From: Deltaproteobacteria bacterium | Lineage (GTDB): Bacteria; Desulfobacterota; Syntrophorhabdia; Syntrophorhabdales; Syntrophorhabdaceae | Assembly (NCBI GenBank): GCA_022711595.1 | Contig: JAKLET010000014.1 | Span: 60,215 to 92,214 of the forward strand | Length of the DNA: 32,000 nt | Reading direction: 5' to 3' | Shown here: piece after piece, positions 1 through 32,000 of the stretch | How the letters are laid out: each line of letters starts with the position of its first letter | Numbering within the stretch: the stretch's first letter is position 1 | The notes under the pieces: model-generated | Databases searched by the model: none | Told to the model about the DNA's origin: nothing | The model's input: the letters and a program-made list of their open reading frames with translations, nothing else | Position numbers and translations under genes: made by a program

Positions 1-8
1 AACATCTT

Positions 9-1259
9 TCACCTGGTCGCCAGTGATTGTGAGTGATACCACTGCCGGACGGCGTCAAATTTTTGAATGTATATCTGTGTTTCTGCGGGGACCCCTGATT
101 GCCAGTTCTCTCCATATCTGTCCATGGCCCCTCTGACTCTGCCCGGCCCGCAGTTGTATGCGGAGGCCAGAAACCTCTCAAGCGCGGGAGGATCGTTCAT
201 GAGCTGTTCTTTCCTTGTGTCGCTCAGCACGCGCATATCAGTGTCGAAGAGGAGAAAAGAGGCTTTTGCTGCGTTCTCGTGGTCTTCCATTCCACGGACA
301 AAATCGCCTATCAGGCCCGCCTGCGGATAGAGGTTCGAGATCCTTCTGTAAGTGCTCGGGATGAACTGGAAAAGGCCTCTTGCCCCTGCTTTTGATACCG
401 AAAAGCGGTAGGCTTTGTGCCTGTTGGTCCCCATGATGACGAGCGTCTCGTTGATCAGCTTTTCCACGGTGTATTTCCCGCTCGTGAATTTCATGGGATC
501 GATATGTTCGATGATCGCCAGTACGACGGAGACATCATTTTCTATAAAGCTGCTGCATGAGCGCGGCCTTACCCTTCTTGCGACAAGGTCGTTCTTTGCC
601 TTGCCGATGGTATTTTGCAGGTATTCCAGCCCCGCCTTTCTCACAACGGGAATATCCAGGCCTTCGGAGTACGGGGTATAAATTACTTCCCTGAATGTTG
701 TCCCGTGGCGCACCGGTCTCTTGATCGCCAGAACGACATGGCGCTGCGGGTATATGATGGTGAACTTCGTATTGACGCCGTTGGATTTGCCCGGCTCGAC
801 AATGGCGCCTTGTGTGCGGGCACCGAGTTTTGGATGCACTTTGATGACCTGGATCTCCCTGTTTTTCAAGTTCTCCACGGCGAGAAGGATGGTGAATTCA
901 CCCAGTTCGTTTCTTCCCCATCTGGTAACATTCCTTACTTTTTTCCCTTTTTTCACCTTTACGACCTTTTTCGATCGTACAACCTTGAACCCGCAGCTCA
1001 TTTTATCAAGGAGTTCCCTTGCCCGGGCGATGTCCTCGAAAATATTGAAATTAATAACGTCGTGCGAATCCGACGGGGAGGTGAACTCTATCGACTCCTC
1101 TATGTCCGTTTCATCCACTTCATTGTCTTCGACAGTTTCCGCAAGACATGGCCAGTGAAGGAAAAGAACGAAAAGAAAAGATATGAAAAAAACCAGCAGC
1201 ATCGGCAGGTGCATCTTGTCAGTCAAGGTTTTCAGGGTATTTTCCTTTGAAACGGTCAT
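9..1259 (-). CDS. Secreted or membrane-anchored lytic transglycosylase (SLT-domain) protein
   Basis: 416-aa ORF. AGGAG sits 8 nt upstream of the ATG at 1259. The N-terminus has a hydrophobic signal/anchor (HLPMLLVFFISFLFVLFL). The C-terminus carries SLT-type motifs GLFQFIPSTY and AYNCGPGRV. Confidence 0.6.
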   Translation of the reverse strand: MTVSKENTLKTLTDKMHLPMLLVFFISFLFVLFLHWPCLAETVEDNEVDETDIEESIEFTSPSDSHDVINFNIFEDIARARELLDKMSCGFKVVRSKKVVKVKKGKKVRNVTRWGRNELGEFTILLAVENLKNREIQVIKVHPKLGARTQGAIVEPGKSNGVNTKFTIIYPQRHVVLAIKRPVRHGTTFREVIYTPYSEGLDIPVVRKAGLEYLQNTIGKAKNDLVARRVRPRSCSSFIENDVSVVLAIIEHIDPMKFTSGKYTVEKLINETLVIMGTNRHKAYRFSVSKAGARGLFQFIPSTYRRISNLYPQAGLIGDFVRGMEDHENAAKASFLLFDTDMRVLSDTRKEQLMNDPPALERFLASAYNCGPGRVRGAMDRYGENWQSGVPAETQIYIQKFDAVRQWYHSQSLATR

Positions 1260-1335
1260 TATTATTTCTCCTGCTCCAGAGAACTAATACTATAGACCGG
1301 CACAGGGTTAAAATAAAGGGAATTTTGTTAGAGAC

Positions 1336-1402
1336 CGTAAAGCGTCAGGCGTGAAATGTGAAAGAGACCGTGACAGAGAACGTAAGGAGTAAAGTGTAAG
1401 GA
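1336..1402. repeat. Heptamer-periodic array (CGTNA-type units), left arm, inverted relative to 1571-1632
   Basis: The run cgtaaag cgtcagg cgtgaaa tgtgaaa, followed by cgtaagg agtaaag tgtaagg, shows 7-nt spacing of (C/T)GTNA. Its reverse complement matches the unit type seen at 1571-1632 and 5672-5779. Confidence 0.75.
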
Positions 1403-1570
1403 AAAGACCCTCCCGCCCGTTCGTCGTTGTCACTCCTCTCTCGAGGCCGCAAAGTACGCGGAGGAAGATCGTGCGCCGCATGGACAGAGAATACGATCCA
1501 TACGCCGCGGTCCCGATCCCGCTGTACCTGGGCGTGCGGGATGGAAAAGAAACCTTTGCTAACAAAGCGC

Positions 1571-1632
1571 GCCTTACGGTTCACGTTTCACGGTTTCTAA
1601 AACACCTCACGCTTTACGCCTGACGCTTCACG
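1571..1632. repeat. Heptamer-periodic array (TNACG-type units), right arm
   Basis: The run gccttacg gttcacg tttcacg ... tcacgct ttacgcc tgacgct tcacg has the same unit family as 5672-5779. The segment cacggtttctaaaac resembles cacggtctttagaaac at 5703-5718. Confidence 0.75.
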
Positions 1633-1688
1633 AATGGAATGAGGCAAGTTTTTTGAAAGGAGTTTGGAGAGAGGAACTGAGGGTAAAG

Positions 1689-1706
1689 AAAAAAAAAGGG
1701 GGGGGG
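1689..1706. repeat. Adjacent homopolymer tracts A9 then G9 (C9T9 on the minus strand)
   Basis: Direct count gives a x9 at 1689-1697 and g x9 at 1698-1706. The tracts lie 13 nt downstream of the FabH-like stop codon on the minus strand. Confidence 0.9.
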
Positions 1707-1719
1707 TTGTTCCCGGCGG

Positions 1720-2664
1720 TCATTTTCTCATAAGCATTGCCCCGCTTGAGTAGCCGCCGCCGAAGACGGTCACCACGATGATGTCATCTTTTTTGAATCT
1801 TGCCCGGTTCTGCGAAAGGCAGATAACTGTGCTGGCACAGCCCGTGTTGCCTGTTTCTTCAATAATGGAGACCACCTTGCTGTCGTCCATTCCGAGGGTC
1901 TTTGCAACGCGGCTGATTATGCGCGCGTTGGCCTGATGGGGGACAAGATGGTCAACGTCTTTGGGCTGGAGGCCGTTGCGCTTCAGTATGTCCTTTGCCT
2001 CCGATGCCATGAACTTGGAAGCATTGGCGAAGATGTCCCGCCCGTGGGGCATCTTCAGTCCGCCTTCATTAGGCCGTAAATATACCCCGTCGATGCCCTT
2101 GCCGATATGGCCGAGGCCCGACGTGTGCACGTCGACTATTTCAATATCTTCTTCCGAAAACCGCTCTTTTGAGATGAGGACCGCGCCGGCCCCGTCTCCC
2201 CAAAGATGGCCGGAGTGCTCGTCGGAGTCGTCGGTATAGGCGAAGTTGTGTTCGGAGGCAATGACAAGGGCCTTTTCCGCCTTGTTCAGTGCAAAGTACC
2301 CTTCAACTATCTCAACGGCGTTTATGAACGATGAGCATGCCGTCGTGATGGTCACAGCTCTGGCCGCAGGTATTTCAAAATGGCTCTGGACAGCGTGGGC
2401 AAGCGTTCCAATGGTGTCGTAAGGGGTGTACGTAGCACCGACGATGAGATCGATGTCGGACAGGAGATAAGGCAGGTCGACGGTCAGGGCCCCGACGGCC
2501 TCTATGGCCATGGTATTGGCGTTCTCGCCGCCGCTTGCCTTTGCCCTTTTCTTGATCCCCGATCTCTTGAATATCCATTCATCGGTAAGTCCGTTCAGGC
2601 GTGTGTAATATATATTGCCGATGATTGTTTTGGGCAGATAATGCGATATTGCGTTAATAAACAT
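1720..2664 (-). CDS. 3-oxoacyl-ACP synthase III (KAS III, FabH-like)
   Basis: 314 aa. The KAS III catalytic triad contexts are present: TACSSFINA (Cys), VPHQANARI (His) and TGNTGCAS (Asn). The N-terminus (ISHYLPKTIIGN) is typical of FabH. Confidence 0.85.
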   Translation of the reverse strand: MFINAISHYLPKTIIGNIYYTRLNGLTDEWIFKRSGIKKRAKASGGENANTMAIEAVGALTVDLPYLLSDIDLIVGATYTPYDTIGTLAHAVQSHFEIPAARAVTITTACSSFINAVEIVEGYFALNKAEKALVIASEHNFAYTDDSDEHSGHLWGDGAGAVLISKERFSEEDIEIVDVHTSGLGHIGKGIDGVYLRPNEGGLKMPHGRDIFANASKFMASEAKDILKRNGLQPKDVDHLVPHQANARIISRVAKTLGMDDSKVVSIIEETGNTGCASTVICLSQNRARFKKDDIIVVTVFGGGYSSGAMLMRK

Positions 2665-2696
2665 ACCGTGTCACTTCCAAAATGGTATTTCAATAA

Positions 2697-2717
2697 AGCC
2701 CCCAATGTATGGGGGCT
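2697..2717 (-). terminator. Perfect 8-bp GC-rich hairpin (agccccca / tgggggct, 5-nt loop)
   Basis: The hairpin was read directly. On the minus strand it is followed by TTTATTGAAAT. It lies between the flavoprotein stop (2806) and the FabH-like start (2664). The U-tract is weak. Confidence 0.35.
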
Positions 2718-2730
2718 GGGAAATCAAACA

Positions 2731-2751
2731 ATGCTTCCAATATGGAAGCAT
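2731..2751 (-). terminator. Perfect 9-bp hairpin (atgcttcca / tggaagcat, 3-nt loop) followed by a T-rich tail on the minus strand
   Basis: On the minus strand the hairpin is followed by TGTTTGATTT. On the plus strand no T-run follows, so the polarity matches minus-strand transcription. Confidence 0.45.
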
Positions 2752-2805
2752 CTGAAGGGATAGTGTAGCAGTATCGCTGGAAAATATCCACTATACTTAT
2801 CGAAA

Positions 2806-4398
2806 TTATTGGGATGCCGCTGAAAGTATCCGCAGTTTCTGGTCTTTTGCGCAGAGCAGTTCGCTTGGCCGGGATCCCAGGATCGAAGCCGCCAGGAAAA
2901 GCCCGGATGTCGTTGCCCCGGCCACACCGTGGCCGAGGGTGCTTGCCCCGCAAAGGCAGAGGCCCTCTATTTCCGAGAACTGCCTGAAACTGAAAGGGCC
3001 GATCTGCCCCAGGGTCTTTTCGGTCCCGTAGCAGGCCCCGCAGGTGGAGCCAACGAAGTGATCGTTGGTGAGAGGAGTACTAAGTTCGCTAAAGACCACA
3101 TGGTTGTTTATCCCCGGAATGATGCGTTCAAGCGAACTCATTATGGCCGTTGAGATCTTCTCCTTGAGAGCCCGGTACTCCCGTGGTCTGTTGCCGAACG
3201 TAAAACCGGCATATGCGCTGAATGCCTCGTAGGTGAGAAAGCGTACGACCTCGATGGTATGGAGGCCCTTCGTGAAGCTGCCCGGGTCTTTTATGGTGGT
3301 TATGCCGAAGAAGATGCTCGGAAGCGGGTCGTTGACCGTGTCCGGGTCCTGTGCCCCGGCATAGATCAATTCAAGGTCGCCGTGGGGCGCGTACCAGTAA
3401 TTGCCGGAATCCATACCCATGGATGCAAGGTCAAGGTCCGTTGCCAGAAAGAGGACCACGGCCGCTATCGAATAGCGTGTGCGATCCAGTTTCCGCTTGA
3501 GGCGGGAGCTCAAGTTTTCCCGGCCCACAAGGCGCTCATAGGTGACATGGGGACTGGCGTTTGAGATCACCCGGCTGGCGCGAAGCTCGGCGCCGCCCTC
3601 TATGCGGACACCGATGGCATGCCGCCGGTCGCCTCTGCTTTCAATAAGTATCTTTTCAACCGGTGTCGACAGGCGGATCTCCCCGCCCCTTTTTTGCAGA
3701 CCGGCGATAAATGCCTCCGGAATGGAAGAGCCGCCTCCGGCGGGGTAACAGGCCCCGTTGGTGTAATGTCCTGCCACGGGGGCGTGCATGATGAAAGGGA
3801 TCCTGGAGGGGGGTAATCCATGGTCGCCGCACTGTATCGAGAGGAATGTCCGCAACAGGGGATCGGATGTGTAATAGCGCAGAATGGTTTTAAGACTGCA
3901 CAATCCAAAAAGGCCCATATGCCTGGTCCTGTACGGGATGGTAAGAAATTCCAAAAAGCCCCTGGTTTCGGGGATCAGCGCCATCTCTCTGTTGACAAGG
4001 CCGAGGAGCTCGAAATAACCGCCGATCCCTCTGGCCTGGCGGGGAAACCGCCTGCTGAAGCGTTCCACAATGGCATCCACGCCGGCGGGCAGGTCAAAGG
4101 TCTCATCGCCGATGCGGTAATGTTCGAATCCCTGCGGGTTCATCTCGTAGAAGGTCAGGTCGTTTGCTACGCCGAGCCCTTCGTAGATCTCGCGAAGCGA
4201 ACCGCCCGGGCCAAGCTGGCCGACGTAATGAATGCCGGGGCTGAAACGGAAGCCTCCACGCCGGAAACTGTGGCACAGCCCGCCGGGCACCGTGTGCCGC
4301 TCCAGAACAAGCACGCGCTCCCCCGCCCGGGCCAGGGCCAGGGCTGCGGCAAGCCCCCCGGCGCCGGAGCCTATGACTATTGTATCGGCATCAAGCAT
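2806..4398 (-). CDS. FAD-dependent oxidoreductase, phytoene desaturase (CrtI)-like family
   Basis: 530 aa. The N-terminal dinucleotide-binding motif is IVIGSGAGGLAAALALARAGERVLVLE. Length and internal motifs are typical of the CrtI/amine-oxidase fold. AAGGAG lies 4 nt upstream of the ATG at 4398. Confidence 0.75.
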   Translation of the reverse strand: MLDADTIVIGSGAGGLAAALALARAGERVLVLERHTVPGGLCHSFRRGGFRFSPGIHYVGQLGPGGSLREIYEGLGVANDLTFYEMNPQGFEHYRIGDETFDLPAGVDAIVERFSRRFPRQARGIGGYFELLGLVNREMALIPETRGFLEFLTIPYRTRHMGLFGLCSLKTILRYYTSDPLLRTFLSIQCGDHGLPPSRIPFIMHAPVAGHYTNGACYPAGGGSSIPEAFIAGLQKRGGEIRLSTPVEKILIESRGDRRHAIGVRIEGGAELRASRVISNASPHVTYERLVGRENLSSRLKRKLDRTRYSIAAVVLFLATDLDLASMGMDSGNYWYAPHGDLELIYAGAQDPDTVNDPLPSIFFGITTIKDPGSFTKGLHTIEVVRFLTYEAFSAYAGFTFGNRPREYRALKEKISTAIMSSLERIIPGINNHVVFSELSTPLTNDHFVGSTCGACYGTEKTLGQIGPFSFRQFSEIEGLCLCGASTLGHGVAGATTSGLFLAASILGSRPSELLCAKDQKLRILSAASQ

Positions 4399-4415
4399 GC
4401 TACTCCTTTAAAAAA

Positions 4416-4548
4416 CCGTTTCAGCCGTTTCGGCCGTTAAAGGCCCCGGTTCTTTTTTTGTTTTTCCCGTTGAAACGATTGAAACTGCTGAAACTCTTCT
4501 TTTTTTGTTTTTCCCGTTCAAGCATTCAAGCGGTTCAAGCATTCAAGC
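4416..4548. repeat. Composite intergenic repeat block: CCGTTTCRG x2.5, TGAAAC x3 (9-nt period) and TTCAAGC x4 (8-9-nt period)
   Basis: TGAAAC occurs at 4471, 4480 and 4489. TTCAAGC occurs at 4517, 4525, 4534 and 4542. The array at 4416-4438 is an imperfect inverted copy of 4468-4496 (about 17 of 22 positions). Confidence 0.8.
4451..4518. repeat. Perfect 21-nt direct repeat tctttttttgtttttcccgtt, two copies (4451-4471 and 4498-4518)
   Basis: Read directly. Each copy is immediately followed by a different short-period array. Confidence 0.9.
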
Positions 4549-4568
4549 CGTCTTTATCTTTCCTTTGG

Positions 4569-4597
4569 TTGACATCTCATTATTGAAGTGCTAAGAA
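4569..4597 (+). promoter_or_regulatory. Candidate sigma70-type promoter for the methyltransferase-like gene
   Basis: A consensus -35 TTGACA lies at 4569-4574. After a 17-nt spacer there is a weak -10, TAAGAA, at 4592-4597, about 85 nt upstream of the CDS. Confidence 0.25.
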
Positions 4598-4681
4598 ATA
4601 CCTGAACTTCGGGAAGCCCTGCGTGAGAGGGCGTGTCAGGCCGGGGGGCAGTTCAATTTCCGTTTTTAAGGTTTCCTATCG

Positions 4682-5497
4682 GTGCGAAGATTACACTTGT
4701 TCGAGATGAGTGACGCTAAATGGTGCCCGCCTTCTCTGCGCGGCATCGTTACAGATTATATACAGTTCGGCGTGATGATGTGGAGGATGGATGTCGAGAT
4801 GGCCTCTCTTCTGAGGCTGACATTGGAGCGCCTCGGCGTGAATGAGGTGGTCGATCTGTGTTCCGGCAGCGGAGGGCCCTGGTTTCGCGTGCAGTGGATG
4901 ATGGAGAAGGAGGGATTTCCCGTCAAGGTCTGGCTCACCGATAAATATCCCAACGCGGCGGCGCTCACATTTGCCCGAAACGCATCCGGCGGCAAATTTG
5001 ATTTCTGCTCCGAGCCTGTCGATGCCACCAGGGTTCCTGAAACCCTTGGCGGTTTCAGGACTATTTTTTCGGGTTTCCATCATTTCCGGCCCGGGGAGGC
5101 CCGTGATATCCTTCGGGATGCGGTGGATTGCCAACAGGGGATCGCCATATTCGAGATAACAAAGCGGACGGCGTGGTCAATGCTCAATTTCGCCGCCACA
5201 GCCTTGCTCGTGCCTCTTTGTGTACCTTTATTGAGGCCTTTCCGGTGGTCAAGGCTGTTGTGGACCTACCTGTTCCCTGTCGCAACGCCGGTCATCCTCT
5301 TTGATTCACTGGTGTCCTGCCTGCGAAGTTATTCCATCACCGAAATGAGAGGGATGACGGAAGGTCTTGACGCGAAGGGTTATACGTGGGAGGCCGGGGA
5401 GATCAAGCCGCCTCATTCGCCCGTTCCTATCACGTTCCTGGTGGGATATCCAACAAAAAACAGTTTGAAAGTTTATGAAGCGTTTGAGAGTTTGTAA
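4682..5497 (+). CDS. Putative class I SAM-dependent methyltransferase-like protein with hydrophobic C-terminal segments
   Basis: 271 aa. A glycine-rich motif-I-like sequence VVDLCSGSGGPW is present. Hydrophobic stretches (AWSMLNFAATALLVPLCVPLL, LLWTYLFPVATPVILF) follow it. The start is ambiguous (GTG 4682 or ATG 4706). This is the only plus-strand gene inside the minus-strand block. Confidence 0.4.
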   Translation: MRRLHLFEMSDAKWCPPSLRGIVTDYIQFGVMMWRMDVEMASLLRLTLERLGVNEVVDLCSGSGGPWFRVQWMMEKEGFPVKVWLTDKYPNAAALTFARNASGGKFDFCSEPVDATRVPETLGGFRTIFSGFHHFRPGEARDILRDAVDCQQGIAIFEITKRTAWSMLNFAATALLVPLCVPLLRPFRWSRLLWTYLFPVATPVILFDSLVSCLRSYSITEMRGMTEGLDAKGYTWEAGEIKPPHSPVPITFLVGYPTKNSLKVYEAFESL

Positions 5498-5654
5498 GGC
5501 GTTAAAAAAAAGAAAATCTTTATAAACCGAAGAAACAGAACAAACCATATAAACTGAAAAAACCCAAAAGACAGTTTGAGAGTTTGTGGACCGTTTCAAG
5601 TTAAGAAGGAGCTTTATTCCTTTCTGCTTTCAAACGTTCAAACTTTAAACTTTG

Positions 5655-5799
5655 AAACTGTTTTTAGTGCAGTTTACGCCTTACGCTTCACGCCTTACGC
5701 CTCACGGTCTTTAGAAACGGCTGGAACTGTTTACGCCTTACGCTTCACGCCTTACGCCTCACGGTCTTTAGAAACGGCTTAAACTGTTTTTAGTGCAGT
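5655..5799. repeat. 107-bp repeat-filled segment bounded by a perfect 19-nt direct repeat (aaactgtttttagtgcagt at 5655-5673 and 5781-5799)
   Basis: The two 19-mers are identical when read directly. The right copy contains the stop codon and last two codons of the minus-strand gene 5790-6872. Confidence 0.85.
5672..5779. repeat. Tandem duplication of a 51-nt unit (57-nt period) made of five heptads plus cacggtctttagaaacggct
   Basis: gtttacgccttacgcttcacgccttacgcctcacggtctttagaaacggct occurs at 5672-5722 and again, identical, at 5729-5779. Confidence 0.9.
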
Positions 5800-6872
5800 A
5801 TGACCGAGGCCAGTTCTCCCTCCCCGCCGATCGTGATGCAGTCGATTTTATCGTCGCCCAGGGGCCTCTCCGGCATGTCCGCGCATCCGCCGGCTCCCGG
5901 CGAGGGGAAAACTTTTCCGTTCATTCTTGATATTGCGGCTATGGCGATATCGAACGCCTGGCCTGTTGGGAGGCTCCCGTACAGCGGGGTGTAACAGGTT
6001 GTCGGTACACCGCCGGGAAGATGGTTCTTGTAGTAGCTGCTGAATGTCATGTTCCCGTCGGCGCCAATGAAAAGTCTTGTTCCCTGGGCTGCGCCGATCT
6101 TTCCTTTGCCGCATCTGCCTATCAGGATATCCTCGATGAAGCCGTAGGGCGAGGCTGTTTCCTTCCCTTCGGCGGTGAGCAGGAAGAACACTGCCCCTTC
6201 TCCCGGTATGGCACTCTGCATGTTGAACTCAAGGGGCCTCATTTCGTGAGGGGCAGCCGCTTTCTCGCCGTAGAAACGATGCCAGCAGTAGCCCAGGACA
6301 TCGCAGTATTCATCGACAGTGCCGAACAGGACAGAGTCGACCCGACCCTCTTCAAGCCAGCTTCGCGCCGCGAGAAGAGCCGAAGCGGCGGACATTTCGA
6401 ACTGACTGACTGTTAGTCCGGGACCTGTTATGTCAAGAAGCATGGAGATGCTTGCCGCTGCGGCATTGTGAACGGAGCTGGAGAAGCAGGTCGGTGAGGA
6501 AAAGGAGTCACTCTGGAGCAGGAAGGAATCGAGAAAGTCATAGGTGGTGTGAGCGGCACCATAGCCTGTGGCGACGATGACACCCATCCTGCTGTGGTCT
6601 TCCTCAAGTTTTCCGGCCTCTTTAAGCGCGAGATGCGATCCCAGGAGGGCCATTTTCGAAAAATGATCGATGCGGCGCAGGGCCCTTTTGTTGACGAAAT
6701 CTTCGAGCCTTGATGTGTCAGCGAGATAGACAGGTATTTCAACGGGCCCGCGTGTTGTTTTGACAGCGGCCCTCCCGGGTTCGCACCGGCCGCTGTGAAG
6801 AGCTGACGCCAGAGCGTCCGTTCCGCAGCCGAAACCACCCACTGCACCTATTCCATTGATGGCGATCTTCAT
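5790..6872 (-). CDS. Beta-ketoacyl synthase-like protein lacking the active-site Cys and both His residues (chain-length-factor-like partner)
   Basis: 360 aa. The N-terminus is KS-like (KIAINGIGAVGGFG). The Cys position reads SQFEMSAASAL instead of xACSSx. No HGTGT or GHxxGAAG motifs are present. Its ATG overlaps the upstream KS stop (ATGA). Confidence 0.7.
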   Translation of the reverse strand: MKIAINGIGAVGGFGCGTDALASALHSGRCEPGRAAVKTTRGPVEIPVYLADTSRLEDFVNKRALRRIDHFSKMALLGSHLALKEAGKLEEDHSRMGVIVATGYGAAHTTYDFLDSFLLQSDSFSSPTCFSSSVHNAAAASISMLLDITGPGLTVSQFEMSAASALLAARSWLEEGRVDSVLFGTVDEYCDVLGYCWHRFYGEKAAAPHEMRPLEFNMQSAIPGEGAVFFLLTAEGKETASPYGFIEDILIGRCGKGKIGAAQGTRLFIGADGNMTFSSYYKNHLPGGVPTTCYTPLYGSLPTGQAFDIAIAAISRMNGKVFPSPGAGGCADMPERPLGDDKIDCITIGGEGELASVILH

Positions 6873-8080
6873 GACAAAACCTCTTTCTTCCCGAAGACCA
6901 GGACCCCGTTATGACCGCCGAAGGCAAGCGATTCAGAGACGGCCACATTGCCTGGGATAGACATTTCACCGGTCACGGGGGATGAAGGCAATTCGGGGTC
7001 GGGTGTTGTAAACCCGGCGCTTGCGGGTATTGCCCCCTTTTCGAGACAGGCAACGGTGAAAGCGGCCTCGATGGCGCCCGCTGCGCCGAGGGTATGTCCT
7101 GTGTAGCCTTTCGTTGAGAGAAAAGGCACACCGGGCATCATGTCGCAAAGAACATGCGATTCCACGCGGTCGTTGTCCGGGGTGCCTGTACCGTGCGCGT
7201 TGACGAAAGCCACGTCGGGTGCAGAAATGCCGCAAGCGGCCAGTGCCTCCCCGACAGCCCGCCGAAGCCCCCTGCCTTCGGGATGAGGCGCGGTCAGATG
7301 GTAGGCATCGCAGGACGCCCCGTAACCGAGGACGAAAGTGCGGTTCTGTACGCCCCTTTCCTTTTTTGAGTCTTCCGATTCAAGGACCAGCATTGCGGCT
7401 CCTTCGCCGAGATTGAGCCCCCTGCGGTCCCTGTCAAAGGGTTTGCATGGCCCGCTGTCGGTGATCATGAGCGATATGAAGCCGTTGCAGGCAATATGGC
7501 TCAATTCGTCGGCGCCGCCCGCAAGCACTATGTCGCACAGGCCTGACCTGACCCACATGGCCCCGATGCCTATCGCGTCGGTGCTGGAAGAGCAGGCGTT
7601 GACAACGGTCTGAAGGGGGCCGGTAAGTTCGAGTTCTCTCGCAATGACGGATGCCGGGTTGCTCTGAAGGTACATGGTGATCGCGGCCAGATCAGGGTCC
7701 TGGTCTTCCAGATATGCCCGGTAAAAGTCCGCGTTGTTCATCACGCTGCCCAGGGTGGTGCCCATGCAGACGCCTACCCGTTTTGATTTAAGCCGCTGCC
7801 TGTCAAGTCCGGCGCAGGCAATGGCCTCAAAGGCAGCCTTGAGGCCGAGTTTGCCTGTGCGCGATATGTCCGGCGTGTTAATTATCGCCAGCGATGTGAG
7901 ATCGTCGGCAATATTGAAGACCGGATACGTGATGGCATGACTGGAGGTGAACCTCATGGGCGGGCCCAGCTTTCTTTCACCCTTGAAGAGGGACTCCATG
8001 CATTCAGCGAGGTTGTTCCCGGGGGCGCATATGCAGCCCACACCTGTTATGGCCACAGGGGTAGGGGGGGCGTTGTTCAT
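6869..8080 (-). CDS. Beta-ketoacyl-ACP synthase I/II (FabF-like)
   Basis: 403 aa. The motifs VVNACSSSTDAIG (Cys), NAHGTGTPDND (His) and GYTGHTLGAAG (His) are present. It has an ATGA overlap with the upstream ACP gene. Confidence 0.9.
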   Translation of the reverse strand: MNNAPPTPVAITGVGCICAPGNNLAECMESLFKGERKLGPPMRFTSSHAITYPVFNIADDLTSLAIINTPDISRTGKLGLKAAFEAIACAGLDRQRLKSKRVGVCMGTTLGSVMNNADFYRAYLEDQDPDLAAITMYLQSNPASVIARELELTGPLQTVVNACSSSTDAIGIGAMWVRSGLCDIVLAGGADELSHIACNGFISLMITDSGPCKPFDRDRRGLNLGEGAAMLVLESEDSKKERGVQNRTFVLGYGASCDAYHLTAPHPEGRGLRRAVGEALAACGISAPDVAFVNAHGTGTPDNDRVESHVLCDMMPGVPFLSTKGYTGHTLGAAGAIEAAFTVACLEKGAIPASAGFTTPDPELPSSPVTGEMSIPGNVAVSESLAFGGHNGVLVFGKKEVLS

Positions 8081-8331
8081 TGAGCGATCCTTTCTTCCAC
8101 ATAAGCGGCCAGCGTGTTGATGGACTGGAAGGCCGCCTTGCCTTCTTCGAGACTTTTTACCTCGACGCCGAAATGCCTCTCCAGCAAGACCACGATCTCG
8201 ACAGCATCCAGAGAATCGAGACCCAGACCTTCCCCGAAAAGGGGTGCGTCGTCCTCGATGTCTTCGGGACTGATCTCCTCCAGGTTCAATTCTTCAATGA
8301 TGATCTTTTTGAGTTTCTCCTTAACCGTCAT
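8077..8331 (-). CDS. Acyl carrier protein
   Basis: 84 aa and acidic. It carries the phosphopantetheine attachment motif GLGLDSLDAVEIV. Confidence 0.9.
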   Translation of the reverse strand: MTVKEKLKKIIIEELNLEEISPEDIEDDAPLFGEGLGLDSLDAVEIVVLLERHFGVEVKSLEEGKAAFQSINTLAAYVEERIAQ

Positions 8332-8393
8332 ATTGCCGACCTTCCTTCATTAGAATTATTAAATTGAGGTTGTCATGAAAAGAGACCCTGTCG

Positions 8394-9320
8394 TCAGGCC
8401 TCTTCCCACATATCGTAAAAGTTAAAGAACTGGTAGGGGTAGCGCTGTACGTAGGATTCCAGCGTCCCGGCAAAGCGTTCGGCGTAGGGGCGGAAAACCT
8501 CCTCCGGCCGTCCGGTCTCATGAGGGACCCTTATAATGTCATCAACGGTCAGTTCGTAGCAGTCCGGCCCGCTCTTGTGTGACAGCAGGACCGCAATTGG
8601 CGCCCCCGTGACGGAAGCAAGCTTGTATGCGCTCACGGGAAGCCTGACGGGGTCTCCCAGGAAGCCCGCCCGGATGGTGCTTTTGGCGTCGCCAAGGACC
8701 CTGTCTCCCATTATTGACAGCACCTCACCTTTTTTAAGGACCTCCATCATCTCCAGCACTCCGCCGAGGTAGCTCAAGGGGTCAATGACCCTGAACGGCG
8801 CCTGGCCGCCTGAATGCTCAAAATAATGGAGATCGACATCGCCTTCTTCACGGTGGAGCAGAAGACTCACCGGCGTGTTGAGGACGCGCAGCGCCGACAT
8901 GGCTGCCTGCCAGCACCCCACGTGGGCGGTCAGCAGCACGAGCCCTCGCCCTTCACGGACCAGGCCCAAAAGCAGGTCATGATCGTTGCATATGATACGC
9001 ATGTGCCCTGGTCCCTTGATCCCGATTATTGCCCTGTCGATGAGCGCCTTGCCGAGATTCTCGTAGATGCGGTAGCAGTTGAGGAATTTTTTAAGAACAC
9101 TCCCTGTCCCGAACCGCCGCTTAAGGTAGGGATCTGCCTTTTTCCTGATAGCTGGCCTGAAAAGTGTGTAGTAGAAGGCCACAAGGCTAAGAACCATGTA
9201 GGCCGCCTTTCGCCCGCCGAGCCCGATGAGGGCATAGAATATGCTGTGTTGGAGGCGTGAGCCTACGCTGCGGCTTGTCCACCTGGCGTTGTCCCCTGTT
9301 CTGCCTGTTTCCTTATACAT
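8394..9320 (-). CDS. LpxL/HtrB-family (lipid A biosynthesis-type) acyltransferase-like protein
   Basis: 308 aa. An N-terminal membrane segment is followed by an LLTAHVGCWQ context. The overall layout matches the LpxL-like acyltransferases of ape-type clusters. It overlaps the upstream GT gene by 8 nt. Confidence 0.6.
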   Translation of the reverse strand: MYKETGRTGDNARWTSRSVGSRLQHSIFYALIGLGGRKAAYMVLSLVAFYYTLFRPAIRKKADPYLKRRFGTGSVLKKFLNCYRIYENLGKALIDRAIIGIKGPGHMRIICNDHDLLLGLVREGRGLVLLTAHVGCWQAAMSALRVLNTPVSLLLHREEGDVDLHYFEHSGGQAPFRVIDPLSYLGGVLEMMEVLKKGEVLSIMGDRVLGDAKSTIRAGFLGDPVRLPVSAYKLASVTGAPIAVLLSHKSGPDCYELTVDDIIRVPHETGRPEEVFRPYAERFAGTLESYVQRYPYQFFNFYDMWEEA

Positions 9321-10518
9321 TCTTCCCGACGCCTTCCTTTTTAAGCAGTAAAGTCATCACATAGACAACGGCCCCAATGAGGGTTCCCAGGACAGGCCCC
9401 AGGATGAAGGAGCCTATGATCCATTCAAAGATCCTTTCAAACCCCTGGTAACCGATGGTCTCAAGAGAGATCTCCGTCAGGAACCTGCCGTGACGGATAA
9501 AGTAACCGAGCTCAATGCAGAGCGCTGGAACTATGGGGGGAATGCACAACTGGCTGGCGCTCAGGGCGGCGAACTTGCTCAGGCGAAAGTAGTTTGCTGT
9601 CGCAAGAATCGTCAGGGTCTGGCAAGCGATGAGGGGAAGGCTGCCGAGGAAAAACCCAAGGCCGGTCGACAGGGCGAGCTGCCTGGGTGAAACGTTCCTC
9701 TTGAGGAGCGTCTTAAGGGAATTTACAGGATGGAGGACCGATATCCTTTCCGACCCGTTTTTTTCCTCGACGTAGTTCCTCTGCGGTATGGGAAGGATCG
9801 CTCTTACTGTGAGACGTGTGTTGAGAATGGTGAGAGCGAGGTTGTCAGAGAGAGGGTGGAAATGGGAGATGCGCTTGTCAGGCGCGGGATAATGAACTGA
9901 AACATCGACCTCTTTCAAGGGGATCCCTGCCCATGCGGCCTTCACCAGCACCTCGATCTCAAACGAGAAGCGCCTGTCATGGAGTTTCAGCCACTCGAGC
10001 ACGGCAACTGGATAAGCGCGAAAACCGCTCTGCGTGTCTTTCAGGGAGCAGCCCGTCTGGACCTTGAGCCAGAAGTTGGAGAAGACCCTTCCGAAGCGCG
10101 ACGAGAAAGGAACGGTCTTTCTATCGAAGGCCCTCTTTCCCACCACGATGGTCAGCGGTTCTTCACGGATCACGCGGTCAAAGCGGTAAAAGTCGGCCGG
10201 ATCGTGCTGTCCGTCGGCATCGATAGTGATAATATGGGTCATACCGAGTTTCTTAGCTTCCTTCGCCGCAGTGAGGATAGCCGCTCCTTTTCCCATGTTC
10301 TTTTCGTGCCGCACGAAAAGGGCGGGGAGGTTGTCTACGGCCTGTTTTACGCTGCCGTCATCGCTGCCGTCATCGACGACCAGCACGTCGCCGCAAACGC
10401 GAAGCGCCCTGGTGACGACATCCCGCAGAGTACCCGTGTGGTTGTATACGGGAATGACGATAAGCGGCCTGACGGGGCTTGAGTCAGTGTCTCGGGTGAT
10501 GGGTGGGGGGTCGATCAT
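9313..10518 (-). CDS. Family 2 glycosyltransferase fused to a DUF2062-like membrane domain
   Basis: GT2 motifs IVIPVYNH, VVDDGSDDGS and TIDADGQHDP are present. The C-terminal half is hydrophobic (LGFFLGSLPLIACQTL..., IPPIVPALCIELGYF). The start is set at ATG 10518. The longer ORF from TTG 10572 runs through the repeat array and is less likely. Confidence 0.8.
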   Translation of the reverse strand: MIDPPPITRDTDSSPVRPLIVIPVYNHTGTLRDVVTRALRVCGDVLVVDDGSDDGSVKQAVDNLPALFVRHEKNMGKGAAILTAAKEAKKLGMTHIITIDADGQHDPADFYRFDRVIREEPLTIVVGKRAFDRKTVPFSSRFGRVFSNFWLKVQTGCSLKDTQSGFRAYPVAVLEWLKLHDRRFSFEIEVLVKAAWAGIPLKEVDVSVHYPAPDKRISHFHPLSDNLALTILNTRLTVRAILPIPQRNYVEEKNGSERISVLHPVNSLKTLLKRNVSPRQLALSTGLGFFLGSLPLIACQTLTILATANYFRLSKFAALSASQLCIPPIVPALCIELGYFIRHGRFLTEISLETIGYQGFERIFEWIIGSFILGPVLGTLIGAVVYVMTLLLKKEGVGKNV

Positions 10519-10532
10519 AAGTGGTAAAGGCG

Positions 10533-10648
10533 GCTTGAACCGCTTGAATGCTTGAACGGCTTGAATGTTCAAAAGAACATTTTTAAAAGATGAATATTTT
10601 ATTGTTTCTGACGCTCAAGCGGCTCAAGCGGTTGAAACGGCTCAAGCT
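10533..10648. repeat. Inverted pair of short-period arrays (GCTTGAA x4 at 10533-10565; GCTCAAGCG-type 9-mers x4 at 10613-10648) around a 47-nt AT-rich loop
   Basis: GCTTGAA occurs at 10533, 10542, 10550 and 10559. The 9-mers have an exact 9-nt period at 10613, 10622, 10631 and 10640. On the minus-strand RNA, GCUUGAGCCG can pair with CGGUUCAAGC (9 Watson-Crick pairs and 1 G-U). The right array overlaps the radical SAM stop codon at 10642-10644. Confidence 0.8.
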
Positions 10649-12114
10649 GTCTTTTCGTTTTTTCCTGCTATCCGTCTGTCGGTCAGGGCGAAGCGCAGGA
10701 AGGGGCCGATATTGGAGATGAATCTCTTCCAGCTGTCAGGAGAACGCCAGATCATTGTGACATAGTCGATGAGCGTCTTCGGCCGCATGATGTGCTTGCG
10801 GTAGAACTTCGTGAAGAGCCTTTCGAGCAGCTTTTTTGTCATACCTTTTGGGATGAAGAGGAAGCTCATGCAGTCCATCTTCGGCCAGTCCTCATCAAAA
10901 GTGCCCAGTTCATGAGCGTTCTCGTAGAGGGGTGTGCCCGGGAAGGGTGTGAACTTGGAGACGTTGATGTCATCGACAGGCAGGGAGAAGACATAGTCCA
11001 TGCTTTTTTCTATACTTGACCGGGTTTCCCCGGGGAGCCCGATCATCATGAGTCCCTTTACGCGTATACCGGCTTTCTTGATGACCCTTATCTTTTCCGC
11101 CAGCATGCCAAGGTCCGCATTCTTTCGATGGCGGGCGAGGAGCTCTTCATCGCCCGTCTCGATGCCCAGGCTTATCATCCAGCACCCTGCCTGCCTCATC
11201 ATGCCGGTAAGCTCCGGATCGATGTGTTCCGCGCGCACCGCGCAGTTGAATGTCATCCCAAGTGGCTTGTCGATCATCATGCGGGTGAATTCGACGACCC
11301 TCTGGCGATTGAAGGTGAACTGGTCATCATAGAAATTGACATGGCGGATGTGAAACCGCTCGTGGAGATATTTCAGGTGCTCGTAGAGGTAGCCGGCGGA
11401 ATTGTACCGGAAACTGTTGCGGAAGACGGACCGGTCGCAGTAGCTGCAGGCGTAAGGGCATCCCCTGCTGGATATGCAGCTTGAATTGGGGGTCCCGGGA
11501 TAGTTGAATATGGGAAGCTTGTAGGCAAGCGGGTATCCGGGGAGCTTTTCATAAGCGGGGAAGGGGAGACTGTCGAGATCGACGCCATTTTTCCGGTAAC
11601 CGGTAAAGCTTGGGCCTTCCTTCCCATCGCGGTAGACGATGCCCGGCACGCGCGGCAGCAGCTGTGTCTCACCGCCGCACTCGATGAGCTCTTTCAGGGT
11701 TTCTTCACCTTCACCGACTACGGCCAGATCGACCTGGGGGAAACCTTCGAGCGTCCTTGTTTTGAGCGCCGACACATGGGGGCCGCCGAAGACTGTCTTT
11801 ATTCCGGGCTCCACTGATTTTGCCAGACCGGCGATGCGTACCCCGTCAAGGAAGCTGGACGTAGTGCAGCTCAAGCCGATAAAAGCCGGCCGGTATCTTG
11901 CCAGGTAGTCCCTGATGAGAGGGTCCGACATGGGATTGGCATAGTAATCGACGATATCGGCCTCGATGCCGGCCCGCTTCAGATAGGCCGCAAGGCTTGC
12001 AAGGCCGAGAGGCGGCATGATATTCGCTTTTCTCGATATATCATGGCCGGCGCTCTCCGTCCCGTATCCCAGGGGATGGACAAGAAGGGCCCTTTTTTCG
12101 TTCAGTGTTGTCAT
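10642..12114 (-). CDS. B12-binding-domain radical SAM enzyme (class B type), copy 1
   Basis: 490 aa. The N-terminus looks like a cobalamin-binding domain (LLVHP...PPLGLASLAAYLKRAGIEADIVD). The radical SAM cluster motif is CPYACSYC. Confidence 0.85.
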   Translation of the reverse strand: MTTLNEKRALLVHPLGYGTESAGHDISRKANIMPPLGLASLAAYLKRAGIEADIVDYYANPMSDPLIRDYLARYRPAFIGLSCTTSSFLDGVRIAGLAKSVEPGIKTVFGGPHVSALKTRTLEGFPQVDLAVVGEGEETLKELIECGGETQLLPRVPGIVYRDGKEGPSFTGYRKNGVDLDSLPFPAYEKLPGYPLAYKLPIFNYPGTPNSSCISSRGCPYACSYCDRSVFRNSFRYNSAGYLYEHLKYLHERFHIRHVNFYDDQFTFNRQRVVEFTRMMIDKPLGMTFNCAVRAEHIDPELTGMMRQAGCWMISLGIETGDEELLARHRKNADLGMLAEKIRVIKKAGIRVKGLMMIGLPGETRSSIEKSMDYVFSLPVDDINVSKFTPFPGTPLYENAHELGTFDEDWPKMDCMSFLFIPKGMTKKLLERLFTKFYRKHIMRPKTLIDYVTMIWRSPDSWKRFISNIGPFLRFALTDRRIAGKNEKTA

Positions 12115-12132
12115 GTTTTATTTGGCAAGGTT

Positions 12133-13485
12133 TTAATCAAAACGCACCAGTCTGTTCCACATAAGGCCTCGATAGCCGACACTTTTCAGCTTTCTCATGA
12201 GAGCGAGCCCGTCAAACGGGGGAAAGATCCTGTTTATGCGCCTCTGGAAAGAGTTCAGGATGGTATCGTACATTTTTTGGGCGTCTATGTCAGGGGAGAA
12301 ATAATAGATCGGCTCCAGAAGGGAGGCCCCCTCCGCAACGAGACCGTCCTTTATTGCCCGTCCGTGGATCGGGGTGGAAGGGAGGACCCTGATGCCGGAG
12401 AAAGCGAGGACCATACAGTTCCTGAGAAGGTCAAGATTGTGCAGACCTTTATTGACGGAGGCCTCGGTCTCGTCAGGGCCGCCGAACATCACATAATGGG
12501 CGCAGGGTATCCGCTCCCTCACGGCAGCTTCGTTGAAATCATATATATCATCAAAGCAGAATTGCTTGTTCAGGCCCCACAGGGCGGTATCGTTCGACGC
12601 GTCGGTCCCCAGTTCTATGGCATAGAGCCCCGAGCGCTTGAGCAGGGACCATGTCTCCCTGTCCATCCTGGCGGGACGGAAAAAGGCCGTCCACTTTATA
12701 TCCATCTCCCTGCGCACAATGATCTCGGCGACCTTCAGGTAGCCGCCCTCTTCATCGTTGAAGACGGAATCGGTAAAATAGAAGGTGTCGATACCGTGGT
12801 CGATCTTAAGCTTTTCCATGTCGTCTACGACATCATCGGGCGGCCTGTGCCGTATCACGTGGCCTTCGATGGCGGGATAGGTGCAGTAGGCGCACCGGTA
12901 TGGACAACCCCGCTTTGTCAATATGTTCATCATGCCGCTTTCCTGCTTGTAGAAATCGACCAGGCCGTTCTCCCAGCAGGGACTGCATGTGGTCGCTGTC
13001 TCCACGTTCCCGTTCCGAACGCTGTTTGCGGTGATGCGCGGCATCGGTCTTTTTTCGTTGAGCCCATCGATGAGTCCGCAGATGGTTCGTTCCCCTTCGC
13101 CGACCACGCCGTAGTCTGCGCCGAGGTAACCGAGGATCTCCTCGGGCATGACGGAAAAGGCAGACCCCCCGATGATCACGGGCGCGGCCGTTGCCTCTCT
13201 GATTGCCCTTACGAGGTCAAGGTCGGACGAGAGGTACCAGTTGTCTTCGGGGTCGCATGAGTCGACGGAGTCGATGTTGCGCAGCGAAATGCCCACATAA
13301 TGGGGATCAAAGCCGGATATCGCCTCTTTAAGGCGATCTTCGGACCGGCCCTCCACGAGGAGGTCGTACTGTCGTACCTCGTGCCCCGCCGAGGCAAGCG
13401 CCGTGCTGATGATGGCCATGCCTATGGGGTAGACCGGGTACGGGTCTGAAACCGTGTTGGGGGAGATCAAAAGCACCCTGCTCAT
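12133..13485 (-). CDS. B12-binding-domain radical SAM enzyme (class B type), copy 2
   Basis: 450 aa. The N-terminus is VLLISPN...YPIGMAIISTALASAGHEVRQYDL. The CxxxCxxC motif is CPYRCAYC. Its ATG overlaps the stop of the upstream gene (TGATG). Confidence 0.85.
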   Translation of the reverse strand: MSRVLLISPNTVSDPYPVYPIGMAIISTALASAGHEVRQYDLLVEGRSEDRLKEAISGFDPHYVGISLRNIDSVDSCDPEDNWYLSSDLDLVRAIREATAAPVIIGGSAFSVMPEEILGYLGADYGVVGEGERTICGLIDGLNEKRPMPRITANSVRNGNVETATTCSPCWENGLVDFYKQESGMMNILTKRGCPYRCAYCTYPAIEGHVIRHRPPDDVVDDMEKLKIDHGIDTFYFTDSVFNDEEGGYLKVAEIIVRREMDIKWTAFFRPARMDRETWSLLKRSGLYAIELGTDASNDTALWGLNKQFCFDDIYDFNEAAVRERIPCAHYVMFGGPDETEASVNKGLHNLDLLRNCMVLAFSGIRVLPSTPIHGRAIKDGLVAEGASLLEPIYYFSPDIDAQKMYDTILNSFQRRINRIFPPFDGLALMRKLKSVGYRGLMWNRLVRFD

Positions 13486-14747
13486 CAGTTTGCACTCTTT
13501 TTTTTGAAAACGCGCTTTTCCTTCGCGTTGTATCCCCGGTATGTTCCGTCTTTCATCTCTTTACGGATCACGTTCATGAAAAGCTCGCCCATCTTGATCT
13601 GAAGGCCGTTGTCCCCATAGAATGTGTCCCAGGCATAATAGTAGAGTTCCTGGAGTTTTTCCGGCGTCATGCGTTTCGGCCGGAAGACCACCCTGTCTGC
13701 CGTGTAATGTTGCCAGTTGTTGTCGAAGATCCTCCCTTCGCTTTCGAGCCGCTGCCTGATGGGTGAGTGGAGGAAGGGAGTCAGGACGGTGAACTCGGCC
13801 ATATTGACCCCGATCTCCTGGATGAAATCGACGAGGCGCTTGATGTAGTCCTCGTCGTGGTCGTCGGTGCCGAGTATTATGGTGCCTTCCACTCCTATCC
13901 CGTGGTCTTTGAGCCGCTGTACCCTTCTGCGGATCGTATCGGAGGTGTCGTATATCGCCTGGTAGACATACCAGCACCCGGCGTCGGCGGCGAGGGAAAG
14001 GATCTCGTCATCGTCAAGGATGGGGTGGCAGACAAACTTTTTCTTGAGGGGGGCCATGGCCGTGAAGAGGTCGATCAGCCATTGACGTTCCTGCGCGAGG
14101 GAATTGTCCACAAGGAAAAGGCGGTTGTTCGGTATCGATGCCATCTCTTCTACCACCCTGTCGATGGGGCGCGGCCTGAACTGCCTGCCGCCGAGATAGC
14201 CGACGCAGCAGGGAAAGCAGTTGAACTTGCAGCCGCGGGACGCGTGGATGAGGTCAACCATCTGGACACCGCGGTAATTGTAGAGCTCCCTTTTAAGGAG
14301 GTCGCGCCGTGCCGTGCCGATAAGGCCTATATCGGGGCGGTCGTCGAAATGGTTGTAGACGGGTTTGAGGCGGCCCTTCTTAAGGTCTTCGATTACCCGC
14401 GGGAAGCGGCCCTCTGCTTCTCCGATGAAGAGGGCATCGGCATGCGCGGCTGCTTCATCGCTGTGGAGCGTTGCTGCGATCCCGCCCATCACGACAGGTA
14501 CACCCCGGGCGCGATACTGCGCCGAGATCTCGTATGCCCTGGGAAGCTGGATCGTGAGCATCACCGACAGGGCAACGATATCGGGAGAGTCGGTGAGGGG
14601 ATAGTCCTCAACATTCTCATCGACGAACGTTATATCGACCTCTTCGGGAACGGTCGCCGCAAATACCACGGGGCCGTGAGGAGGGAGGTGAAACTCTGTT
14701 TGCCTTTGAAGTTTGGACCATCTTGGATAGATCAGTGTCATCTTCAT
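13485..14747 (-). CDS. B12-binding-domain radical SAM enzyme (class B type), copy 3
   Basis: 420 aa. The N-terminus is MTLIYPRW...PPHGPVVFAATVPEEVDITFVDE. The CxxxCxxC motif is CKFNCFPC. AAGGAAGG lies upstream of the ATG at 14747. Confidence 0.8.
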   Translation of the reverse strand: MKMTLIYPRWSKLQRQTEFHLPPHGPVVFAATVPEEVDITFVDENVEDYPLTDSPDIVALSVMLTIQLPRAYEISAQYRARGVPVVMGGIAATLHSDEAAAHADALFIGEAEGRFPRVIEDLKKGRLKPVYNHFDDRPDIGLIGTARRDLLKRELYNYRGVQMVDLIHASRGCKFNCFPCCVGYLGGRQFRPRPIDRVVEEMASIPNNRLFLVDNSLAQERQWLIDLFTAMAPLKKKFVCHPILDDDEILSLAADAGCWYVYQAIYDTSDTIRRRVQRLKDHGIGVEGTIILGTDDHDEDYIKRLVDFIQEIGVNMAEFTVLTPFLHSPIRQRLESEGRIFDNNWQHYTADRVVFRPKRMTPEKLQELYYYAWDTFYGDNGLQIKMGELFMNVIRKEMKDGTYRGYNAKEKRVFKKKSAN

Positions 14748-14775
14748 ATTTCTCGGTACCTTCCTTAAGCTTTTT

Positions 14776-15492
14776 CTATTTTGTCAGACCTTTGGAGATC
14801 CTTTTGAATATATCTTCCAGGCTATGTGCTGGAGCCCCATCGAACAGGATATCGCCCGAGGGCGCCATGTCAAGTCCTCCGTATGACAGGGAATCATCGG
14901 CGGGGGACTTCTCGATGAACAGGAACAATGCGCCGGGCGTCACATTCGTATCATGCTGGAAAGATTCGGGACGACCGGGGTCGGCAGTGCCGACGAGCAT
15001 TGTCAGACAATCGTCGATCAGCATGCTGCTCAGGGCCATGCGCAGGCCGCGAAGTCCGGTCAGTTTGGGTTCGTTGACGGCGAAGCCCGGTCCCGTGAGC
15101 CCGAAGCGGATCGCCGCCTCGCCGAGGAATATATTGGGGAGCGTACAGGCAAAGAGATTGGGGCTCGCAAGGTTGCCCCCGAAGGTCATCACCGTTTCGA
15201 AGTAGTCAATGTCCGTGGCGAGGCAGCCGTGGACTGTGGAAACGATAATCCCGATGGGGCGCTTGTTTTTCCATTTGTCCTGCATCGCGTCTTTCAGGGC
15301 GAAGGCGGCAGCGGCAAGGCCGAGCTTCGAGTATTCATCGAGCCTGCCGAAATGGGGTGAAACTTCGCCGAAGACCATTCTGCTGGTGAGCTTCGGCAGT
15401 GCCGCATCTTTCGATTGGAACTTTTGATGGCCGCGCCCTGAGCCCATGCTTTCCCGTTTTACCCAACCGATGCCGGTGACCGAAGCGATCAT
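14776..15492 (-). CDS. Truncated KS-like protein without catalytic Cys (ApeC-type chain-length-factor-like partner)
   Basis: 238 aa from ATG 15492, which overlaps the KS stop (ATGA). The sequence resembles only the N-terminal half of a KS (IASVTGIGW..., NLASPNLFACTLPNIFLGEAAIRFGLTGPG). The Cys position reads NEPKLTG. The longer 261-aa ORF is an upstream extension into the KS gene. Confidence 0.6.
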   Translation of the reverse strand: MIASVTGIGWVKRESMGSGRGHQKFQSKDAALPKLTSRMVFGEVSPHFGRLDEYSKLGLAAAAFALKDAMQDKWKNKRPIGIIVSTVHGCLATDIDYFETVMTFGGNLASPNLFACTLPNIFLGEAAIRFGLTGPGFAVNEPKLTGLRGLRMALSSMLIDDCLTMLVGTADPGRPESFQHDTNVTPGALFLFIEKSPADDSLSYGGLDMAPSGDILFDGAPAHSLEDIFKRISKGLTK

Positions 15493-16643
15493 ATGCTTTT
15501 GCCCCTTTCCAGGACTATGGCCGCGTTGATCCCTCCAAAGCCGGAGTTGGAGGTGAGACACAGATCGCCGGCAAGAGGCGCCGTTTGCGCGCTCACAAGG
15601 CCTTCAGCGCCCTCTTCGGGGTCCTTGAACCCCGTTGTCGGAGGGACCATTCGCACAGAAAGGGCCTTTGCGGCCAGGGCTACCTCTATGCCCCCGGCCG
15701 CTCCCGTTGTATGTCCTATGCTTCCCTTCACGGAATAAACGGGAATGTCACGTCCGCCGAAGACACGTCTCAAGGCCTTAATTTCCATGAGATCGTTGTA
15801 TGTGGTTCCCGTACCATGGGCGCTTACGGCGAAAATGTCCTCCTGTTTCAGACCCGCACGGGCAAGCGCTTGCCCTATCGCCATGACAAGTCCTTCGCCG
15901 TTCTGGGCAGGGGAGGTTATGTGAAAGGCGTCGTTCGACGCGCCCCAGCCGCGGACAACGGCAATGCAGGACCGTGCGTCCCTTACAGCCCTTTCTTCAC
16001 TCATCATCAGCAGGGCGGCGGCCCCGTCCCCAAGAGTCAGCCCGCTCCTCGACCTGTCAAAAGGACGTGCGGGGAAGGCCGAGACAACTTTCAGGGCGCA
16101 GAAGCCGGAAAAGGTGAATTCCGTGACAACGTCGGCGCAGCAGACGATGACAGCTTCGGCCAAGCCCGAGGCGATCAGGGAAGCCCCCTGGGTGATGGCG
16201 ATGGTCGACGAGGCGCAGGAGGCGCTCACATTTGTTCCTGTGTCCTTGAGGCCCAGTTTCTGCGAAACCATCTCAGGCAGGCAGGAAAGGAGCACGTCCC
16301 CACCGCGCGCGGCCTCTTTCCGCCGGAGCCTCTCCAGGTTGTCGATCCCCATCTTCGTCGTTGCCGTGACAAGCACCGCGTCTGACGGTACCGGACCTAT
16401 CCCCTTGAAGAGGATCTCGACGAGTGAATGGATCAGCGACCTGTCACCCGTTGGCTTGAGACCTTCAACACAGGCAGCCAGACGGGAATAGTACCCTTGC
16501 GGGCAAAAGCGATCGATCTCCCTGATGCCCGTTGCCCCCTTCACCAGACCTTCCCAGGTGTCCCCGAGGTTTTGCCCGAGCGCTGTGACCGCGTTGGCGT
16601 CTACGATCCAGATCTTTTTTATTTCAGTTCCCCTGCTTTCCAT
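15489..16643 (-). CDS. Beta-ketoacyl-ACP synthase I/II
   Basis: 384 aa. The motifs VSASCASSTIAI (Cys), SAHGTGTTYND (His) and GSIGHTTGAAG (His) are present. Confidence 0.9.
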   Translation of the reverse strand: MESRGTEIKKIWIVDANAVTALGQNLGDTWEGLVKGATGIREIDRFCPQGYYSRLAACVEGLKPTGDRSLIHSLVEILFKGIGPVPSDAVLVTATTKMGIDNLERLRRKEAARGGDVLLSCLPEMVSQKLGLKDTGTNVSASCASSTIAITQGASLIASGLAEAVIVCCADVVTEFTFSGFCALKVVSAFPARPFDRSRSGLTLGDGAAALLMMSEERAVRDARSCIAVVRGWGASNDAFHITSPAQNGEGLVMAIGQALARAGLKQEDIFAVSAHGTGTTYNDLMEIKALRRVFGGRDIPVYSVKGSIGHTTGAAGGIEVALAAKALSVRMVPPTTGFKDPEEGAEGLVSAQTAPLAGDLCLTSNSGFGGINAAIVLERGKSI

Positions 16644-17080
16644 TTTTCACGAAATTCCCTGAAAAAGGGCGGCGGTACCAGCAGGAGGTCGTTGTCCTTG
16701 TTCAGGAGCACCTGGACGGTATAGCCCGTCGTTGCCACGATGTCCTCGCTGTCCTTTATGATGAACTCGTAATTGACCCTCGTCGCGTCGGACCAGTGCA
16801 GGATGGCCTCGATGGTGAAGTTTTCCATCAGTCTCAGCGGACGGTAATAATCGAGATGCATCTTTTTGATGGGTGCGACTATACCATTGTTATAGAAATC
16901 GAGATACCCGACACCGTACCTTTCGCCAAGGGCTACCCTGGCGTCCTCGAAATAACCGGGATAGCGGCCGTGCCAGACTATTCCGAGCGGGTCCGTCTCC
17001 TCGAACCTGACCCGTCTTGAAACCTTCGCCCTTAAGGGCTCGGGGTCCGTTGCATTCCTGTTGAAATATGATCTTTGCAT
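16619..17080 (-). CDS. 4HBT/YbgC-type hotdog acyl thioesterase
   Basis: 153 aa. The motif VRFEETDPLGIVWHGRYPGYFE contains the catalytic Asp context of the 4HBT class. Its 3' end overlaps the downstream KS start by 25 nt. Confidence 0.7.
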   Translation of the reverse strand: MQRSYFNRNATDPEPLRAKVSRRVRFEETDPLGIVWHGRYPGYFEDARVALGERYGVGYLDFYNNGIVAPIKKMHLDYYRPLRLMENFTIEAILHWSDATRVNYEFIIKDSEDIVATTGYTVQVLLNKDNDLLLVPPPFFREFREKWKAGELK

Positions 17081-17096
17081 GTTCTTTCAAACCCCT

Positions 17097-17480
17097 TCAG
17101 ATGGTTTTTACAAAAAAAGATGCCGCAAGTCCTCCCGCGGCGGTGATCCTGGCCTCAAAGGCGCCGGCGTTTCCCTGGCCGAGCTGTCTGCACTGGACAG
17201 ATATCTCCTGACCGGGATGTATCTCCATGCGGAATTTGGCCCTTTCCATGGACAAGAGATCATGGGAGCGTCCCTTCCATTCATCCAGGACAATCAGCGT
17301 CATCATCACCTGGGCAAAAGCGGGCAGGATCGGGTGTCCCGGAAAATGGCCGGAAAAGCCGATAAAGTCGGCAGGGAAAATGTATCGCCTCGAGACCTTC
17401 GTGGGCTCCGTTTCCACGATGGGCCCGATGGCGCATTTTATGATCTCTTCCTTGAGTCTGTTCATTGCCATTGAGATCAT
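17097..17480 (-). CDS. FabZ/FabA-like hotdog 3-hydroxyacyl-ACP dehydratase
   Basis: 127 aa from ATG 17480, which has an ATGA overlap with the MMPL stop. The motif FSGHFPGHPILPAFAQV is present. The 146-aa ORF is an upstream extension. Confidence 0.75.
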   Translation of the reverse strand: MISMAMNRLKEEIIKCAIGPIVETEPTKVSRRYIFPADFIGFSGHFPGHPILPAFAQVMMTLIVLDEWKGRSHDLLSMERAKFRMEIHPGQEISVQCRQLGQGNAGAFEARITAAGGLAASFFVKTI

Positions 17481-19855
17481 GCCTTTTTTCTGTAAAGCGC
17501 CGGGACCACCAGCAGGGCCGAGGGGATCACGCCGCACAGGCCCAGAAGGACCGTTATCCCGATGGAACTTAAGGCCGGGTGATGCGCCAGGGCCAGTGCG
17601 CCGATGCCCACAAAACTTGTCAGGCCGCCGAGGAGGATGCCCAGATTGGCGGTATGCTCGTAGCCTTCGGTGATGTTGCAGACCATGAATATCCCGAGAT
17701 CGACACCGAGCCCGATGACGAGTATGGTGGCAACGATGTTGAAGATATTGAACTGAACGCCCAGGGCTCCCATGGTGCCGAGCATAAAAACAAGCCCCGT
17801 CGCAACAGGCACGAGCGCGAGGAGGATCTTTTGCAGGTTGCGAAAGAGGAGGCTTACCGACACGATGATGACAAGCAGTGCGAAGACGATATAGCGGGAG
17901 AAATTGCCGACGAGGGCCTTGCCGATGATCTCCCTGAAGCGGCCCTGCGACACGAGGCGCACCCCCTGTGGTCCGTTCCCGTCATTGCTGAAGAGATCGA
18001 CGTTGGCTTTCGTGTCGGGGATGAGCGTCAGGGTCTGGACACTGCCGTTGCCTTTCACGATCATTGAATCCATGAGGTCCGCGAAACCGGTCTCCTTCAT
18101 ACCGCTTTCCGTGACGGGGCCGGGCTGCTTTGCGAGCATGTCAAAGAACGGCAGGAAGGCGCCCGCCGAGAAACCGAGCTTTCCGCCCTCTTCCGACAGG
18201 AGCTTTTGCGCCAGCCGCCCGTTGCCACCGGACCAGAAATCCGCCCATCGCTTTGCGTTAGCCCGCTGCGTCGCCGATGAAGGGAATAATGGCGCCAGGC
18301 TGATGATCTGCGCCGCAGGGAGCTTTTCCGAAAGATAGGCAAAGAGGGAGTCATTGGCAAAAAGCGATGCCTCCAGGTCCTTACCCTCGGCAAAAAGGAT
18401 CGCGCTGTCCCTGAAGTTGCCCCACGTTTTCGACATGTGCCGCTCGGATCTTTGGAGCTCTTCGGGTACGAAGTTCATGGCCTTGAGATCGCCGTTGAAG
18501 TCGAGCCGCCCCGCCTGCCACAGGCACACTGCCATGACTGCGAGCCAGCAAAGGAGCACTCCCTTGCGCGGCAGGCTGAAGGTGCGCGCCGGATGCGCGC
18601 CGACGTAACGCTTCCTGCCGGGGAGCGAATGGACGAGGTGAGGAAGCACGACAAGGGAGAAAACAAGGGACACGGCGACCCCGATCATCGAAAAGACCGC
18701 AAGCTGACGCTGTCCAGGCAGCGTGGAGAGGAGCATGACGCCGAATGTGGCGATGGTGGTGAGCCCGCCGAACATCACGGGATGGGCGACCTCCCTTGTT
18801 ACCGGGGCGGGATCGCGCTCTTTGCTGCACAGGGCGAAATAGACAAGTATGGGGTAATCATCGGATATCCCCAGGAGCACGGCGCCGAAAGCCATTGTCA
18901 CTGCCGAGACACTGTCATAGATAAGAAGCGTTCCCGCCGTTGCAAGGCACAGCACCGAAGAGGGGACGAGAAAAACGAGTATGCCCTTCCAACTCCTTAA
19001 AAAAGCCATTATCAAAAGGAAGATGGCAACGGACGCGCAGGTCAGGATTACATAGAGGTCTTTCTTGATCGTCCCAGCGTTGGCCGCGGTGTATGCATGG
19101 CCGCTCACGAAGGACGCTTCGATCTTGGGGGGGACCACCTTTTTTATGAGGTCTTTAAGGTGTGTCACCAGTTCATCGGAGCCTTTTGAATCGGTTATCT
19201 TCACCGGCGTTTTTGCTATCACGAGAGCGCTGCTCCCGTCGGCGCTTATGAAATGGTTGTTGTACAGGGCCATCCCGGGGATGACGTTGAGATGACGGAG
19301 TTTTTCAAGGACTCCGCTGCGCATATCAAGGGGATCGGCCTGCAGAAGGGGCTTCATGAACCATCCCTCGGGTAATGTCAACTGTTTATACACATTTTGC
19401 AGACGGGAGCGGACCTCTTCCGGTGTGAGTGCCTTTTGCGCCGCCGCCATGTCCCTGGCGGTGAATGTGTTCGGGAGGGTGTTCATGAGCCATTGCGGGA
19501 GCCGCTCGTCAGACGCAATGGCCGGCCCGGCCACGGCGCGGGTGAAATAAGGCGGTGTCATGGCACGGCTCAACATATCCGCCGCGTCGGTGAGCTCTTT
19601 CTTTCCTGTCCCCGGATCTCCCTTGAGGCTGACCAGGACCTTGTCAGAAAAGGGCGCCTTCTGAAGCAGCGCGAAGTCTTTCGCGGCCTCGCTGCGGTCA
19701 TCGGGCAAAAGAGGCTTTATGTCCTCGTTCATCCTGATGTTCCTCAGGATGAAGGCGGCAAGGATGATGACGGCGAAGGTGGCGCAGTAGAGCAGAGGCC
19801 TTCGGCGTGCAAGATGACTGTAAAGTGATGAAAAAACAGAGAAAAAGGAATTCAT
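17477..19855 (-). CDS. MMPL/RND-superfamily lipid exporter
   Basis: 792 aa from ATG 19855, which lies 2 nt after the LolA-like stop. There are two blocks of multiple hydrophobic helices separated by large soluble loops. The N-terminus is MNSFFSVFSSLYSHLARRRPLLYCATFAVIILAAF. The 871-aa ORF extension is Arg-rich read-through of the upstream gene. Confidence 0.8.
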   Translation of the reverse strand: MNSFFSVFSSLYSHLARRRPLLYCATFAVIILAAFILRNIRMNEDIKPLLPDDRSEAAKDFALLQKAPFSDKVLVSLKGDPGTGKKELTDAADMLSRAMTPPYFTRAVAGPAIASDERLPQWLMNTLPNTFTARDMAAAQKALTPEEVRSRLQNVYKQLTLPEGWFMKPLLQADPLDMRSGVLEKLRHLNVIPGMALYNNHFISADGSSALVIAKTPVKITDSKGSDELVTHLKDLIKKVVPPKIEASFVSGHAYTAANAGTIKKDLYVILTCASVAIFLLIMAFLRSWKGILVFLVPSSVLCLATAGTLLIYDSVSAVTMAFGAVLLGISDDYPILVYFALCSKERDPAPVTREVAHPVMFGGLTTIATFGVMLLSTLPGQRQLAVFSMIGVAVSLVFSLVVLPHLVHSLPGRKRYVGAHPARTFSLPRKGVLLCWLAVMAVCLWQAGRLDFNGDLKAMNFVPEELQRSERHMSKTWGNFRDSAILFAEGKDLEASLFANDSLFAYLSEKLPAAQIISLAPLFPSSATQRANAKRWADFWSGGNGRLAQKLLSEEGGKLGFSAGAFLPFFDMLAKQPGPVTESGMKETGFADLMDSMIVKGNGSVQTLTLIPDTKANVDLFSNDGNGPQGVRLVSQGRFREIIGKALVGNFSRYIVFALLVIIVSVSLLFRNLQKILLALVPVATGLVFMLGTMGALGVQFNIFNIVATILVIGLGVDLGIFMVCNITEGYEHTANLGILLGGLTSFVGIGALALAHHPALSSIGITVLLGLCGVIPSALLVVPALYRKKA

Positions 19856-19857
19856 GA

Positions 19858-20511
19858 TCAGTCGAACAGGCCCTTTTGCAGTTGACTGTTCATGATCATG
19901 CCGGAAAAGACGATCCTTGTGGAATCGCCGCTTTTTTCCGCGATGTCGACGTTGTGGACATAGTTCGTCCCGGCCTCGAAGGATATGCGGATGTGGTCGA
20001 CGTATCGCCTCTCTTTTGAGTCGTTCGGGACGAGTTTCAGCGCGATGGGTTCGTCTTTGAGGACGGTGACGTTGTAACGCTGCTCGATCCATTTGAGGTC
20101 TGCCGAGGACCAGGCAAATATCTGGTCCACGATGAGCCTGATGACGGGGTTCTGCCTGGCATCAAAGGCATCCGGTACGCCTTCTTTGCCCTTCCATTGT
20201 TTCGCTGTGACGCCGTTTACCAGGAAACCGGAAGGTTCAGGGCTTATAAGTTCCCAGCGGAGCTTGTCGGGTTTCTCGCAGTAAAAACGGCCCGTGGAGA
20301 CGACAGGTTCCTTGAGCATGGAAAGCCGCCTTTCCTGGCGGAATGAACCTGAAATGGTCTTTATATCGGAAACGGTTTTCGATATCCGCTCAAAGATCAG
20401 GGCCTTACGCCCACTGCCCGGCCTGCTCCCGGCACCGGCCTCTTCACAGAGGACTGCGGGAGGGCCGGCAAGCATACAACACAGCAGCAACATGAGAATA
20501 GCTTTTTTCAT
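19858..20511 (-). CDS. LolA-like outer-membrane lipoprotein/lipid carrier protein
   Basis: 217 aa from ATG 20511, which has a TAATG overlap with the upstream stop. A signal peptide (MKKAILMLLLCCMLAGPPAVLC) is present. The LolA-type motif is GSFRQERRLSMLKEPVVSTGRFYCEKPDKLRWEL. Confidence 0.7.
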   Translation of the reverse strand: MKKAILMLLLCCMLAGPPAVLCEEAGAGSRPGSGRKALIFERISKTVSDIKTISGSFRQERRLSMLKEPVVSTGRFYCEKPDKLRWELISPEPSGFLVNGVTAKQWKGKEGVPDAFDARQNPVIRLIVDQIFAWSSADLKWIEQRYNVTVLKDEPIALKLVPNDSKERRYVDHIRISFEAGTNYVHNVDIAEKSGDSTRIVFSGMIMNSQLQKGLFD

Positions 20512-20954
20512 TATGAGATCCACACTGTTATATTTCCTTCGGCGAGCGCCTTGCCGCCCTTCATGACAATCCCGTCGGCGATGTTGAAATCGCCTACCTC
20601 TGCTGTGGTCGTCACTTTGATCCTGAGGAGGTCTCCGGCTGAAGCCTCACCTTTTATCTCTATTGATTTGGCGGCAACGAGAAAGCCCTTTTTTATATCT
20701 TTCCCGCCGAGCAGATCGGAGTATCCCCTCACTGCCGCATAGGACTGCGCTATCAACTCTATAAAAGTGATCCGGTCAAGCACCCCGTCCATGCCGACAA
20801 CAAGGTCATCAGGTTTTATGACCGTTTCCACGACACCGCTGTTGCCGCCAAATTCCACAAGGCGGTCAACGAGGCACATGGGCCGGCGATGGGGCAGGAG
20901 CATTTCAACCGATACCGGCAGTACAAGGTCTTCTTTTGTCAGCTTGCGGTTCAT
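20511..20954 (-). CDS. Hotdog-fold dehydratase (ApeI/FabZ-like)
   Basis: 147 aa. The N-terminal motif LLPHRRPMCLVDRLVE is typical of cluster-associated 3-hydroxyacyl-ACP dehydratases. Confidence 0.7.
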   Translation of the reverse strand: MNRKLTKEDLVLPVSVEMLLPHRRPMCLVDRLVEFGGNSGVVETVIKPDDLVVGMDGVLDRITFIELIAQSYAAVRGYSDLLGGKDIKKGFLVAAKSIEIKGEASAGDLLRIKVTTTAEVGDFNIADGIVMKGGKALAEGNITVWIS

Positions 20955-20967
20955 GACTGCCGGAGTG

Positions 20968-21738
20968 CTATTGCTGCGCCGGGCCCTCCTTCGTTCTGTC
21001 GAGATGTTTTTTTATCATGCCCCTTACATGCTTGCGCATGCTGATGTGCGCCGTGTTACCGTCTGAGGCGAAGTCACCTGGAAAGACAGGGTCAAGGGCG
21101 CTGAGGCAAACGGTGGCAGGCTTCATCCACCAGCGGCCGGGCGGCAGGAGTGTGTCGGTGCCGGTAATACAAAGCGGCAATACGGGGACGCCCGTTTCGA
21201 CGGCCAGCTTGAAAGGGCCTGTATAGAAGCGCTTGACCTGTCCGTCACCGCTGCGGTGACCTTCGGGGAAGAACAGTACGGCCCCTTTTCCGGAGAAGAG
21301 TTTGTTGCACTCTTTAAGGGTCCCTTCCCATCCGATGGCCTCCACGTCAAGATAGCCGGCGAGGCGCATGAACGGCCTGTACCAGAATAGTATTTTAAAA
21401 GGCCATGAGCGCACCGCGAAAGTGACGTCGTTAACAGGGAGCAGTGCCATGCAATAGGTGTCGAAAAAAGAGAAATGGTTGACGACGATGATACAGGGAA
21501 GACCGACACCACCCTTTTTCAGCCCCTCCCTTTTGAACCTTACGAAGGGGGTCATGACGATCATCCAGGCCCTGCCATAGACCCATACGAAGAAACGCAT
21601 CACCCTGCCGTTGTCCCACCGTGTGGCCAGCTTTCCCCCCGTGAAACACAGGGGGAACAGGACAATCCCCAGGACCGTCATGAATACAATGACGGGGTAC
21701 ATGACCAGGTTCATGAGGACAATGACGGGGAAAAGCAT
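20968..21738 (-). CDS. PlsC-family 1-acyl-sn-glycerol-3-phosphate/lysophospholipid acyltransferase
   Basis: 256 aa. N-terminal TM helices are followed by the HX4D motif VVNHFSFFDT and an FPEGHRSGDG block. Confidence 0.8.
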   Translation of the reverse strand: MLFPVIVLMNLVMYPVIVFMTVLGIVLFPLCFTGGKLATRWDNGRVMRFFVWVYGRAWMIVMTPFVRFKREGLKKGGVGLPCIIVVNHFSFFDTYCMALLPVNDVTFAVRSWPFKILFWYRPFMRLAGYLDVEAIGWEGTLKECNKLFSGKGAVLFFPEGHRSGDGQVKRFYTGPFKLAVETGVPVLPLCITGTDTLLPPGRWWMKPATVCLSALDPVFPGDFASDGNTAHISMRKHVRGMIKKHLDRTKEGPAQQ

Positions 21739-21744
21739 TATGGT

Positions 21745-21999
21745 CTACTGCATTTCATGTTTTTTGCCTATAACGAAATTGTGTATATCACCCAGTGTGC
21801 GGATGGCCCGGATGGTTTCTTCCTCGCTCATCTTGAAGTTGAAGGCTTTTTCGAGCACGATCACCATGTCAACCCTGTCAAGGCTGTCAAGGCCGAGGTC
21901 GTCCTTCAGGACGGCACCGGGGATCATATCATCGATGTTGAGTTCAAATTCGTTGGCGAGCGTGTTATCAATGAGCTCGATAATTTCCTGATCAGTCAT
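21745..21999 (-). CDS. Acyl carrier protein
   Basis: 84 aa. It carries the motif DLGLDSLDRVDMVIVLE. Confidence 0.9.
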   Translation of the reverse strand: MTDQEIIELIDNTLANEFELNIDDMIPGAVLKDDLGLDSLDRVDMVIVLEKAFNFKMSEEETIRAIRTLGDIHNFVIGKKHEMQ

Positions 22000-23227
22000 G
22001 CTCGTACCTCCTTATGACAATAGATGTGTTTACGCCACCCAGGGCAAAGTTGTTCTTCATAACGGCCCCTATGTCCAGCCTTTCAACTTTTCGGACATGC
22101 CTGATGCCCGCGCATGACGGGTCTATGTTCTCCATATTGAGCGTGGGGATCACCGATCCGCTGCGGATCATTGCGACGGAGGCGATCATTTCGAGGGCGC
22201 CGCAGGCGGCCATTGTGTGGCCCAGGTGTCCTTTCAGGCTGCTGACCGGTACGCTGCTGCCGAAGACCCTTCCGATCGCCTCGGCTTCCGCGTTGTCGCC
22301 CTGTATGGTGCCTGTCGCGTGGGCGTTCACGTGACCGATGTCCCCGGCGGTCATGCCGGCGTCATCCAGCGCCTGTTTCATACAGGCCTCCATGGAATCG
22401 CTGTTGGGATCGGCGATGTTCGATGTATCGCAGCGCGTGGCAAAACCGGCTATCTCGGCAAGGATGGGAGCGCCCCGTCTTTTTGCCGAATCCAGCGATT
22501 CCAGGAGCAGTATGCCGCTGCCCTCGGAGCAGACAACGCCATCCCTGTCGCGATCGAATGGCCGGGGTGTACGGCCGGGGGTGTCGTTGTAAGCGATGGA
22601 GGCCGCGCTCATGATGTCGAAGGTGGCCGGGCTCAAAGGATGGAACTCGTCCGCGCCCCCGCAGAGCATCATGTCCTGCTTGCCGAAGGCGATCATCTCG
22701 AAGCCGTACCCGATCGCTTGGCAGGACGTGGAACATGCCGAGGAAGGGGCCAGGATCCGGCCGTTGATGCCGAGAGTCTGGGCCACGTTCGAGGCACAGG
22801 AGTGGTTCATGATCTGGAAGAAGGTGGTGGCCCTCATATTTTCGATGCTATGGCCGGAGAGATAGCCGGAGAAGAATTCCTCCGTTACAATAGGGCTTCC
22901 GACAGTGGAACCTATGATGATGCCCATCCTCCCGGCGGTGAAGTGCTCCGCGGGGGGATCGCTTTGGCCCAGAGCTTCCTTGCATGCCAGCGTGGCGTAT
23001 ACGGACATCATCGACATGGACCTCCTGTGTTTCCGGAGTATCTCTTTCGGGTCGATATCGGGGACAAGCGCCGCCACCCTGGTCCTGAGCCCGCCGACGG
23101 CCGCGAGCTCGGGGACATTGACCACAGCGCTCTTCATATTGAAAAGGGAATCAACGAGCGTATTCACACCCCGCCCGAAGGGCGATATGGAACCCATACC
23201 GGTTATTACTACCCTTGCGGCCTGCAT
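21992..23227 (-). CDS. Beta-ketoacyl-ACP synthase I/II
   Basis: 411 aa. The motifs PSSACSTSCQAIG (Cys), NAHATGTIQGD (His) and GHLGHTMAACG (His) are present. Confidence 0.9.
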   Translation of the reverse strand: MQAARVVITGMGSISPFGRGVNTLVDSLFNMKSAVVNVPELAAVGGLRTRVAALVPDIDPKEILRKHRRSMSMMSVYATLACKEALGQSDPPAEHFTAGRMGIIIGSTVGSPIVTEEFFSGYLSGHSIENMRATTFFQIMNHSCASNVAQTLGINGRILAPSSACSTSCQAIGYGFEMIAFGKQDMMLCGGADEFHPLSPATFDIMSAASIAYNDTPGRTPRPFDRDRDGVVCSEGSGILLLESLDSAKRRGAPILAEIAGFATRCDTSNIADPNSDSMEACMKQALDDAGMTAGDIGHVNAHATGTIQGDNAEAEAIGRVFGSSVPVSSLKGHLGHTMAACGALEMIASVAMIRSGSVIPTLNMENIDPSCAGIRHVRKVERLDIGAVMKNNFALGGVNTSIVIRRYEHD

Positions 23228-24702
23228 TCCTTCAGTTCCTCCCTGAGATGCTCGCGCCCGAAGATGTTCTCACAAACGATGAATCCTGACATGACGGCGC
23301 CCATTATACCGGGTGCAGTTACGGCCTGGCCGGCAAGGTAGAGCCCTTTCAACCTGGTGACGGGCATCGGGTTGTACTGCCCCGTCCTGTGCTTTACCCC
23401 GTATATGCTGCCGTAGGGACTGCCCGTGTAGTCCCTTAGTGTGAGCGGCGTCGCACATTCCACAGCGGTGATCGTGCCGGCTATTTCAGGACATGATGCC
23501 TCTATATGGCTGCAGATCTTTTCGGTCATCTCATTTTTAAAGATCTTGTAATCCACGGGGCGTCTTCCTGTTACGGAGTCCGCCCAGCGCTGCGTTTTTG
23601 CGTTCGACATGGGACAGATGGCAATGAACCCATGTTTTCCGGACCCATTGCTACCGCGTGCGGCGGTTATGTAAAGGGGTCTTTCTTCCACTGGCAGGTC
23701 ATTATGGAAGAAAGAGAAATCGGGCCGCGGGAATATGAAAAGATTGGATCCCTGAAGGCGCTCGACAGGTCTTGTGCATTCAGCGAAGAGTATGCAGGCG
23801 GAAGATGTGTCTTCAAGATCCTGAAGGCGTTTCACGTATGCCGGCCGCAGGAGCTTATCGGGAACCATCTCAAGCAGCATGTGCGGATGGACTGTGGAGA
23901 CGCAGCCGCCGCATTCAAGTGTGGTGCCGTCATTGAGTGCGACACCGTTGACGGCCCCGCCCGGGGCGGCAAGGATATTTTTCGCCCCCTGTCCGCAATA
24001 TATACTGACCCCCGCTTTTTCAAGCGCGTCTTCAAAGGCCTTCGCGAGACTTTGCCCTCCGCCCTTGATGCCGCTTGCCGATTCATAATATGAACCAGCT
24101 ATGCATGCATGATGCGCGAAAAGGGTCTCTCCCGGCGACACTCCGTAGAGGAAGCAGTGCATGGAAAGGACGCATTTGAGGATGCTGTTGCCCGTCAGCC
24201 TGCCCAGGAATTCTTCAAGGCTCGGTCCGTGCACGCTCGAAAACGCCTCAGGCCCGGCCTGCCCGTCAAGGTTCACATAAGGGAGCGAGCAGTATATCTT
24301 CCGGACGGTGCCCAGGTAGTCGTCGACGGCCTCTTTATCGCCGGGGAAGGTGTTGTGAAAGGCCCCTGCGAGACTTTCATACCCGTAAGGCTGATGGAAC
24401 TCGAATGAGGGGTCGAGGCAGCACATGATATCGAAGCCCTCTTTCTTGAAGGGATAGGTCTCGATACCGTCGGAGAGCCCGAGGTACCTGAAGAAGATGT
24501 CCAGCGGTTCCCCCACCCCGAGGGCGCCGGTATAATGGAAACCTGTATCAAAAAAAAGTCCCCTTCTCGTGAAACCCCTGACGGTCGGGGCCACACGTTT
24601 CGAACGCTCCACAAGGGCCGTCCGGCAGCCGTGTTTTGCCAGTATCAGGGCCGTTGTAATGCCCGATACGCCGCCGCCTATGACCACGTAATCGTATTTC
24701 AT
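23209..24702 (-). CDS. FAD-dependent oxidoreductase, phytoene desaturase (CrtI)-like family, second copy
   Basis: 497 aa. The N-terminal motif is YDYVVIGGGVSGITTALILAKHGCRTALVE. It has an ATGA-type 4-nt overlap with the upstream KS and a 19-nt overlap with the downstream KS. Confidence 0.7.
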   Translation of the reverse strand: MKYDYVVIGGGVSGITTALILAKHGCRTALVERSKRVAPTVRGFTRRGLFFDTGFHYTGALGVGEPLDIFFRYLGLSDGIETYPFKKEGFDIMCCLDPSFEFHQPYGYESLAGAFHNTFPGDKEAVDDYLGTVRKIYCSLPYVNLDGQAGPEAFSSVHGPSLEEFLGRLTGNSILKCVLSMHCFLYGVSPGETLFAHHACIAGSYYESASGIKGGGQSLAKAFEDALEKAGVSIYCGQGAKNILAAPGGAVNGVALNDGTTLECGGCVSTVHPHMLLEMVPDKLLRPAYVKRLQDLEDTSSACILFAECTRPVERLQGSNLFIFPRPDFSFFHNDLPVEERPLYITAARGSNGSGKHGFIAICPMSNAKTQRWADSVTGRRPVDYKIFKNEMTEKICSHIEASCPEIAGTITAVECATPLTLRDYTGSPYGSIYGVKHRTGQYNPMPVTRLKGLYLAGQAVTAPGIMGAVMSGFIVCENIFGREHLREELKECRPQG

Positions 24703-25919
24703 TTATTGAAAGTGAGGACCAGACAGGAATTCGTGCCTCCGAACCCGGCGGCGTTGCACATAACCGCACGGGGAGGTCTTTCGACGGTTTCTTTCACGAT
24801 ATTGAGCCTTTCAGAATGCTCATCGGGCTCTTTAAAATTAATATTGGGCGCAATGAAGCCCTGCCGGGCCATTATGGCAGCGTAGACCACCTGTGATGCG
24901 CCGGACATCCAGAGCTCGTGGCCCGTCATGGACTTGAGCGATGAGACATATGGTGTTTTTGGCCCGAAGACCTTTGAGATGGCCTGTGCTTCCGATGCGT
25001 CGCCAAGGGGTGTCGATGTGGCGTGGGCACAGATATAGTCGATATCGCCCGGTTCCATGCCGGCGATCTTCAAGGCCTTCTCCATGGCACTCCGGAGACC
25101 TTCCAGGCTCGGCACCGACAGGTGCAGACCATCGGAGGAAAAGCCGTAAGAACGGACCTCTCCAAGGATCGCCGCGCCCCTTTTCCGCGCCGTTTCCAGG
25201 CCCTCCAGCACCAGGGCTGCGGCGCCACCGCCCGGGACGAGGCCGTCACGGTTCTTGTCAAAGGGACGGCTGGCCGCCCCCGGATTATCGAAGTTGGTTG
25301 AAAAAGCGCCGATGGCGTCGAAACTGCACATGGATTCCCAGTTGACCTCCTGTGCACCGCCGCATATAACCCTCTCCTGCCTTCCCAGGGCGATAAGGTC
25401 GGCCGCCTGTCCCACCGCGTGCCCGCCGCTTGAACAGGCGGAGCTGATGGTCCAGCAGGCACCCCTGGTTTTCAGGAGGGTATTGAGGTTCATGGTGACC
25501 GTTGAAGTCATTGAACGGAAAACGAAACCGCTCCCTATGGAATGTGACCCGCCGTGCTCCCTGAGGAGGTCCACCTGCTCAACGGCGGCTATGCAGCTTG
25601 AATCGCATCCGAAAATGAGCCCCGTTTCCTCGTTCTGTATGTCCTCGGGGGCAAGGCCCGACATCCCGAGCGCCTCCATTGCCGCCGCATAGGCCTGAAC
25701 GGCAAAGTCGGGCATGGTCTTGCGCTGTTTTTTCGACAGGACCTTTTCCGTACTGAAACCCTCGATCGCCCCTGTCAGCGGGCTGCGGAAACCGAGTTCG
25801 GCACGTTTTGTGTCGTATATGATGCCGGACCTTCCCAGGCGGAGCGACTCCCCCACGGTCTGCGTGTCCGTGCCCAGGCAGGATACGATGCCAATACCGG
25901 TGATAACGACTCTGTTCAT
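24699..25919 (-). CDS. Beta-ketoacyl-ACP synthase, FabB-like
   Basis: 406 aa. The motifs ISSACSSGGHAVG (Cys) and CAHATSTPLGD (His, FabB-type STP) are present. The second His lies in a divergent context, SMTGHELWMSG. AAGGA lies upstream of the ATG. Confidence 0.85.
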   Translation of the reverse strand: MNRVVITGIGIVSCLGTDTQTVGESLRLGRSGIIYDTKRAELGFRSPLTGAIEGFSTEKVLSKKQRKTMPDFAVQAYAAAMEALGMSGLAPEDIQNEETGLIFGCDSSCIAAVEQVDLLREHGGSHSIGSGFVFRSMTSTVTMNLNTLLKTRGACWTISSACSSGGHAVGQAADLIALGRQERVICGGAQEVNWESMCSFDAIGAFSTNFDNPGAASRPFDKNRDGLVPGGGAAALVLEGLETARKRGAAILGEVRSYGFSSDGLHLSVPSLEGLRSAMEKALKIAGMEPGDIDYICAHATSTPLGDASEAQAISKVFGPKTPYVSSLKSMTGHELWMSGASQVVYAAIMARQGFIAPNINFKEPDEHSERLNIVKETVERPPRAVMCNAAGFGGTNSCLVLTFNK

Positions 25920-25995
25920 GGTGTCCTTTCGATCATGGCGCTTGTTTCCCGCATGGTTAAGGTTAATCTATCATTAAAAAAAGGCATTTCCAATA

Positions 25996-26892
25996 TTATA
26001 TTGAAGCGCTGTAAAGACACGGCTCGTGTTCATTTTCTGATGGCCCTGCGAAGCTTCCGTAAGCCTCCTTGAGGGGGCCGAACCTGAAACGGCTTGCCAG
26101 CTCGGCAAGATAACGGCGGTACCTGCCGAAGTACATCCCATAGAGCGTGGCGGCAAGGGAGTGACATTTCCAGATGTTCCTGTTCACGCCCTCGGGGCTT
26201 GCCTCGTAGGGGTGGCAGAAATAATTGAAGGGCAAGCCCTTTTTATTGAGGCTTTTAAAATACCCTATCTGCAAATGTATGGGTATATAGGCGCAGAAGA
26301 GGCCACCGTTGAAGGGTATGGCGTTCCCGAAGAACACGAAAGATGTGACCGGTATGACTGTCAGCAGTTCCTTGTAAATGAAGGGCGTCATGTCTGTCGG
26401 TGAGCGCCCGAGGTATTTGAGCAGGCCCGGCTGCGCCGTGTTGTCAATTCTGTAGCCTGCATCTATCAGTTCATCGTATGCCCAGGGGGTGCGCGCCGTG
26501 ATGCCCCAGCTTGGAGAACGGTATGTGCAGACCTCTTTCGAGGTGATGTCCTCAAGCTTTTTTTTACTCATGGTTATGTCGTTGCGAAAATCCTTGCGCT
26601 GGAGGCGCTCCGCGATGATATGCCGGTACCCGTGGGAACCCACCTCATGGTTCGCGGCGGCTATGGCGCCCACAAGCCCGGGGAAATGCTCCGCCACATA
26701 TCCGGGTATGAACATGGTGGCCTTGAGGCCAAGGTCGTCAAGGAGCCCGAGGAGGGTGTATGTCTCCTTCTCGACGAGGTATTCCGACAGGTGACTGGTC
26801 CCGTTCTTCATGTCCAGGCTGTAGGCAAGGTCGTCGATATCGAAGCAGAGCGCGTTCGTGATACCCGATGGGACCTGATTCTTCAATGTCAT
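25996..26892 (-). CDS. Polysaccharide deacetylase (CE4/NodB-homology) family protein
   Basis: 298 aa from ATG 26892; the longer ORF overlaps the FabG-like gene. NodB-type motifs are CFDIDD (Asp-Asp), GSHGYRH (His-x3-His) and YRSPSWG (Arg-x-Pro). Confidence 0.65.
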   Translation of the reverse strand: MTLKNQVPSGITNALCFDIDDLAYSLDMKNGTSHLSEYLVEKETYTLLGLLDDLGLKATMFIPGYVAEHFPGLVGAIAAANHEVGSHGYRHIIAERLQRKDFRNDITMSKKKLEDITSKEVCTYRSPSWGITARTPWAYDELIDAGYRIDNTAQPGLLKYLGRSPTDMTPFIYKELLTVIPVTSFVFFGNAIPFNGGLFCAYIPIHLQIGYFKSLNKKGLPFNYFCHPYEASPEGVNRNIWKCHSLAATLYGMYFGRYRRYLAELASRFRFGPLKEAYGSFAGPSENEHEPCLYSASI

Positions 26893-26914
26893 GAATATCT
26901 GTCCGGTAAATGTC

Positions 26915-27643
26915 CTACATGTACGTGCCGCCGTTGACGGCGATGATCTGGCCGGTGATGTAGGCGGCCTTGTCAGAAACGAGAAAACTGACGACATCGG
27001 CGACATCTGCGGGTTTCCCGAGACGTCCGAGGGGGATCATGGGAAGGATCCTGTCCTTCGGCAGGTCATGTGTCATATCCGTCTCTATGAAGCCTGGAGA
27101 GACGGCGTTCACCAGGATGTTCCTCTTTGCGACCTCGGCGGCGAGCGCCTTGGTGGCGCCGATGAGGCCAGCCTTTGCCGCGGAGTAATTGGTTTGACCG
27201 GGCATGCCGCTTTGCCCCGAGGTGGAAACTATGTTCACGATCCGCCCCTGGCGCTTGCGCAGCATATTGACGAGCACCAGTCTGGTGACGAAGAAAAACC
27301 CGTCAAGGGCAACGGAAAGGACGCCTTTCCATTCCCGCTCGTTCATCATGGCCATGATCGTGTCCTTTGCGTACCCCGCGTTGTTTACAACAGCGTAAGG
27401 CGTGTCGTTTTCGAGAAGCGGGGTAAGGGCGCTCTTCACAGCCTCGCCGTCTGCAACGTCGAAGGGGAGCAGAAGGCACGATGTCCCCTCTTTTTCGACC
27501 TCTGCGGCCACTCTGGAGGCGGACTCGTGGTCGCTGCGGTAATTGAGCCATATATCGAAGCCGTCACGTGCGAGAGCGGCGGCGATCGCAGCCCCGATCC
27601 CTTTGCTTCCCCCGGTTATCAATGCTATCCTTCGTTTTTCCAT
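26915..27643 (-). CDS. SDR-family 3-oxoacyl-ACP reductase (FabG-like)
   Basis: 242 aa. The motifs are ALITGGSKGIGAAIA (TGxxxGxG), NNAG and the catalytic YSAAKAG (YxxxK). Confidence 0.9.
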   Translation of the reverse strand: MEKRRIALITGGSKGIGAAIAAALARDGFDIWLNYRSDHESASRVAAEVEKEGTSCLLLPFDVADGEAVKSALTPLLENDTPYAVVNNAGYAKDTIMAMMNEREWKGVLSVALDGFFFVTRLVLVNMLRKRQGRIVNIVSTSGQSGMPGQTNYSAAKAGLIGATKALAAEVAKRNILVNAVSPGFIETDMTHDLPKDRILPMIPLGRLGKPADVADVVSFLVSDKAAYITGQIIAVNGGTYM

Positions 27644-27699
27644 TGTTTTATGACCCTTTTAAAGGCAGGCTACCGCCATTTACGGGTTTTTTAGCCCGC

Positions 27700-27728
27700 A
27701 TTATGATGATGCTCTAAAGATTTTTCAG
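27700..27728 (-). promoter_or_regulatory. Candidate sigma70-type promoter for the long minus-strand operon
   Basis: On the minus strand, CTGAAA (-35) is followed by a 17-nt spacer and CATAAT (-10). This lies about 55 nt upstream of the FabG-like ATG. The match is by eye only. Confidence 0.3.
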
Positions 27729-27771
27729 GTGTCGTCATTTCAATCAAAAGCGACTGGAATGTTCAGGGTGC

Positions 27772-27780
27772 TGATATAAT
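27772..27780 (+). promoter_or_regulatory. Extended -10 promoter element TGATATAAT
   Basis: A perfect TATAAT is preceded by TGn. The -35 is poor. If used, it implies a leader of about 260 nt before the plus-strand radical SAM gene. Confidence 0.3.
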
Positions 27781-27970
27781 CCTACATTTGGCTTCAAATC
27801 GCAACAAAAGACAAAACACTTTCATCAGGCATATAGAGTCACGGGTTTTCTCCCGGTCACCATTGATCAAAGTCCCGTTTTTCAACGGTTAAAATTTTCT
27901 GAAATATTAACAAAATCTGCCGCTTTTGGCAAATTGCGCCAGGTCCGTCAGCCAACGTTCCATTTGTCCC

Positions 27971-28000
27971 TTGACTAAGTGCGGACGTATATATTATTTT
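27971..28000 (+). promoter_or_regulatory. Candidate sigma70-type promoter proximal to the plus-strand operon
   Basis: TTGACT lies at 27971-27976. An AT-rich -10 region follows (TATTAT at 15-nt spacing, TTATTT at 17 nt or TATTTT at 18 nt). It is about 50 nt upstream of the ATG at 28048. Confidence 0.35.
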
Positions 28001-28047
28001 AACCGAAAAAAACAAAGAAAAGGCAAAATAATCAATGGTTAGGTCGA

Positions 28048-29346
28048 ATGAAGATCCTCCTTGTCAATCCTCCCAATTGCGGGCGTAGCATCCCCGAGGA
28101 ACAATACGGCATAGACTCGCTGAAACAGATAATGCGGGCCGAGCCCCTCTCGCTTGAGGCCCTTGCGGGAAACCTTGACGAACATGAGGTAAGGATCGTC
28201 GACCTGAAGGCGCAGCCGGACACATTCGGAGAGGCCCTTGCCGGTTTTGCTCCGGACATTGTGGGTATTACCGGTGTTACCTGTGAGGCGAACACCATGC
28301 TGAAACTCGCGTCAGAGGTAAAGCGGGAGAGTGAGGCCACGGTCGTCGTAGGCGGCGTCCATGCAAGCAATGATCCGTCCTTCTTTAACAGTGCTGATAT
28401 AGATTTCATTGTGGCAGGTCTTGGGAAGAAGAGCTTTCGGGTACTGGCAGAGGCGCTGCGGTCGGGAAAAGGAGCTGATGAAATTCCCGGGGTCACGAGG
28501 ACAAATCCCGGGGGGAGCATTTCCCTCGCGCGGAGGAAATGCTCCGGTGAAGACCTTGTAGACGACAAGCCGCCCCGCTATGACCTGGTGAACATGTACA
28601 GGGAACATTATTTCCTGGAATCGTTAAATTTACAGTTCGGTCTTGTTTCCGTCGCCTTCGGTTGCCCTTACCGCTGTTCTTTCTGCTCTATTCATCATAT
28701 CACGGGGGGAACCTATCTGACTCACAGCACGGCTGCGGTTCTGCGGGACATCAGGATATTTGCGGACCTGCCGGCGGTGATCCGCCTTGTCGATGCCAAC
28801 ACCTTCGGAGATGCCGGACATGCCCGCTGCCTTGCCGGTGAGATCATAAAGGCAGGCATAAAGAAACAGTTCGTAGCAGACGTGCGTTCCGACACGGTGG
28901 TGCGCCACCCGGACCTCTTCCGGGAATGGAAGGAGGCGGGACTGCGCTCTGTCATCATCGGTTTTGAAGAGGTCGACGACACCAGGCTATCGGAGATCAA
29001 CAAGGTGAACACGGTGGCCGTGAATACCGAGGCCATAGAGATACTTCACGATATAGGCATCACCATCATAGGCGACTTCATTGTTTCACCCGACTACGAT
29101 GACCGGCAGTTCCAATCATTGAGGAACTACCTGGGCGAACACCCCGTCGATCTGCCCATGCTCTCCATACTCACACCGCTGCCCGGAACACCCCTTTACG
29201 AGTCCATGAAAGAGAGGATTGCCATCCATGACCTTGATTTCTATACACTCACCAACGCGGTAGTTCCTACAAACATACCAGAAAAGGCCTTCTACGAGAA
29301 CTATGCGGACCTCATGAGGTCAAGCCATGCAGGGGCAAAATTATAG
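28048..29346 (+). CDS. B12-binding-domain radical SAM enzyme (class B type), copy 4
   Basis: 432 aa. The N-terminus is MKILLVNPP...EPLSLEALAGNLDEHEVRIVDLK. The CxxxCxxC motif is CPYRCSFC. Confidence 0.85.
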   Translation: MKILLVNPPNCGRSIPEEQYGIDSLKQIMRAEPLSLEALAGNLDEHEVRIVDLKAQPDTFGEALAGFAPDIVGITGVTCEANTMLKLASEVKRESEATVVVGGVHASNDPSFFNSADIDFIVAGLGKKSFRVLAEALRSGKGADEIPGVTRTNPGGSISLARRKCSGEDLVDDKPPRYDLVNMYREHYFLESLNLQFGLVSVAFGCPYRCSFCSIHHITGGTYLTHSTAAVLRDIRIFADLPAVIRLVDANTFGDAGHARCLAGEIIKAGIKKQFVADVRSDTVVRHPDLFREWKEAGLRSVIIGFEEVDDTRLSEINKVNTVAVNTEAIEILHDIGITIIGDFIVSPDYDDRQFQSLRNYLGEHPVDLPMLSILTPLPGTPLYESMKERIAIHDLDFYTLTNAVVPTNIPEKAFYENYADLMRSSHAGAKL

Positions 29347-29362
29347 CGAGGTGCAATCTCTT

Positions 29363-30535
29363 ATGGATGTTTATATAACGGATGTTTCTTCTTTTCTTCC
29401 CAATGGTCCCGTGTCGAACGACGATATGGAAAAGGTTCTGGGGGTGGTGGAGCATATACCCACCAGGATCAAAAAGATCGTTCTGAAAAGCAACGATATC
29501 CATTCAAGGTATTATGCTATCGACCCCGAAACGGGAAGACAGACACATACCAACGCTCAGCTCGCCGCCGAGGCGGTGCGCCGCCTTAAGCCTTACGATG
29601 GTTTTTCTCCAGACGACATCGAATGCCTTTGCTGCGGGACGTCCACGCCGGACCAGATCATGCCGGGCCACGGATTGATGGTTCACGGTGAACTGGCAAG
29701 CGGCCCCTGCGAGGTCGTGAGCACATCGAGCATCTGCATATCGGGGATGACGGCATTGAAATACGCTTATATGAACGTGGCGCTTGGCCTTTCGAAGAAC
29801 GCCGTGGCAACGGGTTCGGATCTGGCGTCGGCATCCCTGAAGGCAAGGTTCTATGAGGCGGTCGGCGAGAAGAGAAAGGGCGGGAAGTTCAAGGAAGACG
29901 GAGAAGTGCCGCTCTTCGATACGGTCTTCCTCAGGTGGATGCTTTCCGACGGTGCGGGCGCGGTTTTCATGACGGGCAGCCCCACAGGCGCCGGCGGTGC
30001 CTTGAAAGTTGAATGGATCGAGAATATATCCTTCGCGGGGGAATTCGAAACCTGCATGTACTGCGGGGCGAAAAAGGAGGGGGACGGCCGGGTGACGGGC
30101 TGGCGCGGCTATCCTTCCCCGGAGATGGCCGCACGCGACGGGGCCTTTCTCATCAGACAGGATGTGAAGCTGCTGAACCGGGACATCATGAGGGTCTCTG
30201 TCGAAAAGACGCTGCCCTTTGTCATTGAAAGGCGCGGTCTTTCACCTGCCGGGGTCGATTGGCTGCTGCCGCATTATTCGTCGGGTTATTTCCGGCAGGA
30301 ATACTATGACCACCTGAAGGATTTCGGGTTCGAGATACCCTACGAGAAATGGTTCACAAACTTGAATGACAAGGGGAACACCGGATCGGCCTCAATGTAC
30401 ATAATCCTTGAAGAACTATTCCATTCGAACAGGATAAAGAAAGGCGACAGGATACTCTGCTATATTCCCGAGAGCGGAAGGTTCTCCGTCTGTTACGTCA
30501 TGCTGACAGTGGTGCGGGTCCCATCTGTTTCCTGA
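29363..30535 (+). CDS. KAS III-like (FabH-family) condensing enzyme, long form
   Basis: 390 aa from ATG 29363. An alternative ATG at 29327 would overlap the radical SAM gene by 20 nt. The N-terminus is FabH-like (VYITDVSSFLPNGPVSND). Cys lies in STSSICISGMTAL, His in LLPHYSSGYF and Asn in KGNTGSASMYI. Confidence 0.7.
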   Translation: MDVYITDVSSFLPNGPVSNDDMEKVLGVVEHIPTRIKKIVLKSNDIHSRYYAIDPETGRQTHTNAQLAAEAVRRLKPYDGFSPDDIECLCCGTSTPDQIMPGHGLMVHGELASGPCEVVSTSSICISGMTALKYAYMNVALGLSKNAVATGSDLASASLKARFYEAVGEKRKGGKFKEDGEVPLFDTVFLRWMLSDGAGAVFMTGSPTGAGGALKVEWIENISFAGEFETCMYCGAKKEGDGRVTGWRGYPSPEMAARDGAFLIRQDVKLLNRDIMRVSVEKTLPFVIERRGLSPAGVDWLLPHYSSGYFRQEYYDHLKDFGFEIPYEKWFTNLNDKGNTGSASMYIILEELFHSNRIKKGDRILCYIPESGRFSVCYVMLTVVRVPSVS

Positions 30536-30797
30536 CATAGCCTGCCAGTGTCTTTACGGTTCTGAAGATCACCCGGCTTGATTCCTCCAGGCTTATCCTC
30601 ACGTTGTATTTCTTCTCCACGGCCACGGCGATCTCCACGGCATCGAGCGAATCCAGTCCGAGGACGGAATCGGGGCCTATGAGCGGGTCATCGGGAGAGA
30701 AGTCGTCCTGCACGGGATCGGATATCCTGCATATTCCAACGATCATCTCCAGCAGTTCCTTTTCAAATTCCAGCCCAGGTTGTTCGAACAGTTTCAT
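30498..30797 (-). CDS. Acyl carrier protein (longer, N-terminally extended)
   Basis: 99 aa. It carries the motif VLGLDSLDAVEIAVAVE. GGTGGA lies 7 nt upstream of the ATG at 30797. Its 3' end overlaps the convergent KAS III-like gene by 38 nt. Confidence 0.8.
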   Translation of the reverse strand: MKLFEQPGLEFEKELLEMIVGICRISDPVQDDFSPDDPLIGPDSVLGLDSLDAVEIAVAVEKKYNVRISLEESSRVIFRTVKTLAGYVRKQMGPAPLSA

Positions 30798-30895
30798 TAG
30801 CCATCCACCTTATTTCGTCAATTTTTTTCTTAAAAATCCTTTGCGGCATATGTGAACCACGCCGGGATCGTTTCCCGTGAACGGTACCGGGAAAA

Positions 30896-31909
30896 TCATC
30901 GGACGGTTTCAGAGAGGTCACGGAAAAGTCCATGTTCCTTCTCGGCGCAATCGAGGAGGATCTCGCTCAAAAGGTTGAAATTGTCTTTCTCCGACGCCCT
31001 GTCCTTGCATATCCTGGCGCTCGAGGCCGCAAACTCCCTCCACCTGTCGCCGATGACCGTCATCCTCTTTGAGAGATCGAGCAGGCGGTCATCCTTCAGT
31101 ATGGCCGCGGCCTCCTGGAGAAAGGCGGCATACATGAAGCGAAAGCCTCCGCCCCCCGTCCCGAACTCTTCCTGCAGCCTTATGACATTGCCGAGATAGA
31201 GCAGCGTCTTGCGGTTCCCGTGCTTTTCGGGCCAGTTCTTCAGGCTGTTCGCAAAGAATCGGATCCCCCTGGCGCCCATGATCGGGACCGGCAGTTTCAG
31301 CATCACGAAACATGCCTCCTTGATACCCTTGACGACCGCCGCCGCGATGTCGATGTGCCCTGGGGCCCCCATGAAACGAAACATCTTTCCTTTGGGTGAG
31401 AATGTGCCTTTAGAGAAACGGGCCCTTATAAGATCTTCCCTGGTGCAGGTGACGGGTCCATCCATGACAGGATCGCTGATGATGTAGCCATTCCCGCTCA
31501 TGCCATAGGCGATGATGAAGTGGGCGTCGAAATGGATCCTGAAGGCAGGAGGGAAGTAGGGGAGCCAGTAAACGGCCGTCTGGAGGCAGACGGGGATGCC
31601 CCTGCGGAGCATGTCGTCGAGGGCCTCCATGCCCTTTTCGGGGTTTTTGAACTTGACACACTTCACCCCGACCCCGAGGCGCCCGGCAGCGTTCTTCATA
31701 AGCCTTCCCGGAAAGGTGCGGTATGTGATGAGCGGGGAGCCGCTCATCTTGATAAAGGGGAAATAACCGAAGAACACACCTGAACCGATCCCGAAGACAA
31801 GCGCCTCCGAGGCTTTGACGCCGTAGTGGAAAAGGAGGCTGGATGTGGAGCCGCTCTCGCAGTGTGCGGAGATGCGGTGGGTGAAGTCTGTCTTTGCCGT
31901 GTCAGTCAT
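30896..31909 (-). CDS. BtrH-like (BtrH_N/DUF4872-type) putative ACP-dependent acyl/aminoacyl transferase or peptidase
   Basis: 337 aa from ATG 31909. The N-terminal Cys motif RISAHCESGSTSSLLFHYG and the overall length recall the butirosin BtrH family. The assignment is from memory of the family, not from a search. Confidence 0.45.
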   Translation of the reverse strand: MTDTAKTDFTHRISAHCESGSTSSLLFHYGVKASEALVFGIGSGVFFGYFPFIKMSGSPLITYRTFPGRLMKNAAGRLGVGVKCVKFKNPEKGMEALDDMLRRGIPVCLQTAVYWLPYFPPAFRIHFDAHFIIAYGMSGNGYIISDPVMDGPVTCTREDLIRARFSKGTFSPKGKMFRFMGAPGHIDIAAAVVKGIKEACFVMLKLPVPIMGARGIRFFANSLKNWPEKHGNRKTLLYLGNVIRLQEEFGTGGGGFRFMYAAFLQEAAAILKDDRLLDLSKRMTVIGDRWREFAASSARICKDRASEKDNFNLLSEILLDCAEKEHGLFRDLSETVR

Positions 31910-32000
31910 TTTCCGGACCTTTCTCAAGCTGCTCCACCGATATGCCGAAGACCTTTGCGTAGCGCTCCAGCAGGGAATGAGAGAGGCGCCGGAACACCCC
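31902..32000 (-). CDS. 3' end of an unidentified upstream gene, truncated by the window edge
   Basis: An open frame reads ...GVFRRLSHSLLERYAKVFGISVEQLEKGPEND followed by a stop. The stop overlaps the BtrH-like ATG by 8 nt, which suggests the same operon. The function is not assignable. Confidence 0.3.
   Translation of the reverse strand, partial: GVFRRLSHSLLERYAKVFGISVEQLEKGPEND

Follow-up and report, generated by a model that had tools for sequence, protein, structure and literature searches.

What does a cluster make that joins type II chain-building enzymes to four B12-binding radical SAM proteins? We asked this of a locus of ~37 kb in a Syntrophorhabdaceae MAG from an anaerobic digester, most of which lies within the window, the 32,000-nucleotide stretch of DNA analysed here; ~6.6 kb, holding DarG-DarH-ACP repeats and an ABC transporter, continues past its end. 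We put at roughly one in two the probability that the locus encodes an anaerobe's version of the aryl-polyene/flexirubin outer-membrane lipid pathway, and not a ladderane pathway, working through the steps proposed below. The most likely product is an outer-membrane polyene lipid together with a resorcinol-type unit. Because an aryl-activating gene and DarA are both absent, neither 'aryl polyene' nor 'resorcinol' should be assumed, and since no product has been assigned within the family we infer every chemical step.

Organisation of the cluster

For the inventory we scanned 30 ORFs against Pfam and NCBIfam and aligned the six proteins of the KS fold. Twenty-three genes form one minus-strand operon between 27643 and 5790, in which neighbours overlap or are separated by at most 123 nt. 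A divergent intergenic region (27644..28047), the putative promoter region, separates this operon from the plus-strand pair rSAM4-DarB and contains five sigma-70-like matches by consensus scan only, against 1.0 expected from shuffles. DarH and an ACP form a convergent unit, and a methyltransferase-like gene stands isolated on the plus strand. The sole gaps (1259-1720, 4398-4682, 5497-5790 and 27643-28048) are too small to hold a further gene. As the initial annotation had it, the scans of the 30 ORFs found neither an enoyl reductase of the FabI/K/L/V type nor an AMP-ligase/TAL, the aryl-activating gene, in the window; DarA is absent from the cluster.

The counts of chain-building enzymes given in that annotation (four KS with Cys-His-His, two Cys-less partners, two KAS III, three ACPs, one ketoreductase, two dehydratases and one thioesterase) were all reproduced, except that one 'KAS III' is a DarB/StlD enzyme. 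The plus-strand ORF at 30604-30855 was rejected as the third ACP, whose gene is instead the minus-strand ORF 30498-30797. The radical SAM, CrtI-like, deacetylase, BtrH-like and methyltransferase-like genes had been described as interspersed within shared, translationally coupled operons, which is true of rSAM1-3, CrtI_B and the CE4 deacetylase and not of the others.

An aryl-polyene-type core

Sequence comparison supports placing the core in the aryl-polyene family, given its ApeI- and ApeP-like families, ApeE/F-type ACP, KS/CLF pairs and MMPL, LolA, GT2-DUF2062 and LpxL-like genes, a gene content already recognised in the initial annotation. The alignment located Cys-His-His in four ketosynthases (6869-8080, 15489-16643, 21992-23227 and 24699-25919), while two partners (5790-6872 and 14776-15492) lack the Cys and both His; the cluster holds two KS/CLF pairs and two further KS. 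CLF_A (5790..6872), an ApeC-like chain-length factor, matches only the N-terminal ketoacyl-synt domain and is paired with the ApeO-like KS_A (6869..8080; PRK09185, 291 bits; triad intact), whose PDB matches include Xenorhabdus 6qsp_A at 171 bits. CLF_B (14776..15492) gives only a weak ketoacyl-synt match without catalytic residues, and its neighbour KS_B (15489..16643) was identified by profile scans and the alignment. The triad is also intact in KS_C (21992..23227; PRK09116 type, 411 bits, cutoff 470) and the FabB-like KS_D (24699..25919; PRK07967 FabB, 381 bits, below cutoff). ACP_A (8077..8331) passes the cutoff of the ApeE/F-type model PRK09184 (80.1 bits, cutoff 70), with 9ls6_A as top PDB match at 61.7 bits and FAS ACPs at ~35 bits; ACP_B (21745..21999) matches Pfam PP-binding. 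The operon begins with a FabG-type, ApeQ/FlxB-like ketoreductase (26915..27643), above the cutoffs of FabG models and at 312 bits to FlxB_rubin_SDR (cutoff 340). The ApeI-like dehydratase (17097..17480) and the ApeP-like dehydratase (20511..20954) were assigned from precomputed Pfam families (PF22818 and PF22817), the former also with a weak PDB match to Xenorhabdus 6qsr_A. An ApeK-like thioesterase of the 4HBT fold (16619..17080; Pfam 4HBT_2) was found in 28/37 related loci.

Lipid assembly and export are represented in the same operon by an LpxL-like, ApeD-like acyltransferase (8394..9320; Pfam Lip_A_acyltrans; 33/37 loci) and an ApeJ-like GT2-DUF2062 glycosyl/acyl transferase (9313..10518; Pfam Glycos_transf_2 and DUF2062; 31/37 loci) with an 81-bit match to PpgS, a polyprenyl-phospho-GalNAc synthase. 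The structure of APE-lipids and the roles of ApeD and ApeJ have been described (bioRxiv 10.1101/2020.12.19.423268). Next to these are an ApeM-like MMPL/RND exporter (17477..19855; Pfam MMPL; HpnN/HAE3-like), a LolA-like periplasmic carrier (19858..20511; Pfam LolA) resembling ApeL and flexirubin LolA2 (LolA2_flexi, 95.6 bits, cutoff 125), a PlsC-type acyltransferase (20968..21738; Pfam Acyltransferase) and a CE4 polysaccharide deacetylase with DUF3473 (25996..26892; Pfam scan).

We counted conservation over 37 species loci with full flanks. The core around rSAM2, with the rSAM3-rSAM2 pair inside the APE-like genes, is present in 34 of them. The recurrent order PlsC-ApeP-LolA-MMPL-ApeI-TE-KS_B-CLF_B-rSAM3-rSAM2-(rSAM1)-GT2-LpxL-ACP_A-KS_A-CLF_A was seen in Desulfobacterota, Lentisphaerota, Verrucomicrobiota, Omnitrophota and Planctomycetota, and likewise in Calditrichota, Bacillota, Spirochaetota and Acidobacteriota. 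The core pair is therefore not a lineage-specific insertion, the possibility against which synteny had been proposed as a check; CrtI_A, found in 1/37 loci, is lineage-specific.

The B12-binding radical SAM proteins

All four proteins carry CxxxCxxC. The initial annotation saw the cluster as rebuilt around four such enzymes, a view that has to be narrowed to two: rSAM4 belongs to a Dar cassette, and rSAM1 (10642..12114; Pfam B12-binding and Radical_SAM) is limited to a subset of clusters (12/37 loci). rSAM1 is HpnJ/BchE-like, scoring 175 bits to HpnJ and 170 bits to BchE, both below cutoff, and has the motif CPYACSYC with three further conserved cysteines (C291, C311 and C415).

rSAM3 (13485..14747), a B12-binding radical SAM-like protein (Pfam B12-binding 39 bits; Radical_SAM below cutoff), is better conserved than any other protein of the cluster, with a median identity of 64% across phyla, and it could be the one that carries the key, non-methylating step. 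Its CxxxCxxC is kept in 100% of 59 orthologues, which share 103 invariant residues, and we found no covering NCBIfam model and no characterised relative for it.

rSAM2 (12133..13485) is a 'lipid biosynthesis B12-binding/radical SAM protein' and a full member of NCBIfam TIGR04072 'rSAM_ladder_B12' (627.4 bits, cutoff 360), with relatives in at least 585 GTDB species genomes. Its second-best NCBIfam matches are BzaD and the TsrM family, and its PDB profile match to TsrM is 163 bits. The AF2 model points the same way: TsrM, a non-radical C-methylase, is the closest in predicted structure (TM 0.81-0.84), whereas the other B12-rSAM structures all reach 0.70 or less. Arg69 is essential in TsrM (PMC8992657); R69 of rSAM2 is invariant, and we equate the two from co-linear numbering (profile 1-156 against TsrM 1-154), not from a residue-level alignment. 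The likeness to TsrM favours methylation over ladder cyclisation, and rSAM2 is unlikely to be a radical cyclase, although such a likeness is compatible with radical chemistry too.

Relation to ladderane-type clusters

The cluster is a member of a widespread 'ladderane-type' family, published since 2009. The link drawn in the initial annotation to candidate ladderane clusters of Kuenenia proved sound, as these and their deltaproteobacterial homologues are described in PMC2649909. We nevertheless rejected a ladderane pathway, since D. psychrophila has a syntenic cluster and lacks ladderanes (PMC2649909) and anammox workers have moved to a six-gene Cluster I, called unique to ladderane producers (bioRxiv 10.64898/2026.05.19.726425). 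The cluster type is already known, with an NCBIfam model and an antiSMASH class to itself; the statement in the initial annotation that homologous clusters in other anaerobes have no established product holds, the literature to 2025-26 assigning none to any family member (PMC9902471, PMC11968836, PMC13459092).

A dialkylresorcinol module

The initial annotation missed that the cluster ends on the right in a dialkylresorcinol (Dar) module, with DarB, DarH and an ACP in the window and DarG and an ABC transporter beyond it; its presence makes the architecture flexirubin-like overall. DarB (29327..30535, plus strand) is a DarB/StlD-family head-to-head condensing ketosynthase (NF005293, 531.7 bits, above the cutoff of 450; resorcinol_DarB, 440 bits, cutoff 550). 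On the minus strand follow ACP_C (30498..30797; LGLDSLDAVE; Pfam PP-binding, 31.8 bits), the BtrH-related acyltransferase DarH (30896..31909; NF053550, 424.9 bits, cutoff 300; Pfam BtrH_N and DUF4872) and the C-terminal end of DarG (31902..32000), cut at the window end; full-length DarG has 133 aa and scores 143.9 bits to DarG_fam (cutoff 70). The flexirubin cluster has a deacetylase, acyltransferase, LolA, glycosyltransferase and exporter of its own (PMC3992019), and the CE4 deacetylase and BtrH-like DarH, once listed as additions, are canonical flexirubin/DAR parts. The Kuenenia cluster also has a polysaccharide deacetylase (Kuste3351).

In characterised systems darA adjoins darB (PMC3992019, PMC3949708, PMC6836626). 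Here that place is taken by rSAM4 (28048..29346, plus strand), which among characterised proteins is closest to HpnR, the C-3 methylase of hopanoids (194.5 bits, cutoff 650). Of 76 metagenome loci, at least 68 have DarB immediately downstream of rSAM4, and the pairing recurs in Geobacter, Desulfuromonas versatilis and two MAGs, one from Desulfobulbales and one labelled only 'Proteobacteria bacterium'. The cluster differs from APE and flexirubin architecture in lacking the aryl-activating gene and DarA, and in having rSAM3-rSAM2 in the core, rSAM4 at DarB and CrtI_B at KS_C/KS_D; rSAM1, limited to a subset of clusters, and the lineage-specific CrtI_A, FabH-like and methyltransferase genes are further departures.

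CrtI_B (23209..24702) is a divergent CrtI/CrtD-family flavoprotein (Pfam Amino_oxidase; CrtD, 95 bits), with a median identity of 29%. Its gene is translationally coupled between those of KS_D and KS_C, to which it is linked, and KS_C is the next gene downstream in at least 13 of 17 loci.

Proposed pathway

A FabH-like KAS III (1720..2664, minus strand; Pfam ACP_syn_III and ACP_syn_III_C; PRK09352, 230 bits, cutoff 249) has an intact C-H-N triad (ACSS/HQAN/GNTG). This putative priming enzyme would start chains from acyl-CoA without need for a ligase, possibly from an aryl-CoA supplied by the aromatic catabolism of the lineage. The type II system, having no enoyl reductase, would then build acyl chains that are conjugated or partly unsaturated and are carried by ACP_A and ACP_B, and CrtI_B, locked between FabB-like KS_D and KS_C, may isomerise or desaturate the ACP_B-bound chain. 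The rSAM3-rSAM2 pair would tailor the chain, rSAM2 most likely as a TsrM-type, cobalamin-dependent C-methyltransferase that delivers a methyl group to a nucleophilic sp2 carbon. Chains would be passed to a lipid anchor glycosylated with an amino sugar, and from there exported to the outer membrane, like Xenorhabdus APE-lipids. DarB would condense two fatty-acyl precursors to a carboxy-cyclohexanedione, and rSAM4 may either C-methylate the ring or its precursors or stand in for DarA anaerobically. The DarH/ACP/DarG units would acylate or link the product.

Lineage-specific genes

Three genes are specific to the lineage: CrtI_A, the FabH-like gene and the methyltransferase each occur in 0-2 of the 37 loci, the FabH-like gene in none. 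CrtI_A (2806..4398, minus strand) is a CrtI/carotenoid-isomerase-family flavoprotein (TIGR02730 carot_isom 162.6 bits and crtI_fam 148 bits, both below cutoff), and its single noteworthy PDB sequence match is CrtI 4dgk at 61 bits. The methyltransferase-like gene (4682..5497, plus strand) encodes 271 aa with the motif I VVDLCSGSGGP, a hydrophobic C-terminal half and no Pfam match. Its AF2 model (pLDDT 84) predicts a class I SAM-methyltransferase fold, with aromatic-polyketide O-/C-methyltransferases as the top Foldseek matches. In 7 loci a homologue lies within a Dar cassette, between the genes for the ABC permease and the ATPase.

Gene content and extent of the cluster

ORF listing together with Pfam and NCBIfam scans of 30 ORFs bore out the gene inventory of the initial annotation almost item by item. 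In an alignment of the six ketosynthase (KS)-fold proteins the Cys-His-His triad was observed in four, encoded at 24699-25919, 21992-23227, 6869-8080 and 15489-16643, and the Cys and both His residues are missing from 5790-6872, where the Cys site reads SQFEMSA, and from 14776-15492. The claim of two KAS III enzymes held for one, which is FabH-like; the second is a condensing enzyme of the StlD/DarB family (DarB, 29327-30535, plus strand), scoring 531.7 bits against NF005293 (cutoff 450) and 440 bits, under the cutoff of 550, against the narrower resorcinol_DarB model. Three acyl carrier proteins (ACPs) had been counted and three are present, the third lying on the minus strand at 30498-30797 with the motif LGLDSLDAVE. 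The plus-strand ORF that it overlaps, at 30604-30855, was rejected for this role. No enoyl reductase (ER) or aryl-activating gene was found in the window, again as annotated, and with only four short gaps between the genes there is no room for either.

A single minus-strand operon of 23 genes spans 27643 to 5790, and neighbouring genes in it overlap or lie no more than 123 nt apart. The radical SAM gene rSAM4 (28048-29346) and DarB make up a divergent plus-strand pair that overlaps by 20 nt, DarH (30896-31909, minus strand) and its ACP form a convergent unit, and the methyltransferase-like gene is solitary on the plus strand. No Rfam family, be it a cobalamin riboswitch or another RNA, reached its gathering threshold anywhere in the window. 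A Syntrophorhabdaceae MAG encodes proteins identical to those of the window (NCBI HOW53155-HOW53179), and they are also present on metagenome contigs from anaerobic digesters.

Longer contigs revealed that the cluster extends about 6.6 kb beyond the window end, through two to three tandem DarG-DarH-ACP units, an ABC permease and an ABC ATPase, to a PAS/His-kinase gene. In a 235-kb JGI contig (L085:12451-20555, approximately window 30498 to about 38600) the tandem units encode a DarG of 133 aa, a DarH of 337 aa and an ACP of 100 aa, with 71-100% identity between copies. Three DarH copies are found in JGI 3300010429 and two in the NCBI MAG contig, reflecting either real copy-number variation or assembly collapse; the public gene call for DarH also starts elsewhere than the window ORF. 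The left boundary of the cluster is the FabH-like gene, which is followed outwards by an SLT-like gene, PRiA4_ORF3 and an MlaEFDCA operon. The first of these (9-1259) adjoins the cluster in three assemblies and encodes a 416-aa protein in which a hydrophobic N-terminal segment is combined with a weak SLT lytic-transglycosylase domain. The Mla operon is complete, in the order MlaE-MlaF-MlaD-MlaC-MlaA, on a contig that reaches left of window position 1 (L082:12223-16449), two genes outside the left end of the cluster. The Kuenenia cluster too has a VacJ/MlaA-like gene, Kuste3352 (PMC2649909). The nearby Mla operon may be a link to outer-membrane lipid trafficking, or a coincidence.

Aryl polyene core and flexirubin-like architecture

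The cluster had been placed in the aryl polyene (APE) family, and this assignment stands. APE core genes encode KS (apeO, apeR), the Cys-less KS partner CLF (apeC), ACP (apeE/F), dehydratases (apeI, apeP), a ketoreductase (KR; apeQ) and a transporter (apeM) (Grammbitter et al. 2020; bioRxiv 10.1101/2020.12.19.423268), and the KS/CLF, ACP, dehydratase, KR and MMPL core set is present in full. The carrier protein ACP_A is of the ApeE/F type (PRK09184, 80 bits, cutoff 70; best PDB match 9ls6_A), the dehydratases belong to the Pfam families PF22818 (ApeI-like) and PF22817 (ApeP-like), and PDB matches among the window proteins include Xenorhabdus 6qsp and 6qsr. The set for lipid anchoring and export is represented by an ApeD-like acyltransferase, an ApeJ-like GT2-DUF2062 protein, an ApeK thioesterase and an ApeL LolA-like carrier. 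For supply of an aryl starter we observed no AMP-binding, ammonia-lyase or chorismate-utilising domain among the window ORFs and the flanks of about 10 kb on each side, and the tyrosine ammonia-lyase FlxA and 4-coumarate ligase FlxY are absent from the window and flanks.

Like the APE clusters of E. coli CFT073, Xenorhabdus doucetiae and Acinetobacter baumannii, the window combines a KS/CLF heterodimer and further KS with an ApeE/F-type ACP, an ApeI/ApeP pair, a FabG-type KR, a thioesterase (TE) and LpxL-like, GT2-DUF2062, MMPL and LolA-like proteins, and has no ER. It differs from them in lacking the ApeH ligase and aryl-starter genes and an ApeB-type gene in the operon, in adding a second KS/CLF pair, CrtI-family flavoproteins, a CE4 polysaccharide deacetylase and a dialkylresorcinol (Dar) module, in having rSAM3-rSAM2(-rSAM1) between CLF_B and GT2, and in its anaerobic host. 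The APE end products of Xenorhabdus are glycerol-phosphate-GalNAc lipids bearing two chains, one an aryl polyene and the other a conjugated C26:5 acyl chain, with assembly by ApeD and ApeJ (bioRxiv 10.1101/2020.12.19.423268). By analogy, such a structure would fit the two ACP systems and the LpxL-like and GT2-DUF2062 genes of the window, and the CE4 deacetylase is possibly consistent with it as well.

The BtrH-like gene of the initial annotation matches NCBIfam DarH (424.9 bits, cutoff 300), and the gene cut by the window end is DarG, as the full 133-aa protein from the JGI contig scores 143.9 bits (cutoff 70). In addition to DarB and DarH, the flexirubin-derived NCBIfam models matched by window proteins are FlxB, to which the KR scores 312 bits, just under the cutoff of 340, and LolA2, with 95.6 bits for the window LolA against LolA2_flexi (under the cutoff of 125); the FlxY model is matched only by a ligase in Desulfobulbales relatives. 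The published flexirubin cluster contains a polysaccharide deacetylase, a PlsC-type acyltransferase, LolA, a glycosyltransferase and an exporter (PMC3992019), and the Azoarcus dar cluster a BtrH-like gene, an ACP and an ABC transporter (PMC3949708). Since these clusters hold the same parts, and the window has DarB, DarH and DarG, the architecture is flexirubin-like: a polyene type II PKS, a dialkylresorcinol (DAR) module and outer-membrane export. The CE4 and BtrH-like genes had been listed as additions to APE content, a view that has to be withdrawn because both are canonical in flexirubin/DAR clusters (PMC3992019, PMC3949708); as novel insertions they were rejected on the same ground.

The likeness to flexirubin (Chitinophaga pinensis, Flavobacterium johnsoniae) and arcuflavin (Azoarcus BH72) systems thus covers the polyene type II PKS with DarB, DarH, DarG, ACP and ABC transporter, and equally the deacetylase, PlsC-type acyltransferase, LolA, glycosyltransferase and exporter. 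Unlike those systems, the window has no DarA aromatase, with an HpnR-like B12-binding radical SAM protein (B12-rSAM) in its place, and neither tyrosine ammonia-lyase nor FlxY, and the cluster includes a further three B12-rSAMs as well as two CrtI-like genes. The evidence best supports an anaerobic pathway to an outer-membrane lipid of the flexirubin/APE-lipid type. Its chains would be tailored by cobalamin-dependent enzymes, with methylation the likeliest chemistry for rSAM2 and rSAM4, and its resorcinol module would use a B12-rSAM in DarA's stead.

A B12-binding radical SAM protein paired with DarB

The upstream neighbour of DarB, overlapping it, is the B12-rSAM rSAM4. Among characterised families it comes closest to HpnR, a hopanoid C-3 methylase (194.5 bits, cutoff 650), and homologues of 57-70% identity occur across Desulfobacterota. 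In characterised systems darB adjoins darA, the aromatase for carboxy-cyclohexanediones (PMC3949708, PMC3992019, PMC6836626). No DarA family was matched in the window and flanks in a search by family names, and NCBIfam may hold no DarA model. We retrieved 80 metagenome loci with an rSAM4 alignment; 76 have enough room downstream, and DarB is immediately downstream of rSAM4 in at least 68 of these, so that a B12-rSAM rather than DarA stands beside DarB. The pairing is also found in the isolate Desulfuromonas versatilis, a Desulfobulbales MAG, a 'Proteobacteria bacterium' MAG and a Geobacter locus (L077). The usual partners in the cassette are an ACP, an ABC permease, an ABC ATPase, DarH and DarG, and in seven loci a homologue of the window methyltransferase-like protein lies inside it.

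As in the DarAB/StlCD systems for DARs and stilbenes, the window enzyme scores above the DarB family cutoff and an ACP adjoins it, but the window is 'DarA-less'. DarA-less DarB homologues with no known product have been described in cyanobacteria (PMC6836626), and the window DarB differs from these in being paired with a conserved B12-rSAM. In the searchable literature we found no paper linking dialkylresorcinols with radical SAM enzymes, only unrelated cyanobacterial papers.

It is possible, though doubtful, that the cluster makes two independent products, a free DAR or cyclohexanedione (CHD) signal or antibiotic from rSAM4-DarB, ACP, ABC transporter, DarH and DarG, and a separate APE-like lipid from the long operon. 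In favour of this, the Dar cassette is organised separately in strand and operon and includes an ABC transporter of its own, several metagenome loci have no APE-like gene within 8 kb of the cassette, and DARs and CHDs are reported to act as free signals in other bacteria. Against this, the cassette abuts or interleaves with APE-like genes in many loci (L089-L091, L095, L096, L104, L112, L139, L151, L161), and DarH is of the ACP-dependent acyltransferase type, apt for a joining step. DAR is moreover esterified to the polyene in flexirubin and arcuflavin (PMC3949708, PMC3992019).

Related loci show further neighbours. In L090:7616-9972 and L091:7601-9957, clusters of the Desulfobulbales type, rSAM4-DarB is preceded by two genes that are absent from the window, one for an AhbD/NirJ-like SPASM radical SAM protein and one for an FlxY-like acyl-CoA ligase (408 bits, cutoff 520); this Desulfobulbales ligase is probably the 'phenylacetyl-CoA ligase' of the figure of Rattray et al. 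In Desulfuromonas versatilis (L089:18822-19379) a gene for a PagL-family lipid A deacylase sits between the Dar cassette and CLF_A/KS_A, a further tie to outer-membrane lipid remodelling.

Relationship of rSAM2 to TsrM

All four radical SAM proteins score above the Pfam cutoff for B12-binding, and all but rSAM3 (13485-14747, minus strand) do so for Radical_SAM. The CxxxCxxC motif is present in each and is kept in 100% of the orthologues of rSAM1 (10642-12114), rSAM2 (12133-13485) and rSAM3. That the four are recent paralogues was rejected, as their mutual identity is only 20-26%.

rSAM2 belongs to the NCBI family rSAM_ladder_B12 (TIGR04072, 627.4 bits, cutoff 360), and the NCBIfam models next in rank are BzaD and the TsrM family, two kinds of enzyme that methylate aromatic sp2 carbons. 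When a profile of rSAM2 relatives was compared with the PDB, TsrM was matched with 163 bits (E 7e-47), profile positions 1-156 aligning to TsrM 1-154. The AF2 model of rSAM2 (pLDDT 84) superposed on TsrM in Foldseek with a TM score of 0.81-0.84 (E 3e-27), compared with only 0.64-0.70 for AprD4, MgmA, OxsB, TokK and CysS. Arg69, in the segment YVGISLRNID, is invariant in the rSAM2 family and is replaced by Thr, Val or Met in the other three proteins. In TsrM, Arg69 lies under the corrin, is kept in all orthologues and is needed for methyl transfer to the substrate (PMC8992657). Going by co-linear numbering, the two arginines would be equivalent.

The domain order of B12-binding followed by radical SAM is likewise that of TsrM (PDB 6WTE/6WTF), the best profile and fold match. 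The two proteins differ in that identity is 23-24%, rSAM2 is without the C-terminal extension of about 120 residues, and TsrM acts on free tryptophan, whereas the substrate of rSAM2 must be a lipid or an acyl-ACP. Sequence and modelled fold together favour rSAM2 as a putative cobalamin-dependent C-methyltransferase rather than a radical ladder-forming cyclase.

Joining these elements to the flexirubin-like architecture, we would tentatively propose, with a probability of about one in four, an undescribed O2-independent variant of flexirubin logic that is common to hundreds of anaerobic species. In such a pathway the conserved pair of B12-rSAM and DarB would, without DarA, yield a dialkyl-cyclohexanedione or resorcinol that is methylated or has been aromatised anaerobically, and the rSAM3/rSAM2 pair, with its TsrM-like methylcobalamin enzyme, would add carbon substituents to the ER-less polyene chain. 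The pathway might also be an ancestral scaffold of the anammox ladderane pathway. If this proposal is true, the product is a new lipid class.

rSAM3 and rSAM1

All of 59 rSAM3 orthologues keep the CxxxCxxC, and 103 residues in all are invariant among them. A library clustered at 50% identity contains just two representatives of full-length rSAM3 orthologues, at 60% and 50% identity; after a gap, the next relatives reach at most 40%. Its nearest non-orthologous relatives gave weak BchE/HpnJ-type NCBIfam matches only, too weak to point to a function. We also observed in the representative library a 1210-aa protein (P0457) in which an MMPL/HAE3 transporter is fused to a B12-rSAM 36% identical to rSAM3, which hints that such enzymes act on lipids at the exporter. 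In rSAM1, Cys291, Cys311 and Cys415 are kept in 96-100% of 28 orthologues, besides the CxxxCxxC; these extra cysteines suggest a candidate auxiliary Fe-S cluster.

These two proteins raise the question of whether the B12-rSAMs, above all rSAM3 and the BchE/HpnJ-like rSAM1, carry out radical C-C bonding on the polyene, by cyclisation or cross-linking, to give a new carbocyclic lipid other than a ladderane. The standing of rSAM3 as the best-conserved protein of the cluster, its number of invariant residues and its want of a characterised relative in the NCBIfam scans speak for this, as do the cyclase BchE and HpnJ among the families nearest rSAM1 and the three extra cysteines of that protein. 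CrtI_A (2806-4398), whose best family match is a carotenoid isomerase, could set the geometry of the polyene for cyclisation. Most characterised class B radical SAM enzymes are nevertheless methylases (PMC8992657), among them the nearest characterised relatives of rSAM2 and rSAM4, and no unusual carbocyclic lipid is reported from cultured carriers in the open-access literature. We consider radical C-C bonding unlikely.

Conservation across genomes

When 185,579 species genomes were scanned with an rSAM2 alignment, at least 585 species proved to encode a relative. They are mostly anaerobic, belong to more than ten phyla, and the product is known for none. We classed all ORFs of the 80 best rSAM2 loci by their best match to window proteins. 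Among these loci a recurrent order, PlsC-ApeP-LolA-MMPL-ApeI-TE-KS_B-CLF_B-rSAM3-rSAM2-(rSAM1)-GT2-LpxL-ACP_A-KS_A-CLF_A, was found in Desulfobacterota, Lentisphaerota, Verrucomicrobiota, Omnitrophota, Planctomycetota, Calditrichota, Bacillota, Spirochaetota and Acidobacteriota. Genes were counted in the 37 loci whose 10-kb flanks are complete: rSAM2 is surrounded by four or more APE-core genes in 34, rSAM3 is present in 29 and rSAM1 in 12, with CrtI_A in one, the methyltransferase in two and the FabH-like gene in none. CrtI_B (23209-24702) is the immediate upstream neighbour of KS_C in at least 13 of the 17 loci that extend far enough to show it. Median identity is highest in the cluster for rSAM3 and rSAM1 (64%), and is 35-50% for the PKS enzymes and 29% for CrtI_B.

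The initial annotation had named lineage-specific insertion of the radical SAM and CrtI-family genes as a ground for rejecting its reading. The locus counts contradict such insertion for rSAM2, rSAM3 and CrtI_B; CrtI_A is lineage-specific, and rSAM1 partly so. On the JGI contig (L085:5162-6655) CrtI_B is called as fragments of 133 and 333 aa, compared with 497 aa in the window, which is either a population frameshift variant or an assembly error.

The recurrence of CrtI_B also bears on a proposal of Rattray et al., in which the genes would serve an O2-independent route to (poly)unsaturated fatty acids or hydrocarbon precursors for ordinary membrane lipids, the CrtI-like proteins acting as acyl desaturases or isomerases and the FabB-like KS_D elongating their products. 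We regard this route, in both its parts, as quite improbable. In its favour, the module KS_D(FabB-like)-CrtI_B-KS_C-ACP_B-PlsC is tightly coupled and recurrent, the cluster has no enoyl reductase, and Desulfotalea psychrophila makes C31:8 and C31:9 polyunsaturated hydrocarbons (PMC2649909). The set of MMPL, LolA, GT2-DUF2062, LpxL-like and CE4 proteins is, however, typical of outer-membrane APE/flexirubin lipids and not of bulk phospholipid synthesis, and the cluster has a Dar module joined to it. A further point against the route is that other bacteria make C31:9 hydrocarbons with Pfa/Ole genes.

Ladderane-type clusters

A TIGR04072 protein is embedded in type II FAS/PKS genes in the window. 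PDB entry 9s5h, a high-ranking match for KS_A and CLF_A, may be the anammox amxFabF heterodimer, but the preprint names no PDB code and the match was set aside as evidence. The initial annotation noted that KS/ACP genes combined with radical SAM and phytoene desaturase genes had been proposed for anammox ladderane synthesis, and this proposal is indeed in the literature (PMC2649909). Rattray et al. (2009) described FAS clusters of Kuenenia that are syntenic with clusters of D. psychrophila, Geobacter and Pelobacter and have in common radical SAM and phytoene-dehydrogenase-like genes, Cys-less FabF paralogues, a glycosyltransferase and a deacetylase (PMC2649909). The window resembles the Kuenenia stuttgartiensis candidates and their homologues, called 'ladderane' by antiSMASH, in its multiple FabF paralogues, including Cys-less ones, its B12-rSAM and phytoene-desaturase-like genes, its glycosyltransferase and its polysaccharide deacetylase; unlike Kuenenia, its host is not an anammox bacterium. 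Orthology and synteny with the Kuenenia clusters kuste3335-3352 and kuste3603-3608 may hold, on indirect evidence: a Desulfotalea MAG (L041) shares the gene order of the window, and synteny between Desulfotalea and Kuenenia has been published (PMC2649909). No anammox organism was found among the 80 best loci of rSAM2 relatives.

Structural work on anammox bacteria now addresses a six-gene Cluster I, called unique to ladderane producers by its authors, whose content includes amxACP, amxFabZ, amxFabF2/mut, a phytoene dehydrogenase-like PDH and a B12-rSAM (bioRxiv 10.64898/2026.05.19.726425). A 2026 review still lists the enzymology as unknown (PMC13459092). Metagenomic surveys report 'ladderane' clusters, with function not known, in Desulfobacterota, Omnitrophota, Verrucomicrobiota and other phyla (PMC9902471, PMC11968836), and a literature search on TIGR04072 and 'ladderane BGC' returned only such genome-mining surveys. 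A true ladderane pathway, in which CrtI-like enzymes and B12-rSAMs turn a polyene into concatenated cyclobutanes, is very improbable here: rSAM2 is a full member of rSAM_ladder_B12 and KS/CLF with PDH and B12-rSAM is the combination proposed for anammox bacteria (PMC2649909, PMC13459092, bioRxiv 10.64898/2026.05.19.726425), but the source is a Syntrophorhabdaceae bacterium and not an anammox planctomycete, rSAM2 relatives span many phyla when ladderanes are reported from anammox bacteria only (PMC9902471), no ladderanes were detected in D. psychrophila with its syntenic cluster (PMC2649909), E. coli expressing 34 Kuenenia candidate genes made none (PMC4790861), and rSAM2 is closest to the non-radical methylase TsrM.

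This kind of cluster was thus already described in 2009 and is uncharacterised, and the window is one more uncultured member and no system of a new kind, being neither the first nor the most tractable. Genome-mining studies routinely call such clusters 'ladderane', a label that is probably wrong outside anammox bacteria. The flexirubin-like architecture, an rSAM2 near TsrM and a B12-rSAM in place of DarA beside DarB make the puzzle experimentally specific in cultivable carriers, which include Geobacter, Desulfuromonas versatilis and Maridesulfovibrio.

The methyltransferase-like protein

The 271-aa protein labelled methyltransferase-like gave no Pfam match and no sequence match in the PDB. It contains a motif I, VVDLCSGSGGP, and has about 4,700 homologues, mostly annotated as hypothetical. 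The best Foldseek matches of its AF2 model (pLDDT 84) are small-molecule O- and C-methyltransferases of aromatic polyketides, and motif I and the predicted fold together support the label. Within this ORF, not 3' of it, we observed a strong terminator-like hairpin on the plus strand (5035-5060), a 10-bp stem followed by a T-run, which may be a chance match.

Follow-up and report, generated by a model that had tools for sequence, protein, structure and literature searches.

The window, meaning the whole 32,000-nucleotide stretch of DNA analysed, encodes four radical SAM proteins with B12-binding-type domains (rS1 to rS4), and these very probably belong to a flexirubin-like cluster of the family catalogued as 'ladderane-type'. 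The explanation that best covers the locus as a whole, which we hold with middling confidence, is radical tailoring, mainly C-methylation, of an ACP-bound polyene or of the resorcinol lipid, each of the four proteins performing a different step. That C-methylation is the main chemistry is put forward more tentatively. Among characterised B12-radical SAM enzymes, C-methyltransferases are the majority (PMC12931638, PMC13459092), and the evidence tilts toward methylation for rS2 and rS4 only, as judged from their closest relatives. Two public metagenome assemblies contain contigs, L107 and L108, that match the window at 100% identity.

All four ORFs lie where the first-pass annotation had placed them. 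On the minus strand, rS3 (13485-14747, 420 aa) is the first gene of a trio, followed by rS2 (12133-13485, 450 aa) and, as third gene, rS1 (10642-12114, 490 aa); rS4 (28048-29346, 432 aa) is on the plus strand. The CxxxCxxC motifs read back from the ORF translations are likewise those that had been quoted: CPYACSYC in rS1, CPYRCAYC in rS2, CKFNCFPC in rS3, and CPYRCSFC in rS4. In Pfam scans, the B12-binding domain PF02310 exceeds its gathering score of 32.1 in every case (rS1, 85.4 bits; rS2, 64.8; rS3, 39.0; rS4, 56.3), while the radical SAM domain PF04055 scores 80.1 bits in rS1, 60.1 in rS2, and 51.5 in rS4 but 22.9 in rS3, below its gathering score of 29.5. Sequence cannot reveal cobalamin binding, which for rS1 to rS4 is putative. 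A search of the analysed DNA returned no cobalamin riboswitch. The four proteins had been described as paralogues, but they are not close ones: an alignment of all four gives pairwise identities of only 20 to 26%, which indicates different subfamilies rather than recent paralogues. By sequence, then, these are four distinct subfamilies and not duplicates, and the idea of four copies of one enzyme carrying out repeated tailoring gives way, also in the family scans, to four dissimilar proteins. Only rS2 passes an NCBIfam cut-off (TIGR04072), whereas rS1, rS3, and rS4 miss that of every curated family, so that their functional analogies rest on distant similarity.

The trio is, by its arrangement and recurrence, a conserved, co-transcribed part of the cluster. 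The TGATG overlap noted for rS2 and rS3 is real, the rS3 stop running into the rS2 start (...AACTGATGAGC...), and in the related loci inspected the two genes abut or overlap, usually by about 4 nt as read from ORF coordinates. Relatives keep the three genes in the invariant order rS3-rS2-rS1. Among 80 loci retrieved, rS3 adjoins rS2 in 64 of the 66 with room for it, and rS1 comes immediately after rS2 in 64 of the 73 that have room there. Conservation within the trio is highest for rS3, with a median identity of 68% across 73 loci. Relatives of rS2 are encoded in at least 538 genomes, mostly of Desulfobacterota. The trio module belongs to a cluster family that recurs across hundreds of genomes of anaerobes, again mainly Desulfobacterota.

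The trio is packed tightly between a KS/truncated-KS pair and a glycosyltransferase gene in a minus-strand operon of about 26 kb and of aryl-polyene/flexirubin type. The part upstream of it (14776-27643), assigned by Pfam and NCBIfam scans, encodes in transcription order, from 27643 downward, a KR, a polysaccharide deacetylase, a FabB-like KS, a CrtI-like desaturase, a KS, and an ACP, and then, to 14776, a PlsC-like acyltransferase, an ApeP-like dehydratase, LolA, an MMPL exporter, an ApeI-like dehydratase, a 4HBT thioesterase, and the KS and truncated KS. The downstream part, running from 10572 down to 1720 and assigned by domain and family scans together with the genes called on L108, the identical contig, encodes a GT2-DUF2062 glycosyltransferase, an LpxL-like acyltransferase, an ACP, a KS, a CLF-like KS, a second CrtI-like oxidoreductase, and FabH; ahead of the last two lies a conserved antisense ORF (4682-5497, plus strand). 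Gene order, that of the upstream part included, is conserved in 40 long related loci. The operon encodes type II KS/CLF pairs, ACPs, acyltransferases, and a LolA/MMPL exporter, and a dialkylresorcinol module (DarB, ACP, DarG, and DarH) adjoins it divergently. The earlier label of a fatty-acyl operon was right as to the surrounding KS, ACP, and dehydratase genes, among which class B-type radical SAM proteins do sit, and wrong as to operon type, which is aryl-polyene/flexirubin and not plain fatty-acyl.

Comparison with the flexirubin and arcuflavin clusters of Bacteroidota and Betaproteobacteria extends this assignment. Shared with them are KS/CLF-like pairs, a KR, two dehydratases, a thioesterase, LolA, an MMPL exporter, a GT2, a polysaccharide deacetylase, a PlsC-like acyltransferase, DarB, DarG, DarH, an ACP, and an ABC transporter (PMC3992019, PMC3949708), the last encoded here a little past the edge of the window on the same contig. 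The DarB, DarG, and DarH family models are matched above their cut-offs, whereas the best NCBIfam match of the KR, FlxB, reaches 312 bits where the cut-off is 340, and that of LolA, LolA2_flexi, is also below cut-off. The present cluster differs in its radical SAM trio, in having rS4 in DarA's place, and in its two CrtI-like genes; the descriptions of the characterised flexirubin/arcuflavin clusters (PMC3992019, PMC3949708) include DarA and list no radical SAM genes. The same two papers name none for flexirubin or xanthomonadin clusters, which supports the first-pass view that radical tailoring is foreign to known aryl-polyene chemistry. Flexirubin synthesis is initiated by the TAL FlxA (PMC3992019), and 23 related loci, that of cultured Geoalkalibacter halelectricus among them, have a gene for a tyrosine/histidine ammonia-lyase immediately upstream of the one for the ApeP-like dehydratase, TAL being present in Desulfuromonadales relatives. 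In this host, by contrast, no aryl-starter gene (TAL, chorismatase, or CoA ligase) was found in the window or in its 10-kb flanks, and an aromatic methylation target beyond the resorcinol is consequently not assured.

The arrangement itself is already known as a catalogued 'ladderane-type' cluster with rS2 in TIGR04072, and the cluster family is linked to 'ladderane-like' lipid biosynthesis by NCBIfam (TIGR04072), by antiSMASH, and by Rattray et al. 2009. The last report (PMC2649909) describes the cluster type as common to anammox bacteria and Deltaproteobacteria, with synteny between the Kuenenia cluster (radical SAM Kuste3342/3343) and Desulfotalea, Geobacter, and Pelobacter, and antiSMASH routinely calls 'ladderane' in non-anammox phyla (PMC9902471). 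Named clusters of this type are Kuenenia Kuste3335-3352 and Desulfotalea DP1853/DP1855. The published Kuenenia gene list (PMC4790861) contains the same kinds of neighbours: a glycosyltransferase, a phytoene-desaturase-like protein, FabF paralogues including non-canonical ones, ACPs, FabG, a FabZ-like protein, a polysaccharide-deacetylase-like protein, and adjacent radical SAM genes. Compared by that list, Kuenenia has two radical SAM genes, whereas the present cluster has three consecutive ones and a fourth with DarB; unlike Kuenenia, it showed no phenylacetyl-CoA-ligase-like gene and no recognised SAM methyltransferase. Expression of the Kuenenia homologues in E. coli yielded no product, nor could the radical SAM proteins be detected (PMC4790861).

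Such a cluster could also serve the anaerobic synthesis of polyunsaturated fatty acids or hydrocarbons, in which the radical SAM proteins act before or after desaturation, as the CrtI-like genes would allow. Bacterial polyunsaturated hydrocarbons are, however, generally attributed to Pfa/Ole pathways, and the gene content here fits a pigment-type aryl-polyene/flexirubin system (DAR module, LolA/MMPL export, and TAL in relatives), so that we regard this as most improbable. It was the hypothesis of Rattray et al. 2009, drawn from polyunsaturated hydrocarbons in Desulfotalea psychrophila, whose unusual compounds are described as acyclic polyunsaturated chains; the tie between the hydrocarbons and the cluster is a proposal (PMC2649909).

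For rS2, tailoring by methylation can be argued most directly. It is a full member of TIGR04072 ("lipid biosynthesis B12-binding/radical SAM protein", short name rSAM_ladder_B12), with 627.4 bits against a cut-off of 360. The next-best NCBIfam models are BzaD (189 bits) and TsrM (158 bits), both well short of their cut-offs, and the PDB structure of TsrM (6wte) is matched with E=5.5e-34. These closest characterised relatives have the same domain order, and both would methylate aromatic sp2 carbons, BzaD as a probable Csp2 methylase that has been called 'reminiscent of TsrM' (PMC12931638). In the alignment, TsrM Arg69, on the lower face of cobalt, corresponds to the invariant R69 of rS2, whereas Glu273, the ligand of TsrM's unique iron, is replaced by V241 and Glu236 by the invariant Y203 (for the roles of these positions, see PMC8992657 and PMC12931638). 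With the sub-cobalt arginine retained and the glutamate that blocks SAM cleavage in TsrM lost, the non-radical mechanism of TsrM is not expected in rS2. These analogies make a cobalamin-dependent C-methyltransferase the most likely identity of rS2, with an sp2 carbon (aryl, resorcinol, or polyene) as its target and a genuinely radical cycle.

The other two members of the trio probably carry out non-methylating radical steps, such as redox, rearrangement, or C-C chemistry. No NCBIfam family is matched by rS3 at its cut-off, but C173, C177, and C180 are invariant in 39 homologues and the AlphaFold model (pLDDT 87.6), with a five-stranded Rossmann domain and a six-stranded partial barrel, matches radical SAM structures, which together support a divergent radical SAM identity despite the weak PF04055 score. 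The best PDB fold is AprD4 (6fd2, TM 0.79). AprD4, a radical SAM 1,2-diol dehydratase acting on an aminoglycoside, also leads the Foldseek matches of the rS1 model (pLDDT 80.5; TM 0.69), followed by TsrM, OxsB, QCMT, and TokK. Like both models, it combines a compact Rossmann-like domain with a radical SAM barrel; sequence identity is 18 to 22%, and its family model gives rS3 32 bits and rS1 100 bits against a cut-off of 500. It probably heads both lists because no solved fold of the type is more compact.

Since AprD4 binds no cobalamin despite the shared fold (PMC12931638), rS3 could similarly be a cobalamin-independent enzyme with a vestigial Rossmann domain, leaving three B12 enzymes and not four. 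We consider this a serious, if minority, possibility. The PF02310 match of rS3 is the weakest of the four and partial (profile positions 41-120), no B12-radical SAM family comes near its cut-off, and true cobalamin enzymes reach TM values of only 0.58 to 0.67 against the model. The Rossmann domain is nevertheless predicted at high confidence, rS1 has AprD4 on top in spite of a strong B12-domain score, and the invariant 'LSVML' and 'GG' segments of rS3 align to counterparts in rS1, rS2, and rS4. The claim of a cobalamin domain in all four ORFs accordingly stands at the level of PF02310, with cobalamin use by rS3 uncertain.

A protein 100% identical to rS1 is named only 'radical SAM protein [Syntrophorhabdaceae bacterium]', and its best NCBIfam models, HpnJ (175.4 bits) and BchE (169.6 bits), score nearly equally. 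Together with HpnR/HpnP, these are lipid- or pigment-tailoring radical SAM enzymes with a B12 domain and the best-scoring characterised families for rS1 and rS4; the scores fall 3- to 4-fold below the HpnJ, BchE, and HpnR cut-offs (577 for HpnJ), and the known substrates are isoprenoid or tetrapyrrole, whereas those of the present cluster would be polyketide or fatty-acyl derived. The BchE score, the ring formation in lipids or pigments by GrsA/B and BchE (PMC13459092), the short name of TIGR04072 with its ladderane hypothesis, and a polyunsaturated substrate, for which two CrtI-like desaturases and a polyene-making set of KS, KR, and DH are potential sources, would all suit skeleton building, in which one or more trio members form C-C bonds or rings on a polyene-ACP, BchE/GrsA-like or in the ladderane-type cascade that has long been proposed, to give a carbocyclic lipid. 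We nonetheless think it improbable. Neither ladderanes nor cyclic fatty acids are reported among the lipids of Desulfotalea psychrophila, a carrier of a syntenic cluster (PMC2649909); the candidate cluster specific to anammox bacteria is another, KustE3603-3608 (bioRxiv 2026.05.19.726425); similarity scores are all far below family cut-offs; and the base rate favours methylases.

As rS1 abuts the glycosyltransferase gene and has HpnJ as its best family, the trio might instead act on a sugar or aminosugar added by GT2-DUF2062 and deacetylated by the NodB-type polysaccharide deacetylase of the operon. This would parallel HpnI/HpnK/HpnJ (GlcNAc addition, deacetylation, and radical ring contraction; PMC13459092) and the radical deoxygenation of an aminosugar by AprD4, the best fold match of both rS3 and rS1. 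Such head-group tailoring is unlikely, however, given the shortfall against the HpnJ cut-off and the probable origin of the AprD4 matches in compactness. GT2-DUF2062 and the deacetylase are, moreover, generic to flexirubin/xanthomonadin clusters lacking radical SAM genes (PMC3992019, PMC3949708), so that they are no specific mark of the trio.

The fourth gene had been counted with the trio, but its position assigns rS4 to the dialkylresorcinol module, in which it is coupled to DarB and takes the usual place of the aromatase DarA. Its ORF overlaps by 20 nt that of a StlD/DarB-family ketosynthase (dialkylresorcinol or cyclohexanedione synthase; 29327-30535, plus strand; NF005293, 531.7 bits against 450), which scores 439.9 bits on the DarB 'exception' model (cut-off 550). 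DarB directly follows rS4 in all 13 metagenome loci with downstream sequence. The module continues on the minus strand with a 99-aa ACP (30498-30797; PP-binding domain in the L106/L107 gene call; NF006617, 49.7 bits, below cut-off) and the BtrH-related acyltransferase DarH (30896-31909; NF053550, 424.9 bits against 300; Pfam BtrH_N and DUF4872), after which comes the 3' end of a DarG-family gene (31902-32000; NF053536, 143.9 bits on the identical contig).

No protein resembling DarA turned up in the window, in the adjoining 10 kb, or in L083, and the host lineage is strictly anaerobic, so that rS4 could be an O2-independent stand-in for DarA, oxidising and decarboxylating the carboxy-cyclohexanedione made by DarB to the resorcinol. 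The position of rS4, immediately upstream of darB and overlapping it, is that of darA in characterised darAB clusters (PMC3949708, PMC6836626), and its constancy among relatives fits the same role. We consider the substitution somewhat unlikely, as the best NCBIfam model of rS4 is HpnR, a methylase (194.5 bits against a cut-off of 650), and 'DarA-less' DarB homologues exist that may simply make other products (PMC6836626). With the hopanoid C-3 methylase HpnR as closest characterised relative and the coupling to DarB, the most likely activity of rS4 is methylation, either of the dialkylresorcinol or cyclohexanedione product itself or of an alkyl chain on it.

The four ORFs that carry a B12-binding domain and a radical SAM motif, here called rS1 to rS4, were recovered by ORF listing and translation where the first-pass annotation had placed them and with the CxxxCxxC motifs that it had quoted. 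They are rS1 (10642-12114, minus strand, 490 aa, CPYACSYC), rS2 (12133-13485, minus strand, 450 aa, CPYRCAYC), rS3 (13485-14747, minus strand, 420 aa, CKFNCFPC), and rS4 (28048-29346, plus strand, 432 aa, CPYRCSFC), and the TGATG reported to be common to the rS3 stop and the rS2 start is indeed present. An N-terminal Rossmann-type B12-binding domain, which had also been claimed, is supported in all four by PF02310 matches of 85.4, 64.8, 39.0, and 56.3 bits for rS1 to rS4, respectively (gathering score, 32.1), and AlphaFold models of rS1 and rS3 both contain it in five-stranded form. PF04055 exceeds its gathering score in rS1, rS2, and rS4 and reaches 22.9 bits in rS3, below the required 29.5. 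The Cys triad of rS3 is invariant across 39 homologues, and its model (pLDDT, 87.6; pTM, 0.86) joins the Rossmann domain to a six-stranded partial barrel that matches radical SAM structures; on this predicted fold, rS3 is counted as a CxxxCxxC/partial-barrel protein despite its sub-threshold PF04055 score.

The description of these genes as four paralogues does not hold, as pairwise BLASTP identities are only 20 to 26% and the NCBIfam assignments differ; iterative tailoring by four copies of one enzyme is therefore rejected. The full-length rS2 protein belongs to TIGR04072, a family named "lipid biosynthesis B12-binding/radical SAM protein" (627.4 bits against a cut-off of 360), with BzaD (189 bits) and TsrM (158 bits) as its next-best models. 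The same family gives 94.9, 46.6, and 49.9 bits for rS1, rS3, and rS4, none of which reaches any curated NCBIfam cut-off. The best models for rS1 are HpnJ, BchE, ApyD, and PhpK-type proteins, with scores too low for membership in HpnJ (TIGR03471, 175.4 of 577.6 bits) or BchE (TIGR02026, 169.6 of 481.35 bits), and rS4 falls short of HpnR (TIGR04367, 194.5 of 650 bits) even though HpnR is its top match. All NCBIfam matches of rS3 remain at or below 55 bits.

When Pfam and NCBIfam scans of the window are placed into genomic context, the rS3-rS2-rS1 trio is found inside a minus-strand operon of about 26 kb. In order of transcription, this operon begins with a ketoreductase (KR; FlxB is the best model, at 312 bits against a cut-off of 340), followed by a polysaccharide deacetylase, a FabB-like ketosynthase (KS), a CrtI-like oxidoreductase, a KS, an ACP, and a PlsC-like acyltransferase, and then by an ApeP-like dehydratase, LolA, an MMPL exporter, an ApeI-like dehydratase, and a 4HBT thioesterase. 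A KS and a truncated KS precede the trio, after which come GT2-DUF2062, an LpxL-like acyltransferase, an ACP, a KS, and a CLF-like KS, and finally an antisense ORF, a second CrtI-like gene, and FabH. The core of an aryl-polyene/flexirubin-type system is thus complete, with type II KS/CLF, ACPs, KR, two dehydratases, a thioesterase, LolA/MMPL, GT2-DUF2062, and acyltransferases; the ApeI- and ApeP-like matches are weak in the window and reach E values of 1e-5 or better in Geoalkalibacter orthologues. Directly upstream of rS3 (14776-16643, minus strand), a 384-aa KS overlaps a 261-aa ORF with an N-terminal KS domain only, and several KSs of the cluster score 169 to 221 bits on the model of cispentacin AmcF, from a KS-like enzyme pair, all below the cut-off of 325. 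Between the rS1 stop and the start of the glycosyltransferase ORF, a spacer of 70 nt holds a short direct repeat, made up of two copies of CCGCTTGAG (10600-10640).

The arrangement is widely conserved. Two public metagenome contigs (L107 and L108) match the window at 100% identity and a third (L106, 235,745 bp) at 99.98%, and a protein identical to rS1 is annotated as Syntrophorhabdaceae. The CrtI-like gene at 23209-24702 encodes an uninterrupted protein of 497 aa in both the window and L107 and is split into ORFs of 333 and 133 aa in L106 (17208-18701), pointing to a frameshift variant in one of the populations or assemblies. In a scan of one genome per species, relatives of rS2 occur in at least 538 genomes, with the nearest genome loci in a Syntrophorhabdus MAG and an uncultured deltaproteobacterium. 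The best 80 rS2 loci belong mostly to Desulfuromonadales, Geobacteraceae, Geopsychrobacteraceae, or Syntrophorhabdaceae, and a few are labeled Nitrospirota, Lentisphaerae, or Neptunomonas. Among these 80, rS3 adjoins rS2 in 64 of the 66 loci with room for it and rS1 in 64 of 73, and compared with the proteins of the window, the relatives have median identities of 68% for rS3, 66% for rS1, and 50% for rS2, so that the least annotatable protein is also the most constrained. The rS3 orthogroup is tight in an all-library search, with representatives at 60% and 50% identity and then an abrupt fall to 40% or less. The gene order is kept in 40 loci of at least 15 kb, running from dehydratase, LolA, MMPL, dehydratase, thioesterase, KS, and truncated KS through rS3-rS2-rS1 to GT2, acyltransferase, ACP, KS, and CLF, and then often DarH. 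The conserved unit is a three-gene module drawn from three different radical SAM subfamilies.

Comparison with these relatives also bears on the starter unit. An aromatic amino acid ammonia-lyase of the TAL/HAL family (PF00221) lies directly upstream of the ApeP-like dehydratase in 23 related loci, in Desulfuromonadales and Geobacterales versions of the cluster (e.g., L105 1-1125 and L047 809-1930) and including the cultured Geoalkalibacter halelectricus, and flexirubin biosynthesis likewise begins with a TAL (PMC3992019). The home of the module is in flexirubin-like pigment-lipid clusters, with a TAL starter gene in many relatives, and it is present in cultivable bacteria such as G. halelectricus, whose locus lies in CP092109.1 at 986531-1007802; Geobacter, Syntrophotalea carbinolica, and Desulfotalea psychrophila are further cultivable carriers. 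Neither the window nor the 10 kb on either side contains an aryl-starter gene (TAL, chorismatase, or CoA/AMP ligase), and since the ammonia-lyase is missing from this region, the lineage of the window may use a different, possibly non-aryl, starter.

Judged by sequence, the solved structure nearest to rS2 is that of TsrM (E = 5.5e-34). TsrM is a Csp2 methylase, and BzaD, the other near relative of rS2, is regarded as a probable one (PMC12931638). Methyl transfer by TsrM is activated by Arg69, which covers cobalamin on its lower axial face (PMC8992657), and the aligned R69 of rS2 is invariant in 12 family members. The corresponding residues are Thr in rS1, Met in rS3, and Val in rS4, and such differing lower-face residues would be consistent with four different chemistries. 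TsrM further possesses Glu273, which ligates the unique iron and stops SAM cleavage, and the polar Glu236 between the cofactors (PMC8992657, PMC12931638). In the alignment, neither has a counterpart in rS2, with V241 (Val/Ile across the family) at the first position and an invariant Y203 at the second, which looks like the hydrophobic or aromatic residue of radical-type enzymes (cf. PMC12931638). From these sequence comparisons, we infer that rS2 is most likely a cobalamin-dependent C-methylase that acts on an sp2 carbon by normal radical SAM chemistry.

For rS1, the affinity to HpnJ- and BchE-type proteins is compatible with ring contraction or ring formation. AprD4 is the top Foldseek match of the AlphaFold models of both rS1 (TM, 0.69) and rS3 (TM, 0.79), ahead of TsrM, OxsB, QCMT, TokK, and CysS, but the likeness is at the level of fold only, and the AprD4 model NF033070 (cut-off, 500) is not reached by either protein (100.5 bits for rS1 and 32.2 bits for rS3). 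As AprD4 has the same fold and binds no cobalamin (PMC12931638), a PF02310 match is not in itself proof of B12 use. It could be speculated from this that rS3 is AprD4-like and hence B12 independent, a view weakened by the observation that rS1, with its strong B12-domain score, has AprD4 as its top fold match as well; we retain it only as a rival to a cobalamin-using rS3. Cobalamin use is nonetheless most doubtful for rS3 among the four. No diagnostic sequence motif for base-off/His-off cobalamin binding was found in a review (PMC13331322), and an Rfam search for a cobalamin riboswitch, which would have been independent evidence of B12 dependence, gave no match in the window.

The fourth enzyme is tied to resorcinol synthesis. 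The rS4 gene diverges from the start of the operon and overlaps by 20 nt a ketosynthase of the StlD/DarB family (531.7 bits against a cut-off of 450), beyond which lie an ACP, DarH (424.9 bits; cut-off, 300), and the 3' end of a gene of the DarG family. The flexirubin/arcuflavin-type aryl-polyene and dialkylresorcinol clusters described previously (PMC3992019, PMC3949708) match the gene set of the window, but they contain no radical SAM genes, and in them the aromatase DarA adjoins DarB. No DarA was detected beside the DarB, DarG, DarH, and ACP genes of the window in a search run without a known DarA as positive control, and rS4 occupies the usual darA position. A metagenome scan found 23 loci with rS4 relatives, and DarB is directly next in all 13 with downstream sequence; ACP and DarH follow further downstream in several, with an ABC transporter between them in one (L083). 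Its top model, HpnR, is a methylase of lipids (hopanoid C-3). With this resemblance on one side and the darA position on the other, rS4 would be either a methylase of the resorcinol/cyclohexanedione or an anaerobic aromatase.

Clusters of this kind have been noted before in connection with ladderanes. Rattray et al. 2009 (PMC2649909) described radical SAM genes (Kuste3342/3343) and phytoene-desaturase-like genes within the Kuenenia FAS-like cluster Kuste3335-3352, together with its synteny with clusters of Desulfotalea (DP1853/DP1855), Geobacter, and Pelobacter, and reported no ladderanes in Desulfotalea. When expressed in E. coli, the Kuenenia genes yielded no product, and their radical SAM proteins escaped detection (PMC4790861). 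Similar clusters in Desulfobacterota and other phyla are called "ladderane" by antiSMASH with unknown function (PMC9902471), and as late as 2026 the "Ladderane" B12-radical SAM enzyme is placed by a review under other/unknown transformations (PMC12931638). The ladderane cluster now favored is a different, anammox-specific one, KustE3603-3608 (bioRxiv 2026.05.19.726425). As the members of representative clusters matching rS3 in the all-library search include no anammox names, the anammox link rests on the literature and on the short name of TIGR04072 (rSAM_ladder_B12). Our literature search, which covered Geobacter and the aryl-polyene/flexirubin pathways, turned up no functional study of these radical SAM genes. 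The pathway of celluxanthene, an anaerobic arylpolyene, was considered and found to be unrelated, being a type I iterative PKS with no radical SAM enzyme.

Given the earlier literature and antiSMASH descriptions, the window is a further case of a known, uncharacterised kind of cluster, and the identity of the system is near certain. The proposal of radical tailoring in an acyl/polyene pathway remains a reasonable reading, with the amendments that four distinct enzymes are concerned, that rS4 belongs to the resorcinol module, and that the arrangement had already been catalogued. That the radical SAM enzymes mainly carry out C-methylation is a tentative assignment, to which we give slightly less than even weight. 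We consider it unlikely that the trio goes beyond mere methylation and forms or rearranges C-C bonds by radical chemistry so as to rewire the carbon skeleton of a polyene-ACP, and skeleton-forming cyclisation appears quite improbable. In a smaller version of the rewiring idea, rS4 would stand in anaerobically for DarA and would be the first aromatase among radical SAM enzymes. If skeleton rewiring were true, a carbocyclic polyketide-lipid not described so far would be produced by hundreds of Desulfobacterota, and the trio would also supply the missing chemistry of anammox ladderanes. [quoted passage not shown] Although the system in the window is not of a new kind, the comparison sharpens a question standing since 2006-2009, that of ladderane synthesis and the role of look-alike "ladderane" clusters in non-anammox anaerobes, and gives it testable handles, with a three-subfamily module in cultivable hosts and a fourth enzyme in the place of DarA.

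Several smaller features accompany the operon. The antisense ORF (4682-5497, plus strand) keeps its position in Syntrophorhabdaceae-type relatives and has no Pfam, NCBIfam, or PDB match; its VVDLCSGSGGP resembles motif I of class I SAM methyltransferases and is followed by a hydrophobic C-terminal part, and it could be an unrecognised membrane-bound methyltransferase. On the resorcinol side, the ACP gene (30498-30797, minus strand) is convergent with darB and overlaps its 3' end (30535) by 38 nt. It belongs to a unit of a DarG-family protein (133 aa), the BtrH-like acyltransferase DarH (337 aa), and an ACP (about 100 aa) that is present three times in tandem, from 30498-32000, with one copy in the window, onward outside it (L106 3308-11412). 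The other two copies share about 86% and 79% DNA identity with the one in the window. Genes for an ABC ATPase and permease separate the middle copy from the most distant one, and past all three comes a PAS/HisKA hybrid kinase. To the left of the window, about 2.4 kb past the SLT gene that follows FabH, a complete Mla phospholipid-transport operon is present (L108 13628-17854; MlaE, MlaF-like ABC ATPase, MlaD, MlaC, and MlaA/VacJ), and a VacJ-like gene (Kuste3352) has been reported within the anammox cluster. In G. halelectricus, PagL, of the lipid A deacylase family, is located between the CLF-like KS and DarG/DarH (L104/L105 18718-19308), a placement that hints at a product attached to, or remodelling, outer-membrane lipid.

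Follow-up and report, generated by a model that had tools for sequence, protein, structure and literature searches.

A predicted CE4 de-N-acetylase as an accessory gene of an aryl-polyene/'ladderane-type' lipid cluster in Syntrophorhabdaceae

We analysed a 32,000-nucleotide stretch of Syntrophorhabdaceae DNA (the window) in which a CE4 deacetylase gene (25996-26892, minus strand) lies inside a large lipid gene cluster. Judged from its sequence this is a genuine gene with an intact, full active site and a predicted de-N-acetylase activity, and it is an accessory gene of the cluster, dispensable in most lineages, since 11 otherwise syntenic clusters are CE4-less. The first-pass annotation had read the cluster as Nod-like, i.e. 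glycosyl transfer, de-N-acetylation and then N-acylation with the tailored chain. The reading we favour, with a probability of about 0.5, is an optional de-N-acetylation of a GT2-installed HexNAc head group that would leave a free amine; it draws on sequence, a structural model and analogy with known enzymes. Clusters of this class, and deacetylases within them, were already known. New are the DUF3473-type enzyme in this place, its patchy occurrence and signs that unrelated CE4s have been recruited repeatedly.

The CE4 gene, its active site and its fold class

The CE4 ORF codes for 298 aa from an ATG at 26892 (minus strand), 22 nt past the stop of a FabG-like ketoreductase gene (26915-27643, minus strand), which is the first gene of the minus-strand operon in the window and is also upstream of the CE4 in orthologous loci. 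At the other end, 76 nt separate the CE4 from the ATG of a FabB-like ketosynthase (KS; 24699-25919, minus strand), so its placement between these two genes had been described correctly. A longer frame of 336 aa from 27006 was rejected in favour of the 26892 start because it overlaps fabG and is unsupported by homologue lengths; the closest homologues have 298-300 aa and their alignment begins at the Met of 26892. PF01522 matches with E=1e-15 (58 bits against a cut-off of 23.1) and DUF3473 with E=1e-8, also over its cut-off. The DIDD, HGYRH and RSP motifs read earlier were recovered as FDIDD (17-21), HGYRH (87-91) and YRSPSW (124-129), along with D150 and HPYE (227-230).

Conservation was scored on 107 sequences, the query plus 106 homologues with identities of 42-97%. 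D18, D20, D21, H87, H91, P127, W129, D150 and H227 are unsubstituted (104-107 of the 107 sequences), and position 125 is either R or K. This set includes all six catalytic or metal residues (D18, D20, H87, H91, D150, H227), among them the Asp-His-His metal triad D20/H87/H91, with D18 as the predicted base and H227, assigned by position, as the predicted catalytic acid. In a profile alignment FDIDD falls on the VDIDA motif of H. pylori HP0310 (HpPgdA), and the active site maps on D12/D14/H86/H90/W127 of that enzyme by alignment and on H247 by position. The HP0310 metal is bound by D14, H86 and H90, the water is held by D12 and H247, and W127 covers the site (PMC3084791). No N-terminal signal, anchor or hydrophobic stretch was found in the CE4 sequence, so the enzyme is probably cytoplasmic.

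The AlphaFold model of the CE4 (pLDDT 89) is closest in fold to HpPgdA (HP0310, 3qbu; Z24.8, 233 residues, rmsd 2.6), 3rxz (Z24.0), 1z7a (Z22.1) and ArnD (Z20.5, rmsd 2.6, 212 aligned, 20% identity); canonical polysaccharide CE4s score Z 15-19 against it. HpPgdA, 3rxz and 1z7a have been assigned to subclass NodB1.2, which also includes PuuE allantoinase-like enzymes, and have been named as the closest relatives of ArnD (PMC10967932). HpPgdA has a closed site with no open polysaccharide groove and is inactive on GlcNAc and chitotriose (PMC3084791). Going by the profiles and the model, the enzyme is of the DUF3473/HpPgdA type (NodB1.2-type fold) and not a NodB. The earlier label 'NodB-type' is right for the general fold but not for the family, as the score with the NodB chitooligosaccharide deacetylase model (TIGR04243; cut-off 240) is 28 bits. 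Among NCBIfam models the top score is with that of XrtA-system deacetylases (TIGR03006; 148.5 bits against 276.2), an identity rejected on the score and on the context, which is a lipid cluster and not a PEP-CTERM/EPS locus. Membership of the ArnD family was also rejected, as no ArnD model matched at E 1e-5 and the likeness is one of fold only.

Class of the gene cluster and its head-group genes

Beyond the FabB-like KS, which adjoins FabG directly in CE4-less clusters, the minus strand carries a phytoene-desaturase-like flavoprotein (23209-24702), a second KS with an ACP (21745-23227; KS 21992-23227, ACP 21745-21999), a PlsC-like acyltransferase in the ApeD position (20968-21738; a distant homologue of the E. 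coli ape acyltransferase, 28% over 129 aa), a block of ApeP-like dehydratase, LolA-like carrier, MMPL exporter, ApeI-like dehydratase and hotdog thioesterase (16619-20954), a KS with a truncated KS-like partner (14776-16643), three B12-binding radical SAM genes (10642-14747), a GT2-DUF2062 glycosyltransferase of the polyprenyl-P-sugar-synthase type (9313-10518), an LpxL-like acyltransferase (8394-9320), and an ACP, a KS and a KS-like chain-length-factor (CLF) partner (5790-8331). A divergent unit on the plus strand (28048-30535) holds the fourth B12 radical SAM gene and a StlD/DarB-family ketosynthase (NF005293 over cut-off). An ACP and DarH are found on the minus strand at 30498-31927, the latter (BtrH/DarH, 30896-31927) being a BtrH-related putative acyltransferase that passes NF053550 with 425 bits against 300. 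All the glycosyltransferase, acyltransferase (LpxL-like, PlsC-like, BtrH-like) and ACP/KS genes that the first-pass annotation named are present in the window, which holds two phytoene-desaturase-like genes and four B12 radical SAM genes.

The aryl-polyene/flexirubin core as listed in the APEL preprint (KS, CLF-like, ACP, two dehydratases, KR, MMPL; bioRxiv 10.1101/2020.12.19.423268) is complete, the dehydratase matches being under the Pfam cut-offs, and both an ApeJ-like GT2/acyltransferase and an ApeD-like acyltransferase are in the cluster. The marks of the 'ladderane type' were found as well, namely a TIGR04072 (rSAM_ladder_B12) radical SAM gene (12133-13485, minus strand; 627 bits against 360), phytoene-desaturase-like genes and several KS paralogues. 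No Pfam match to an ammonia-lyase or a CoA-ligase (aryl starter) was obtained among the window's cluster genes. By gene content the cluster belongs to the known aryl-polyene/flexirubin/'ladderane-type' class and is not nod-like.

The window ends where contig C6 ends; a second DarH (71% identical) and an ABC-transporter-like pair stand at the end of contig C7 (L136:12578-15825), and because of this the dar module probably continues on C7. Two or three copies of DarH are present in G024, G025, G042 and G150. The ORF at 4682-5497 (plus strand) has no Pfam match and gave a class I SAM-methyltransferase fold in an Atlas structure search (TM about 0.73). Of the 17 cluster-bearing genomes of the family 11 have it, placed at one or other of two sites in the cluster, and it was found in no genome outside the family. 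As a partner of the CE4 it was rejected, having a methyltransferase fold and being present in 11 of the 22 CE4-positive genomes.

Flexirubin clusters of Bacteroidota (Chitinophaga pinensis flxA-Y and dar genes; PMC3992019) are alike in KS/CLF/ACP, LpxL-like, PlsC-like, LolA and MMPL genes and also share GT2-DUF2062, phytoene-desaturase-like, DarB and DarH genes and an in-cluster polysaccharide deacetylase. The window is set apart from them by its four B12 radical SAM genes and by the lack of an ammonia-lyase/CoA-ligase match among its cluster genes. The APEL clusters (Xenorhabdus doucetiae / E. coli CFT073 ape) share the ApeJ halves, the ApeD-like PlsC, ApeP/ApeI-like dehydratases, thioesterase, LolA and MMPL, but the window has ApeJ as two separate genes and a DUF2062 domain on its GT2, and the E. 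coli ape cluster has no CE4. With the 'ladderane-type' FASII clusters described in Kuenenia stuttgartiensis and Desulfotalea psychrophila the window has in common the TIGR04072 gene, phytoene-desaturase-like genes, many KS paralogues and a GT; the D. psychrophila cluster is without the deacetylase-like kuste3351 of Kuenenia (PMC2649909). The rhizobial Nod system (NodA/B/C, NodE/F) likewise brings a GT2, a CE4-fold enzyme, dedicated ACP/KS and acyltransferases together in one locus; however, the GT2 of the window is not a processive chitin-oligomer synthase, and the CE4 is of another fold subclass, below the NodB cut-off and dispensable.

Aligned with ApeJ, the GT2/acyltransferase of the E. coli CFT073 ape cluster, the GT domain covers residues 7-239 (34% over 239 aa), and the LpxL-like protein encoded next to it covers residues 271-550 (24% over 291 aa, E=3e-15). 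As these are successive halves of ApeJ, the two genes are read as a split ApeJ. The best model for the GT2 is polyprenyl-phospho-GalNAc synthase, below its cut-off. The NodC motif QxxRW was sought in it and is absent (NxGKG is present), and a NodC-type processive synthase was rejected on this ground. ApeJ has been proposed to install GalNAc and to O-acylate it with the polyene (bioRxiv 10.1101/2020.12.19.423268). The only solved full-length product of the class, APEL, has GalNAc on glycerol phosphate, with the polyene ester-linked at the sugar C6 (O6) and the N-acetyl retained (bioRxiv 10.1101/2020.12.19.423268), a structure that comes from a single preprint and belongs to a class in which the E. 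coli cluster is CE4-less. Since the GT2 and LpxL-like proteins correspond to a split ApeJ, for which GalNAc transfer has been proposed, the cluster product may plausibly bear a hexosamine head group, the sugar donor not being fixed by 34% identity to ApeJ. This much of the earlier head-group hypothesis is kept, and its amide-linked chain is not.

Distribution of the CE4 and of its candidate partners

In all 21 Desulfobacterota loci (at least 42% identity) cluster genes follow directly downstream of the CE4, and wherever the contig reaches far enough FabG lies no more than 3 kb upstream of it. The same 20 of 88 class genomes carry GT2 and MMPL orthologues, and all 17 with a CE4 orthologue are among them; no CE4 orthologue without the cluster was found in these 88. 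Mean identity is 68% for the CE4 against 66, 62 and 64% for PlsC, LolA and MMPL, and the CE4 is kept in place through rearrangements that deleted the downstream KS-to-PlsC block. By these comparisons the CE4 is, within its lineage, a true member of the cluster. In G046 it is frameshifted; since adjacent genes there also have frameshifts, this was not taken to mean that the gene is decaying.

Outside the family, only 6 of 35 GT2-positive genomes of the phylum carry a CE4 orthologue, all of one genus. In 11 syntenic clusters (G061 of the same family, G072, G076, G465, G265, G466, G435, G399, G263, G175 and G347) FabG abuts the KS with no CE4 between, and GT2, LpxL and PlsC are retained where read. 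Such an absence had been named in advance as telling against the Nod-like reading. The expected conservation of CE4 and GT2 with the cluster core is borne out in one direction, as in the class the CE4 is always accompanied by GT2 and MMPL, but not in the other. When ten genomes with CE4-less clusters were searched with PF01522, G072 and G076 alone had a CE4 close to the cluster. In the GT2 tree the CE4-bearing clusters form mostly one clade, which includes the CE4-less G061 (the placement of G019 is not resolved). On this account the synteny of the orthologues counts as about one gain, and the tree is consistent with one gain and a loss. CE4 relatives in other phyla, at 45% (Chloroflexaceae, L024:4888-8415) and 40% identity (Pseudomonadota, L025:9890-11567), lie in glycan-type loci, which suggests that the gene came from such loci. 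These nearest non-cluster relatives adjoin GT2/FemAB-GNAT genes (L024) or a formyltransferase-like gene (L025), and relatives of 29-33% identity are found in EPS loci.

Some clusters also carry insertions. The interval from the third radical SAM gene to the GT2 holds two extra genes in G072 (L058:6340-8366), one for a GT1-family glycosyltransferase and one for an alpha/beta-hydrolase, and a WD40 beta-propeller gene in G061 (L056:13739-14854). G265 (L099) has two ORFs between the ApeP-like and PlsC-like genes that look by eye like an aromatic ammonia-lyase and a CoA ligase, the two starter functions without a match among the window's cluster genes, and G333 (L107) has extra ORFs ahead of the PlsC-like gene.

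The three acyltransferases proposed as partners (LpxL-like, PlsC-like and BtrH-like) do not follow the CE4, and all fail by their distribution across genomes. DarH is present in 20 of 22 CE4-positive and 16 of 32 CE4-negative cluster-bearing genomes, counts for which no statistic is claimed because kin genomes are not independent. It was not found in G019, G113, G072, G076 and G116, where a CE4 is in or beside the cluster or an orthologue is carried. Genus g52 keeps the CE4 and the GT domain, with LpxL missing or a remnant; this is a single event, and the remaining LpxL/PlsC paralogues, only 21-32% identical, might compensate. The CE4 follows the GT2 and not the acyltransferases. None of the window's cluster genes matched a GNAT, FemAB or formyltransferase. 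NodA (PF02474) had no match in the 100% complete genome (a search run without a positive control genome), the sole match in the genome to a C45-family N-acyltransferase is on another contig, and a DarH search in plasmids returned only distant BtrH-domain proteins. As to the g52 clusters themselves (L115-L118, L121: G449, G318, G406), they lost the KS-desaturase-KS-ACP-PlsC block and LpxL, and several also lost the DUF2062 half of the GT2. In G318 a divergent ape-like operon faces the cluster, and elsewhere in G318, as in G180, there is a second copy of the GT2.

Other CE4s stand in or beside clusters of this class. Flexirubin-type clusters on Persicobacter and Aureispira plasmids have a canonical membrane-anchored CE4 at the flxP position. 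It was these FlxP sequences, not that of C. pinensis, that we compared: FlxP differs from our CE4 in being canonical (TFDD, RPP, LLHD) with an N-terminal hydrophobic anchor, and orthology was rejected (BLAST E=0.48 to Aureispira FlxP, and no N-terminal hydrophobic stretch in ours). G072 and G076 have a third, signal-bearing CE4 type two genes before fabG, and G116 a FlxP-like gene (35% identity) just beyond the cluster end on the opposite strand, all three known as neighbours of the cluster only and not as co-transcribed. The chance of two such neighbours is P about 0.002-0.01, a rough estimate with a window size chosen post hoc. The Kuenenia cluster has the deacetylase-like kuste3351 (PMC2649909). 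Both flxP (PMC3992019) and kuste3351 (PMC2649909) are published in-cluster deacetylases with no assigned role, and our literature search found no experimental study of flxP. Taken together, the comparisons suggest that unrelated CE4s were repeatedly recruited to this cluster class.

Function of the CE4 and its meaning

We infer the sugar, the substrate, the order of the steps and the free-amine product as follows. The cluster would make an aryl-polyene-lipid-like glycophospholipid, for which the KS/ACP sets would build the acyl chains, the PlsC-like enzyme would acylate glycerol phosphate, the GT2 would add an N-acetylhexosamine onto the phosphate and the LpxL-like enzyme would O-acylate the sugar. 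The CE4, as a cytoplasmic, metal-dependent enzyme, would then remove the N-acetyl from the single lipid-linked sugar before MMPL/LolA export, and the head group would change from anionic to zwitterionic. In doing so it would act like ArnD (a deformylase) or NaxD (a deacetylase), after a polyprenyl-phosphate-type GT2. ArnC pairs with ArnD in this way, the GT2 step being followed by removal of an N-acyl group from a lipid-linked sugar. The ArnC/ArnD (Ara4N) and NaxD (Francisella, Acinetobacter) systems differ in having undecaprenyl phosphate as carrier and in passing the sugar to lipid A, and NaxD is of the YdjC family and ArnD 20% identical to our CE4, so that this is a working analogy and not a membership. 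NaxD is a precedent for deacetylating a lipid-linked sugar (PMC11279074). Head-group deacetylation, at even odds, is further supported by the invariant site, the closest folds including ArnD, the split ApeJ, the co-occurrence with GT2, genus g52 and the recurrent CE4s; against it stand the fold-level likeness to ArnD and the inactivity of HpPgdA on GlcNAc and chitotriose. The free-amine product is favoured because an optional step without a partner fits it.

The same closed, GlcNAc-inactive site of HpPgdA, and the PuuE allantoinase-like members of NodB1.2, would also suit a small-molecule amidohydrolase or esterase whose substrate is a pathway intermediate other than a sugar (such as a precursor with an N-acyl or O-acetyl group, or lineage-specific methylated tailoring products), and the methyltransferase-fold gene at 4682-5497 occurs only in CE4-positive genomes (11 of them). 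However, that gene was not found in the other 11 of 22, the comparable place in Bacteroidota clusters is taken by an open-groove canonical CE4 (FlxP), and what the two CE4 types have in common is de-N-acetylation of sugars; we regard this function as unlikely. Distinctly unlikely is a co-transcribed passenger from an XrtA/PEP-CTERM-type exopolysaccharide locus, deacetylating another cell-surface glycan unrelated to the lipid. The closest family (TIGR03006), the EPS-locus relatives, the dispensability and the gain of about once speak for it, but the gene stays through the rearrangements, is as conserved as PlsC, LolA and MMPL, is never found in the class without the cluster and has no N-terminal signal or anchor, and other CE4s lie beside such clusters more often than the rough chance estimate allows.

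Very doubtful, in our judgement, is the Nod- or LpxC-LpxD-like scheme, whereby the CE4 frees the amine and DarH or the LpxL-like enzyme then amide-links a tailored chain, ACP-dependent. BtrH of butirosin synthesis is an ACP-to-amino-sugar N-acyltransferase. DarH is BtrH-related, passes its NCBIfam cut-off and is in 20 of the 22 CE4-positive genomes, and the neighbours of the L024 and L025 relatives indicate that a deacetylate-then-reacylate logic exists in the wider CE4 subfamily; these two points keep the scheme alive. Yet DarH is also in half of the cluster-bearing genomes without the CE4 orthologue and was not found in the five genomes above, LpxL and PlsC are retained where the CE4 is absent and their orthologues lost in one CE4-positive genus, the acyl domain of ApeJ is proposed to O-acylate and the APEL polyene is O-linked, and neither a NodC-like GT2 nor a GNAT, FemAB or formyltransferase is among the window's cluster genes. 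It is a long shot that in Syntrophorhabdaceae-type clusters a radical-SAM-tailored or dialkylresorcinol-related chain is amide-linked by DarH or the LpxL-like enzyme after the CE4; if true, the product would be an N-acyl-hexosamine glycophospholipid, a kind of lipid of which aryl-polyene and ladderane-type clusters have so far given no example.

Returning to head-group de-N-acetylation, its value is moderate, as it concerns one tailoring step and is predicted from sequence and fold. flxP has been listed since 2014 as a deacetylase without an assigned role (PMC3992019). Should three or more unrelated CE4 types have been recruited to this one cluster class, many such lipids would probably bear a free-amine hexosamine head and not GalNAc. 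A 42-Da product difference would then be expected between clusters with and without the CE4 gene, and flexirubin, like the aryl polyenes, may belong to a larger glycolipid.
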